From Mobula birostris (Eukaryota): a stretch of DNA of 64,000 bases. Position numbers and translations under genes: made by a program. Below the pieces are notes generated by a model. It did not search any database. It was not told the DNA's origin and saw only the letters and a list, made by a program, of their open reading frames with translations. The stretch is from assembly GCF_030028105.1 (NCBI RefSeq), contig NC_092382.1:100456699-100520698 (forward strand). The letters run 5' to 3'. This document shows, piece by piece, positions 1 through 64,000 of this stretch (within the stretch, counting starts at the first letter, position 1; every line of letters begins with the position of its first letter).

Positions 1-125
1 ATCGAGGACTGGGGTTGAGGAGGAGATAAAACAAAGAGGATCAGCTATGATTCACTGGCGGAGCAGACTCGATGTGTCAGTTGGCCTAATTCTGCCCCTA
101 TGTCTTATGGTCTTATGGTTTTATG
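1..125 (+). mobile_element. CR1 LINE 3' end
   Basis: 3' hairpin region and (TCTTATGG)n-type terminal repeat. Confidence 0.7.
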
Positions 126-528
126 TAGACGCGTGTTGACATTGGGTCTGGTCCCGTTGAAGATGCATTGGTTCAAGAGTGATTTGTAAGTCTGGATTCG
201 GAGCCAGCTTGTCCAGTTTATTTTTCGCGTGTCCATCGACTCGTGCATGTGAAAGGCTTCGCCTGCGAGGGAGGGCCTGCGAGCGGCCCGCAAGTGTGTC
301 CGCACAAGCCGGCGCCTGCGCAGCCGCTCCGCTAACTCTGCATGGAGGCCCGTGGCCGGTGAGGCTCCGCGGGGAACCGCGCTGAGACCTCGGTTGCCCG
401 TGGCTTGAATGGAAGTGTAGTCGGGTGGATTGACGGAGCTGTGGGCAGCGTGGAGGGCTGTCGGGAACGCAGCTGGAAGAGTTATTTCTGGTTTATTGTT
501 ACCGGTGTGTGTGTCTGTTGGCACTGGG

Positions 529-822
529 TGTGTTGGCCCGTGGCCAAGTGCTCAGGGCGTTTGTCTAGTGATCTGAAGGTCGCTAGTTCAAGCCTCAGCT
601 GAGGCAACTTGTGTGTCCTTGAGCGAGGCACTTAACCACACATTCCTCTGCGACGACACCGGTCCTAGTGCCCTTCCCTTGGACAACATCGGTGGCGTGG
701 AGAGGGGAGACTTGCAGCATGGGCAACTGCTGGTCTTCCGTACAACCTTGCCCCGTCCTGCGCCCTGGAAACCTTCCAAGGCGCAAATCCATGGTCCCAT
801 GAGACTTACGGGTCCCTATATT
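529..822 (+). mobile_element. tRNA-derived CORE-type SINE
   Basis: A box TGGCCAAGTG, B-box-like GTTCAAGCC, MIR-core-like GTGTCCTTGAGCGAGGCACTTAACC; five further copies in the window. Confidence 0.8.
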
Positions 823-876
823 GTTATTGGAGCGGCGGAGGGTGACGGAAGATCTGCTGGATGTTTTAGATTACGA

Positions 877-1530
877 GATAGAGTAGATGCGGCGAGGATG
901 TTTCCTATAGCGGGGGGAGTCTAAGACCAGAGGGCACAGATAGAGTGGATGTAGAGAGGATGTTTCCTATAGTGGAGGGAGTCTAGGACCAGAGGACACA
1001 GATAGAGTGGATGTGGAGAGGATGTTTCCTATAGTGGGGGAGTCTAGGACCAGAGGACACAGATAGAGTGGATGTGGAGAGGATGTTTCCTGTAGTGGGG
1101 GAGTCTAGGACCAGAGGACACAGATAGAGTAAATGTGGAGAGGATGTTTCCTGTAGTGGGGGAGTCTAGGACCAGAGGACACAGATAGAGTGGATGTGGA
1201 GAGGATGTTTCCTATAGTGGGGGAGTCTAGTACCAGAGGATACAGATAGAGTGAATGTGGAGATGATGTTTCCGGTAGTGGGGGAGTCTAGGACCAGAGG
1301 ACACAGATAGAGTGGATGTGGAGAGGATGTTTCCTATAGTGGAGGGAGTCTAGGACCAGAGGACACAGATAGAGTGGATGTGGAGAGGATGTTTCCTATA
1401 GTGGGGGACTCTAGGACCAGAGGACACAGATAGAGTGAATGTGGAGAGGATGTTTCCTGTAGTGAGGGGAGTCTAGGACCAGAGGACACAGATAGAGTGG
1501 ATGTGGAGAGGATGTTTCCTGTAGTGGGAA
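877..1530 (+). repeat. 61-bp CR1-derived minisatellite, array 1 (~11 units)
   Basis: Unit GATAGAGTGGATGTGGAGAGGATGTTTCCTATAGTGGGGGAGTCTAGGACCAGAGGACACA, equivalent to the CR1 ORF2 segment DRVDVERMFPIVGESRTRGH. Confidence 0.95.
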
Positions 1531-1574
1531 AGATAGATTACGAGATCTATCATAGTCTATAGATTAATCTTGAT

Positions 1575-2455
1575 AAATAGATTCAGATTATGAGAGGCAT
1601 GGATGGAATGGACAGACGGTGTCTTTTCCCGAGGACCAAAATCTCTAATACTACAGGGCCTAGATGTAAGGTGAGAGGGGATAGGTCGAAGGAGATGCGA
1701 GGGGCAAGACATTTACACGCAGAGTCGAATACGCTCCCTGGGGCGGTGAAAGAGCCAGTAAACACGGTGGTCTTTTAACAGAGGTTTGGACAGACGCCTG
1801 AACGTGGCGGAAACGGAGGGAAGTGGGAATTGCGCGGGCAAGCGGGGTCAGTCTAGTTGCCCATTTGATCACGGCGCAGCGTTGTGGGCTCCTGCGCGGT
1901 GACAATGCCCCTCTCGCTGGCTGTGGGAAGGCTGGGAGACCGCCAGCCTCCCTGGAAACTGCAGCCGCGAGAGGTGCGCCCGGCTACAGCTTCTATCAAT
2001 CGGTGCGTCAAGGAGTTGGAGCTGGAAACTGGGTGAAATCTGGTCTCCGTACTTGAGGAAGGATACACAGGCTTTGGAGAGGCGGTGCACAGGAGGTTCA
2101 CCGGGTTGATCCCAGGGATGAAAGGGTTAACCTATGATGAGAGATTGAGTTGCCTGGGGCTATGCTCTCTGGAATTCCAAAGAATGACAGGGGATCTTAT
2201 AGAAATATACAAAATCTTGAAAGGGATAGATAAGGTAGAAGTGGGAAAGTTGTTTCCATTGGTAGGCGAGACTGGGACAAGGGGACATTGCCACAAGATT
2301 CAGGGGGATGAGGAGATGAGGAGAAACTGTTTCTCCCAGGGAGTGGTGAATCTGTGGAATTCTCTGCCCAGGGAAGCAGTTGAGGCTTCTTCACTGAATA
2401 TATTTACGATACAGTTAGATAGGTTTTTACATAGTAAGGGAATTGAAAAATAGCT
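1575..2455 (+). mobile_element. Decayed CR1 ORF2 3' fragments
   Basis: ORF 2085-2453 RRFTGLIPGMKGLTYDERL...NLWNSLP is the CR1 C-terminus. Confidence 0.8.
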
Positions 2456-2518
2456 TTTTACCAGGAGCTATAATTGCTCTGAACCAATCGATCAAGCTTC
2501 ATCCATAAATTTGTTATA

Positions 2519-3725
2519 TTAGTGTCCTTTGAGGAGGTGACCAGGCATATAGATGAGGGTAGTGCAGTGGATGTGATCTATACGGATTTTAGTAAGGCGT
2601 TTGACAAGGTTCCACACGGTAGGCTTATTCAGAAAGTTAGAAAGCATGGGATCCAGGGACGTTTGGCCAGGTGGATTCAGAATTGGCTTGCCTGCAGAAG
2701 GCAGAGGGTGGTGGTGGAGGGAATACATTCAGATTGGAGGATTGTGACTAGTGGTGTCCCACAAGGATCTGATCTGGGACCTCTATTCTTCGTGATTTTT
2801 ATTAACGACCTGGATGTGGGGGTAGAAGGGTGGGTTGGCAAGTTTGCAGACGACACAAAGGTTAGTGGTATTGTGGATAGTGTAGAGGATTGTGGAAGAT
2901 TGCAGAGAGACATTGATGGGATGCAGAAGTGGGCTGAGAAGTGGCAGATGGAGTTCAACCCGGAGAAGTGTGAGGTAGTACTCTTTGGAAGGACAGACTC
3001 CAAGGAAGAGTACAAAGTAAATGGCAGCATACTTGGTAGTTTGCAGGAGCAGAGGGATCTGGGGGTACATGTCCACAGATCCCTGGAATTTGCCTCACAG
3101 ATAGATAGGGTAGTTAAGAAAGCTTATGTGGTGTTAGCTTTCATAAGTCGAGGGATAGAGTTTAAGAGTCGCGATGTAATGATGCAGCTCTAGAAAACTC
3201 TGTTTAGGCCACACTTGGAGTACTGTGTCCAGTTCTGGTCGCCTCACTATAGGAAGGATGTGGAAGCATTGGAAAGGGTACAGAGGAGATTTACCAAGAT
3301 GCTGCCTGGTTTAGTGTATGGATTATGATCAGAGATTAAGGGAGCTGGGGCTTTACTCTCCGGAGAGAAGGAGGTTGAGAGGAGACATGATAGAGGTGTA
3401 CAAGATAATAAGAGGAATAGATAGAGTGGATAGCCAGCGCCTCTTCCCCAGGGCACCACTGCTCAGTACAAGAGGACATGGCTTTAAGGTGAGGGGTGGG
3501 AAGTTCAAGGGGAAGGTTTTTTACTCAGAGTGTGGTTGGTGCGTGGAATGCACTGCCTGAGTCAGTGGTGGAGGCAGATACACTAGTGAAGTTTAAGAGA
3601 CTACTAAACAGATGTATGGAGGAAGTTAAGGTGGGGAGTTATATGGGAGGCAGGGTTTGAGGGTCGGCACAACATTGTGGGCCGAAGGGCCTGTACTGTG
3701 CTGTAGTGTTCCATGTTCTATGTTC
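2519..3725 (+). mobile_element. 5'-truncated CR1 LINE (RT domain to tail)
   Basis: DFSKAFDKVPH, GVPQGS, FADD motifs; (CTATGTT)n tail; stop and frameshift present. Confidence 0.95.
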
Positions 3726-4059
3726 TATTGCTACTTTAATACAGGTTTTGTTGTTTTTGGTTGTACCAGCTGGTTACTCGATTTTATTTATAGTTTATTT
3801 ATTTTATTTGTTGTTTTATAGCATTGAGTACGGGAGTTGCAAACTCATTTCCCCCTGCATTAGTGCATGACAAATTGTACCGTGCAATGACAATAAAGGT
3901 ATTTCATTTTCATTTCAGATGTAAGGGTTATGGGAGAAAAGGCAGGTAGATGGAGCTGGGTTTACGGGACAGTCCATCCACAACCTTATTGAATGGCGGG
4001 GCAGGCTCGATGGGCCGGATGGCCTACTCCTGCTCCTATTTCTTCTGTTTTTAACTGCG

Positions 4060-4470
4060 GATCTGAGGCTGAGCGAGGGTGACGGATAGAGAGGTAGTTA
4101 CACCCAAGGTGCCTGACACCGGATACTGGGTGACATTCTGGAAGGGGAAAGGGATTAACGAGCCAGTGTAGAGGCCAGCCGTGGCCATCACCCTCAACAG
4201 CAGGTGCGTCACTGTCGGACACCGTCCGGGGGATTGAACAGAGGGAAGTCGGAGTGGTCGAGTCTGCCTCCGTGACTCGGAAGGAAAGGGGGGAACGGAC
4301 TGGAGCCTCCGCGGGCGAGAACGGGATTCCCGGATGGGACGTTACCTCCCGGGTGCCAGGGGTCCGGGATGTCTCGGATCGAGTCCTCAAGCACTATAAC
4401 GTGGGAGGGTGAACAGCCAGAGGTCGTGGTCCAATGTAGAGCGGTGCCGTTCGAAATTCTATGTCCTGTG
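4060..4470 (+). mobile_element. CR1 ORF1 (SGNH esterase-like) remnant
   Basis: Interrupted frame resembling RDSRMVCCLPGARVRDVSDRV...EGEQPEVVVH, typical of the fish CR1 ORF1 esterase (recognised from memory of the family). Confidence 0.6.
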
Positions 4471-4599
4471 GTCCTTAATCTGGGCGAGTGTGAGACGTCG
4501 CGCTTTGGGACGCACTGAATACACACGTAATGCGCCCAGCGTAGCATGGGAAGCTGGTGGGTCCGAGACCACACCTCGCGGCGGTCAGCTAGGGAAGCG

Positions 4600-7500
4600 T
4601 ATAGATGGGCAAAGATGACTTGTACCATGCTGGCCTGAATTGGTAAGGGGGGTGGTGAGTATGAGACTAAGGAGGTCGCGCCGCAGATGTCTATAAAACG
4701 TTAGCGGACGAGGCAATGCCTACGAGATGGGCTTTTGTGAGCAGTAGTCGAGCCCACCTGGGGCTCAGGCATTATGCTGGCTGTTGTACAGTGAACCGGA
4801 ATTGACGACTGAGCTTAAGGTGAAGGAACCCTGAGGGGAGGGGAGGGGGAAGTGACAACAATGTGATCGAGCTCGCCCTGCAGTTTGAGACAGAGAAGCT
4901 AAAGTCGGGTGCATTCGGAGCGAGGGGAATTACAGAGCCATGAGGGAAGAGGTGGCAAACGTTGGCTGGCAAGGGACACTGGCAGGGATGCCGGCCGAGC
5001 AGCAAGGCAGGCATTTCTGGACGCTATTCGGAAGGCGCAGGATAGACGCGTCCCAAAGAGGAAGAAGTATTCTGAAAGGAGGGTGATACGACAGTGGCTG
5101 ACAAGGAAAGTCAAAGCCAAAATAAGAGAAAGGGGAAGAGTTTGATGGGACGCTGGAGAACTGGGCAGTTTTTAAAAACCAACTGGAAGCGGCTAAGATA
5201 AGTAGGGAGGGAAGGGTGGGGGAGGAGGGGAGGGGTGGGAACGTCGACTCAGATCCTGAGAGGCCTGCGTCGGGCATTTTCATGGCAGATCGGAAGTCTG
5301 TGCGGGGCACCACTCCTCGCACAGACACTAGAGCAATGTGTGGTTAAGTTCCTTGCTCAAGGACGCAAACACGCTGCCACAGCTGAGGCTCGAACTAGCG
5401 ACCTTCAGATCACTAGGCGAACGCCTGAACCACTTGGTCACAAGCCCAACAAGATACGTAACAAAGAAGTAAATAGAAAACACATGTCAAAAGGGTAATG
5501 TTACAACAGTCATGGGAGACTTCAATATGCAGGTAGATTAGGAAAGTCGGGTTGGTGCTGGATTCCAAGGCGGGGGGGAATTTCTAGAGTGCCTACGAGA
5601 TGGGTTTTTTTAGAGCAATTCATGGTTGATCCCGCGAGGGGATCAGCTATTTGGGATTGGCTGTTGCGCAGTGAACAGGAATTCATTAGCGAGCTTAAAG
5701 TAGAGGAACCCTGAGGGGAAAAGGGATGGTAATGTGATCGAATTCACCCTGAAATTTGAGAAGGAAAAGCTAAAGTCAGATGTATCAGTGGAGTAAAGTT
5801 TAGAAGAATGGGGAGAGACCTCATAGAAACATTTCGAATGTTGAAAGGCATGGACAGAGTGGATGTGGCAAAGTTGTTTCCCATGATGGGGGAGTCTAGT
5901 ACTAGAGGGCATGATTTAAGGATTGAAGGGCGCCCATTCAGAACAGAAATGTGAAGAAATTTTTTTAGTCAGAGGGTGGTGAATCTATGGAATTTGTTGC
6001 CACGGGCAGCAGTGGGGGCCAAGTCATTGGGTGTATTTAAAGCAGAGATTGATAGGTATCTGAGTAGCCAGGGCATCAAAGGTTATGGTGAGAAGGCGGG
6101 GGAGTGGGACTAAATGGGAGAATGGATCAGCTCATGAAAAAATGGCGGAGCAGACTCGACGGGCCTAATGGTCGACTTCTGCTCCTTTGTCTTGTGGTCT
6201 TGTGGTAGTAAAGGCAATTACAGAGGCGTGAGAGAGTAGTTGGGACGGAATTGATTGGAAGCGAACACTGGCAGGGATGACGGCAGGGCAGCAATGGTTG
6301 GAATTTCTGGAAACAATTCGGAAAGTGGCAGGATAGATGCATCCCAAAGAGGAAAAGGTATTCTAAAGAAAAGCAAACAGAACCGTAGATAACAAGCGAA
6401 GCCAAAGCCAACATAGAAGCCAAAGAGAGTGCATATAATAGACCAAACATTAGTGGGACGTTAGAAATTGGGATCCTTTTAAAAACCAACAGAAGGTAGC
6501 GAAAAAAGTCATTAAGAAGGTAAAGATGGAACACGAAAGTAAACTAGTCAATAATATTGAGAGGATACCAAAGGTCTCTTCAGATAGATGAAGTGTAAAA
6601 GAGAGGTGACAGTAGATATTGGACTGCTGGAAATCAATGCTGGAGAAAGTGGTAGTAGGAGACAAGGAACTAGCGCATGAACTGAATAAGTATTTTGCAT
6701 TAGTCTTCGCTGTGGAGAGCACCAGCACTATGCCGGAAGTTCGAGAGCGTCAGGTGGCAGATGTGTGTGAGATCGCCTTCATTCATGGTTCTTGGGACAC
6801 TGAAAGATCTAAGGAAGATAGATCACCTGCGCCAGATAGTGTGCAACCCAGGATTCTGAAGGAGGTGGCGGGGGTGTTGTGAAGAGATTGTGGAGGCATT
6901 AGCAAAGATCTTTCGAGAGTCAATTGATTCTGCCATGGATCTGGAGGAAAAGTCACTCCACACTTAGAGATGGGAGAGAGAAGAAGAAAGAGAATGATAG
7001 GCCTGTTAGTCTGACCTTAGTGGTTGGGAAGTTGTTGGTGTCGATAGTTAAAGATGTAGATTTTCGGGGTACATGGAGGCACATGATAAAATAGAGCATT
7101 ACCAGCTTGGTTTCCTCAAGGGAAATTCTTGCCTGGAAATCCTGTTGGAATTCTTTGAAGAAATATCAAGAAAGATAGGCAAAAGAGAATCGGTCGCTGT
7201 TGTGCACTTGAATTTTCAGAAGGCCTTTGACAAGGTGCCACATGTGATTAACAAGTTCTGCGCCCATGGTATTACAGGGAAGATTCTAACATGGATAAAG
7301 CCGATGCTGATTGGCAGGGGGGCAAAGTGCTGGAACCGAGCAAGCCTTTTCTGGTGGGCTGCCGGAAACTAATCGTTTCCATAGGTGGCTGTATAGGGAC
7401 TGCCTCTTCTTACGTTATATCTCAATGATTCGGATGATAGAATTGATGGATTTATGACCACATCTGTTCACGACATGTAGATAGGTGAAGGGGCAGGTAG

Positions 7501-8350
7501 TTTTGAGGCTAACGAAGGACTTCGGTCGATTAGGAGAATGGGTAGTCAGACGGAATATAGAGTCGGGAATTGTATGGTCATGCACTTTGGCAGAAGAAAT
7601 AAAAGCGTAGACTATTTTCTTTGGAGGACAAACTCCAAGGCAGAGTACAAAGCAATGGCAGGATACTTGGTAGTGTGGAGGAGCAGAGGGATCTGGGGGT
7701 ACATGTCCACAGATCCCTGAAAGTTGCCTCACAGGTGGATAGGGTAGTTAAGAAAGCTTATGGTGTGTTAGCTTTCATAAGTCGAGGGATAGAGTTTAAG
7801 AGTCGCGATGTAATGATTCAGCTCTATAAAACTCTGGTTAGGCCACACTTGGAGTACTGTGTCCAGTTCTGGTCGCCTCACTATAGGAAGGATGTGGAAG
7901 CATTGAAATGGTACAAAGGAGATTTACCAAGATGCTGGCTGGTTTAGAGAGTATGCATTATGATCAGAGATTAAGGGAGCTATGGCTTTACTCTTTGGAG
8001 AGAAGGGGGATGAGAGGAGACATGATAGAGGTGTACAAGATAATAAGAGGAATAGATAGAGTGGATAGCCAGCGCCTCTTCCCCAGGTCACCACTGCTCA
8101 ATACAAGAGGACATGCTTTAAGGTAAGGGGTGGGAAGTTCAAGGGGGATAGGAATGTTTTTTACTCAGAGAGTGGTCGGTGCGTGGAATACATTGCCTGA
8201 GTCAGTGGTGGAGGCAGATACACTAGTGAAGATTAAGAGACTACTTGACAGGTATATGGAGGAATTTAAGGTGGGGGCTTATATGGGAGGCACAACGGTG
8301 TGCCGAAGGGCCTGTACTGTGCTGTACTATGTTCTATTGTCTATGTTCTA
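4600..8350 (+). mobile_element. Old fragmented CR1 ORF2 with nested younger CR1 3' ends (5785-6210, 7620-8350)
   Basis: Endonuclease and RT motifs in broken frames (e.g. FQKAFDKVPH in ORF 7073-7372); separate tails at ~6205 and ~8345. Confidence 0.8.
5325..5451 (-). mobile_element. CORE-type SINE, 5' part
   Basis: Reverse complement of the tRNA head and core of the 529-822 family. Confidence 0.8.
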
Positions 8351-9960
8351 ACTGGATAGAGAATCCAAAAATCTGAAGTGCAAAGGTACATGGGAAAATT
8401 CCCTGAAGGTTAATTTACAGGTTGACTCTGAGCTGAGGAAGGCAAATGCAAGATTGGCATTAACTTCGAGAGGACTAGAATATGAAAGCAAGGTTGTAAT
8501 GTTAAGGCTTTGTAAAGCATTGGTGAGGCCCTACTTGGAATACTGTGAGCAGCTTTGTGTCCCTAATCTTAGAAAGGATGTGCTGACACTGGGGAGGGTT
8601 CCACAGGGGTGGGCTAAAAGCATTCTGGGATTGAAACGCTTACCGCATGAGGAGCGTTTGATGTCACTGGGGCTGCAGTCACTGGAATTCAAAAGAATGA
8701 GGGATGACCTCATTCAAACCTATCGAATGTTGAACGTCCTCGATAGAATGGATGTGGAGAGGATGTTTCCTATAGTGAGAGGAGTCTAGGACCAGAGCAC
8801 ACAGATAGAGTGGATGTGGAGAGGGTGTTTCCTGTAGTGGGGGAGTCTCGGACCAGAGGACACAGATAGAGTGGATGTGGAGAGGATGTTTCCTGTAGTG
8901 AGGGAGCCTAGGACCAGAGGACACAGATAGAGTGGATGTGGAGAGGATGTTTCCTGTAGTGGGGGGAGTCTCGGACCAGAGGACACAGATAGAGTGGATG
9001 TGGAGAGGATGTTTCCTGTAGTGGGGGAGTCTAGGACCAGAGGACGCAGATAGAGTGGATGTGGAGAGGATGTTTCCTATAGTGAGAGGAGTCTAGGACC
9101 AGAGGACACAGATAGAGTGGATGTGGAGAGGATGTTTCCTATAGTGGGGGAGTCTCGGACCAGAGAACACAGATAGAGTGGATGTGGAGAGGATGTTTCC
9201 TGTAGTGGGGGAGTCTAGGACCAGAGGACACAGATAGAGTGGATGTGGAGAGGATGTTTCCTGTAGTGGGGGAGTCTAGGACCAGAGGACACAGATAGAG
9301 TGGATGTGGAGAAGATGTTTCCTATCGTGGGGTAGTCTAGGACCAGAGGGCACAGATAGAGTGGATGTGGAGAGGATGTTTCCGATAGTGGGGTAGTCTA
9401 GGACCAGAGGGCACAGATAGAGGGGATGTGGAGAGGATGTTTCCTGTAGTGGGGGAGTCTAGGACTAGAGGACACGGGTAGAGTGGATGTGCAGAGGATG
9501 TTTCCTGTAGTGGGGGAGTCTACGATGGGAGGACACGGAGTGGATGTGGAGTGATGTTTGCTATAGTGGGGGAGCCTAGGACCAGAGGACCCAGATAGAG
9601 TGGATGTGGAGCGGATGTTTTCTATCGTGGGGAGAGTCTAGGACCAGAGGGCACAGACAGAGTGGATGTGGAAAGGATGTTTCCTATAGTGGGGAAATTT
9701 AGGATGAGCACACAAATAAAGTGGATACGGAGAGGATGTTTCCTATAGTGGGGGAAGCTAGGACCAGTGGACACAGATGGAGTGGATATTTCCTGTAGTG
9801 GGGGTGTCTAGGAACAGAGGGCACAGCCTCAGAATAGAGGGGCGGCATTTAGAGCGGAGACGGGGAGGAATTTCTTTAGCCAGAGGCTGGGTGAGTCTGT
9901 GGAGGCCATGTCGTTGGGTGTACTTAAAGCGGAGGTCGCTAGGTCCTTGACTGCTCGGAG
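8350..9960 (+). mobile_element. CR1 3' region hosting minisatellite array 2
   Basis: KALVRPYLEYC...FKRMRDDLIQTYRML leads into the array, and CR1 resumes after it (CAGCCTCAGAATAGAGGGG). Confidence 0.85.
8742..9825 (+). repeat. 61-bp CR1-derived minisatellite, array 2 (~18 units)
   Basis: Same unit as array 1; ends ~250 bp upstream of the D RSS. Confidence 0.95.
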
Positions 9961-10033
9961 CATGATGGGATGCGGGGAGATGACAGCATCAGACGGCGCC
10001 CCAAGCACCACCTGTCCCTGCAACCTGGCCAGT

Positions 10034-10057
10034 GGGCGTGGCCACGTGGCCACGTCA
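10034..10057. promoter_or_regulatory. Candidate D-beta germline promoter motif cluster (GC box, E-box, CRE-like)
   Basis: GGGCGTGG (10034-41), CACGTG (10043-48) and CACGTCA (10051-57), ending ~20 bp upstream of the 5' D RSS. The position is analogous to the mammalian D-beta1 promoter; function is inferred. Confidence 0.5.
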
Positions 10058-10078
10058 CCATATTCGTCCTGTTGTTGT

Positions 10079-10106
10079 TTTTTTTGTGTGACGGTCTAAC
10101 ACCGTG
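10079..10106 (-). promoter_or_regulatory. 5' D recombination signal sequence (12-bp spacer)
   Basis: Read on the minus strand: CACGGTG + 12 nt + ACAAAAAAA. Confidence 0.9.
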
Positions 10107-10119
10107 GGAACAGCGGGGG
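10107..10119 (+). other. TRBD: T-cell receptor beta diversity (D) segment GGAACAGCGGGGG
   Basis: Flanked 5' by nonamer TTTTTTTGT (10079-87), 12-nt spacer and heptamer CACCGTG (10100-06). Flanked 3' by heptamer CACTGTG (10120-26), 23-nt spacer and perfect nonamer ACAAAAACC (10150-58). G-rich, open in all three frames (GTAG / EQRG / NSG), and upstream of the J cluster. Confidence 0.95.
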
Positions 10120-10158
10120 CACTGTGTTACAACCAGGCGGAGGCCCCGTACAAAAACC
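10120..10158 (+). promoter_or_regulatory. 3' D recombination signal sequence (23-bp spacer)
   Basis: CACTGTG + TTACAACCAGGCGGAGGCCCCGT (23 nt) + ACAAAAACC. Confidence 0.95.
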
Positions 10159-10580
10159 TCCCACCACGCGTGAGGGAGCAAGGCCAAGCCTATAAGGTTC
10201 AGCGGAAGCAACCGCACACCCGAGGCATTGGGATGGCAGAGGACTGTGCTTCTTGGAGGAAAATCTATAAGACCGCACCCCTCCCTACACAACCCCTACC
10301 AGACAGGGTAGTGAAGAAGGGGTTTAGCACATCAGTCGGGGATCACAATACAGATGCTAGGGAGTCGTGTTGAAATGCTACGAGACGTTTCTGAGACCGC
10401 ACTTGCCGAGTTAGGGGCCATCCTGTTACCGGGAAGATGTGATTAAACTAGAGAGAGTGCAGAAAAAAAAAATAATTATCACAGGATGCCGCCTGGACAA
10501 AGTTACGAGGAGAGTTTTCACAGATGACGTTTCTATTTCCTGTAGCGCAGGGAGATGAGGGGTGCCCTGAGAGAGGGACA

Positions 10581-11510
10581 TAGTCATAGTCATACTTTAT
10601 TGATCCCGTTACAGCTGCACCATAAATAACAAATAGTAATAGAACCATAAATAGTTAAATAGTAATACATAAATTGTGCCAGGAAATTATGAAATAAGTC
10701 CAGGTCCAGCCTATTGGCTCAGGATGTCTGACCCTCCAAGGGAGGAGTTGTAAAGTTTGATGGCCACAGGCAGGAATGACTTCCTATGACGCTCTGTGTT
10801 GCATCTCGGTGGAATGAGTCTCTGGCTGAATGTACTCCTGTGCCCACCCAGTACATTATGTAGTGGATGGGAGACATTGTCCAAGATGGCATGCAACTTG
10901 GACAGCATCCTCTTTTCAGACACCACCGTCAGAGAGTCCAGTTCCATCCCCACAACATCACTGGCCTTACGAATGGGTTTGTGTTTGTGAGACAGCACAA
11001 GGCTACACGAGATTACGTACAAACAACATTAATAGCTACACTAGACTACAGACCTTCCACGGGACTCGCATTAGGGCAGGGCGGTGCAATAATTAATGAA
11101 CCTGACAATAAGGCACAGGGGAGGACAAATTACAATATAACAATAAATGATGTAGACGTCAGTCTGGACTCTGGGTATTGAGGAGTCTGATGGCTTCGGG
11201 GAAGAAACTGTTACACAGTCTGGACGTGAGAGCCGGAGGAGGGAGAAGGGTTTGTGTGAGGGGTGCGTGGGGGTCCTTCATAATGCTGTTTCCTTTGCGG
11301 ATGCAGCGTGCGGTGTATATGTCCGTAACGGCGGGAAGAGAGACCCCCGATGATCTTCTCAGCTGACCTCACTATCCCCTGCAGGGGTCTTGCGATCCGA
11401 GACGCTGCAATTCCCCAACCGGGCCGTGATGCAGCTGCTCAGGATGCTCTCTGCAGAACGTGGTGAGGGTGCGGTGTGGGAGGTGGACTTTTCGCAGCCT
11501 TGGGAGCATT
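10581..11510 (-). mobile_element. Two Rex1/Babar-type LINE 3' fragments
   Basis: LHAILDNVSHPLH...FLPVAIKLYN; AATAAA + (TGACTA)n tail at 10581; second subfamily at 11090-11510. Confidence 0.8.
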
Positions 11511-12218
11511 TGACGGGTAGTGGAGGCTTATCCTCATTACCAGCCTCCGGGTTACAGCATCCTTAAATAACTTTATGCCTAGATGTCTCTAAACAAGCTA
11601 ACCCTCCCTCGCACTTTCCTCGCCGTCGCCTGTCCCTGACACCGAAGTCAATATGGAGTTTGTTGCCGGACGCACGAGTCGGCTGGCCGCGCATGCGCAA
11701 GGAACAACTTACCTGTAGCACTAGTGACGCACAATTATTGCGGGACAGAACACACCCTCGTGCAAAGCGGTCACGGTGACGTTGTACCGAGGGGTGGGGG
11801 TGGGTGGGAGGGGGATGATTCGGGTCGGTCCCAGGAGAGGATGGTTGAAGGGAAGTCGCTAATCCTGAACCTTGGTGCTGTGGGGGGGGGGGGGGGGGGC
11901 TTCGGGCTTCTGTACCTCCTGCCCGCTGGGAGATGCGGGAAGAATCCACGGCCCGGATGGTGAGGTGTGTTTGATTCTGGATGTGGACTACTTGAAGCAG
12001 AACCTCCTCTGCCTACGACCGATGGTGGGAGGGAATGTGCCCATTTTATGAGGGGGGGTTTTGGGGAGGAAGCAGAAGAGGGTCACCAGGATGCCGCCTG
12101 GATTAGAGGGCATGAGCTATGGGGAGGGGTTGGATAAACTTGGCTGGTTTTCTCCGGAGCGGCCCTCGAAAGGCGAGCGAGGCCAGGGTCGGTTTTGTCA
12201 CGGAGACAGAGCGCTGTG

Positions 12219-12268
12219 TAATGACAGAGAAGCCTACTTCGGCAGCGGGACCAAACTGGTTGTCCTCG
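12219..12268 (+). CDS. TRBJ: TRB joining segment J#1 (NDREAYFGSGTKLVVL)
   Basis: FGXG motif; RSS GGTTTTGTC-12-CGCTGTG (12191-12218); donor G|GTGAGT. Confidence 0.95.
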
Positions 12269-13000
12269 GTGAGTGGATGCACGGCCGGCGCCGAGTCTGT
12301 CTGACTCGGAGCGGGGCGGGTCGGGCGGGGATCGAATTCGGGCTAAGAGGCACGCTTCGGCGTGTCCCCGCGGTCGGAGGTTGGAGGGGTAGGGGTTGGC
12401 GAAGGAAGGTCGCCGTTCTCTGGGATCAAGAGAGAGTACGAGACAGCGAGGGTAGAGGATGGGAGAGGGAGGGAGAGAGGTGGTTTTGGACGGGGGGGGA
12501 GAGGAAGATTTAGAGAAGAAAAGAAAGGGGAATGAGAATAAGGGGGGCGAGAGCAGGGGAGTTAGAGAATGGGAGAAGGAGCAAAGAAGGGAAGCGGGAG
12601 ACGAGAAAAGGGGAGGGAAAGTATAAAGGGAGGGAAGGGAAGGAGAGAAATTCAGAGCATGGGATAGAAAGGTGCGGGGAGACAGTGATTCGGAGGAGGG
12701 AGAGGGATATTGCTGGATGAGACGGGTGTTTTGGGGAAGAGATGGCTCGTGGGCGAAAGGGGAGAATGGGGGAAGGGGACGAAAGATAGAGAGGGGGAGA
12801 GAGAAATGGAAGAGTGGGAACGAGAGGGAAGAGGGAGAGGTGGGACGAAATAGTGAGGGGAAGAGGAGGGGGCGAGGGAAAGGAGAGGAGAGAGGAGTCT
12901 GGGCGACAGAGAGAGGAAAGAGAGATGGGGAAAAGTGTGAGAGAACAGGGAGGAAGAGCGAGACGAAGGGATGGAGAGAATGTGGGAGCGGGAGAGACTG

Positions 13001-13070
13001 GGCTGGTTAAAATAGATAAGGGACGTGTCGACAGACCAGGGGATAGAGGTTCGGCCTTGGTCTGAGTTCC
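13001..13070 (+). pseudogene. Relic of a J unit (pre-RSS flank and nonamer only), cut off by a CR1 fragment
   Basis: GGGCTGGTTAAAATAGATAAG...GGCCTTGGTCTGAG aligns with the flank of the 16.2-kb relic and with the J2/J5 RSS flanks; no heptamer or J coding sequence remains. Confidence 0.4.
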
Positions 13071-13074
13071 AGTT

Positions 13075-13600
13075 CAGGTGGGACATGGTAGAGTCTGTAA
13101 GATGCTGAGGCCTTGCAGAGGGGGCAGGAGACGCTCACCGGGATGCTGCCTGGGTTGGAGGGCGTGTGCCAACACGAGAGGCAGGGTGAACTTGGGTTGT
13201 TTTCTCCGGAGCGCCGGAGGCCGAGGGGAGATCTGAGAGAGGTTTATAAGATGATGAGAGACATAGATAGACTGGTAAGAGAGTATCTGTTTCCCAGGGT
13301 TGGAACGTCTAATACCAGAGGGCAAGCATTGAAGGTGGGAAGGGGATTGTGAGGGATACGTTTTTGACTCAGGGAGTCGTGGGGTGCCTGGAATGCGCTC
13401 CCTGGGGTGGTGGTGGAGGTAAATACATCGGAGGCTTTGAAGAGTCGTTTGGATAGGCAGGTGGATGTGAGGAAGTTGGAGGGATATGGACAGGGTGTAG
13501 GCGGGAGGGACTAGTGTTTGGGTGTTCTTGATCTGCTTTTAGCTGGACCAGCACAACATTGTGGGCCGAACGGCCTTTTCCTCCACTGCCCGATTCTGTG
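13075..13600 (+). mobile_element. Decayed CR1 3' end
   Basis: GMLPGLEG...RGDLREVYKMMR motif. Confidence 0.75.
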
Positions 13601-13703
13601 TTCAGTGCTCTATATGCTACATGGCCTGATCAAAACAGACAGTAGACAATGGGGTGTATCCCACAGAGCATTGTGCACCCAAGGGTGTAGAGCGTCGGCC
13701 TTT

Positions 13704-14667
13704 TAGAACATACAATAGTACAGCACAGTGCAGGCCCTTCGGCCCACATTGTTGTTCCGACCCTCAAACCCTGCCTCCCATATAAACCCCAACCTTAAAT
13801 TCCTCCATATACCTGTCTAGCAGTCTCTTAAACTTCACTAGTGTATCTGCCTCCACCACTGACTCAGGCAGTGCATTCCACGCACCAACCACTCTCTGAG
13901 TAAAAAACCCTCCTCTAATATCTCCCTTGAACTTCCCACCCCTTACCTTAAAGCCATGTCCTCTTGTACTGAGCAGTGGTACCCTGGGGAAGAGGCGCTG
14001 GCTATCCACTCTATCTATTCCTCTTATTATCTTGTACACCTCTATCATATCTCCTCTCATCGTCCTTCTCTCCAAAGAGTAAAGCCCTAGCTCCCTTAAT
14101 CTCTGATCATAATCCATACTCTCTAAACCAGGCAGCATCCTGGTAAATCTCCTCAGTACCCTTTCCAATGCTTCCACACCCTTCCTATAGTGAGGTGACC
14201 AGAACTGGACACAGTACTCCAAGTGTGGCCTAACCAGAGTTTTATAGAGCTGCATCATTACCTCGCGACTCTTAAACTCTATCCCTCCACTTATGAAAGA
14301 TAACACCTTTCTGACTACCCTATCCACCTGTGAGGCAACTTTCAGGGATCTGTGGACATGTACCCCCAGATCCCTCTGCTGTTCCACGCTACCAAATATC
14401 CTGCCATTTACTTTGTACTCCGCTTTGGACTTTGTCCTTCCAAAGTGTACAAACTCACACCTCTCCGGGTTGAACTCTATCTGCCACTTCTCAGCCCACT
14501 TCTGCATCCTATCAATGTCTCTCTCTGCAATCTTTGACAATCCTCTACACTATCTGCAACACCACCAACCTTTGTGTCGTCTGCAAACTTGCCAACCCAC
14601 CCTTCTACCCCCACATCCAGGTCGTTAATAAAAATCACGAAAAGCAGAGGTTCCAGAACCGATCCAG
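13704..14667 (-). mobile_element. 5'-truncated CR1 LINE
   Basis: ORF 13764-14540 (258 aa) is the CR1 ORF2 C-terminus; tail at 13704. Confidence 0.95.
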
Positions 14668-14689
14668 ATCTTTTCTGGAGTCCCGCCTC

Positions 14690-14885
14690 AGAGGGGACAA
14701 AACGGAGGGTTCCTCCGCTGAGTCTATACGCAGAGAGCTCAAAAATAAGAAACGAGCAGACTTTCTAATCGGATACAACTACACGTTGCAATACACAACG
14801 GAACATTGAAGAACACTGGGGGTATGCAGGCAGGTTAGAGAAGTGACGGAAAATCCGACAGGGTCGTTGCTGTGGGTGACTTCAG
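14690..14885 (+). mobile_element. CR1 endonuclease-domain remnant abutting the J#2 RSS
   Basis: EGSSAESIRRELKNKK...; GCAGGCAGGTTAGAGAAG...GTGGGTGACTTCA (the xGDFN motif). Confidence 0.7.
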
Positions 14886-14937
14886 AGGCAGGTTCAGGGG
14901 GCCAGGCCTAGTTTTGAGACAGCCCCGAGCTGGTGTG

Positions 14938-14987
14938 TAACACTGCTGAAGCTTACTTCGGAGACGGGACAAAACTAGTCGTTTTAG
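14938..14987 (+). CDS. TRBJ: TRB joining segment J#2 (NTAEAYFGDGTKLVVL)
   Basis: FGXG; RSS AGTTTTGAG-12-TGGTGTG (14910-14937); donor G|GTAAGC. Confidence 0.95.
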
Positions 14988-15181
14988 GTAAGCGGGTGCC
15001 CGTCTAACGCCGGGTGAGGGGCGCGTGGAGCCCCCGGGGCTGCGGGGGCGGTGGAGGGGGTGAGGGGGACGGGGGACGTGAAGATGGATAGTCGGCTCCA
15101 ACGAAGGAGTATTGCCAGAGCGGGGAAAGTTGGGGAAGTGGGGGATCCTAATAGAGACAGGTAGACAGAGAGAGGCGGTGA

Positions 15182-15213
<32 letters not shown>

Positions 15214-16196
15214 CAGATAGAGCCGAAAAGAGAGGGAGGAAGGTAAGCAGAAACCGGCGGAGGAGGTAAGAAGGGCAGACAGACAGAAAGTGGGGCAGAG
15301 AGATGGGATGGCGGGAGAGAATCATAGTGGGGCAGATAGAGAGACAGGGAAATCGTTTGTTGGGTTCTATGTGGGAGCGGAGGGGGACAGAGAGTGATCG
15401 ACAAGAGTGTGAGAAAGGAGAGCGGTGGGTGGTAGAGAGCGTGAGAGGAAGGAGTGAGGGACAGAGGAGAGGGAACGAGGGGAGTGGTAGAGAGCGGAGC
15501 AGACGGGAGAGGGGAGATAGCGAGAAGAATGGAATAAATTGGATAGGTACATGGATGGGAGAGGTCTAGCAGGTTGTGGACTGGATGCAGGTCAATGGGA
15601 CGAGCGGAATAATACTCTGGCACAGACTAGAAGGGCCGAATAGCCTGTTTTCTGTGCTGTGCTGTACTGTTGAGGCCAGTTCATTGGCTACATTTAAGAG
15701 GGAGTTAGATATGGCCCGTGTGGCTAAAGGGCTCAGGGCGTATGGAGGGAAGGCTGGTACAGGGTTCTGAGTTAGATGATCAGCCATGATCGTACTGAAT
15801 GGCGGTGCAGGTTCGTAGGGCCGAATGGCCTACTCCTGCACCTATTTTCTATTTTTCTATCTTTCTATGTTCTATTGTTCTATGGTTCTAATGGGTCAAG
15901 GGGGAGATAGAGAAGGGGGAGGAATGAGGGATTGAGAGAGAGAGGGGGAGGAAAGTCTTGCACTGTTAATCAGCGACAAGATCGCATGTCTTCTCTGCTT
16001 TCTGTGGACGAGAGAGGGGAATTGACTGATGGGTGGATTCGGGAGAAACGGGGAAAGAAGTGTGAGAGCAGTGGGAAGAGAGAAATGAGGAGAGTGGGCA
16101 AGAGAGAGAGGGAGAGATTGGGCTGATTGAAATAAACTGCAGATAAGAGATGCATTGGCAGACGATTGTGGGGACACATGGTTAGACGCCAGGCCT

Positions 16197-16260
16197 TGTT
16201 TTGAGTCAGTGCCAAACTCATTGGAGGGCTCAATAACTGTGTTTCCATGGGCAAAACTTA
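16197..16260 (+). pseudogene. Highly decayed J pseudogene (J2/J5-like)
   Basis: CCAGGCCTTGTTTTGAGTCAG matches the J2 flank CCAGGCCTAGTTTTGAGACAG. After a 12-nt spacer the heptamer is destroyed (TCATTGG). Remnant ...TTCCATGGGCAAAACT resembles TTCGGAGACGGGACAAAACT. No donor. Confidence 0.6.
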
Positions 16261-17871
16261 TAAACAAGAAAGTTGCAATCACTCCGATGGGATGGTACTA
16301 CAGACCTTAGATCTCCAACAAGACAATGAGGAACAGAAATGCAGGCAGATTAGAGAAAGTTGCAAAACGACCCCCGGGTTGTCGTGAGTGACTTCAAATT
16401 TACCCTCACCCCCCCAGTATTAATTGAGGCCTCCTTAGTGCAAGAGGGTTTGACGGGGCTAGTCTTATTCGGGGCGTCCAAAGGAGTTCGCTGAAATAGT
16501 TTCTGGATGGTCCAACTAGAGGAGGGAGTCATTGCGGACCTGGCGTTGGGAGATACGGCTGGCCTTTCGGCAAGGGAGCATCCTGTAAATAGTGATCACA
16601 GCGCATAGGTTTTCAGGTGGCCGCGAATGATTATAATAATGGGTCTCCTCGGAAAGCGTTCAACTGGACAGGGATAAATGATAAAGATATTAGGCAGGGA
16701 AGAGAGAAGGATGATTGAGAACTGCTAATTTTTGGGCAAGTTCGCATCTTGGGGGGGATGTTTTAACTCCCTTAATCCACACATACAGGAAATGTATGTT
16801 TCGGTAAGACAAGGTTGGAAAGATTAGGGAAACTTGGATGACATACAAGTCGGTTTAAAACTTAGGGGGGACCTGCTACAATTATACAGGACGCTGGTAA
16901 GGCCATACTTGGACCTCTGTGCTCACTTGAGGTCTGTCTCCTGTTGGAAACGCGTCATTAATCTTGAAAGAATGCGGGAAAGGTTTACGTGGATGTTGCC
17001 AGGATTCGATGGGCTTCGTTATAGGAAAGATGGGACAGATGATTGGGGCAGGAGGGCGTTTGAAAATGCGTCTGGCCAGGTGGATGGCCTTTCAATGGCG
17101 GGGTGGGGAGCATCCAGCCAACAGTGATCACAACCCATTAATTCTCATAAACTTAGTAACGGATCTCGTGTTCAACCTTAAGAGGACAACTTAGAGTATT
17201 AGGCAGGAGTGAGGGAGAGATAATTGAGTAAAGCTAATTGTGGGCAACGCTCACGTCAGCTGTGGGGACTGTTTGAACATCACCTGCACAAAATACAGGG
17301 ACCCCACAGAGTACAAGACATTATGCTTAGCTAATAACCAAAGACAGGGACGGTCAAATCAGAGAACCTTGGATGACAGGCTGGCAAGACGTACAGCACG
17401 CTTAGAATATTGAGTTCAGGGCTGGTTACCCTCCAATAGGAAAGCTGTCATTAATCAGGAAAGAATGCGGAAAGGGTAGGAAATGATATCGCCAGGATTC
17501 GAGGGACTGAGTTATAGGGAGAGATTGGCCGCGTATGACTTCATTCCTTGAAGCGTAAGAGACTGAGAGGCGATATTTAAAAAAAAACAATACTGCCGGG
17601 AAGATGCCATTAACTTGGAAAGAGTGCAGAAGTAGGTTTGGGAGGATCTTGCTTGCTGGGAGACGAGGAACTGATTATGGAAGCAGGTCGGTCTGGGATG
17701 GGACTTTATAACTTAGAGCGTAGGAGACTGAGAGATGATCTGATATGTGTTCTATTATCTTGAGGGGCTGAGATGGGGATACAGGAACTAGGGGGAACAG
17801 GTTTAAGGTGAGAGGGCAAAGCTTCGCGAGGAACTTGAGAGAACATTTCTTTAACACGAAGAAACGGTGGC

Positions 17872-18750
17872 ATAGGACCATCAGACCATAGAATATAGAA
17901 TATAGGAGCCATTCGGCCCATCGAGTCTGATCCGCCATTCAATCATGGGCTGATCCAATTCTTCCAGTCATCCCCACTCCCCTGCCTTCTCCCCGTACCT
18001 TTGATGCCCTGGTTAATCAAGAACCTATCCATCTCTGCCTTAAATACACCCAATGACTTGGCGTCCACAGATTCCACACATTTACCGCCCTGTGACTAAA
18101 GAAATTTCTCCGCATCTCTGCTCTAAATGGACGTCCCTCAATCGTGAAGTCGTGCCTTCCTGTCCTAGACTCCCGCTACTATGGGAAATGACTTTGCCAC
18201 ATCTAATTTAATATTCGAGATGTTTCTCTGAGATCCCCCCCTTCCCCCACGATTCTCCTGAACTCCAGGGAATACAGTCCAAGAGCTGCTAGACGCTGCT
18301 CATACCGTAACCCTTTCATTCCAGGAATCATTCTCGTGAATCTTCTCTGAGCCCTCTCCAATGTCAGTATATCCCTTCTAAAATAAGGTACCCCAAACTG
18401 CACACAATACTCCAAGTGAGGTCTCACCAGCGCCTTATAAAGCCTCAACATCACATCCCTGCTCCTATACTCTATATCTCTAGAAATGAATGCCAACATT
18501 GTATTCGCCTTCTGCACCACCGACGCAACCTGGAGGTTAACCTTTAGGGTATCCTGCACAAGGACTCCCAAGTTCCTTTGCATCTCTGCATTTTGAATTC
18601 TCTCCCCATCCAAATAATAGTTTGCCTGTTTATTTCTTCCACCAAAGTGCATGACCATACACTTTCCAACATTGTATTTCATTTGCCACTTCTTTGGCCA
18701 TTCCTCCAAACTACCTAAGTCTCTCTGCAGGATCTCTGTTTCCTCAACCC
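17872..18750 (-). mobile_element. 5'-truncated CR1 LINE
   Basis: ORF 18203-18904 encodes the CR1 RT C-terminus; tail at ~17880. Confidence 0.9.
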
Positions 18751-18929
18751 TATGGGATGCCAGAGGAAATGGCTGAGGTGGTGTAAAAACAACTGCTGAA
18801 GGAGAGCCAGACAGATTCAAGAACAGGAAAGGTTCAGAGGGGTATGGGCCAAACGATATCCCTAAAGATTGGCCGAAACCCGTAATTCTGCTCCTGCGCT
18901 GCACGGTCTAAATCTAACGCTGGCGAGTA

Positions 18930-19015
18930 GGACTAGAGAAACAAGCAGAAAATTCTGGAAGGACCCGGCATCTATGGACAGGGATAAAGAGGCAACGTTC
19001 TGGGCCGAAACCCTT
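18930..19015 (-). mobile_element. Degenerate Penelope-like terminal fragment (another at ~28610-28700)
   Basis: GCATCTATGGA...CAACGTTCTGGGCCGAAACCCTTC resembles the terminal sequence at 58030-58090. Confidence 0.5.
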
Positions 19016-19251
19016 CGGCGGGGGGCAGATTGGAGAAAGGTGGGGAAAGGAACAGGGGCATTATCGTGGGTGATTTCAACCCCTGACATGGCCTGGGACA
19101 TCCTTAGGGCAAGAGGTTCAGACGGGGAGGGTAACCTTGAAACAATTTGCGCATGGCCCCAGTGGAGGAGGGGCAATGCTGGACCCGGCGTTGGGAAATG
19201 AATCTAGCCAGGTGACTGAACTCTCAGTTGGAGGAGCACTAAACAAACGGT

Positions 19252-20366
19252 GATAGAACATAGAACAGTACAGCACAGTACAGGCCCTTCGACCCACAAT
19301 GTTGTGCCGACCCTCAAACCCTGCCTCCCATATAAACCCCCACCTTAAATTCCTCCATATACCTGTCTAGTAGTCTCTTAAACTTCACTAGTGTATCTGC
19401 CTCCACCATTGACTCAGGCAGTGTATTCCACGCACCAACCACTCTCTGAGTAAAAAACCTTCCTCTAATATCCCCCTTGAACTTCCCACCCCTTACCTTA
19501 AAGCCATGTCCTCTTGTATTGAGCAGTGGTGCCCTGGGGAAGAGGCGCTGGCTATCCACTCTACCTATTCCTTTATTATCTTGTACACCTCTATCACGTC
19601 TCCTCTCATCCTCCTTCTCTCCAAAGAGAAAAGCCCCTAGCTCCCTTAATCTCTGATCATAATGCATACTTTCTAAAACAGGCAGTATCCTGGTAAATCT
19701 CCTCTGTACTCTTTCCAATGCTTCCACATCCTTCCTATAGTGAGGCGACCAGAACTGGACACAGTACTCCAAGTGTGGCCTAACCAGAGTTTTATAGAGC
19801 TGCATCATGACATCGCGACTCTTAAACTCTATCCCTCGACTTATGAAAGCTAACACCCCATAAGCTTTCTTAACTACCCTATCCACCTGTGAGGCAACTT
19901 TCAGGGATCTGTGGACATGTACCCCCAGATCCCTCTGCTCCTCCACACTACCAAGTATCCTGCCATTTACTTTGTACTCTGCCTTGGAGTTTGTCCTTCC
20001 ACAGTGTACCACCTCACAGTTCTCCGGGTTGAACTCCATCTGCCACTTCTCAGCCCACATCTGCATCCCATCAATGTCTCTCTGCAATCTTTGACAATCC
20101 TCTACACTATCTACAACACCACCAACCTTTGTGTCGTCTGCAAACTTGCCAACCCACCCTTCCACCCCCACATCCAGGTCGTTAATAAAAATCATGAAAA
20201 GTATAGGTCCCAGAATAGATCCTTGTGGGACACCACTAGTCACAATCCTCCAATCTGAATGGACTCCCTCCCTGCCTTCTGCATGCAAGCCAATTCTGAA
20301 TCCACCTGGCCAAACTTCCCTCGATCCCATGCTTTCTGACTTTCTGAATAAGCCTATCGTGTGGAA
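19252..20366 (-). mobile_element. 5'-truncated CR1 LINE
   Basis: ORF 19314-20369 (351 aa) with GVPQGS and FADD motifs; (CTATGTT)n tail. Confidence 0.95.
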
Positions 20367-21253
20367 CATTCATGTCGTTATGCATACACATAATGATGGA
20401 TCTCGTATTCAACTTTAAGATGGCAAATTATGAAAATATTAGGCAGGAGCGAGGGCCCCTTAATTGGGCAAAGCGAATTTTTGGGCAAATCCTCACGTGA
20501 CCGTCGGAGGATTATGGGAACTATACAGAGTGCAGGGCGCGTACGTTCAAGTACTCAGGAATGACTAGCTTCGATGGGGCTTCTGGGTCGGCATGGACCA
20601 GCGGGCTCTAATAGTGTCATTCCTTGCATCTGACGCTATGTCGAGTCTAGGTCTCGTTTGGGGGCCCGAAATCGGGTGGGGAGGGGAACATAGTGGGAGG
20701 TTGGTTTACTAAGTCTACAAGGGTAGTTCTCAAATGATAAGACAACTGTAATCACGGAATTAGACTACAAACAACCCCCCACCCCCACCCCGCCCCAATA
20801 GCAACGGGAACACTGAGGCAGATTAGAGAAAGGTGCGGAAAACAACACGGTTGCTATTCTCGGCGACTTCAACTCTCCCAACATAGACTTGGACCTCCCT
20901 AGTACAAGAGGTTTAGTCGGGGCAGAATTTGTCCACAGCATCCAGGAGAGTCTCTTCAGCAATTTGCATCTGGGACAACTGGAGGAGTGGTTTCTCTGGT
21001 CTGGGCGGTGGGAAATCAGTCTGGCCAGGCGACTGGGCTTCCTGTGGGGGAGCATCTAGCAAGTAGTGATCACAACTCAGTACGTTTACCAGTGGTAAGG
21101 AACAAGCATAATAATGGGCCTCATTTTCAACTTTACCAGGACAGGGTATGAGAATATAAAGCAAGCGTAAGGAAGTGTTAATTGCAATTAAGCTAAATTT
21201 TGAGCAAATCCTCACGTGACCCGTCGCGGATATTTAAGCATCGTCTGCACAGA

Positions 21254-21555
21254 GTGTTGGCGCGTGGCCAAGTGGTTAAGGCGTTGGTCTAGTGATCTGA
21301 AGGTCGCCAGTTCGAGTCTCGGCTGAGGCAGCGTGTTGTGTCCTTGAGCAAGGCACTTAGCCACACATTGCTCAGCGACGACATCGGTGCCGAGCTGTAT
21401 CGACCCTAGTGCCCTTCCCTTGGACAACATTGGTGTCGTGGAGAGGGGAGACTTGCAGCATGGGCAACTGCCGGTCTTCCATACAATCTTGCCCAGGCCT
21501 GCGCCCTGGAAACCTTCCAAGGTCCATGGTCTCACGAGACTAGCAGATGCCTATA
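21254..21555 (+). mobile_element. CORE-type SINE, full length
   Basis: A box TGGCCAAGTGG, B box GTTCGAGTC, core motif, simple-repeat tail. Confidence 0.9.
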
Positions 21556-22084
21556 TGTGTGTGTGTATATATATATATATAACTTCACAGAGTACAGAAA
21601 TCCCATAGAGGGGCCACTCTATACCTGGCGTTGGGAAATGAACCTAGCCAGGTGACTGACGTTTAGCTTGTAAAGAAAGCCAGGATATGCAGGCAGATTA
21701 GAATAAGGTGGAGAAGGCCACGGGGCTGTTATCGTAGGTGACCACTTGAAAAACAGACTAGGACATCCTTAGTGTGAGAGGTTTAGACCGGGTCATATAG
21801 GGTAACCTTGAACCTCAAGAGGGTAACCTTGAAACAGTTTGTGCGTGGCCCAAGTGGAGGAGGGGCCATCCTATACCTGGTGTTGGGGAATGAACCCAGC
21901 CAGGTGACGGAAGTTTTAGTCGGAGGGGAGTATCCAGCAAACAGTGATCACAACGCATGAAGTGTTGATGTTAATTGTGAATAAGCATAGCAATGGTTCG
22001 CGTATTTAACTTTCATAGGACATATGATGAGATTGGCCGGCAGGGACGAGGTACAGTTAACTGAGTAGAGCAAATTTTGGGGGG

Positions 22085-22845
22085 GAGGGAGAATCTTTGT
22101 GTGACCTGCGTGGCGTTTTAACCACCGGCTTCACGAAGTGCAGGAACTCTACAACGTACAGTTCATGATACTCAACAGTATTGTGTCTGCTGTGGAGACC
22201 TTCAGGTTTCTGGGTGTCACAATCTCCCAGGACCTGAAGTGGACACCCAACGCGGACACTCTTATCAAAAAAGGGCTCAGCAGAGGTTGCATTTCCCATG
22301 TCAACTCAAGAAGTACAACCTGCCTTAGGAGCTGCTGATTCAATTCTATTCAGTCTGTTCTCTGTTTGTCCATCACTGTCTGGTTTGGATCAGCTACCAA
22401 ACAAGACAAGAATAGACTCCAAAGAACTGTCAGGGCTGCGGAAAGGATTATTGGTGTGAAGCTGCCCTCGATCCAGGACTTATATGCATCTAGAGTCAGG
22501 GAGCGAGCAAGCAGCATCATTGTAGACCCATCACACCCTGGACATCACCTGTTCCAACTCCTTCCTTCTGGTAGGCGCTTTAGATCACTGTATGCCAGGA
22601 CAAATAGGTACAAGAACAGTTTCTTTCCGTAAGCCATCAGTCTCCTGAACACTTGAATTTTAGTCTATTATAAACCAAGTCCACCTGTACATACACAGGT
22701 ATACCTCATTGTATGTAGTTCACGATTGTTTTGTTTGCTTTTTGATTCTGTACAGCGAGAGCTCAGGGAAACCGGCATCAAATTCCCTGTATGTGTCCAC
22801 ATACTTGGCGATAATAAAGGATTCCGATTCTGATTCTGATTCTAC
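22085..22845 (+). mobile_element. Rex1/Babar-type LINE 3' fragment
   Basis: FRFLGVTISQDLKW, WFGSATKQDKNRLQR...RYKNSFFP; AATAAA + (GATTCT)n tail. Confidence 0.85.
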
Positions 22846-23550
22846 AGGGCATGTATGCTTAAGTACCAAGGAAAGGCAAGGATGGCAGGGTCAGGGATCC
22901 TTGGGTGAGAGGGCATTCCGTATAACAGTTGGGTTTCATGGCTGCGGTTGCACAGGACGCCGGTGAGCGGCAATTCAGTTTTCGGTCCCCCTCCTGTAGG
23001 CAAGAAGTCATCAGTCTTGGAAGAATGCGGGCTAGGTTTACAAGAGGCTGCCAGGATGTTAAGGAGCTGGGATATATAAGCTAAGGATTCTATTCTTCAG
23101 AGCGCAGGGGACTGGGAGATGGTCCTTCAAAAGATATTGTGAAGCAAGAAGGAGTGCAGGGGGAGATTAACGAAGATGTTGTCGGGGCTGGAGGAACAAG
23201 GCTACGGAGAGTAGCCGGGCAGGGTGGGACATTATTTCAGAGGGGTGACCTTCCAGAGGTGTATAAGACCACGAGGAGCTCACATAGGGTGAATTCGTCC
23301 AGACTGTTACCCCCACGTTCGGGCATAGGTTTAAGGTGAGGTTCGGGGGGTTTGTGGGTGGTATTTAAACGCTAGCACATTGGATTATCTCGGATAGGGA
23401 CATCTTGGTCGGCATGGACCTGCTGGGCTACGACCATGCGGAGGGGCGGTGGGGGTGGGGGGGTGGGCTGCGAATTTGTTCGAGTCTCGCCCGAACAGAC
23501 GCAGCGGGGGAGAGCGAGGGCTGGTTTTGGAACAGGCCCCGGCCGCCGTG

Positions 23551-23600
23551 TACTGGCAGCGAGCAATATTTCGGCAGCGGGACCAAATTGGTCGTCTTAG
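23551..23600 (+). CDS. TRBJ: TRB joining segment J#3 (TGSEQYFGSGTKLVVL)
   Basis: FGXG; RSS GGTTTTGGA-12-CGCCGTG (23523-23550); donor G|GTGAGT. Confidence 0.95.
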
Positions 23601-24119
23601 GTGAGTCGGCTGTTTTCTGGTGCTGAGTCCATTTGACTCGGAGGGGAGGTGGGGGGTGGTAGTGGGACAAACAAGCGGGGTAGAACTCTCCCCAGGGAGA
23701 GAAGCGGGGAGACGCGAGAGGTCTCCTGTGAGGGAGAGGGACGGGAAAACAGAGAGCAACAGTGGAGAACAGAAGAGGGGGAAGAGAGATGGGTACAGAC
23801 AAGAAGGGGGTGATATGGAGGGGAAAGGCATAGAGACTGAGAGGAGGGGAGAAGCGGAAGAGAGAAGGAATGGGAGAGAGGAAAGGGAGGAAAAGAGGGA
23901 AGACAGGGGAAAGGAGACAAAACGGAAGGATAAAGAGAGAGAGAAAGTGTAGAAATGAGCGATAAAGGTGGAGAAATGAGGGCGGGTGGGATAGAGAGCC
24001 TGCTTCCATGTTGTATCAGTCCACGGCTCTCCGTGGAGGGAGTTGGCGGATTTAGCCCAGTCTCGGCTGAGAGAGAGAGACAGCGAGGGCTGGTTTTGAA
24101 ACGGGCCCCGGCCGCTGTG

Positions 24120-24169
24120 TACTAACGCTGAGCAGTATTTCGGCGGCGGGACCAAGCTGGTTGTATTAG
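24120..24169 (+). CDS. TRBJ: TRB joining segment J#4 (TNAEQYFGGGTKLVVL)
   Basis: FGXG; RSS GGTTTTGAA-12-CGCTGTG (24092-24119); donor G|GTGAGT; clear paralogue of J#3. Confidence 0.95.
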
Positions 24170-24928
24170 GTGAGTCGGCTGATTTCTGGACTCGGGGCGA
24201 CAGGTGGGCAGAGATTTCAGGGCGGGAAGTAACCCCCGAGTTATTCCCACAGCGGGGTTGGGGGTGGGGAATGGGGGCTGGATGGAGTTTGAGAGAGGGG
24301 GCACGGGAGAACTCCCCCTGAGAGAAAGAGAAAGAAGAGAGATTTTATTTTCCCGGCAGAGAAAGATCAACAACGGGAGAGGGGAAGGTGAGAGGAGAGC
24401 GAGAACGAGGGGGAAACGGGAGACAGGAGAGGTAGAAGGAAAAATTGGGAGGAGTGGAAGAGAAGGGTTGGCCTGACGGGAATGGGAGAGAGGGGAGAGA
24501 GGAAAGAAGGGGAGAAGAGAGGTGGCAGGGCAAACAGACAGGTGCAGTGGGGGATGAGAAGGGAGAGGGGACAGGGGAGAGAAAGGGGAAGCGGGAGTCT
24601 GAGGGGGAGATGGGGAAGAGAAAGGTGTGAGAGACCAGGAACTCGAAGTGAGAGAGAGAAATAGAAGGGGGAGCGAATTGGAGATAGAGTAAAAAGTGCA
24701 TCTGAAGGGTGTCAGAGGGCAGGGAGGGTAAAACGAGAGCGGGAAAGACGCGGGGAATAGGGAAGACGGGGTGAAAGGGGCTGGAGAGGATGGAGGAAGA
24801 AAGAGCGGGAGAGGGAGATATACTGTTGAAAACAGAGTCATTGTCGATAGGGAAGGGATGCTCCGACAGGTGCACAGACAGAAGGTTAGAGGCCAGGGTT
24901 TGTTTAGAGACAGCCCCGAACCGGTGTG

Positions 24929-24978
24929 TAGTTACAACGAAGCCTACTTCGGCGACGGGACAAAACTGGTCGTTTTAG
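24929..24978 (+). CDS. TRBJ: TRB joining segment J#5 (SYNEAYFGDGTKLVVL)
   Basis: FGXG; RSS TGTTTAGAG-12-CGGTGTG (24901-24928); donor G|GTAAGC. Confidence 0.95.
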
Positions 24979-25295
24979 GTAAGCGGCGGCGTGTGTCTAG
25001 CGGGGCAGAGTGAGACAAGGGAAGAGACAGTGAGATGGAGGGGGAGAGACGGCAAGGGAGATGAAAGTCAGGAGAGGGAGACGACGGGACAGCAGAGAGT
25101 GTTAGGCAGAACAAGGATACATGAGAGTGACAGGGAGAGACAGACAGAGAGAGAGAGAGATTTGTCTGGCGAAAATAGGTTCATTGTGTGCAGAGAACGG
25201 GTGCACGGACAGGGCTGGCGGAGGCAGGTGTACAGGCACAAGGCTGGAGGGTCAGGTCTTGAGGTCTTGTTTAGAGACAGCCCAGAACCGCTGTG

Positions 25296-25345
25296 TAATA
25301 CATATGAAGCCTACTTCGGCGACGGGACAAAGTTGGTCGTTCTGG
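25296..25345 (+). CDS. TRBJ: TRB joining segment J#6 (NTYEAYFGDGTKLVVL)
   Basis: FGXG; RSS TGTTTAGAG-12-CGCTGTG (25268-25295); donor G|GTAAGT. Confidence 0.95.
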
Positions 25346-25439
25346 GTAAGTGAGGGCTCGCAGAGGAGGCTGGAGGGCAGGAAAATATAGTTAGGCGCCT
25401 GCGGGAGAGAGTCCACATTGGGCTATTCACGCAACCGGG

Positions 25440-26790
25440 CGTGAGGGAGGAGAGGAAGAGGAGGCCAGACAGAAAGAGAGGGTGTGGGAGTGACAGAGAG
25501 AGGGGTGCTAGAAGGGGAAAAGGGGGGGACGGCGAGGCGACGAGGGGCAGGAGGGGAGTGAGTTAAGGGTGCAGAGGGGAGGGGGAAGGGAGTCAGGGTC
25601 GGAGGGAAATGAGCAAGAAAGTGCGATGGGAGAAGAGCAAGAGACGGCGGAACTGAGGGAGAAGGGACGAGAGAGAGAGCGGGTTGATGGGAATAGACCG
25701 TGGAGGGGAGCTGTGCCGCCGGGGCTGCCGGTGACGTGTGCGCGGACATCAGTTTAGAGGCCAGGGTTTGTTTCGAGACGGCCCCGAATCTGCGGGTAAT
25801 GTTACCGAAGCCTGCTTCGGTGACCCTCAGTCGTTCTGGGTCGGAGAGTTCCCCTCTTCCTCTGAAGTTAACTCCGAGAAGGGGGTGGGGGTGCTGGTGA
25901 TAGGGCCGCCAGATGCTTGAGGGATCGATGCGCTCCCCAGGGTCGGTTTGGGCGTCGGGAGAGGGGGGGGTCTTCTCAAGACAGAGTGTATGCGTGAGGC
26001 TGAGAGCCAGAACGTGAGAAAGAGAGAGGGGGGGGGAAAGAGAGGGGGAGAGAGTGAGGGAGAGAGAGAGAGAGAGGGGAAGAGAGGGGGGGAGAGTGAG
26101 GGAGAGAGAGAGGGAGAGACGGGAGAGAAAGAGAGGGAAAGAGAGGGGGAGAGAGGGGGAGCGAGATAGAGACATAAATAGATAAACAGAAAGGCAGAGA
26201 GATTGCAGGGGAGAGAGAGACAGACAAACAGGTAGGTACATAAACAGAGAGGGGGAGAGAGTGAGGGAGAAAGAGAGAGGCAGAGAGGTAGAGAGCGAGG
26301 AAGGGGGGGAAATAGACAGGGAGACCGATAGAAGGATAAACAGAGAGAGGAGGGTGGACATATAAAGATAGAGAGAGGTAGATAGCGAGAAGGGGAAAGA
26401 GAGAGATAGAGAAGTGGACAGACAGAGAGACGCAGAGAGTGGGGGAGCTAGGAGAGAGGCAGACAATGAGAATGAGACAAGCAGAGCTGCAGACGGTGAG
26501 TGAGAGGGAGAAAGAGAATGTGACAGATGAAGGGATGATAGAGAGAGAGAGAGACACGGAGAAATAGGATTAGGGGGAGAGAGAGAGAAAGAGAGAGACA
26601 AAGAGGTCAAGGGGGGCATACGGGGGAAGGGAGACAGACAGACAGCCGAAGGCAGAGAGGGATAGACAGAGCGGGAAAATAAACAGAGAGAGGACAGAGA
26701 GTGGCAAATGAAGACGTGCAGAGGGAAAGGCAGAAATGGAAGGATGTAGGAGAGAGTGCACGCGAGGAGGGATTGAGAGAGGCAGAGAGC
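25440..26790 (+). repeat. Polypurine (GA-rich) low-complexity tract, the largest of several next to J segments
   Basis: Near-exclusive A/G on the + strand. Similar tracts at ~12440-13000, 15120-15560, 15890-16120, 23640-24000, 24280-24830, 25000-25160 and 28050-28300. Confidence 0.9.
25797..25839 (+). pseudogene. TRBJ: TRBJ pseudogene (NVTEACFGD then frameshift)
   Basis: Flank nearly identical to J#5. Heptamer mutated to CTGCGGG (essential GTG lost), net 7-nt deletion removing GTK, weak donor GTCGGA. Confidence 0.85.
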
Positions 26791-28050
26791 GAGAGGGAGA
26801 CGGATAAGTCCCCGGGGCCTGACGGAATGTTCCCCAGGCTGCTCCACGAGGCGAGGGAAGAGATTATTGAGCCTCTGGCTAGGATCTTTATGTCCTCGTT
26901 GTCCACGGGAATGGTACCGGAGGATTGGAGGGAGGCGAATGTTGTTCCTCGTTCAAAAAAAGTTAGTAGTGATAGTCCGGGTAATTATAGACCAGTGAGC
27001 CTTACGTCTGTGGTGGGAAATTTGTTGGAAATGATGCTTAGAGATAGGATCTATGGGCATTTGGAGGATCATGGTCTGATCAGGAACAGTCAGCATGGCT
27101 TTGTGAAGGGCAGATCGTGTCTAACAAGCCTAACAAGTTCTTTGAGGAGGTGTCCAGGCATATAGATGATGGTAGTGCAGTGGATGTGATCTATATGGAC
27201 TTTAGTAAGGCATTTGACAAGGTTCCACACGATAGGCTTATTCAGAAAGTCATAAGGCATGGGATCCAGGGACGTTTGGCCAAGTGGATTCTGAATTGGC
27301 TTCCTGCAGAAGGCAGAGGGTCGTGGTGGAGGGAGTACATTCAGATTGGAGGATTGTGACTAGTGGTGTCCCACAAGGATCTGATCTGGGACCTCTATTC
27401 TTCGTGATTTTTATTAACCATCTGCATGTGGGGGTTGAAGGGTAGGTTGGCAAGTTTGAAGACGACACAAAGGTTGGTGGTGTTGTAGATAGTGTAGAGG
27501 ATTGTCGAAGATTGCAGAGAGACATTGATAGGATGCAGAAGTGGGCTGACAAGTGGGAGATGGAGTTAAACCCGCAGAAATGGTGAATCTGTGGAATTCT
27601 CTGCCAGAGGAAACAGTTGAGGCCAGTTCATTGGCTATATTTAAGAGGGAGTTAGATATGGCCCTTGTGGCTAAAGGGATCAGGGGGTATGGAGGGAAGG
27701 CAGGTACAGAGTTCTAGTTGGATGATCAGCAATGATCATACTGAATGACGGTGCAGACTCGAAGGGCCGAATGGCCTACTCCTGCACCTATTTTCTATGT
27801 TTCTGTGTTTCTAAGTGTGAGGTGGTACACTTTGGAAGGACAAACTCCAAAGCAGAGTACAGAGTAAACGGCAGGATACTTGGTAGTGTGGAGGAGCAGT
27901 GGGATCTGGGGGTACATGTCCCCAGATCCCTGAAAGTTGCCTAACAGGTAGATAGGGCAGTTAAGAAAGCTTATGGGTTGTTAGCTTTCATAAGTCGAGG
28001 GATAGAGTTTAAGAGCCGAGATGTAATGATGCAGCTCTATAAAACTGTTC
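26790..28050 (+). mobile_element. CR1 LINE with a nested CR1 3' end (27580-27810)
   Basis: KSPGPDG...HGFVKGRSCLT; RT motifs continue after the nested tail. Confidence 0.9.
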
Positions 28051-28824
28051 TATGCTCTCTGAGACAGAGAGAGACATTCAGGCCGAGGCGGTGAGAGCGA
28101 GAGTGAGGGACGGGTGACAACGATAGAGTGACCGAGAAAGGCAGCAGACGGCTAGACAGGGAGACAGGGAACGTAAGGAAAACACAGGCAGGTCATATCT
28201 ACGTTCCCCACCCCCGCCTACCCAAGTCCTTTTCTGCCTTTCTCTCTTTCTGAGAGAGGACATGGGAGAGAGAAAGGAGAGAGAGAGACGGAGGGAAGGG
28301 GGATTTACAGATCATCCCTCAATTTCCTTCACTCCAAGGAAAACAGTCCCAGCTCCTCCGTTCTTCCACTTCTAATTCAGGCCCTCCAGTCCCGGTAACA
28401 TCTGAGGCAGGAGGGTGAGGGGCTGACCAGACAGACTTTTTCTAAAAATCCCGGGTAGAGGTAAGGGGAGAAGGTCACAGCCTTTTTCCCCCCGGGGGGT
28501 CGGGAGAAAGAGGTGCGAGGTGATTCTTTTCTGATTCCTCACCGGCTTAATCCCAGCCTTGCTACAGCTGGGCGACCTGACCTGCACCCTGAATGTGGTA
28601 GGTTGGTGAGACATACACACACACACACACACAATGCTGGAGGAGCTCAGCTAGCATCCATGGAAATGAGTAAACCGTCCATACTTGGGGCCCAGACCTT
28701 TATTTCAAATGTTTTCATTGTGAAGCAACATCAGCTTAACCACAACCGACAATGTCCTAAAGTACAATAATTCTTTTGTTATTTTCTTTCTTATAACAAC
28801 TTAATGAAAGTCAAATGAATGTAT

Positions 28825-29920
28825 ATAGAACAGTACACGCAGTACAGGCCCTTCGGCCCACAATGTTATGCTGACCCTAAAACCCTGCCTCCCACATAAC
28901 CCCCCACCTTAGATTCCTCCATATACCTGTCCAGTAGTCTCTTAAACTTCACTAGTGTATCTGCCTCCACCACTGACTCAGGCAGTGCATTCCACGCACC
29001 AACCACTCTCTGAGTAAAAAACATTCCTCTGATATCCCCCTTGTGCTTCCCACCCCTTACCTTAAAGCTATGTCCTCTTGTATTGAGCAGTGGTGCCCTG
29101 GGGAAGAGGCACTGGCTGTCCACTCTATCTATTCCTCTTAATATCTTCTATACCTCTATCATGTCTCCTCTCATCCTCCATCTCTCCAAAGAGTAACGCC
29201 CTAGCTTCCTTAATCTCTGATCATACTGCATACTCTCTAAACCAGACAGCATCCTGGTAAGTCTCCTCTGTACCCTTTCCAATGCTTCCACGCCCTTCCT
29301 ATCGTGAGGTGACCAGATCTGGACACAGTACTCCAAGGCCAATTCTCTGGATTTTTTCAAAAAAGAGTTAGATAGCGCTCTTAAACATAGCGGAGTGAAG
29401 GGATATGGGGAGAAGGCAGGGAAAGGGTACTGATTGTGGATGATCAGCCATGATCACAGTGAATGGTGGTGCTGGCTCGAAGGGCTGAATGGCCTACTCC
29501 TGCACCTATTGTCTATTGTCTTTCTCTATTGTGTGGCCTAAACAGAGTTTTTTAGAGCTGCATCATTACTCGCAACTCTTAAACTCTATCCCTCGACTTA
29601 TGAAAGCTAACACCCCATAAGCTTTCTTAACTACCCTATCTCTACCTGTGAGGCAAATTCCAGGGATCCGTGGACATGTAGCCCGAGATCCCTCTGCTCC
29701 TCCACACTACCAAGTATCCTGCCATTTACTTTGTACTCTGCCTTGGAGTTTGTCCTTCCAAAGTGTCCCACCTCACACTTCTCCGGGTTGAACTCCATCT
29801 GCCACTTCTCAGCCCACTTCTGCATCCCATCAATGTCTCTCTGCAATCTTCTACACTATCCACAACACCACCAACCTTTGTGTCGTCTGCAATCTTGCCA
29901 ACCCACCCTTCTACCCCCAT
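28825..29920 (-). mobile_element. CR1 LINE with a nested opposite-strand CR1 tail (29341-29530)
   Basis: ORFs 28866-29123, 29148-29360 and 29631-29846 are colinear CR1 pieces. Confidence 0.9.
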
Positions 29921-29944
29921 GTATGTATTGTGAACAAGCAAAAA

Positions 29945-30960
29945 GCAAAGGAAACACCACCACCCCGTCGCCTTTCCCCTTCCCAGCCTGACCCTCCTCT
30001 CAGCCCTCCCGTATTCACTCTTTAGGTCACTTAGTTCAACTGTCGGTATCTTCTAAATACAACAGCAAAGGTTGCCCGATATTTTCAGATTCCTTGAGTC
30101 TGTCCTTGATAACGTATCTGCTTCTTTATAATGGCCAGAGTATCCTTTAATGCAGCCAGCCGCTGTCTGAGTGATGGAGTTGCCTCCTTTTTTCCAGAAC
30201 ATCAGTTTGAGTTTCTTTCCATTAGGTCAGGAGTTGTTGCTGGGTAGCCTCGCAGAGGTTCCAAAAAAATTGTTAAAATGGGGTCTGGTATCATCTGAAC
30301 TTTTAGTACCTTAAATGGGACCTCAAATATTTGCTTCCAGCGCTCTTGTATTCTGGGACATAAAGCATAACTGTGTGGGCATGTGGCCAAGTGGTTAAGG
30401 CACTGGACCAGCGAAGGTCGTGAGGTCGAGCCCCAGCCGAGGCAGCGTGTTGTGTCCGTGATCAAGGCACTTAACCACACAGTGCTCTGCGCCGACACTC
30501 GTGCCAAGCTGTATGGGTCCTAATGCCCTTCCCTTCAAACATCAGTGGCGTGGAGAGGGGAGACATGCAGTATGGACAGCTGCCGGTCTTCCATACAACT
30601 TTGCCCGGGCCTGCGCCCTGGAGAGCGAAGACTTTCCAGGTGCAGATCCATGGTCTCGCAAGACTAACGGATGCCTTTATTTAAAGCATAGCTATGGAAC
30701 AAATTTGCCTCCCAGGACTGGCATTTCTCACATCTCAGGGAATATTTTATGAATCCATAGTTTTGAGTAATGTAGACTATGTAGAATTGGAGACACCTCC
30801 GGGAATATTTTATGAATCCTTACTTTTGAGTAATGTAGAATATGTAGGATTTTGAATTCTATCAAACAATGCCTGGCACTGATGGAACAGGAGTTAACAT
30901 ACTTCAAAACCTCATTCCATATAACCACCTCTATCTCTGTCCCCAACTCCTTTTCCCACT
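29945..30960 (-). mobile_element. L1-clade LINE ORF2 C-terminal remnant with a ~60-bp internal duplication, interrupted by a SINE
   Basis: SARHCLIEFKILHILHYSKVRIHKIFPEVSP (partly repeated) and WKQIFE...IPDPILTIF resemble fish L1 ORF2 (from memory of the family). Confidence 0.6.
30376..30681 (+). mobile_element. CORE-type SINE with ~15-bp target-site duplication
   Basis: Flanked by TAAAGCATAACTGTG (30361) and TAAAGCATAGCTATG (30682). Confidence 0.9.
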
Positions 30961-31304
30961 ATTTTTTTAATACTCTCCGTTGTTGTTTGCGGCCCAGACC
31001 TTTCTTCAGGCCCGGAAGGGAAGGAAGTGGGGTTCATGACCTCAGTGCAAAGGGAGAAATATCCGGTCTGAATAGTCTGTCTAAGGGGGAGGGAGGTGGA
31101 GGATGAGGGACTAATAAGGCAGGAGAGGGGAGGCGAGATAGGGCATGGAAAGGGACTATTTTGCTGAAACGGGGGTGCAACTTAAAAAGGTCCCAGGTGC
31201 ACTGGGCCCTGTGAATCCTCGGGCAGGATTCCCTGAAGGGTAACTTGCAGGTTGAGTCGGTGGTAATGAAGGCAGATGCGATGTTAGTATTGATTGCAAG
31301 AGGA

Positions 31305-31860
31305 CAGAATCGGAATCCGAATCAGAATCGGGTTTATTATCACCGGCATGGGACGTGAAATTCGTTAACTTAGCAGCAGCAGCTCAATGCAATACGTAAC
31401 CTAGCAGAGAAAACAGTAATAATAAATAAAATTAAACATAATATTAAATAAACAAGTAAATCAATTACGTATATTGAATAGATTGCTTAAAAATGTGCAA
31501 AAACCGGAAATGCTGTATATTAAAAATAGCGAGGTAGTGTCCATGCGTTCAATGTCCATTTAGGAATCGGATGGCAGAGGGGAAGAAGCTGTTCCTGAAT
31601 CGCTGAGTGTGAGCCTTCAGGCTTCTGTACCTCCTGCCTGATGGTAACAGAGAGAAAAGGGCATGCCCTGGGTGCACAACGGACGGTGCCTTTCTGAGAG
31701 ACCACTCCCTAAAGATGTCCTGGGTATGTTGTAGGCCAGTGCCCAAGATGGCGCTGACTAGAATTACAACCTTCTGCAGCTTCTTTCCGGCCTGTGCAGT
31801 AGCCCCTCCATACCAGACAGTGATGCAGCCTGCCAGAATGCTCCCCACGGTACAACTATA
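31305..31860 (-). mobile_element. Rex1/Babar-type LINE 3' fragment
   Basis: CITVWYGG...HPGHALFSLLPSGRRYRSLK...NSFFPSAIRFLN; (GATTCT)-like tail. Confidence 0.85.
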
Positions 31861-32124
31861 GAACTCTGGAATACAATAGCAAGGATATAACGCTGAGATA
31901 GGGCCATTGGTTAAGGCGTACTGGCGAGCGGTTTGGGGTTCTCTATCTGTGAAAGTACGTGCTAGCATTGGGGAGGGCCCAGGGGAGGTTCACCAGAATG
32001 ATCCCCGAAATGAAAGAGTTAATGTATGATGAGTGTTTGATGGCTCTGGGCCTGTACTCGCTGGAGTTTAGAAGAATGAGGGTGATCTCATTCAAACCTA
32101 TCGAATATTCAAAAAGGCCGAAAT

Positions 32125-33647
32125 GGAGAGAATGTGGAGAGGGTGTTTCCTATGGTGGGGGAGTCTAGCACCAGAGGACACAGATAGAGTGGAAGTGCAG
32201 AGGATGTTTCCTATGGTGGGGGAGTCTAGGACCAGAGGACACAAATAGAGTGGACGTGGAGAGGATGTATCCTGTAGTTGGGGAGTCTAGGACCAGAGGA
32301 CACAGATAGAGTGGATGTGGAGAGGATGTTTCCTGTCGTGGGGGAGTCTAGGAACAGAGGACACAGATAGAGTGGATGTGGAGAGGATGTTTCCTGTAGT
32401 TGGGGAGTCTAGGCCCAGGGGACACAGATAGAGTGGATGTGGAGAGGATGTTTCCTATAGTGGGGGAGTCTAGGACCAGAGGACACAGATAGAGTGGATG
32501 TGGAGAGGATGTTTCCTATAGTGGGGGAGTCTAGGACCAGAGGATACAGATACAGTGGATGTGGAGAGGATGTTTCCTGTCGTGGGGGAGTCTAGGAACA
32601 GAGGACACAGATAGAGGGGATGTGGAGAGGATGTTTCCTATAGTGGGGGAGTCTAGGACCAGAGGACACAGATAGAGTGGATGTGGAGAGGATGTTTCCT
32701 GTAGTGGGGGAGTCTAGGACCAGAGGACACAGATACAGTGGATGTGGAGAGGATGTTTCCTGTAGTGGGAGAGTCTCGGACCAGAGGGCACAGATAGAGT
32801 GGATGTGGAGAGGATGTTTCCTGTAGTGGGGCAGTCTAGGACCAGAGGACACAGATAGAGTGGATGTGGAGAGGATGATTCCTGTAGTGGGGCAGTCTAG
32901 GACCAGAGGACACAGATAGAGTGGATGTGGAGAGGATGTTTCCTATAGTGGGGGAGTCTAGGACCAGAGGACACAGATACAGTGGATGTGGAGAGGATGT
33001 TTCCTGTAGTGTGGGAGTCTAGGACCAGAGGACACAGATAGAGTGGATGTGGAGAGGATGTTTCCTGTCGTGGGGGAGTCTAGGAACAGAGGACACAGAT
33101 AGAGGGGATGTGGAGAGGATGTTTCCTATAGTGGGGGAGTCTAGGACCAGAGGACACAGATAGAGTGGATGTGGAGAGGATGTTTCCTGTCGTGGGGGAG
33201 TCTAGGACCAGAGGACACTGATAGAGTGGATGTGGAGAGGATGTTTCCTGTAGTTGGGGAGTCTAGGACCAGAGGACACAGATAGAGTGGATGTGGAGAG
33301 GATGTTTCCTATAGTGGGGGAGTCTAGGCCCAGAGGACTCAGATAGAGTGGATGTGGAGAGGATGTTTCCTATAGTGGGGGGAGTCTAGGACCAGAGGAC
33401 ACAGATAGAGTGGATATCGAGAGGATGTTTCCTGTAGTGAGGGGAGTCTAGGACCCGAAGGTACAGACAGAGTGGATGTGGAGAGGATGTTTCTTATAGT
33501 GGGGGAGTCTAGGACCAGAGGACACAGATAGAGTGGATGTGGAGAGGATGTTCCCTATAGTGGAGGAGTCTAGGACCAGAGGACACAGATGGAGTGGATG
33601 TGCAGAGGATGTTCCCTTTAGTGGAGGAGTCCAGGACCAGAGGACAC
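32125..33647 (+). repeat. 61-bp CR1-derived minisatellite, array 3 (~25 units)
   Basis: Same unit; entered from and exiting into colinear CR1 sequence. Confidence 0.95.
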
Positions 33648-33739
33648 GGCCTTAGAATAGAAGGACATCCATTTAGAAGGGATATCAAGATAATTTTTTG
33701 CATAGGTTCGTTAGCAGTCTGGGCGTGGAAGGTCCAGAG

Positions 33740-34410
33740 GTGATAGTGCGGTCACAAGTAGACAGGGTTGTGAAGAAGGCTATTGGCATCCTGGCATTCA
33801 TAAATCAAAGTATTGAGTATAGGAGTTAGGATGTTATGGGGAGGTTGTATAAGACATTGGTGAGGCCAAATTTGGAGTATTGTGTGCAGTTCTGGTCACC
33901 TAACCATAGGAAGGATATCAGTAAGATTGAAAGAGTGCAGAGGAGATTTGCTGGGATGTTGCCGGGTCTTCAGGAGTTGAGCTGCAGGGAAAGATTGAAC
34001 AGGTTAGGACTATTCCTTGGAGCGTAGAAGAATGAGGGGGGATTTGATAGAGGTTCACAAAATTATGAGGGGTATAGACAGAGTAAATGCGAGTAGGCTT
34101 TTTCCACTTAGATGAGGAGAGATAAATACGAGAGGACGTGGCTTTAGGGTGAAAGGGGAATGGTTTGGGGTGAACTTCTTCACTCAGAGAGTGGTGGGGA
34201 TGTGGAACGGGCTGCCATCCGATGTGGTATACGTGGGATCACTCCTACGTTTTAAGAATAAATTGGATCGGTAGATGGATGGGAGAGGTCAGGAGGGTTA
34301 TGGACTGGATGCGGGTCAATAGGACTAGTGGAATAATGTTTCGGCACGGACTAGAAGGGCCGAACGCCCTGTTTTCTGTGCTGTAGTTGTCTATGGTTCT
34401 ATGGTTCTAA
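33740..34410 (+). mobile_element. 5'-truncated CR1 LINE
   Basis: [17 protein letters not shown]; tail CTATGGTTCTATGGTTCT. Confidence 0.9.
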
Positions 34411-34807
34411 TGAGTTTGAGAGGCGTAATAGATTAGCCTCGATGAAATGGCGGAACAGACTCGATGGGCCAAATGGCCGAATGCTGCTCCCATGTCTGAT
34501 GATCTGAGGGCCTATGCTGAAGAAGAGAGAGCGGAAAAGAGGGACAGAAAGTTGTCGGAGAAGGGTGGGTCAAGTTTACCGTCTCCCCGTCTCTTATGAA
34601 CACGAACAGCATTTAGCTGTCGAGGCTCCTAGACCCCGAGCTCTCCCAGCCCCTACCCCACCCCCACCTCGCCTCCCGACCGCGAAACGTTGCCCTCCTC
34701 GCGGGGGTTGCAACGGGCGAGAGTTGAGGTCGGACAGGGCCCAGCCCATGGCCGCGGCGAGCCCGGGGGCGCGGGGTCGTGTTCGCGTACGGCGCCTGAC
34801 GGCTGTG

Positions 34808-34857
34808 CTCCGGTAACGAAGCCTACTTCGGCAGCGGCACCAAACTGGTCGTTCTGG
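34808..34857 (+). CDS. TRBJ: TRB joining segment J#7 functional (SGNEAYFGSGTKLVVL), isolated 3'-most J
   Basis: FGXG; RSS TGTTCGCGT-12-GGCTGTG (34780-34807); donor G|GTAAGG. Confidence 0.9.
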
Positions 34858-36042
34858 GTAAGGCAACACCCGCTCGGCTCGAAGATAGTTTGGCGGGTCG
34901 TCGGGGACAGGGGGTTGTTGGAGGGTGGGGGGTTGAATCGGGGTTACAAGCTGGGCAAATCTTTCACCGGGGCTCTGCCGGTGTGAGAGCGACTGAGCTG
35001 CAAATAGTGGCTCCCCCCTAGACCCGATAAGGTGCCCCCGGCCCTAAACGGTGACTCTGTACACCTCCGATAGAAGCTGGGTCCCTTTAGCATGTTGTGT
35101 GTGTGCGTCTGTGAGTGTTATTGTCTGGCATCTCGTCCTTAGAAGCAACTCGGATTGGACTTCTCCGGAGCGGCGGAGGCCAGTGGAGTGGGGAGTCGGG
35201 TCAGGTTTGCAGGAGGCGCAACAGGGCAGACAGCAGGGATCTTATTCCCAAAGCGTCAAGGTGTCTCATACCGAAGGGAAAGGGGCAAATTTAAAATCAG
35301 ATGTCGGGGAGACCAGTTCTTGTTCTTTTTCCCCCACATGGGGAGCGGTGGGTGTCCCGGGAGGCTGGAGGGTTTGTGGTGTTTGGGACAGATGCGACGG
35401 AGCTGTGAAAACTTTCGTCGGCACGGGGAACGGGGGGAAGTCGCGCTGGGGTTTTTTTTTTTTGTAAAACTCGGGCCAGGCCGCACTTTGAGGATCGCGT
35501 GTGTGGTCCTGGTCGCCCCCGTGACAGGAGGCGTTTTGGAGGAGGGGAGGGGCGGCGGCGGCGGCGGCTTCGAAGAGGGCGCGGTGGAGGTTCGCCAGGA
35601 CGCCGAATGGATTAGAGTGGGGTCAGGCAAAATTATGCAAAGGCGTCGGGCAAACGGAGTTTGTTTTCTCTGGGGCGGTGCAGGCTGAGGAGAGACCTGG
35701 TAGAGGCTTATGCGATTATGAGAGGCATAGCTAGAGTAAGCAGCCCGTACTTTTCTCCCGCGGCGGAGGGGGAAGGTGTCTTATATCAGAGGGGCGTACA
35801 TTTAAGGCGAGAAGGGGTAATTCAACCAGAGAGGTGAGAGGCAAGTTTTTTTTTAACACAGAGGGCGGTGGATGCCTGCAATGTGGTACCAGGGGTGGTG
35901 TTGGAGTCGGAGACGGTAGAGGACGTGCAGGGAATGTAGGGACGTTATATTACAGCTATTTTTTTTAAAACTGTGGACAGGCTGCGTCCGGAGTGCTGAA
36001 GACGGTCCCGGTCGCCCAGTTGCAGTAATGGAGTGTTACACA

Positions 36043-37180
36043 GAAACATAGAAAACCTACAGCACAATACAGGCCCTTCGGCCCACAAAGTTCTGCTGAA
36101 CATGTCCCTAACTTAGAAATTACTCGGTTTACCCACAGCCCTCTATTTTGCTAAGCTCCGTGCACCTATCGAAAAGTCTCTTAAAAGACCCTATCGTATC
36201 CGATCTTCTCCACCGTTGCCGGCAGCCCATTCCACGCACTCAGCACTCTCTGAGTAAAAGATTTAGCCCTGACATCTCCTCTGTACCTACTCCCCAGCAC
36301 TCTAAACCTGTGTCCTCTTGTGGCAACCATTTCAGCCCTGGGAAAAAGCCTCTGACTATCCACACGATCAATGCCTCTCATCATCTTATACACCTCTATC
36401 AGGTCACCTCTCATCCTCCGTCGCTCCAAGGAGAAAAGGCCGAGTTCACTCAACCTATTCTCATAGGGCATGCTCCCCAATCCAGGCAACATCCTTGTAA
36501 ATCTCCCCTGCACCCTTTCTATGGTTTCCACGTCCTTCCTGTAGTGAGGCGACCAGAATTGAGCACAGTACTCCAAGTGGGGCCTGACCAGGGTCCTATA
36601 TAGCTGTAACATTACCTCTCGGCTCCTAAACTCAATCCCACGGTTGATGAAGGCCAATATACCGTACGCCTTCTTAACCACAGAGTCAATCTGCGTAGCA
36701 GCTTTGAGCGTCCTATGGACTCGGACCCCAAGATCCCTCTGATCCTCCACACCGCCAAGCGTCTTACCATTAATACTATATTCTGCCAACATATTTGACC
36801 AAAATGAACCCGCTCACACTTATCTGGGTTGAACTCCAGCTGCCACTTCTCAGCCCCGTTTTGCATCCTAGCAATATCGAGCCAAACCTCTGACAGCCCT
36901 CCACACGATCCACAACACCCCCAACCTTTCTGCCATCAGGAAACTTACTAACCCATCCCTCCACTTCTTCATCCAGGTCATTTTTATAAAAATCACGAAG
37001 GGTAGGGGTCCCAGAACAGATTCCTGAGGCACACCACTGGTCACCGGCCTCCATGCAGAATATGACCCATCTACAACCACTCCAGAACTAGCTGTGGGCA
37101 AGCTAGTTCTGGATCCACAAAGCAATGTCCCCTTGGATCCCATGCCTCCTTAATTTCTCAATAAGCCTTGCATGGTGCAC
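36043..37180 (-). mobile_element. 5'-truncated CR1 LINE
   Basis: ORFs 36181-36792, 36612-36866 and 36868-37143. Confidence 0.9.
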
Positions 37181-37540
37181 CTTGTCAAATGCCTTGCTTG
37201 TGTTATGCTGAGAAGCTTTGGACAGGGGTGCCAGCTAATAAGGAAAGGTCCGGCAAAGTCGGGCTCTCCACCTCGGACATAGAATTACAAACGGACCACT
37301 CGGCCCGACGACTCTGCCCCGCTGTTTTACTATCCCTCTCAACACCATCCACCTGTTTTCCCCCCGTAACTTTGCGCGCCCTGCCTAATCAAGATCCTGT
37401 CAACCTCCGCTTTAAATACACCCAATGTCTTGGCCTCCACGGCCGCCTGTGGCAACGAATTCCACAGATTGTCCCACCCTCCAGCTAAAGAACTTCCTCC
37501 TCTTTTCCATTCTAAATGGGCGACCCTCTATTCTGAGGCT

Positions 37541-37860
37541 GCGCCCTCTGATTCTAGACTCCCCAACCATAGGAAGCATCCCCTCCACATCCACTCTATC
37601 TGTGCCCTATGGTCCTAGACTCCCCCACTATAGGAAACATCCTCTCCACATCCATTCTATCTGTGCCCTCTGATCCTAGACTCCACTCACTGTAGGGAAC
37701 ATCCTCTCTACATCTCCTCTGTGTCCTGAGGTCCTAGATTCTCCCCAGTACAGGGAACATCCTCTCCACATCCACTCTATCTGTGCCCTATGGTCCTAGA
37801 CTCCCCCACTACAGGAAGCATCCCCTCCACATCCACTCTATCTGTGTCCTCTAGTCCTGG
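37541..37860 (-). repeat. 61-bp CR1-derived minisatellite, array 4 (~5 units, reverse orientation)
   Basis: Reverse complement of the same unit, adjoining a minus-strand CR1 3' end (37280-37540). Confidence 0.9.
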
Positions 37861-38174
37861 GTTCTATTGAAAATGTCTGTCATTCTTTTTTTTTTCTTTT
37901 TTAAAATTAAGTGGGCGCAGATAGTTCGGACAATCTGAGTCGATTCCCCCGGCTGTAGACCTCAAATACCAGAAGGCAGGTGTTTACGTTTGGAGCAGGG
38001 GGAAAGGCTCAGAAAACCTTACAAGGCCATAAAACGTGGGTGGTTTGAAAGACGGAGTGAGAGGAAAGATTTTTTTTTGTTTCCGCAGAGACTGTTTGCA
38101 GTGGCTTAACAGAAGCGCTCGTGGAAGCAAGCAGTTAGGTGGAGGTTTAAAAGACCATTGGACTTTTAGATCGA

Positions 38175-38685
38175 CATACCATAAGTCCATAAAATATAGG
38201 AGCAGATGTGGGCCATTCGGCCCATCGAGTCTGCTCCGCCACTCAGTCGTGGGCTGATCCAATTCTTCCAGTAATTCCCCACTCCCCTGCTTTCACCCCG
38301 TACCCTCTGATGCCCTGGCTAATCAAGAACCTATCTATCTCTGCCCTAAATACACCCAATGACTTCACCTCCACAGCCGCTCGTGGCAACAAATTGCACA
38401 GATTTATCACCCTCTGACTAAAGTAATTTCTCCGCATCTCAGTTCTAAATGGGGATGTCCTTCAATCCTGAAGTCGCACCCTCTTGTCCTAGACTCCCCT
38501 ACCACGGGAAATAACTTTGCCATATCTAATCTGTTCAGGCCTTTTAACATTCGGAATGATTCTATGAGATCCCCCTTCATTCTCCTGAACTCCAGGGAAT
38601 ACAGTCCAAGAGCTGCCAGACGTTCCTCATACCGTAACCCTTTCATTCCTGGAATCATTCTCGTGAATCTTCTCTGAACCCTGTC
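38175..38685 (-). mobile_element. CR1 3' fragment
   Basis: MIPGMKGLRYEERL...; tail at ~38180. Confidence 0.9.
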
Positions 38686-39064
38686 CTTACATTTTGTCCA
38701 ACCTCTGCTTGCAGCTTATGCCCTCCGTTCTAGGCAAAATCTTGAAGCCCGACACCCCCAGCACTCATTTCGTGACGGGGCAACTAAACCTGCACAGAAA
38801 ACTCCGCTTATGGCCTGAGAAGTCAAATGAATGGGGGCCAATACGCGGAGGATGACATGTCAGGATAGGCAGAGCATTGCGGGCCGATTGGCCTCCCCAG
38901 CGCCGTGCCGTTCCATGTCCTATGCGCGCTAAGCGCCGGGTCACGTGGCCCGCCAACTGGCCCTTCGGCCCGACGCATGAGTTGACCCCGGCATTTTGAG
39001 GGCGTTTGTCTGGACTTCCAGCATCGGCGGATTTTCTCTTCAAGGGCTCCCAGTCTCCCAAGAC

Positions 39065-39425
39065 GGAATTGGACAGGCTAGAGGCAGGAAACATGCTCCC
39101 GATGTTGGGGGAGTCCAGAACCAGGGGCCACAGTTTGAGAATAAGGGGTAGGCCATTTTGAACGGAGCTGAGGAAAAACTTTTTCACCCAGAGAGCTGTG
39201 GTTCTGTGGAATGCTCTGCCTCAGAAGGCAGTGGGGGCCAAGTCTCTGGATGCTTTCAAGAAAGAGATGGATAGAGCTCTTAAAGATAGCGGAATCAAAG
39301 CTTATGGGGATAAGGCAGGAACTGGATACTGATTGTGGATGATCAGCCATGATCACAGTGAATGGCGGTGCTGGCTCGAAGGGCTGAATGGTCGTCTCCT
39401 GCACCTATTGTCTGTTGTCTATTGA
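39065..39425 (+). mobile_element. CR1 (HER1-type) 3' fragment
   Basis: Shares the GGCTCGAAGGG...CCTGCACCTATTGTC 3' end with the copies at 42965, 45585 and 56090. Confidence 0.85.
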
Positions 39426-39536
39426 CCGATGTCATTAAGCAATAATGGGTCCTTGGAATCCCAGGTTGGGCGCCCCCGATCTAAACCTTCCCTGCCCATG
39501 TAGCTGCCCGGGTGACATAACTGCACCCATCTGTAT

Positions 39537-41400
39537 ATAGAAACATAGAAACATAGAAAATAGGTGCAGGAGTAGGCCATTCGGCCCTTCGAGCCTGCAC
39601 CGCCATTTATTATGATCGTGGCTGATCATCCAACTCAGAACACCGCCCCAGCCTTCCCACCATACCCCCTGACCCCCGTAGCCACAAGGGCCATATCTAA
39701 CTCCCTCTTAAATATAGCCAATGAACTGGCCTCAACTGTTTCCTGTGGCAGAGAATTCCACAGATTCACCACTCTCTGTGTGAAGAAGTTTTTCCTAATC
39801 TCGGTCCTAAAAGGCTTCCCCTCTATCCTCAAACTGTGACCCCTCGTTCTGAACATCCCCAACATCGGGAACAATATTCCTGCATCTAGCCTGTCCAATC
39901 CCTTTAGGATCTTATACGTTTCAATGAGATCCCCCCTCAATCTTCTAAATTCCAACGAGTACAAGCCCAGTTCGTCCAGTCTTTCTTCATATGAAAGTCC
40001 TGCCATCCCAGGAATCAATCTGGTGAACCTTCTCTGTACTCCCTCTATGGCAAGGATGTCTTTCCTCAGATTAGGGGACCAAAACTGCACACAATACTCC
40101 AGGGGCGGTCTCACCAAGGCCTTGTACAACTGCAGTAGTACCTCCCTGCTCCTGTACTCAAATCCTCTCGCTATAAATGCCAGCATACCATTCGCCTTTT
40201 TCACCGCCTGCTGTACCTGCAAGCCCACTTTCAATGACTGGTGTATAATGACACCCAGGTCACGTTGCACCTCCCCTTTTCCTAATCGGCCACCATTCAG
40301 ATAATAATCTGTTTTCCTATTTTTGCCACCAAAGTGGATAACTTCACATTTATCCACATTAAATTGCATCTGCCATGAACTTACCCACTCACCCAACCTA
40401 TCCAAGTCACCCTGCATCCTCTTAGCATCCTCCTCACAGCTAACACTGCCACCCAGCTTCGTGTCATCCGCAAACTTGGAGATGCTGCATTTAATTCCCT
40501 CATCCAAGTCATTAATATATATTGTAAACAACTGGGGTCCCATCACTGAGCCTTGCGGTACCCCACTAGTCACTGCCTGACATTCTGAAAAGGTCCCGTT
40601 TATTCCCACTCTTTGCTTCCTGTCTGCTAACCAACTCTCCACCCACACCAATACCTTACCCCCAATACCGTGTGCTTTAAGTTTGCACACTAATCTCCTG
40701 TGTGGGACCTTGTCAAAAGCCTTCTGAAAATCCAAATATACCACATCCACTGGTTCTCCCCTATCCACTCTACTAGTTACATCCTCAAAAAATTCTATGA
40801 GATTCGTCAGACATGATTTTCCTTTCACAAATCCATGCTGACTTTGTCCGATCATTTCACCACTTTCCAAATGTGCTGTTATCACATCCTTGATAACTGA
40901 CTCCAGCAGTTTCCCCACCACCGACGTTAGGCTAACCGGTCTATAATTCCCCGGTTTCTCTCTCCCTCCTTTTTTAAAAAGTGGAGTTACATTAGCCACC
41001 CTCCAATCCTCAGGAACTAGTCCAGAATCTAACGAGTTTTGAAAAATTATCACTAATGCATCCACTATTTCTTGGGCTACTTCCTTAAGCACCCTGGGAT
41101 GCAGACCATCTGGTCCTGGGGATTTATCTGCCTTCAATCCCTTCAATTTACCTAACACCACTTCCCTACTAACATGTATTTCGCTCAGTTCCTCCATCTC
41201 ACTGGACCCTCTGTCCCCTACTATTTCTGGAAGATTATTTATGTCCTCCTTAGTGAAGACAGAACCAAAGTAATTATTCAATTGGTCTGCCATGTCCTTG
41301 CTCCCCATAATCAATTCACCTGTTTCTGTCTGCAGGGGACCTACATTTGTCTTTACCAGTCTTTTCCTTTTTACATATCTATAAAAGCTTTTACAGTCCG
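39537..41400 (-). mobile_element. Young 5'-truncated CR1 (HER1-type) LINE with uninterrupted 559-codon ORF2 (39635-41314) containing the whole RT domain
   Basis: KSPGPDG, HGFVKGKSCLTNL, LDFQKAFDKVPH, GVPQGS, FADDTKL with no stops; (CTATGTTT)n tail. Confidence 0.97.
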
Positions 41401-41974
41401 TTTAAATGTTCTCTTCCCCCTCGTCCCATAGCCCCCACACTTTGTGGGGACGGGGGGCGATTGGCTCCCACCCCCATCCGCCAGCACCACCAACACCTCA
41501 AAGCCAAACTTCCCCAGCCTTTGGAGTTCGGTATCCCCGTTGAAGGTGAGACCATGAGGGCCTCATTCCCTGGAGTGCAGGGCAATGAGGGGCGATTTGA
41601 CAGAGCTTGTACAAAACTCTGAGGGGTATAGATGGAGTAAATGTAAACAGGCTTGTTTGTCCCCTGCTGAGGTTGAGTGAGACTGGAGCTGAAGGGATAG
41701 GTTTAGAGCGAAGATGAGGAGGATAAATGTTCTCTTAGACCGAGATGCCGGCCGGACCTGCGGAAGCGGGCTCGATTCCAGCATTGAAGAGAAATTTGGA
41801 CAGGTGCACGGATGGGCCGAGAGGTGGGGGGAAGGCGGCATCGAGGTATTTGGTCCGGGTGCAGGTCGATGGGACGAGGGCGACCTGTGGGTGAAAATTT
41901 TACCCCTCTGTTAAATCTTTCTGCCCTTTCATCTTAAACCTGTGCCCTCTTGTATCTGGATTTGCCCGAAAAAG

Positions 41975-42492
41975 AAAATATAGAACATAGAACATAGAAT
42001 AGTACAGCACAGTACAGGCCCTTCGGCCCACAATGTTGTGCCGACCCTCAAACCCTGCCTCCCATATAACCCACCACCTTAAATTCTTCTTCCATATATC
42101 AGTCTCTTAAATTTCACGAGTGTATCTGCCTCCACCACTGACTCAGGCAGTGCATTCCACCCACCAACCACTCTCTGAGTAAAAAACCCTCCTGTAATAT
42201 CCCCCTTGAACTTCCCACCCCTTACCTTAAAGCCATGTCCTCTTGTATTGAGCAGTGGTGCCCTGGAGAAGAGGTGCTGGCTATCCACTCAATCTATTCC
42301 TCTTATTATCTTGTACACCTCTATCATGTCTCCTCTCATCCTCCTTCTCTCCAAAGAGTAAAGCCCTAGCTCCCTTAATCTCTGATCATAATTCAATCTC
42401 TCTAAACCAGGCAGCATCCTGGTAAATCTCCTCTGTACCCTTTCCAATGCTCCCACATCCCTCCTACAGTGAGGCGACCAGAACTGGACACA
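41975..42492 (-). mobile_element. CR1 3' fragment
   Basis: ORFs 42079-42288 and 42289-42531; tail at ~41980. Confidence 0.9.
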
Positions 42493-42734
42493 GAAATGTA
42501 TACGCTTCTCAGTGTAGTTCACAGATTTCATTGCAATCTACTGTCTAACATGGGCCTCGGAGACAGAGGTCACCGGGTCACCGGGTGCAGCGGGGAAATT
42601 GTAAATGAATTCAATTAAATTGGCTTCATTCCTGCGGAGAGTGGTGCGGACAGCCCAGCGTATCTGTCGTTATGAACTTCCCACTATTACAAAGGCTGCC
42701 TGTCTGTCTAGGTACCATATCCGCTGCGGAGTTT

Positions 42735-43378
42735 GGTGACCGTGGTTTTCCATGTAGATCTCTCCCTCGTTGTTGGGATGGATTCCATTTCCTCGATGTG
42801 TAGCCACCTGACTCTGCTTCCCCTCGATCTTTCCAGAGAGTATGAGTTATTCTAGTTCGTCTTTCCTCATGATGGGTGCTAGGGATCTGAGTTGTCTTTC
42901 TCTTATTGTTGGTATGAGTGATCGAACTGCTTGGGCTGTTCTGAGAACTTCTTCATTTGATGGGAGCGACTGGGCTTGTATACTCTGGAATTTAGAAGGC
43001 TGAGAGGGGATCTTATTGAAACATGTAAGATTATTAAGGGATTGGACACGCTGGAGGCAGGAAGCATGTTCCCGCTGATGGGTGAGTCCAGAACCAGGGG
43101 CCACAGTTTAGGCCATTTAGAACGGTGTTGAGGAAAAACTTTTTCACCCAGAGAGTGGTGGATATACGGAATGCTCTGCCCCAGAAGGCTGTGGAGGCTA
43201 AATCTCTGGGGGCTTTCAAGAAAGAGATGGATAGAGCTCTTAAAGATAGCGGAATCAAAGGTGATGGGGATGAGGCAGGAACTGGATACTGATTGTGGAT
43301 GACGAGCCATGATCACAGTGAATGGCGGTGCTGGCTCGAAGGGGCCGAATGGCCTACTCCTGCACCTATTCTCTATTG

Positions 43379-43410
<32 letters not shown>

Positions 43411-43670
43411 TCCATGATATTTTTAACATTCTCCTGTAGAACCATAATTCAGCTGCTTCTAGTCTCTTTTCCATTGCTGGGGAAACGGTCCAGTGTTCGC
43501 TTCCATAAGTCGGGATAGAATAAACGTGGCAGTGCAGTGTTCTGTTTTTAGTGTACCGTGCTCATCTTTCTGTCTGTTAACGTGGTCTTCATTTTTCGGA
43601 AAGCTTCTTTCGCCATTGCTGTTCTGTATTTGATATCTGTGTCGCAGCTGCCATCACTTCTTATTCGGCT
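42735..43670 (-). mobile_element. RTE-clade LINE remnant split by a + strand CR1 insertion (42965-43380) and a (TG)n run
   Basis: EEVLRTAQAVRSLIPTIRERQLRSLAPIMRKDELE; upstream part reads ...SDGSCDTDIKYRTAMAKEAFRKMK; both are RTE-like. Confidence 0.7.
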
Positions 43671-43689
43671 GCCAAGATATTTGAATTAC

Positions 43690-44490
43690 AGAGACAGGTG
43701 TGGAAAAAGGGCCCGAAAGATCATTGAGGACCCGAGTCACCCCAAACACAAACTGTCCCGACTGCTACCGCTCGGGAAACCGTACCCCGGCATAAAAGCC
43801 AGGGCTAACAGGCCCCGGGACAGCTTCTCCCACCAGGCCACCAGATTGATTAACTCACGCTGATTTGAGCGCATTTCTATGTTACATTGACTGTTCTACT
43901 TATTGTAAATTACTACGACTGCACATCGCACATTGAGTTGGAGACGTAACGTAAATATTTTTACCCCTCGTGTGTGTGTGAAGGGTGTAAGAAATAAAGT
44001 CAATGCAATCCAATTCCTTCACGTGCACGAGGAGTAAAAAATCTTTGCGTCACGTCTACGTCTAAATGCGCAATTTATAGTAGTTTATAATAAATAGAAA
44101 TAGAACAGAACAGTCAATAAAACATAGAAATACAGTTGTGTCAGCGTGAATTAATCGGCCTGGTGGGAGAAGCTGTCCCGGAGCCTGTTGGTCCTGGCTT
44201 TTCTGCTGCGGTACCGTTTCCCGGACGGTAGCAGCTGGGACAGTTTGTGGTTGGGGGTGACTCGGGTCCCAAAATGACCGTCCGGGCCCTTTTTACGCAC
44301 CCGTCTCTGTAAATGTCCTGAATCGTGGGAAGTTCACGCCTACGGATGCGCCGGGCTGTCCGCGCCCACTCTCTGCAGGGTCCTGCGATTGAGGGAGGTA
44401 CGGTTCCCGTACCAGGCAGTGACGCAGCCGGTCAGGATGCTCTCAGTTGTGCCCCTGTAGAAAGTCCTTGGGATTTGAAGTCCTCTGTTC
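43690..44490. mobile_element. Two Rex1-type 3' ends arranged tail-to-tail (+ 43690-44015; - 44020-44490)
   Basis: KRARKIIEDPSHPKHKL...DSFSHQATRLIN on +, with its reverse complement immediately following. Confidence 0.85.
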
Positions 44491-44494
44491 CTCA

Positions 44495-45160
44495 AGGTAG
44501 AAAGGGTCGTAAAGAGAGCTTTTGTTACATTGGCCTTTATTAATCAAAGTATTGAGTATAAGAGCTGGAATGTTATGATGAGGTTGTATAAGGCATTGGT
44601 GAGGCCGAATCTGGAGTATTGTGTTCAGTTTTGGTCACCAAATTACAGGAAGGATATAAACAAGGTTGAAAGAGTGCAGAGAAGGTTTACAAGGACGTTG
44701 CCGGGACTTGAGAAACTCAGTTACAGAGAAAGGTTGAATAGGTTAGGACTTTATTCCCTGGAGCGTAGAAGAATGAGGGGAGATTTGATAGAGGTATATA
44801 AAATTATGATGGGTGTAGATAGAGTGAATGCAAGCAGGCTTTTTCCACTGAGGCAAGGGGAGAAAAAAACCAGAGGACATAGGTTAAGGGTGAGGGGGGG
44901 GAAAGTTTAAAGGGAGCATGGGGGGGGGGGCTTCTTCACACAGAGAGTGGTGGGAGTATGGAATGAGCTGCCAGACGAGGTGGTAACTGCGGGTTCTTTT
45001 TTTATCATTTAAGAATAAATTGGACAGATACATGGACGGGAGGTGTATGGAGGGATATGGTCCGAGTGCAGGTCAGTGGGACTAGGCAGAAAATGGTTCG
45101 GCACAGCCAAGAAGGGCCAAAGGGCCTGTTTCTATGCTGTAGTTTTTCTATGGTTTCCAT
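44495..45160 (+). mobile_element. 5'-truncated CR1 LINE
   Basis: ORF 44530-44910; nearly identical to the copy at 47590-48200. Confidence 0.9.
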
Positions 45161-45584
45161 TACCTAGACAGTCTCGGGGAATCTGACAAGATCTCAGCAA
45201 TGCCGTGAACTATTGGTAGCTATTGTTAGGAATCCTTGACTCGTCTAGCTTGACAGCTAAATGTAAGCTTTCTCTTAACTTTTCTTCCGCGATTAGACAG
45301 CGTAGCTTACCGCAAGAACGGTAAGCTGTAGGGGCAGAATGCGGCCATTCGGCCCGTCGAGTCCGATCCGCCATTTCATCATGGCGGATCCATTTTCTTT
45401 TCCTCTCCGCCCCCCACCCCAATCTCCAGCCCACTCCCCGCATCCCTTCATGCCCTGACCCAACCGGCGGACCTTTGCGTTAAGTGTACCCTGTGACTTG
45501 GACTCGGCAGCCGCCTGTGACAGAGAATTCCTCCGCTCGCCGGTCTCCAGCTAAGGAGACTCCTCATGATTTGCGGTCTGCAAG

Positions 45585-46170
45585 TTGCATTTGTACAGGG
45601 CCCTGGTGAGACCACACCTGGAGTACTGTGTGCAGCTTTGGTCTCCAAATTTGAGGAAGGACGTTCTTGCTATTGAGGGAGTGCAGCGCAGGTTCACGAG
45701 GTTAATTCCCGGGATGGCGGGACTGTCATCTGTTGAAAGATTGGAGCGACTGGGTTTGCATACACTGAAATCTAAAAAGATGAGAGGGGATCTGAATGAA
45801 ACATATAAGATTATTAAGGGACCGGACACGCTAGAGGCAGGAAGCGTGATCCCGCTGATGGGTGAGTCCAGATCCAGAGGCCACAGTTTGAGAACAAGGT
45901 GTAGGCCATTTAGAACGAAGCTGAGGAAAAAACTTTCTCACCCAGAGAGTTGTGGATCTGTGGAACGCTCTGCCTCAGAGGGCAGTGGAGGCCAATTCTG
46001 TGGATGCTTTCAAGAAAGAGTTAGATAGAGCTCTTAATGATAGCGGAGTGAAGGGATATGGAGAGAGGGCAGGAACGGGGTACTGATTGTGGATATGATC
46101 AGCCACGATCACGGTGAATGCCATTGCTGGCCGAATGGTCTGCTCCTGTACCTATTGTCTATTGTCTAAT
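45585..46170 (+). mobile_element. CR1 (HER1-type) 3' fragment
   Basis: ORF 45585-46028. Confidence 0.9.
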
Positions 46171-46699
46171 GGGATTGTCTAAATTTTTCAGGCTCTATCC
46201 TCTGGCAGAATCAGGCAGGGCAGCAATTACAGTGCTGAAGGTGTTGTATCTAAATGCGCCTAGTATATGCAATAAGGTGGGTGATCTTGCTGCACTATTA
46301 CAGATTGTCAGGTATGATGTTGTGACCGTCACTGAATTGTGGCTGAAAGATGGTTGTAGTTGGGAGCTGAATGTCCAAGGTTACTCGTTATATCGGAGGG
46401 ATAGGAAAGTAGGCAGAGGGGGTGGTGCGGCTCTACTGGGAAAGAACGGCGTCAAATCACTGGAAAAGGTGTGACATAGGATTGGAAGGTGCTGAATCCT
46501 TGGGGGTTGAGTCTAGAAACGCCAAGGGTAAAAGGACGTCGATGGCAGTCATATACAGGCCTCCCAACAGCGGCTGGGAGGTTGACCACAGATTGCAACA
46601 GGAAATTTTTAAAAAGGCGAGTCGAAAGGACAATATTATGGCAGTCACGGGAGATTTTAACACGTGGGTCAATTGGGAAAATTAGGTTGGTAATAGATC

Positions 46700-47330
46700 T
46701 CCTCTCTTCTTCACTCTTTTTATTAGTTCCATAAAATATAAACATAACGTAACAATAATACAAAATTGTTGGAAATACATTGTTATACTTAAGATGAGTA
46801 ATTATAAAACCAAATAGTATAAATTGACAAAGCTCCAAAACAACAGGAATTCTGCAGATGCTGGAGTTTCAAGCAACGCACATCAAAGTTGCTGGTGAAC
46901 GCAGCAGGCCAGGCAGCATCTGCAGGAAGAGGTGCAGTCGACGTTTCGGGCCGAGACCCTCCGTCAGGACGAACTGCAGGAAGTTCCAAAACAAGTAGGA
47001 TAGCAATGGATAATACAGGACCATTGAAAAAAAAACTGGAGAAAAATCATGAAAAAGAAAAAATAATTTAAAAAAAAAAACAAACCCCACCCGCAAAAAA
47101 AAATCTGAACAGGATTAGTCAACTAAACTAAAAAGACTTGGGCAATTTTAACAACGTAAAAATGGAAGAGATGAAAACGGCACAGAGAAGTAAAATAAGT
47201 TTGGAAATGGTCAAATTACATCACATGAAAATTCTGAATAAATGGCCTCCAAGTTTGTTTTTTTTCAAATTTAATGGAAGGGTTATAAACTACACTTCTA
47301 ATTTTTTTTCCAAAAAATAGATCTCAAGGG
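46700..47330 (-). mobile_element. AT-rich L1-clade LINE 3' end
   Basis: Minus strand reads ...IKFEK...WRPFIQNFHVM* followed by a T-rich 3' UTR. Confidence 0.55.
46840..46975 (-). mobile_element. Penelope-like terminal fragment with a mutated hammerhead motif
   Basis: Near-identical to 57961-58095. Confidence 0.85.
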
Positions 47331-47589
47331 AGTGAATTTGTTCAATGCCGAAGAGATGGCTTTTCAGAGCAGTTTGTCGTTGAGCCGACTAGGGGATCAG
47401 CTGCACTGGGTTGGGTGTTATGTAATGAACCGGAGGCGATTAGGGAGCTCAAGGGTAAGAGAGCCCTTAGGACCCAGTCATCACAGTATGATTGAGTTCA
47501 ACTTGGAAATTTGATAGGGTGAAAGTAAAGCCCTGATGTCGCAGTATTTCAGTGGAGTAAGGGAATTTGCAGCGGTATGAGAGAGGAGT

Positions 47590-48200
47590 TATTAATCAAA
47601 GTATTTAGTATAAGAGCTGGAATGTTATGATGAGGTTGTATAAGGCATTGGTGAGGCCGAATCTGGAGTATTGTGTTCAGTTTTGGTCGCCAAATTACAG
47701 GAAGGATATAAATAAGGTTGAAAGAGTGAAGAGAAGGTTTACAAGGATGTTGCCGGGACTTGAGAAACTCAGTTACAGAGAAAGGTTGAATAGGTTAGGA
47801 CTTTATTCCCTGGAGCGTAGAAGAATGAGGGGAGATTTGATAGAGGTATATAAAATTATGATGGGTATTGATAGAGTGAATGCAAGCAGGCTTTTTCCAC
47901 TGAGGCAAGGGGAGAAAAAAAACAGAGGACATGGGTTAAGGGTGAGGGGGGAAAAGTTTAAAGGGAACATTAGTGGGGGCTTCTTCACACAGAGAGTGGT
48001 GGGAGTGTGGAATGAGCTGCCAGACGAGGTGGTAAACGCGGGTTCCTTTTTAACATTTAAGAATAAATTGGACAGATACATGGATGGGAGGTGTATGGAG
48101 GGATATGGTCCGTGTGCAGGTCAGTGGGACTAGGCAGAAAATGGTTCGGCACAGCCAAGAAGGGCCAAAAGGCCTGTTTCTGTGCTGTAGTTTATGGTTT
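47590..48200 (+). mobile_element. 5'-truncated CR1 LINE
   Basis: ORF 47627-48133. Confidence 0.92.
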
Positions 48201-49214
48201 CTGGGGGAACTGAGAATGGTGCAGGTCACATGTATTCCAAAAATGAAAAAATAGTCAAATGATAAAATAATACGACTATGGGTGACGAGGGAAGTCAAAG
48301 CTATTGTAAAAGCCAAAGAAAGAGCATAGAACAAAACAAAAATTAGCGGGAAGATAGAGGACTGGGAAGTTTTTAAAAACCTGCAGCGTAACCAAAAAAA
48401 AAAAAATCAAAAGCAGAAATATGAAAGCAATCTAGCAAATAATATCAAACTGGATAGTAAAAAGTTTTTTTTTCAAGTACGTTAAAAATAAAAGAGAAAT
48501 GAGAGTGGATATAGGACCGCTAGAAAATGAGGCAGGAGAACTAATAACGGGGGAGAAGGAGGTGGCTGATTAACTAAATGAGTATTTTGAGTCACTCTTC
48601 ACTGTGACAAAGAAACAAGCAGTAGGTCAGATGTTGAAGTGTGCAAAGGAAAGGAAGTGGTTGCAGTTGCTGTTACAAGAGAGAGGTTGCTCAAAAAGCT
48701 GAAAGACCTAAAGATACATAAGTCACCCGTCCAGAGGAAACGCACCCTGGGGTCCTGCAAGAGGTAGCGTTAGAGATTGTCGTGGCGTTAGAAATGATCT
48801 TTCAAAAATCATTGGACTCTGGCATGGTGCCAGGGGACTGGAAAATCGGAAATGTCACCCCACCCATTAAGAAAGGAGGAAGGCAGCAGAAAGACTATAG
48901 ACCGGTTAATCTGACCTCAGTGGTTGGGAAGATGTTGGAGTCAATTGTTAAGGATGAGGTGATGGAGTACTTGGTGACGCAGGACAAGATAGGACAAAGT
49001 CAGCATGGTTTCCTTCAGGGAAAATCCTGCCTGACGAGCCTGTTCGAATCCTTTGAGGAGATTACAAGTGGGATAGATAAAGGAGATGCAGTGGATGTTG
49101 TATATTTGGACTTTCCGAAGGCTTTTGACAAGGGTGCCACACAGGAGGCTGCTTACCAAGTTAAGAGCCCATGGCATTGCAGGAAAGTTACGAACATGGT
49201 TAGATCATTTATTG

Positions 49215-49865
49215 ATAGCTAGTCATAGTCATAGTCAAACTTTATTGATCCCGGGAGAAATTGGTTTTCGCTACAGTTGCACCATAAATAATTAAATAGT
49301 AATATATAAATTATGCCAGGAAAGAAGTCCAGGACCAGCCTATTGGCTCAGGGTGTCTGACCCTCCAAGGGAGGAGTTGTAAAGTTTGATGGCCACAGGC
49401 AGGAATGACTTCCTATGACGTTCTGTGTTGCATCTCGGTGGAATGAGTCTCTGGCTGAATGTACTCCTGTGCCCACCCAGTACATTATATAGTGGATGGG
49501 AGACATTGTCCAAGATGGCATGCAACTTGGACAGCATCCTCTTTTCAGACACCACCGTGAGAGAGTCCATTTCCATCCCCACAACATCACTGGCCCTACG
49601 AATGAGATTGCTGATTCTGTTGGTGTCTGCTGCCCCAGCACACAACAGCAAACATGATCGCACTGGCCACCACAGACTCGTAGAACATCCTCAGCATCGT
49701 CCGGCAGATGTTAAAGGACCTCAGTCTCCTCAGGAAATAGAGACGGCTCTGACCCTTCTTGTGACCCTTCAGTGTTCTTTGATCAGTCCAGTTCATTGTC
49801 AATTCGTATCCCCAGGTATTTGTAATCCTCCATCATGTCCACGCTGACCCCCTGGATGGAAACAG
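49215..49865 (-). mobile_element. Rex1/Babar-type LINE 3' fragment
   Basis: KKGQSRLYFLRRLRSFNICRTMLRMFYESVVASAI; (TGACTA)n tail. Confidence 0.9.
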
Positions 49866-50602
49866 GGGTCGTAGGAGGCAGCGAGTGGGAATAAAAGGAT
49901 CCCTTTCTGGTTGGCTGCCAGTGACTAGTGGTATTCTGCAGGGATCGGTGTTGGCACTGCTGTTTTTTCATGCTGTATATAAATGATTTAGATGATGGAA
50001 TAGAGGGCTCTGTTGCCAAGTTTGCAGATGATACAAAGATTGGTGGAGGGACAGGCAGCGTTAAGGAAACAGGGAGGGTGCAGAAGGACTTAAACTGATT
50101 CGGAGGATGGGCAAGAAGGTGGCAAATGAAATACAAGGTTGGAAAATGCATGGTCATGCACTTTCGTAGCAGAAGCAAATGTGCGGACTATTTTCTAAAC
50201 GGGGAGAAATTCCAAAAATCTGAGTGCAAAGGCGCTTGGGGGAGTCCCTGTGTAGAACACCCTGAAGGTTAACTTGCAGGTTGAGTCGGTGGTGAGGGAA
50301 GGAAAATGCAATGTTAGCATTCATTTCAAGAGGTCTAGAATATCAGAGCAAGGATGTGATACGGAGGCTTTATAAGACAACCGGTGAGGCCTCACCTTGA
50401 GTATTGTGAACAGTTTTGGGCCCCTCATCTTAGAAAAGACGTGCTGGCGTTGGAGAGGGTCCAGAGGAGGTTCACAAGGATGATCCAGGAACGAAAGGGT
50501 TATCATACGAGGAACGTTTGATGGCTCTGGGTCTGTAGTCGCTGGAGTTCAGAAGGATGAGGTGGGGATCTCATTGAAGTCTTTCGAATTGGAATGTTGA
50601 AC

Positions 50603-51276
50603 TAGTCCGTGAGCCAGTAGGGTTGGTCGGTACCATACAAGGGGAATAATGCTCATAGTGATTTTTGGCCAAGTTTACATCTCCAGAGTTAGAAAATATG
50701 TGATAACATTGCACCAGTTGTAGCTTTATGTGTGCTATCGTCCATTTTATAACACTACCCTAAAATAAGCATTTCTGAAAAGTGGCCAATATAAAGTACA
50801 ACATATATATTCAACCTGGTGGCATTTTGTCAGCAGTGATCTCTCAACATTGAAATTTGTCACAATGATAGCTGAGCTCAAGCACTTTTCATCAAATATT
50901 GTTGTAAAATTCTACATTGAAAACTGTATCATTTGTGGCACTCGCAGTATAGTGCCCAATTTCAGTAGATTGAATCATTTCACTTTGAGAAAAAAAATAT
51001 ATTTGTCTGTTGTTTATTTTGGAAAAGTCAACAAAAACCCTAGGACACATATAATCACATGGATTTGTATTGAATTTATTCAGGAATTCAAATAAGTAAT
51101 CACATTTTCTATATATTCCATATTAACATCAGTACAGCAGATCAAGCTACCACCGCTGCAATGCTATCACATATTTTCTAGCACTCGGGGTGTATGCCTT
51201 GCCAAAAATCACTAGAAGAGTTATTCCCCCCAGATGGTACCGGTGGCCCAAATTTGGGGTCCTGGCTCACGGACTA
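50603..51276. mobile_element. Non-autonomous, MITE-like insertion with outer 15-bp perfect and inner ~98-bp imperfect inverted repeats
   Basis: TAGTCCGTGAGCCAG (50603-17) / CTGGCTCACGGACTA (51262-76); inner arms 50629-50726 and 51144-51241; AT-rich interior; the CR1 host is colinear across it. Confidence 0.8.
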
Positions 51277-51394
51277 AAAGGCGAGACAGAATAGATGCGG
51301 AAAGGATGGTTCCCATGGTGGGGGATTCAAGGACATGAGGGCACAGCCTCGGGATAGAGAGAACCCCTTTCAAAACCGAGATGCAGAGAAATGT

Positions 51395-52915
51395 CTTTAA
51401 CCATATAACAATTACAGCACGGAAACAGGCCATCTCGGCCCTTCTAGTCCGTGCCGAACTCTTACTCTCTCTCCTAGTCCCACCGACCTGCACTCAGCCC
51501 ATAACCCTCCATTCCTTTCCTGTCCGTATATCTATCCAATTTAACTTTAAACGACAACATCGAACCTACCTCAGCCACTTCTCCTTCCACACAGCTACCA
51601 CTCTCTGAGTAAAGAAGTTCCCCCTCGATTTACCCCTAAACTTTTGCCCTTTAACTCTCAACTCATGTCCTCTTGTTTGAATCTCCCCCACTCTCAATGG
51701 AAAAAAGCCTATCCACGTCAACTCAGTCTATCCTCCTCATAATTTTAAATACCTCTATCAAGTCCCCCCTCAACCTTCTACACTCCAAAGAATAAAGACC
51801 CAACTTGTTCAACCTTTCTCTGTAACTTAGACAGAGTCTAAGCAAACTTTACTAGAAAGTTAGCCAGAAGGTGGTGAATCTGTGGAATTTGTTGCCACGG
51901 GCGGCAGTGGAGGCCAAGTCATTGGGTGTATTTAAGGCAGAGATTGATAGGTATCTGAGTAGCCAGGGCATCAAAGGTTATGGTGAGAAGGCGGGGGAGT
52001 GGGACTAAATGGGAGAACGGATCAGCTCATGATAAAATGGCGGAGCAGACTCGATGGGCCGAATGGCCGACTTCTGCTCCTTTGTCTTATGGTCTTATGG
52101 TCTTAGACTCTCCTACCATAGGAATCGACTTCGCCACATCCGCTCTATCACCGTCTTTCAACATTCGATAGGTCACCCCCTCATTCCTCTAAATTCCAGT
52201 GAGTGCAGGCCCAAACTCCTTTCCTATGATCAGCCGTTTAATCCCGGAATCATTTTCGTGAACCTACTCGGAACCCTCTCCTGTTTCAGCACCTCCTGTC
52301 TCAGACAAAAGGGCCCAAACCTGCTCACGGTACTCCAAGTGAGGCCTCACCGGTGCTTTATAAAGCCTCAACATCACATCCTTGCCTTTATATTCTAGTC
52401 CTCTTGACATGAGCGCTGACATCGCATTTCCCTTCCTCACCGCCGACTCAACGTGCAAATTAAGCTTCAGGGAACCCTACACGAGGACTCCCAAGTCTCT
52501 TTTGCGCCTCAGATTTTCTTTATATTTTCTCTCTATTTATAACATCGGCAACCCTTCCATATCTTCCACCAAAGTTCACGGTCAAGCACTTCCCGACACT
52601 GTGTTCCAACTGCCATTTCCTTGCCCATTCTCCTAATCTGTCCAAGTCCTTCCGCCAGCTTCTCCATTTCCTCAAAACTACCTGCCCCTCCACCTATCTT
52701 CCTATCCTCTGCAAACTTTGCAACAAAGCTATCAATTCCATCATCCAAATCATTGACATATAACGTAAAAAGAATCGGTCCCAACACAGACCCCAGCGGA
52801 ACACCAATAGTCGCCGGCAGCCAATCAGAAAAGGCTCCTTTTTTTCCCACTCTTTGCCTCCTTCCAATCAGCCTTCAGTTCATTCATGCTAGAATCTTCC
52901 CTGTAATGCTATAGG
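51395..52915 (-). mobile_element. Two minus-strand CR1 fragments (51395-51840; 52105-52915)
   Basis: RT motifs GVPLGSVLGP and FAED in ORF 52533-52850; tail at 51395. Confidence 0.85.
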
Positions 52916-52926
52916 CTCTGTCGAAC

Positions 52927-54115
52927 CTCGGGAGTGTGTGATGGGATGGTGTGGAGGGAGATTCACTCTGTGTCTGATCCCAGGGATGTGCAATGGGACG
53001 GTGTGGAGGGAGATTCACTCTGTGTCTGACCCCGGGAGTGTGTGATGGGACGGTGTGGAGGGAGATTCACTCTGTGTGTCTGACCCCGGGAGTGTGTGAT
53101 GGGACGTTGTGGAGGGAGACTCACTCTGTGTCTGACCCCGGGAGTGTGTGATGGGACGGTGTGGAGGGAGATTCACTCTGTGTCTGACCCCGGGAGTGTG
53201 TGATGAGACGGTGTGGAAGGAGCTTCACTCTGTGTCTGACCCCGGGAGTGTGTGATGGGACGGTGTGGAGGGAGATTCACTCTGTGTCTGACCCCGGGAG
53301 TGTGTGATGGGACGGTATGGAGGGAGATTCACTTTGTGTCAGACCCCGGGAGTGTGTGATGGGACGGTGTGGAGGGAGATTCACTCCGTGTCTGACCTCG
53401 GGAGTGTGTGATGGGACGGTGTGGAGGGAGATTCACTCTGTGTCTGACCCCGGGAGTGTGTGATGAGACGGTGTGGAAGGAGCTTCACTCTGTGTCTGAC
53501 CCCGGGAGTGTGTGATGGGACGGTGTGGAGGGAGATTCACTCTGTGTCTGACCCCGGGAGTGTGTGATGAGACGGTGTGGAAGGAGCTTCACTCTGTGTC
53601 TGACCCCGGGAGTGTGTGATGGGACGGTGTGGAAGGAGCTTCACTCTGTGTCTGACCCCGGGAGTGTGTGATGGGACGGTGTGGAGGGAGATTCACTCTG
53701 TGTCTGACCCCGGGAGTGTGTGATGGGACGGTGTGGAGGGAGATTCACTCTGTGTCTGACCCCGGGAGTGTGTGATGGGACGGTATGGAGGGAGATTCAC
53801 TTTGTGTCAGACCCCGGGAGTATGTGATGGGACGGTGTGGAGGGAGATTCACTCCGTGTCTGACCTCGGGAGTGTGTGATGGGACGGTGTGGAGGGAGAT
53901 TCACTCTGTGTCTGACCTCGGGAGTGTGTGATGGGACGGTGTGGAGGGAGATTCACTCTGTGTCTGACCCCGGGAGTGTGTGATGAGACGGTGTGGAAGG
54001 AGCTTCACTCTGTGTCTGACCCCGGGAGTGTGTGATGGGACGGTGTGGAGGGAGATTCACTCTGTATGTCTGAACCCCGTGAGTGCGTGACGGGACGGTG
54101 TGGAGGGAGCTTCAC
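52927..54115 (+). repeat. 52-bp G-rich minisatellite (~23 units)
   Basis: Unit GGGAGTGTGTGATGGGACGGTGTGGAGGGAGATTCACTCTGTGTCTGACCCC, with recurring variant units. Confidence 0.97.
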
Positions 54116-54159
54116 ATCGTCAAGTGGAAAGTGTGACATCGACAAGTACATTCCCCCTC

Positions 54160-54400
54160 CCCCCTTGATAACTGCAGCGAAGTAAACAGCACTGGGGCCA
54201 ACATTGAAACAGCAACGGAAATTCTCACCTTAAAACTAGGCGGTGGAGCATCTCATTTTTAGCCCCATCCACTTCCTGCCTCTCGGCGACCGCAGCAGTC
54301 TCCGCCCATCCACAGCTGGTTTCGAGAGCACAGCTCACAGCGCAGTGCAACACAGGAGCCGGGGCTCCTGGGCCTCCTCCTTCTCGTTAGCAACGAGGAT
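54160..54400. promoter_or_regulatory. Candidate intronic enhancer (unique sequence with GATA, FOX, ETS, E-box and RFX-like motifs)
   Basis: TGATAA 54166, GTAAACA 54182, CACTTCCTG 54270, CAGCTG 54313, CTCGTTAGCAACGAG 54383. Motif-only evidence. Confidence 0.35.
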
Positions 54401-54699
54401 AGGGCAGGTCCAAGGTGGCAGGGTAGTTGGATGGGTGGGGGAGAAGGGGTCCTTAATGTCTTAATATTGAAGCTACATTGTTGAGGCGTCGCCTTTGCAA
54501 GATCTCCCCGACGCGGGAGGTGGGGGGGTATTGTCAGTAACGGAGCTGGCTAAGTTTCCACCTTCTTCAGCTTTTTATCTCCCTTCTGTGCAATACACCG
54601 CTCCCCTCCCCCCCCCCCCCCCCCCCCATCTCCGACCCTCATACAGGATGGTGAGGCTGGAATCCTTCGCACGGTTGAAATTTGCTGCAGTCTTTAGAA

Positions 54700-55745
54700 C
54701 GTGGAACAGTACGGCACAGTACAGGCCCTTCGGCCCACAATGTTGTGCCGACCCTCAAACCCTGCCTCCCCTAACCCCGCCCCCCACACACACACACACC
54801 TTAAATTCCTCCAATCTCTGTCTAGTAGTCTCTTAAACTTCACCAGTGTATCTGCCTCCACCACTGACTCAGGCAGTGCATTCCACGCACCAACCACTCT
54901 CTGAGTAAAAAACCTTCCCCTTGAACTTCCCACCCCTTACCTTAAAGCCATGTCCTCTTGTATTGAGCAGTGGTGCCCTGGGGAAGAGGCGCTGGCTGTC
55001 CACTCTGTCTTTATATAGGCATCCGTTAGTCTCATGCGGCCATGGATTTGTGCCTTGGAAGGTTTCCAGGGCGCAGGCCTGGGCAAAGTTGTACGGAAGA
55101 CCAGCAGTTGCCCATGCTGCAAGTCTCCCCCCCCCCCACCCCACGCCACCGATGTTGTCCAAGGGAAGGGCATTAGGACCCATACACCTTGGTACCGGTA
55201 TCGTCGCAAAGCAATGAGTGTTTAAGTGCCTCGCTCAAGGGCACACACGCTGCCTTAGCCAAATCTCGAACAAGTGACCTTCAAATCACTAGACGAACAC
55301 CTTAACCACTTGGCCACGTGCCAACAGTTCACTCTATCGATTCCTCTTAATATCTTGTCTACCTCTATCATGTCTCCCCTCGTCCTCCTTCTCTCCAAAG
55401 AGTAAAGCCCTATCTCCCTTAATCTCTGATCATAATGCATGCTCTCTAAGCCAGGCAGCATCCTGGTAAATCTCCTCTGTACCGTTCCAGGGCTTCCACA
55501 TCCTTCCTCTAGTGAGAACTGGACACAGTACTGCAAGTGTGGCCTAACCAGAGTTTTATAGAGCTGCATCTTAAACCCCGCGACTCTTAAGCTCTGTCCC
55601 TCGACTTATGGAAAGCTAACACCGCATAAGCTTTCTTAACTACCCTATGCACCTGTGAGGGAACTTTCAGGGATCTGTGGACATGTACCCCGAGATCCCT
55701 CTGCTCCTCCACACTGCCAGGTATCCTGCTATTTACTTTGTACTC
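54700..55745 (-). mobile_element. CR1 LINE with a nested minus-strand CORE SINE (55010-55326)
   Basis: CR1 pieces are colinear either side; SINE flanked by CACTCTGTC / CACTCTATC. Confidence 0.9.
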
Positions 55746-56089
55746 TGCCTTCGAGTGTCTGTCTGAAAGCCTCTGGTAGGCCTGTGTCCAGTCAGCCACG
55801 CCGCCCACTCCCTTCCCGTGCTGGAAAATGCCAGGCAAGCGCCAGTCTCCACTGCCGACACCATATCCGTCTCCCTCTACATCCCTGCCTCGGGGCCTCT
55901 TAAAGGCCCTCTGTCGCGTCTCTCTCCACCGCCACCCCAGGCGCCACAACCCAGGCGCCCATCTCATCCCGCACACCTTTTTGAAACTGACCCCTCTCAC
56001 TTTCTCCGGTTTGCGCATTTCCACCACCAGGGGCGACTCTCGGGCGGGCAGCCGCAATCTTTCTCCCGCTAGGAGGATGTTATGAGAAT

Positions 56090-56950
56090 GTAGGGTGAAT
56101 TGGACAGGCTGGGTGAGTGGGCAGATGCAGTTTAACGTGGATAAGTGTGAGGTTATCCACTTTGGTGGTAAGAACGGGAAGGCAGATTATTATCTAAATG
56201 GAGTCAAGTTAGGAAAAGGGGAAGCACAACGAGATCTAGGTGTTCTTCTACATCAGTCACTGAAAGTAAGCATGCAGGTACAGCAGGCAGTGAAGAAAGC
56301 TAATGGCATGCTGGCCTTCATAACAAGGGGAGTTGAGTATAGGAGCAAAGAGGTCCTTCTGCAGTTGTACAGGACCCTGGTGAGACCACACCTGGAGTAC
56401 TGTGTGCAGTTTTGGTCTCCAAATTTGAGGAAGGACATTCTTGCTATTGAGGGAGTGCAGCGTCGGTTCATGAGGTTAATTCCCGGGATGGCGGGACTGT
56501 CATATGTCGAAAAATTGGAGCGGCTGGGCTTGTATACTCTGGAATTTAGAGGGATGAGAGGGGATCTTATTGAAACATATAAGATTATTAAGGGATTGGA
56601 CACGCTGGAGGCAGGAAGCATGTTCCCGCTGATGTGTGAGTCCAGAACCAGAGCCCACAGTTTCAGGATAAGGGGTAGGCCATTTAGAACGGAGTTGAGG
56701 AAAAACTTTTTCACCCAGAGAGTGGTGGATCTGTGGAATGCTCTGCCCCAGAAGGCTGTGGAGGCCAAGTCTCTGGATGCTTTCAAGAAAGAGATGGATA
56801 GAGATCTTAAAGATAGCGGAATCAAAGGTTATGGGGATAAGGTAGGAACTGGATACTGATAGTGGATGACGAGCCATGGTCACAGTGAATGGTGGTGCTG
56901 GCTCGAAGGGCCAAATGGCCTACTCCTGCACCTATTGTCTGTTGTCTATT
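56090..56950 (+). mobile_element. 5'-truncated CR1 (HER1-type) LINE
   Basis: ORF 56095-56859 (254 aa). Confidence 0.95.
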
Positions 56951-57514
56951 GTCTAGGGCGGGGAACCTAAAACTAGAGGGGACAGCTTCTGGGTGAGAGG
57001 TTTCATTGGGGCCCAGAGGGCGGTCTGTCTGTGGAAGGAGCTGCCGGAGGAACAACACACGGACAAGGACACGGACAGGAAACGGGACAATCTCCGGTGG
57101 AGGGGGATTGGTCTGCCTGGTCCATTTGCGTCACGGTCTGATCTGGCAATTCTCAATATCGTGCACCCCCATCAAACACAGGTCCACAAGTCCCAGTAAA
57201 TTGCCTCTGCACTCTTTCAATCCTGTCGACATCTCTCCCATGGGGAGATGACGAGACCTGCCCGTCATTCTCCAGATTGGACCTGGCCAATATCTTACAC
57301 AGCTTCTACATGACGTCCCGACCCTGTACCCAACACTTCCATGTGCTAGGACCTCTCTTTACGACCCGACCTACCTGTGATGCCACTCTCAAGGAATTAT
57401 GGGTCTGCCTTCCCAGAAGCCTCTGCTCCTACCGCGCCCCTCAGTACCCTCCTGCCCAGCGAGTAAATCCTGCCCTAGTATGTCCTCCTAAAGTGCATGA
57501 GCTCTGGGAACGTG

Positions 57515-57960
57515 GAACATAGAAATCGACAGCACATTACAGGCCCTTCGGCCCACAACGTTGTGCTGACCATGCAACCGACTCGAGAAACTGCCTAGAA
57601 ATTCCCCACCGCATGGCCCTCTATTTTTCTGCGCTCCATATCTAATAATCTCTTAAAAGACCCTATCGTATCCGCCTCCACCACCGTCGCCGGCAGCCCA
57701 TTCCACACCCTCAGCACTCTCTGTGTGAAAAACCTACCCCAGACATCTCTGTACCTACTCCCTAGCACCTTAAAACTGTGTCCCCTCGTGTCAGCCATTT
57801 CAGCCCCGGGGAAAATCCACACGTCAACGCCCCTCGTTATCCTATACACCTCGATCAGGTCGCCTCTCACCCTCCGTCGCTCCAGGGAGAAAAGGCCGAG
57901 TTCGCTCAACCTATTCTCATAAGGCATGCTCCCCCAATCCAGGCAACATCCTTGTAAATC
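57515..57960 (-). mobile_element. CR1 3' fragment
   Basis: MPYENRLSELGLFSLERRR, same subfamily as 36043-37180. Confidence 0.85.
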
Positions 57961-58715
57961 TCAAACAACAGGAATTCTGCAGATGCTAGAAATTCAAGCA
58001 ACACGCATCAAAGTTGCTGGTGAACGCAGCAGGCCAGGCAGCATCTCTAGGAAGAGGTACAGTCGACGTTTCAGGCCGAGACCCTTCGTCAGGTCTAACT
58101 GAAGGAAGAGTGAGTAAGAGATTTGAACGTGGGAGGGGGAGGGGGAGATCCAAAATGATAGGAGAAGACAGGAGGGGGAGGGATGGAGCCAAGAGCTGGA
58201 CAGGTGATTGGCAAAGGGGATATGAGAGGATCATGGGACAGGAGGTCCGGGGAGAAAGACAAGGGGGGGGGGGGAACCCAGAGGATGGGCAAAGGGTATA
58301 GTCAGAGGGACAGAGGGAGAAAAAGGAGAGTGAGAGGAAGAATGTGTGTATAAAAATAAGTAACAGATGGGGTACGAGGGGGAGGTGGGGTATTAGTGGA
58401 AGTTAGAGAAGTCAATGTTCATGCCATCAGGTTGGAGGCTACCCAGACGGAATATAAGGTGTTGTTCCTCCAACCTGAGCGTGGCTTCATCTTTACAGTA
58501 GAGCAGGCCGTGGATAGACATGTCAGAATGGGAGTGGGATGTGGAACTAAAATGTGTGGCCACTGGGAGATCCTGCTTTCTCTGGCGGACAGAGCGTAGG
58601 TGTTCAGCAAAGCGGTCTCCCAGTCTGCGTCGGGTCTCGCCAATATATAGAAGGCCACATCGGGAGCACCGGACGCAGTATATCACCCCAGCCGACTCAC
58701 AGGTGAAGTGCGTCC
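57961..58715 (-). mobile_element. Penelope-like retroelement, 3' part with GIY-YIG endonuclease
   Basis: VIYCVRCSRCGLLYIGETRRRLGDRFAEHL...PVATHF...LEEQHLIFRLGSLQPDGMN (ORF 58393-58785). Confidence 0.93.
58060..58098 (-). ncRNA. Minimal type I hammerhead ribozyme motif of the Penelope terminal repeat
   Basis: Minus strand: uuagac-CUGACGA-AGG(GUCUCGG)CCU-GAAAC-GUC-gacug; catalytic core intact, palindromic ACGU helix III, one mismatch in helix I. Confidence 0.75.
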
Positions 58716-58929
58716 GGTGCTCCCGATGTGGCCTTCTATATGTTGGCCACACTGTCAACATTAACAACACTGTGAACCTGCACAACAGCTATGAGTGTCC
58801 CATGGACGTGGGCCCCAAGATCTCTCACATATGTATTTAAAACACAGTTGAGTTTACGAAGGGCAAACAAAACTCCCTTCACGATGCTGTCAACTTGTGA
58901 AGCCGCTTTAAATGGACTCTCATTCCTCA

Positions 58930-60170
58930 ATGTAATGATACAGCTCTATAAAACTCTGGTTAGGCCACACTTGGAGTACTGTGTCCAGTTCTGGTTGCCT
59001 CGCTATAGTCATAGTCATAGTCATACTTTATTGATCCCGGAGGAAATTGGTTATCGTTATAGTTGCACCATAAATAATTAAATAGTAATAAAAACCATAA
59101 ATAGTTAAATAGTAATATGTAAATTATGCCAGGAAATAAGTCCAGGACCAGCCTATTGGCTCAGGGTGTCTGACCCTCCAAGGGAGGAGTTGTAAAGTTT
59201 GATGGCCACAGGCAGGAATGACTTCCTATGACGCTCAGTGCTGCATCTCGGTGGAATGAGTCTCTGGCTGAATGTACTCCTGTGCCCACCCAGTACATTA
59301 TGTAGTGGATGGGAGACATTGTCTAAGATGGCATGCAACTTGGACAGTATCTTGTTTTCAGACACCACCGTCAGAGAGGTCCAGTTCCATCCCCAAAACA
59401 TCACTGGCCTTACGAATGAGTTTACTGATTCTGTTGGTGTCTGCTACCCTCAGCCTGCTGTCCCAGCACACAACAGCAAATATGATCGCACCAGCAAATA
59501 TGATCGCACTGGCCACCACAGACTCGTAGAACATTCTCAGCATCGTCCGGCAGATGTTAAAGGACCTCAGTCTCCTTGTGAAATAGAGACGGCTCTGACC
59601 CTTCTTGTAGACAGCTTCAGTGTTCTTTGACCAGCCCAGTTTATTGTCAATTCGTATCCCCAGATATTTGTAATCTTCCACCATAGGAAGGATGTGGAAG
59701 CATTGGAAAGGATACAAAGGAGATTTACCAGGATGCTGCCTGGTTTAGAGAGTATGCATTATGATCAGAGATTAAAGGAGCTAGGGCTTTACTCTTTGGA
59801 GAGAAGGAGGATGAGAGGAGACATGATAGAGGTGTACAAGATAATAAGAGGAATAGATAGAGTGGATAGCCAGCGCCTCTTCCCCAGGGCACCACTGCTC
59901 AATACAAGAGGACATGGCTTTAAGGTAAGGGGTGGGAAGTTCAAGGGGGATATTAGAGGAGGGTGTTTTACTCAGAGAGTGGTTGGTGCGTGGAATGCCC
60001 TGCCTGAGTCAGTGGTGGAGGCAGATACACTAGTGAAGTTTAAGAGACTACTAACAGGTATATGGAGGAATTTAAGGTGGGGGTTTATATGGGAGGCAGG
60101 GTTTGAGGGCCGGCACAATATTGTGGGCTGAAGGGCCTGCAATGTGCTGTACTATTCTATGTTCTATGTT
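58930..60170 (+). mobile_element. CR1 3' region interrupted by a Rex1 element (59005-59675, minus strand)
   Basis: [18 protein letters not shown] | Rex insert | [13 protein letters not shown]...; tail ends at 60170. Confidence 0.9.
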
Positions 60171-60215
60171 CAACTCCATTTACCCTTCTCTCTCTCTCTC
60201 TGTCTCTCCCCAAAG

Positions 60216-60566
60216 ATCCCAAGAAAGACATCCGAGATCCCAAGGTGACCCTCTTCCAGCCGCCGCAGAAGGAGCTGAGGGAGAAAGGGAAAGCCACCTT
60301 GGTCTGCCTCATCACTGACTTCTACCCGGACAACCTCCGCATCCAATGGCTCCAGGGCGACTTTGTAATCCCGCCCAACGACACCCGGGTGCTGACCGAT
60401 GCGGAGTCGTCGAGCAATGCGGACAGGAGCGCCTTCAGCACCAGCAGCCAGCTGATCCTCGACGCGTTGGATTACGCCACGAGTAACAGGGTAGTGTGCC
60501 GCGCGGCTCACTACCAGAAAGGGTTCGACCCAAAGATGTACCAGGCAGAGGTCCGCGTCAAGCGAG
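60216..60566 (+). CDS. TRBC: T-cell receptor beta constant region, exon 1 (C1-set Ig domain)
   Basis: Polypyrimidine tract + AG (60214-15); 351-nt phase-1/phase-1 exon in frame with every intact J. Translates DPKKDIRDPKVTLFQPPQKELREKGKATLVCLITDFYPDNLRIQW...SSQL...VVCRAAHY...EVRVKR with both Ig cysteines and the W. Donor G|GTGAGC. Confidence 0.93.
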
Positions 60567-60714
60567 GTGAGCATAGGCAAGGCCAACAGCGGACGCTGGG
60601 CGGCCCTGGCGCGGGGCCGTAGCCGCACCCGACACGGTGCACCCGGGGGATTCGCCGGAAAGATCGGAAATCTCCGGCGCCAGCGATAGGGTAGCGCCCA
60701 AGAGCAAACGCCGG

Positions 60715-60880
60715 GCGTCCCGGCGTGCTGGGTTCAATACCGGCGCCGCCGTCTGAAAGGAGTTCGGCCGTGCTCCCCGTGACCGTGCAAGATTCCTCCC
60801 CCGCCCCCCGAGTTCTCCGGCGATCCTCCCACAATCCAAAGACGTGCCTGCAGCAGGTCCATTGTAAATTCTCCCGTGAA
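60715..60880 (+). mobile_element. Decayed V-SINE (HE1-like)
   Basis: GGGTTCAATACCGG B box and V-domain-like CTCCCCGTGACCG...TTCCTCC...TTCTCCGG...CTCCCACAATCCAAAGACGTG. Confidence 0.65.
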
Positions 60881-61109
60881 AAGACCCCGGGTTAAATCGG
60901 AGGGTTCGCTGCTCTTTGGGCCTGCACCTCCAGATAGACAGGTCGATGCATAGATGATCGCCGCCACCACCTCCCCCCCGGACGGAATCGCTCCCCCACC
61001 GGAGGTGCATCCCTCCACCCGCGAGATTGAGCGCGAACCGAGACGCGCCTTTACCAATACATTCCCTTCCGAAGCGCACCCTCCCTCGAGAGTGGAGGAG
61101 CGGGGGCGG

Positions 61110-63990
61110 GCAGGATACTGGACGTAGCTGTCATTATCAAGGATATGGTTCTTGGGAAGCTCAGACGTCTGAAGGCAGACAATTCAACTGGGCCGGATGG
61201 ATGGCACCTGGAGTTTATGAGAGGGGTTGAAGAGATTGTACAGGCATTAGCAATGAACTTCTGAGGAATCGTTCTGGTCTGGAATATGCTCCAGAGGACT
61301 TGGAAATGGCAAACGTCAGTCCACTCTTCTAGAAGGATTGGCGGCAGAAGAAAGGGAGTTATAGGCCGGTTAGCCCGACTTCAGTGGCCGGGAAGATGCT
61401 GGGGTCCACGATCAAGGGAGAAGGTTTCGGGGGTGCTGGGAGGCACGTGGTGAAGACAGCACGCGCTCCTTCAGGAGAAATCTGGCCTGAAAAATCAGTT
61501 CGAGATAGACACATAGAAACATAGAAAGCAGGTGCAGCAGTAGGCCATTCGGCCCTTCGAGCCTGCACCACCATTCAGTACGATCATGGCTGATCATCCA
61601 ACTCAGAACCCTGTACCTGCCTTCTCTCCATACCCCCTGATCACTTTAGCCACAAGGGCCATCTCTAACTCCCTCTTAAATATAGCCAATGAACTGGCCT
61701 CAACTGTTTCCTGTGGCAGAGAATTCCACAGATTCACCACTCTCTGTGTGAAGAAGTTTTTCCTCATCTCGGTCCTAAAAGGCTTCCCCTCTATCCTCAA
61801 ACTGGGACCCCTCGTTCTGGACTTCTTCAACATCGGGAACAATCTTCCTGCATCTAGCCTGTGCAATCCCTTTAAAATTTTATACGTTTCGATAAGATCC
61901 CCCCTCAATCTTCTAAATTCCGGCGAGTATAAGCCTAGTCGATCCAGTCTTTCATCATATGAAAGTCCTGCCATCCCAGGAATCAATCTGGTGAACCTTC
62001 TCTGTACTCCCTCTATGGCAAGAATGTCTTTCCTCAGATTAGGGGACCAAAACTGCACACAATACTCCAGGTGTGGTCTCACCAAGATATTGGAGGGAAG
62101 AACGGGCAGGATAGACAACTAAGAGTCCATGGATGTTCCTTACTGGGAAATTGTTTAATTTCAGAAGGATTTTGACAAGGTGCCGCATGAGAGGCTGCTT
62201 AAAGGATTAGGAGCCTATGGACGCTAGCATGGATGGAAGATTATCTGACTGGCGGGGTGGGAGGGGGCGGTCAAAGAGTCGGAATAAAAGGGGAGTTTTC
62301 TAATTGGCTGCCGGTGGCGTTCCATAGGGGTCTGTGTTGGGACCGACTCTTCTTTTTACATTATATGTCAATGACTTCGATGACAGCATTGATGGCTTTG
62401 TGGCAACGATTACGGAATGGTAGAAGATAGGTGAAGGGGCAGGTGGCGTTGACAATGGGCACTGTCGTGAAAGATGCTGGAATACAGTGTCGGCCAGTGT
62501 ATGATCATGCACTTCGGTAGAAAGAATAAACGGGGAGAAAATTCAAAACATCGGAGGTGCAAACGGACTTGTGCAGGGTTGCTTCAAGGTTAACTTAGAA
62601 CCATAGAAACATAGAGCACTACAGCACAGAAAACAAGCCATTCGGCCTTCTAGTCTGTACTGAAACATTATTCCGCTAGTCCCATCACCTGAACCCAGCC
62701 CACAACACTCCAGACCTCTCCCGTCCATGTATCTATCCAATTTGTGATTAAAACTTGGGAGTGAGCCCGCATTTACGACGTCAGATGGCAGCTCGTTCCA
62801 CATTTCCTCCACTCTCTGACTGAAGAAGTTCCCCCTAAATATTTCCCCTTTCAACCCTAAAGCCATGTCCTCTCGTATTTATCTCCCCTAATCTAAGTGG
62901 AAAGAGCCTATTCACATTTACTCTGTCCTCACCCCTCATAATTTAGTAACCTCTATCAAATCTCCCCTCATTCTTCTACGCTCCAAGGAATAAAGTCCTG
63001 ACCTGTTCAATCTTTCTCTGTAGCTCAACTCCTGAAGACCCGGCAACGTCCTAGCAAATCTCCTCTGCACTCTTTCAATCTTACTGATATCCTTCCTATA
63101 GTTAGGTGACCAGGACTGCAAACAATAGTCCAAATTTGGCCTCACTAATGTCTTATACAACCTCACAATAACATCCCAACTCCTATACTCAGTACTTTGA
63201 TTTATAAATGCCAGGATGCAAAAGCCTTCTTCACAACCTGTCTACCTGTGACGCCGCATTCAGGGAATTATGTATCCTGAACTCCCAGATCCCTTTGTTC
63301 CTCCCACTCCTCAGTGCCTCACCATTTACTGCGTATGCCCTACCTTGATTTGTCCTTCCAAAAATGCAACACCTCACATTTGTCTGCATTACGTGTTCGC
63401 GCGTGGTTAAGGCGTTCGTCTAGTGATCTGAAGGTCGCCAGTTCGAGCCTTGGCTGGGGCAGCGTGTTGTGTCCTTGAGCGAGGCACTTAACCACACATT
63501 GCTCTGCGACGACACCGCATGGGTCCCTAGTGCCCTTCCCTTGGACAACATCGGTGGCGTGGAGAGGGGAGACTTGCAGTATGGGCAACTGCCGGTCTTC
63601 CGTACAATCCTTGCCCGGGCCTGCGCCCTGGAAACCTTCCATGGTCTCACGAGACTAACGGATGCTAATATATATAAAAAAAACTTGTCTCACACTTGTC
63701 AACTTGCACGTTGAGTAAGCGGTAAGAAAGGCAATTGCAAGGCTGGCCATTCATTCGAGAGGACTGGAATATAGGACCAAGGGTGTGCTTGCTGATTCTT
63801 TATACGGCATTGCTCAGCCCGCACATGGAGCACTGGGAAGCGGTTTTTGGGCTCCTCGCCTCCGAGTAGATGTGCCTGCTGGTACAGGTGAAAGTCCAGA
63901 GGAGGTCCACGAGAATGAGCCCAGGAATGAAAGGGTTAACACGTGAGGGGCATTTGCTGGCGCCGGGCCTGTGCTTGCTTCAGTAGGTGG
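61110..63990. mobile_element. Cluster of CR1 fragments (61508-62090 and 62597-63390 minus; others plus) and a CORE SINE (63393-63670, +)
   Basis: ORFs 61603-62118 and 62936-63166; SINE head and core motif. Confidence 0.85.
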
Positions 63991-64000
63991 CGGGGAGGGC

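Follow-up and report, generated by a model that had tools for sequence, protein, structure and literature searches.

A probable T-cell receptor beta D-J-C region of unusual layout in the genome of a batoid

Among living lineages that use V(D)J recombination, the cartilaginous fishes are the oldest, and germline T-cell receptor (TCR) maps serve as the reference for any study of a repertoire. The stretch of Mobula birostris DNA considered here (64,000 nucleotides in length, and referred to below as the window) contains widely spaced D, J and C segments, and raises the question of which antigen-receptor locus those segments belong to, how that locus is laid out, and whether it is used. The window very probably corresponds to the 3' part of a germline, unrearranged D-J-C region, belonging to one of two TCR beta translocons in this animal; the locus is of an ordinary kind, and is unusual in its layout (Table 1).

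Table 1. Coordinates of the features of the locus (numbered from the first letter of the window, unless otherwise indicated)
Feature	Position	Strand	Sequence, signals and basis
Upstream D-beta	-42.2 kb	+	genome-wide pattern match; same heptamers as window D
Upstream D-beta	-20.2 kb	+	genome-wide pattern match; same heptamers as window D
Upstream J segments, three	-30.5, -14.2, -4.2 kb	+	genome-wide pattern match
LINE-type RT ORF fragment, 223 aa, 5' of D	2522..3190	+	Pfam RVT_1, E 1e-21
D-beta, third of + strand cluster	10079..10158	+	sequence read directly; both RSSs present
D 12-RSS	10079-10106	+	nonamer 10079-10087 TTTTTTTGT, 12-nt spacer, heptamer 10100-10106 CACCGTG
D core, 13 nt	10107-10119	+	GGAACAGCGGGGG
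D 23-RSS	10120-10158	+	heptamer 10120-10126 CACTGTG, 23-nt spacer, nonamer 10150-10158 ACAAAAACC
J, first in window, fourth of cluster	12190..12268, coding 12219-12268	+	NDREAYFGSGTKLVVL, donor GTGAGT, 12-RSS
J, second in window	14911..14987, coding 14938-14987	+	NTAEAYFGDGTKLVVL, donor GTAAGC, RSS
LINE-type RT ORF fragment, 351 aa, between second and third J of window	19317..20369	-	Pfam RVT_1, E 3e-10
J, third in window	23523..23600, coding 23551-23600	+	TGSEQYFGSGTKLVVL, donor GTGAGT, RSS
J, fourth in window	24092..24169, coding 24120-24169	+	TNAEQYFGGGTKLVVL, donor GTGAGT, RSS
J, fifth in window	24902..24978, coding 24929-24978	+	SYNEAYFGDGTKLVVL, donor GTAAGC, RSS
J, sixth in window	25269..25345, coding 25296-25345	+	NTYEAYFGDGTKLVVL, donor GTAAGT, RSS
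Pseudo-J	25770..25841	+	FGxG lost by small deletion; degenerate heptamer; poor donor
61-bp minisatellite, 24.8 copies	32132..33647		Tandem Repeats Finder
J, last in window	34780..34857, coding 34808-34857	+	SGNEAYFGSGTKLVVL, donor GTAAGG, RSS with weak nonamer
Longest LINE-type RT ORF, 559 aa, J-C intron	39638..41314	-	Pfam RVT_1, E 4e-33
52-bp minisatellite, 22.8 copies, J-C intron	52925..54115		Tandem Repeats Finder
TRBC exon 1, Ig C1-set domain	60216..60566	+	351 nt, phase 1-1, AG acceptor, GT donor, open frame
TRBC exon 2, hinge, 21 nt	L012:4869-4889 (4.9 kb past window end)		homology and splice signals; GCALSN
TRBC exon 3, transmembrane, 107 nt	L012:8518-8624 (8.5 kb past window end)		homology and splice signals; ..LLICKSVL..
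TRBC exon 4, tail, 27 nt	L013:1126-1152 (11.1 kb past window end)		homology and splice signals

The D segment, which a first-pass annotation of the window had described as flanked by a 12-RSS and a 23-RSS, was confirmed by direct reading of the sequence and by an RSS-pair scan of both strands of 314 kb, in which it was the sole match (20 shuffled sequences scanned in the same way gave none). A genome-wide search with the D pattern returned the window D as one of two exact matches on its contig. The core of this segment resembles the vertebrate D-beta GGGACAGGGGG motif. An E-box lies 5' of the window D, and the pattern used to look for it at the upstream D matched the window D only.

Each of the seven intact J segments in the window carries 50 nt of coding sequence and encodes the peptide YFGxGTKLVVL; in all seven the RSS heptamer ends in GTG, a nonamer rich in T lies 11-13 nt away, and the GT of the donor follows one extra base (that is, the donor is in phase 1). 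Across the whole 4.0-Gb genome the J pattern had 14 exact matches, every one of them on this contig, and the reversed-pattern control had no match in that genome. The first-pass annotation had reported these seven segments with their 12-RSSs, donors and phase, all of which stood, but had overlooked a degenerate eighth J, recovered with a profile built from nine J segments (nhmmer E 3e-5). The spacing that it described also agreed with measurement (2.1 kb from D to the first J, 24.7 kb from D to the last J, and J-C introns of 25,358 and 47,947 bp), as did its placement of D, J and C on the + strand with the C exon in phase with the J donors.

The TRBC gene comprises four exons of 351, 21, 107 and 27 nt, sizes that mirror those of mammalian TRBC (387/18/107/18 nt), and its first exon is recognized as a C1-set domain by Pfam (E 1.7e-12). 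The cluster had been described as complete, which was not borne out, since exons 2-4 lie past the window end. The hinge exon stood far ahead of all others when 67 candidate micro-exons were ranked by splice-signal score, and its peptide (DGCALSN, similar to DRCALTN of sawfish) includes the interchain Cys; the transmembrane exon displays 58-60% identity to sawfish TCR beta and retains the conserved Lys, and in the tail exon a stop codon closes the peptide TSHSKRFD. In the joining order that we infer, and with each D and J actually put to use, RAG would, in developing T cells, pair the 23-RSS of a D-beta with the 12-RSS carried by a J further downstream, and a V-beta segment (presumably bearing a 23-RSS) would then be joined to the 12-RSS of D. 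The phase-1 donor of the chosen J would be spliced in the primary transcript to the acceptor at 60216, and the downstream exons would contribute a 21-nt hinge with its interchain Cys, a 107-nt transmembrane segment with its conserved Lys, and a short tail ending in SHSKRFD.

Evidence bearing on expression was provided by public contigs from four small runs of a single study (X1-X4), which are presumed to represent RNA. Coverage by these contigs was limited to exon 1, over which those of all four runs aligned with no mismatches, with the alignments ending at 60566, the position of the donor. Depth in run X1 was approximately 1100 in exon 1 versus approximately 10 in the intron; this difference of about 100-fold, together with alignments that end at the donor, points to exon 1 being made into spliced RNA. 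In run X2, positions 121-470 of a 930-nt contig align to 60217-60566 without mismatch, leaving 120 letters 5' and 460 letters 3' of the exon, and the latter are absent from the 3.4 kb that follow in the genome. The same 460-letter extension was present in a contig from run X3, and its length equals that of exons 2-4 (21+107+27 nt) plus a 3' UTR of 305 nt that would end in a (GA)n run. The extra letters 5' of exon 1 number 84-120 across the contigs, and among the contig matches listed there was neither a loose end at the borders of exon 1 nor a read linking a named J to 60216. The acceptor at 60216 was placed by sequence rather than by reads, because the low-complexity tract at 60177-60216 was masked in the alignment. 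For the first J of the window (12219-12268), one of three sampled 31-mers was present in run X1, a weak indication that consists of a single 31-mer.

The earlier view of a cluster with one D and seven J segments did not hold beyond the window, where two further D-beta and three further J segments were located upstream. A tblastn search of the interval that separates the upstream J segments from the window D, made to detect remnants of a vanished C, gave noise only (E > 1), and the two upstream D and three upstream J segments, having no C between them, thus give the layout D-J-D-J-J-D-J7-C; with positions and pseudogene included, the cluster would read D(-42.2 kb)-J-D(-20.2 kb)-J-J-D(10.1 kb)-J7(+1 pseudo-J)-C. 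The D and J segments lying upstream, which (like the J segments of the second cluster described below) are known from pattern matches and not from full sequence, would on this arrangement share the window C, so that the + strand cluster comprises three D-J modules (with one, two and seven J segments, respectively) and one C in approximately 117 kb. At least 115 V-beta-like exons, called from exon likeness and with RSSs that are presumed, share this contig, where they range from 98.2 to 101.1 Mb, and a + strand block of them is found 0.2-1.1 Mb upstream; tblastn identified no V-beta segments from -20 kb to +294 kb.

The locus had also been described as a single D-J-C cluster, and this too required revision, since a second, inverted cluster consisting of eight J segments and a divergent C is found 245 kb downstream on the same contig. 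Its eight J segments occupy 9 kb and are followed by a 10-kb J-C intron, making its J region about 6 times denser than that of the window cluster, and the C domains of the two clusters share 37% identity. In a maximum-likelihood tree of C domains, the two C types pair with different TCR beta chains of sawfish, the second C strongly (with XP_051865301, to which it is 49% identical, at support 96/95) and the window C weakly, exon 1 falling with sawfish XP_051865295 and little skate XP_055517541 at a modest 82/71 and 85/83. These observations lend some weight to the idea that the window cluster is a decaying, little-used copy and that the compact inverted cluster carries most of the TCR beta function, the second C being nearer to known sequences and its J region the denser, and the window cluster containing a pseudo-J and some weak nonamers. 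Such a reading is nevertheless quite unlikely: the + strand cluster has kept its D, the seven J segments of the window and its four C exons intact, with good splice sites, contigs from four runs cover exon 1 deeply and stop at the donor of that exon, and the grouping of a sawfish counterpart with the window C, weak as its 82/71 support is, suggests that this C type has been retained. It is possible, as a tentative extension, that rays possess two old and strongly diverged TCR beta isotypes in convergent translocons, one of which has interleaved D-J-D-J-J-D-J7 segments leading to a single C. If that were the case, the 12/23 rule would permit D-to-D joining together with a graded choice of J, and the isotypes could mark functionally distinct populations of alpha-beta T cells; should both C types be in use, it could be asked in rays, as a natural experiment, whether divergent C-beta domains differ in how they pair or signal.

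An assembly artefact could in principle account for part of the layout (the interleaved D-J modules lacking a C, the very long introns, and the inverted second cluster), given that repeats account for some 80% of the 314 kb studied and that three N gaps are present downstream, at window coordinates 87.3, 142.6 and 228.9 kb. This is very improbable, however, as there is no N within the window or from -20 kb to +87 kb, the two C genes share only 37% identity, and no two of the D and J copies have the same sequence, so that they are not collapsed or duplicated reads.

That the window locus is a TCR beta locus of a cartilaginous fish, and not that of another receptor, is indicated by the sequence of its C domain. 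The best single-domain matches to exon 1 among 1.84 billion proteins all carry chondrichthyan TCR beta names or derive from such loci, at 40-45% identity; these relatives come from sharks, rays and a chimaera, and include sawfish XP_051865295 (43%) and the cDNA-derived, and thus experimentally obtained, nurse shark TCR beta ADW95896 (40%). In the tree, which included Ig lambda and left out the C domains of TCR gamma, delta and alpha, exon 1 falls within the TCR beta clade and is separated from lambda at 100/99 support. The initial assignment to cartilaginous-fish TCR beta is upheld by these relatives and by the tree, and the C exon was not found to lie nearer to TCR delta, TCR gamma, TCR alpha or Ig by its best single-domain relatives. 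TCR delta likewise has D segments with 12/23 RSSs, the motifs FGxGTKL (in J) and KATLVCL (in C) are similar to those of an Ig lambda-like light chain, one shark relative is automatically named 'kappa light chain-like', and a PDB sequence search did not discriminate (kappa/lambda C at 38-47 bits versus a TCR beta chain at 47 bits); yet a TCR delta, TCR gamma or Ig lambda-like light chain locus is scarcely credible here, since D segments are absent from light chains and TCR gamma, the C of a light chain terminates within its own exon whereas the window C would be spliced to exons for a hinge, a transmembrane segment with Lys and a KRFD tail, as is typical of TCR beta in sharks, and more than 100 V-beta-like exons flank the locus. 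No near-identical protein was found in a word-indexed protein search with the C exon alone or with its 171-aa open frame, which fits the suggestion of the first-pass annotation that the germline organisation may be unannotated.

Comparison with mammalian TRB (TRBD1-TRBJ1-TRBC1 and TRBD2-TRBJ2-TRBC2) reveals the same elements: a D whose G-rich core, of the GGGACAG type, has a 12-RSS on its 5' side and a 23-RSS on its 3' side; six or seven J segments, all of them combining FGxG with a 12-RSS and a phase-1 donor; and a C gene of four exons (Ig domain, Cys hinge of about 20 nt, 107-nt transmembrane exon with Lys, and short tail). The V library lies upstream of D-J-C in most mammals (PMC2806336), as in the ray. 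The ray differs in having three D-J modules with no C between them and one C, in the extent of the cluster (about 117 kb, versus a few kb) and of the C gene (15 kb, versus about 1.5 kb), and in a second cluster that is inverted and convergent rather than tandem, with C domains 37% identical rather than nearly so. TCR beta chains of nurse shark (ADW95896), sawfish (XP_051865295 and XP_051865301) and little skate (XP_055517541), which are known from cDNA or gene models, share with the ray their C-domain motifs, a CAL/CG hinge, LTYL..CKS in the transmembrane segment and a C-terminal SKRFD, while their identity to the ray C is only 40-45%. The TCR genes of cartilaginous fishes have a translocon arrangement, according to a review (PMC6795676), and the literature searched yielded no germline map of the D-J-C region of a ray. 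The channel catfish TRB locus, with one TRBD, 31 TRBJ and two TRBC in 214 kb (PMC8656973), resembles that of the ray in that many J segments serve a C and two differing C genes occur in one locus, but differs in its lone D and in the tandem order of its C genes, where the ray has several D segments interleaved with J and convergent clusters. The squamate 'TRE', a duplicated TRB locus specific to lizards and snakes (PMC11754216), resembles the ray arrangement in being a further TRB-like locus whose C has diverged, whereas the ray C types lie 245 kb apart on one contig and are apparently common to ray and sawfish. Several D-J modules on one C, with a convergent second cluster of very different C, are undescribed in the literature searched, and the exact coordinates given here are for D, J and C segments of a kind that gene predictors miss.

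The cluster has been stretched about tenfold, mainly by truncated LINE insertions and minisatellites, in agreement with the earlier proposal that its spacing was inflated by retroelements. The share of LINE-type reverse transcriptase (RT) fragments is 36% in the window and 45% in the intron between the seventh J and C, and at least 65% of the window is repeated within the surrounding 314 kb. If rearrangement and J-C splicing proceed as proposed above, RAG targeting and splicing would tolerate introns of 25-48 kb filled with LINE fragments. The 559-aa RT ORF, whose Atlas neighbours are all RVT_1 clusters, detected 42 RT-like blocks in the window when used as a probe, and ARAGORN found no tRNA-like SINE heads. 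Further copies of the 61-bp minisatellite unit were located by Tandem Repeats Finder at 876-1528 and 8742-9787 and, in reverse complement, at 37539-37858.

The elements listed by the first-pass annotation (a D, seven J segments and a C exon), and the distances separating them, were all recovered within the window, which contains no N and forms part of a 4.0-Gb assembly. The accompanying interpretation, that of a complete and single cluster inflated by retroelements, was supported in part: it held for the inflation and for the assignment of the C exon to TCR beta, but not for a complete, single cluster. The whole is very probably a functional germline TRB D-J-C region. A scan for RSS pairs across 314 kb, on both strands, returned the window's D as its sole match (and returned none in 20 shuffles). 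All seven J segments in the window, each 50 nucleotides in length, encode YFGxGTKLVVL. On the 5' side of each J lies a heptamer whose last bases are GTG, with a T-rich nonamer 11-13 nucleotides off; on the 3' side come one extra base and a GT donor. A J pattern of 33 positions produced 14 exact matches genome-wide, all of them on contig NC_092382.1 (C17), as compared to none for the reversed pattern used as a control; allowing two mismatches added only four further J segments on C17, plus three scattered matches of a kind that the control also gave.

The original count of one D and seven J proved too low. Genome-wide pattern searches, together with 20 kb of upstream sequence, placed two more D and three more J segments upstream on the same strand, and a degenerate eighth J-like element lies in the window itself. 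Both upstream D segments carry the same CACCGTG and CACTGTG heptamers as the window's D, and a related 23-nucleotide spacer (TTACA...). No C remnant was found between these upstream segments and the window's cluster, and the arrangement is D-J-D-J-J-D-J7-C over approximately 117 kb. The stretch 10030-10060, roughly 50 nucleotides 5' of the 12-RSS of the window's D, also contains a GC box together with an E-box (CACGTG) that has CACGTC after it. Mammalian D-beta germline promoters sit in this position; in a pattern check, the upstream D did not share the motif at that spacing. Separately, three D-like elements (heptamer-D-heptamer-23-nonamer) occur on another contig, C12, at 20251525, 25339414 and 30330677; because that contig also carries dozens of C1-set exons, they are probably D segments of an Ig heavy-chain or TCR delta region.

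Elements of the TRB region (window coordinates, with negative values upstream, unless a contig or piece is named; L015 and L016 are DNA pieces upstream of the window, L012 and L013 downstream pieces, and L003 the piece with the second C)
Element	Position	Strand	Details
Upstream D-beta	C17:100414521-100414600 (~-42.2 kb)	+	core GGGACAGGGGGGGA, canonical G-rich; nonamer GCTTTTTGT at 12 nt
Upstream J	C17:100426237 (-30.5 kb)	+	intact; pattern search
Upstream D-beta	C17:100436457-100436517 (~-20.2 kb)	+	atypical 16-nt core; weaker nonamer
Upstream J	-14184..-14132 (L016/L015; -14.2 kb)	+	intact
Upstream J	-4224..-4175 (L016/L015; -4.2 kb)	+	intact
D-beta in window	10079-10158	+	read directly from sequence
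D 5' nonamer	10079-10087		T-rich; then 12-nt spacer, heptamer CACCGTG
D core	10107-10119		G-rich, 13 nt
D 3' RSS	ending 10158		heptamer CACTGTG, 23-nt spacer, perfect ACAAAAACC nonamer
Seven J (coding starts)	12219, 14938, 23551, 24120, 24929, 25296, 34808	+	
J-like element	25770-25841		degenerate; missed by the first-pass annotation
C exon 1	60216-60566	+	351 nt, phase 1-1
C exon 2 (hinge)	L012:4869-4889		21 nt; strong polypyrimidine tract, GTAAGT donor
C exon 3 (transmembrane)	L012:8518-8624		107 nt; conserved Lys
C exon 4 (tail)	L013:1126-1152		27 nt; TSHSKRFD, then stop
Second C (C1-set exon)	C17:100762376-100762705 (L003:1497-1841)	-	37% identical to window's C
Eight J of second cluster	C17:100772941-100781910	-	pattern matches, within 9 kb

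The phase of C exon 1 allows all of the J segments to read into it in frame. The exon encodes a C1-set Ig domain (Pfam) that, against PDB sequences, is indistinguishable from Ig constant domains. Its class was instead read from its relatives: in a set of 1.84 billion representative proteins, the strong single-domain matches (approximately 300 residues or less) were all cartilaginous-fish proteins that either bear the name of a TCR beta chain or have its architecture, at 34-45% identity, from species including sawfish, nurse shark (a cDNA-derived entry), horn shark, little skate and elephant fish. A maximum-likelihood tree placed the exon inside the TCR beta clade, split from Ig lambda at 100/99. 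An Ig light chain or TCR gamma identity was ruled out by the D segment and the downstream exons. Those three exons lie beyond the window's end, so the C gene is not complete within it; they extend the gene to 15 kb, with exon sizes of 351, 21, 107 and 27 nucleotides that are very close to those of mammalian TRBC. Exon 2 ranked first among 67 candidates, and its peptide (DGCALSN) matches sawfish DRCALTN; exon 3 displays 58-60% identity to sawfish TCR beta.

Four small public sequencing runs of a single organism, all belonging to the same study (X1-X4, presumed to be RNA), contain 39-69% of the words of a 601-nucleotide stretch that is 58% exon. They were aligned to 58001-64000, with 60177-60216 masked, and no J-to-C junction was read in them. 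Depth in X1 was approximately 1100 over exon 1, versus approximately 10 or 0 in the adjoining unique intron. A 930-nucleotide X2 contig matches 60217-60566 without mismatch at its positions 121-470, a 789-nucleotide X3 contig shares with it a 460-letter extension past 60566, and a 358-nucleotide X4 contig carries 84 letters ahead of exon 1. These extensions are absent from the next 3.4 kb of the genome; the length of 460 equals that of exons 2-4 (155 nucleotides) plus a 305-nucleotide 3' UTR ending in a (GA)n run. Such depth and extensions are what spliced mRNA would give. One of three 31-mers sampled from the first in-window J was present in X1, which is weak evidence. An additional X1 contig (60537-61141, depth approximately 10) continues past the donor of exon 1 into intronic sequence, consistent with either pre-mRNA that has not been spliced or traces of DNA among the X1 reads.

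Nor is the cluster single: a second, inverted cluster lies 245 kb downstream, with its J segments 10-19 kb upstream of its C on the minus strand and a J-C intron of approximately 10 kb. In the tree, the second C groups with sawfish XP_051865301 (support 96/95); the grouping of the window's C, with sawfish XP_051865295 and a sequence from skate, is the weaker of the two. Since the two C types group with different sawfish TCR beta sequences, the phylogeny points to a batoid genome and to a C duplication that predates the split of this ray's lineage from sawfish. At least 115 V-beta-like exons are found on C17 between 98.21 and 101.08 Mb, with one block on the plus strand at 99.39-100.25 Mb, which is 0.2-1.1 Mb 5' of the window's cluster. 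Blocks on the minus strand lie at 100.89-101.04 Mb, beyond the second cluster, and at 98.21-98.46 Mb. The arrangement looks like two convergent translocons. Several V-beta-like pairs have equal scores and opposite orientation, which suggests an inverted segmental duplication.

In its parts and their logic, this locus follows TRB as described in mammals (PMC2806336) and in teleosts (PMC8656973), and cartilaginous-fish TCR genes have been reviewed as translocon-type (PMC6795676). A germline TRB map of any ray was not found in the literature searched. The kind of locus is already known and its layout is a variant of it, distinguished (i) by its interleaved D-J modules with one C; (ii) by its extreme size; and (iii) by a second cluster that is convergent and whose C is very divergent.

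The retroelement inflation first proposed was borne out. RVT_1 was identified in three ORFs in the window (the Atlas neighbours of the longest were all RVT_1), and these ORFs, used as probes, revealed 42 RT-like blocks in both orientations, with a coverage of 36% for the window and 45% for the J7-C intron. Most blocks cover only the C-terminal part of RT, the 5'-truncation typical of LINEs. In a self-comparison within 314 kb, repeats made up at least 65% of the window. Unrepeated sequence from D to C exon 1 amounts to approximately 17 kb. The surrounding 314 kb are 80% repeat, so that the inflation mirrors the genome as a whole rather than being specific to this locus. Five minisatellite arrays together span approximately 4.7 kb. 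One 61-bp unit recurs in four arrays (876-1528, 8742-9787, 32132-33647 and 37539-37858), one of them inverted, which look like pieces of a dispersed repeat family.
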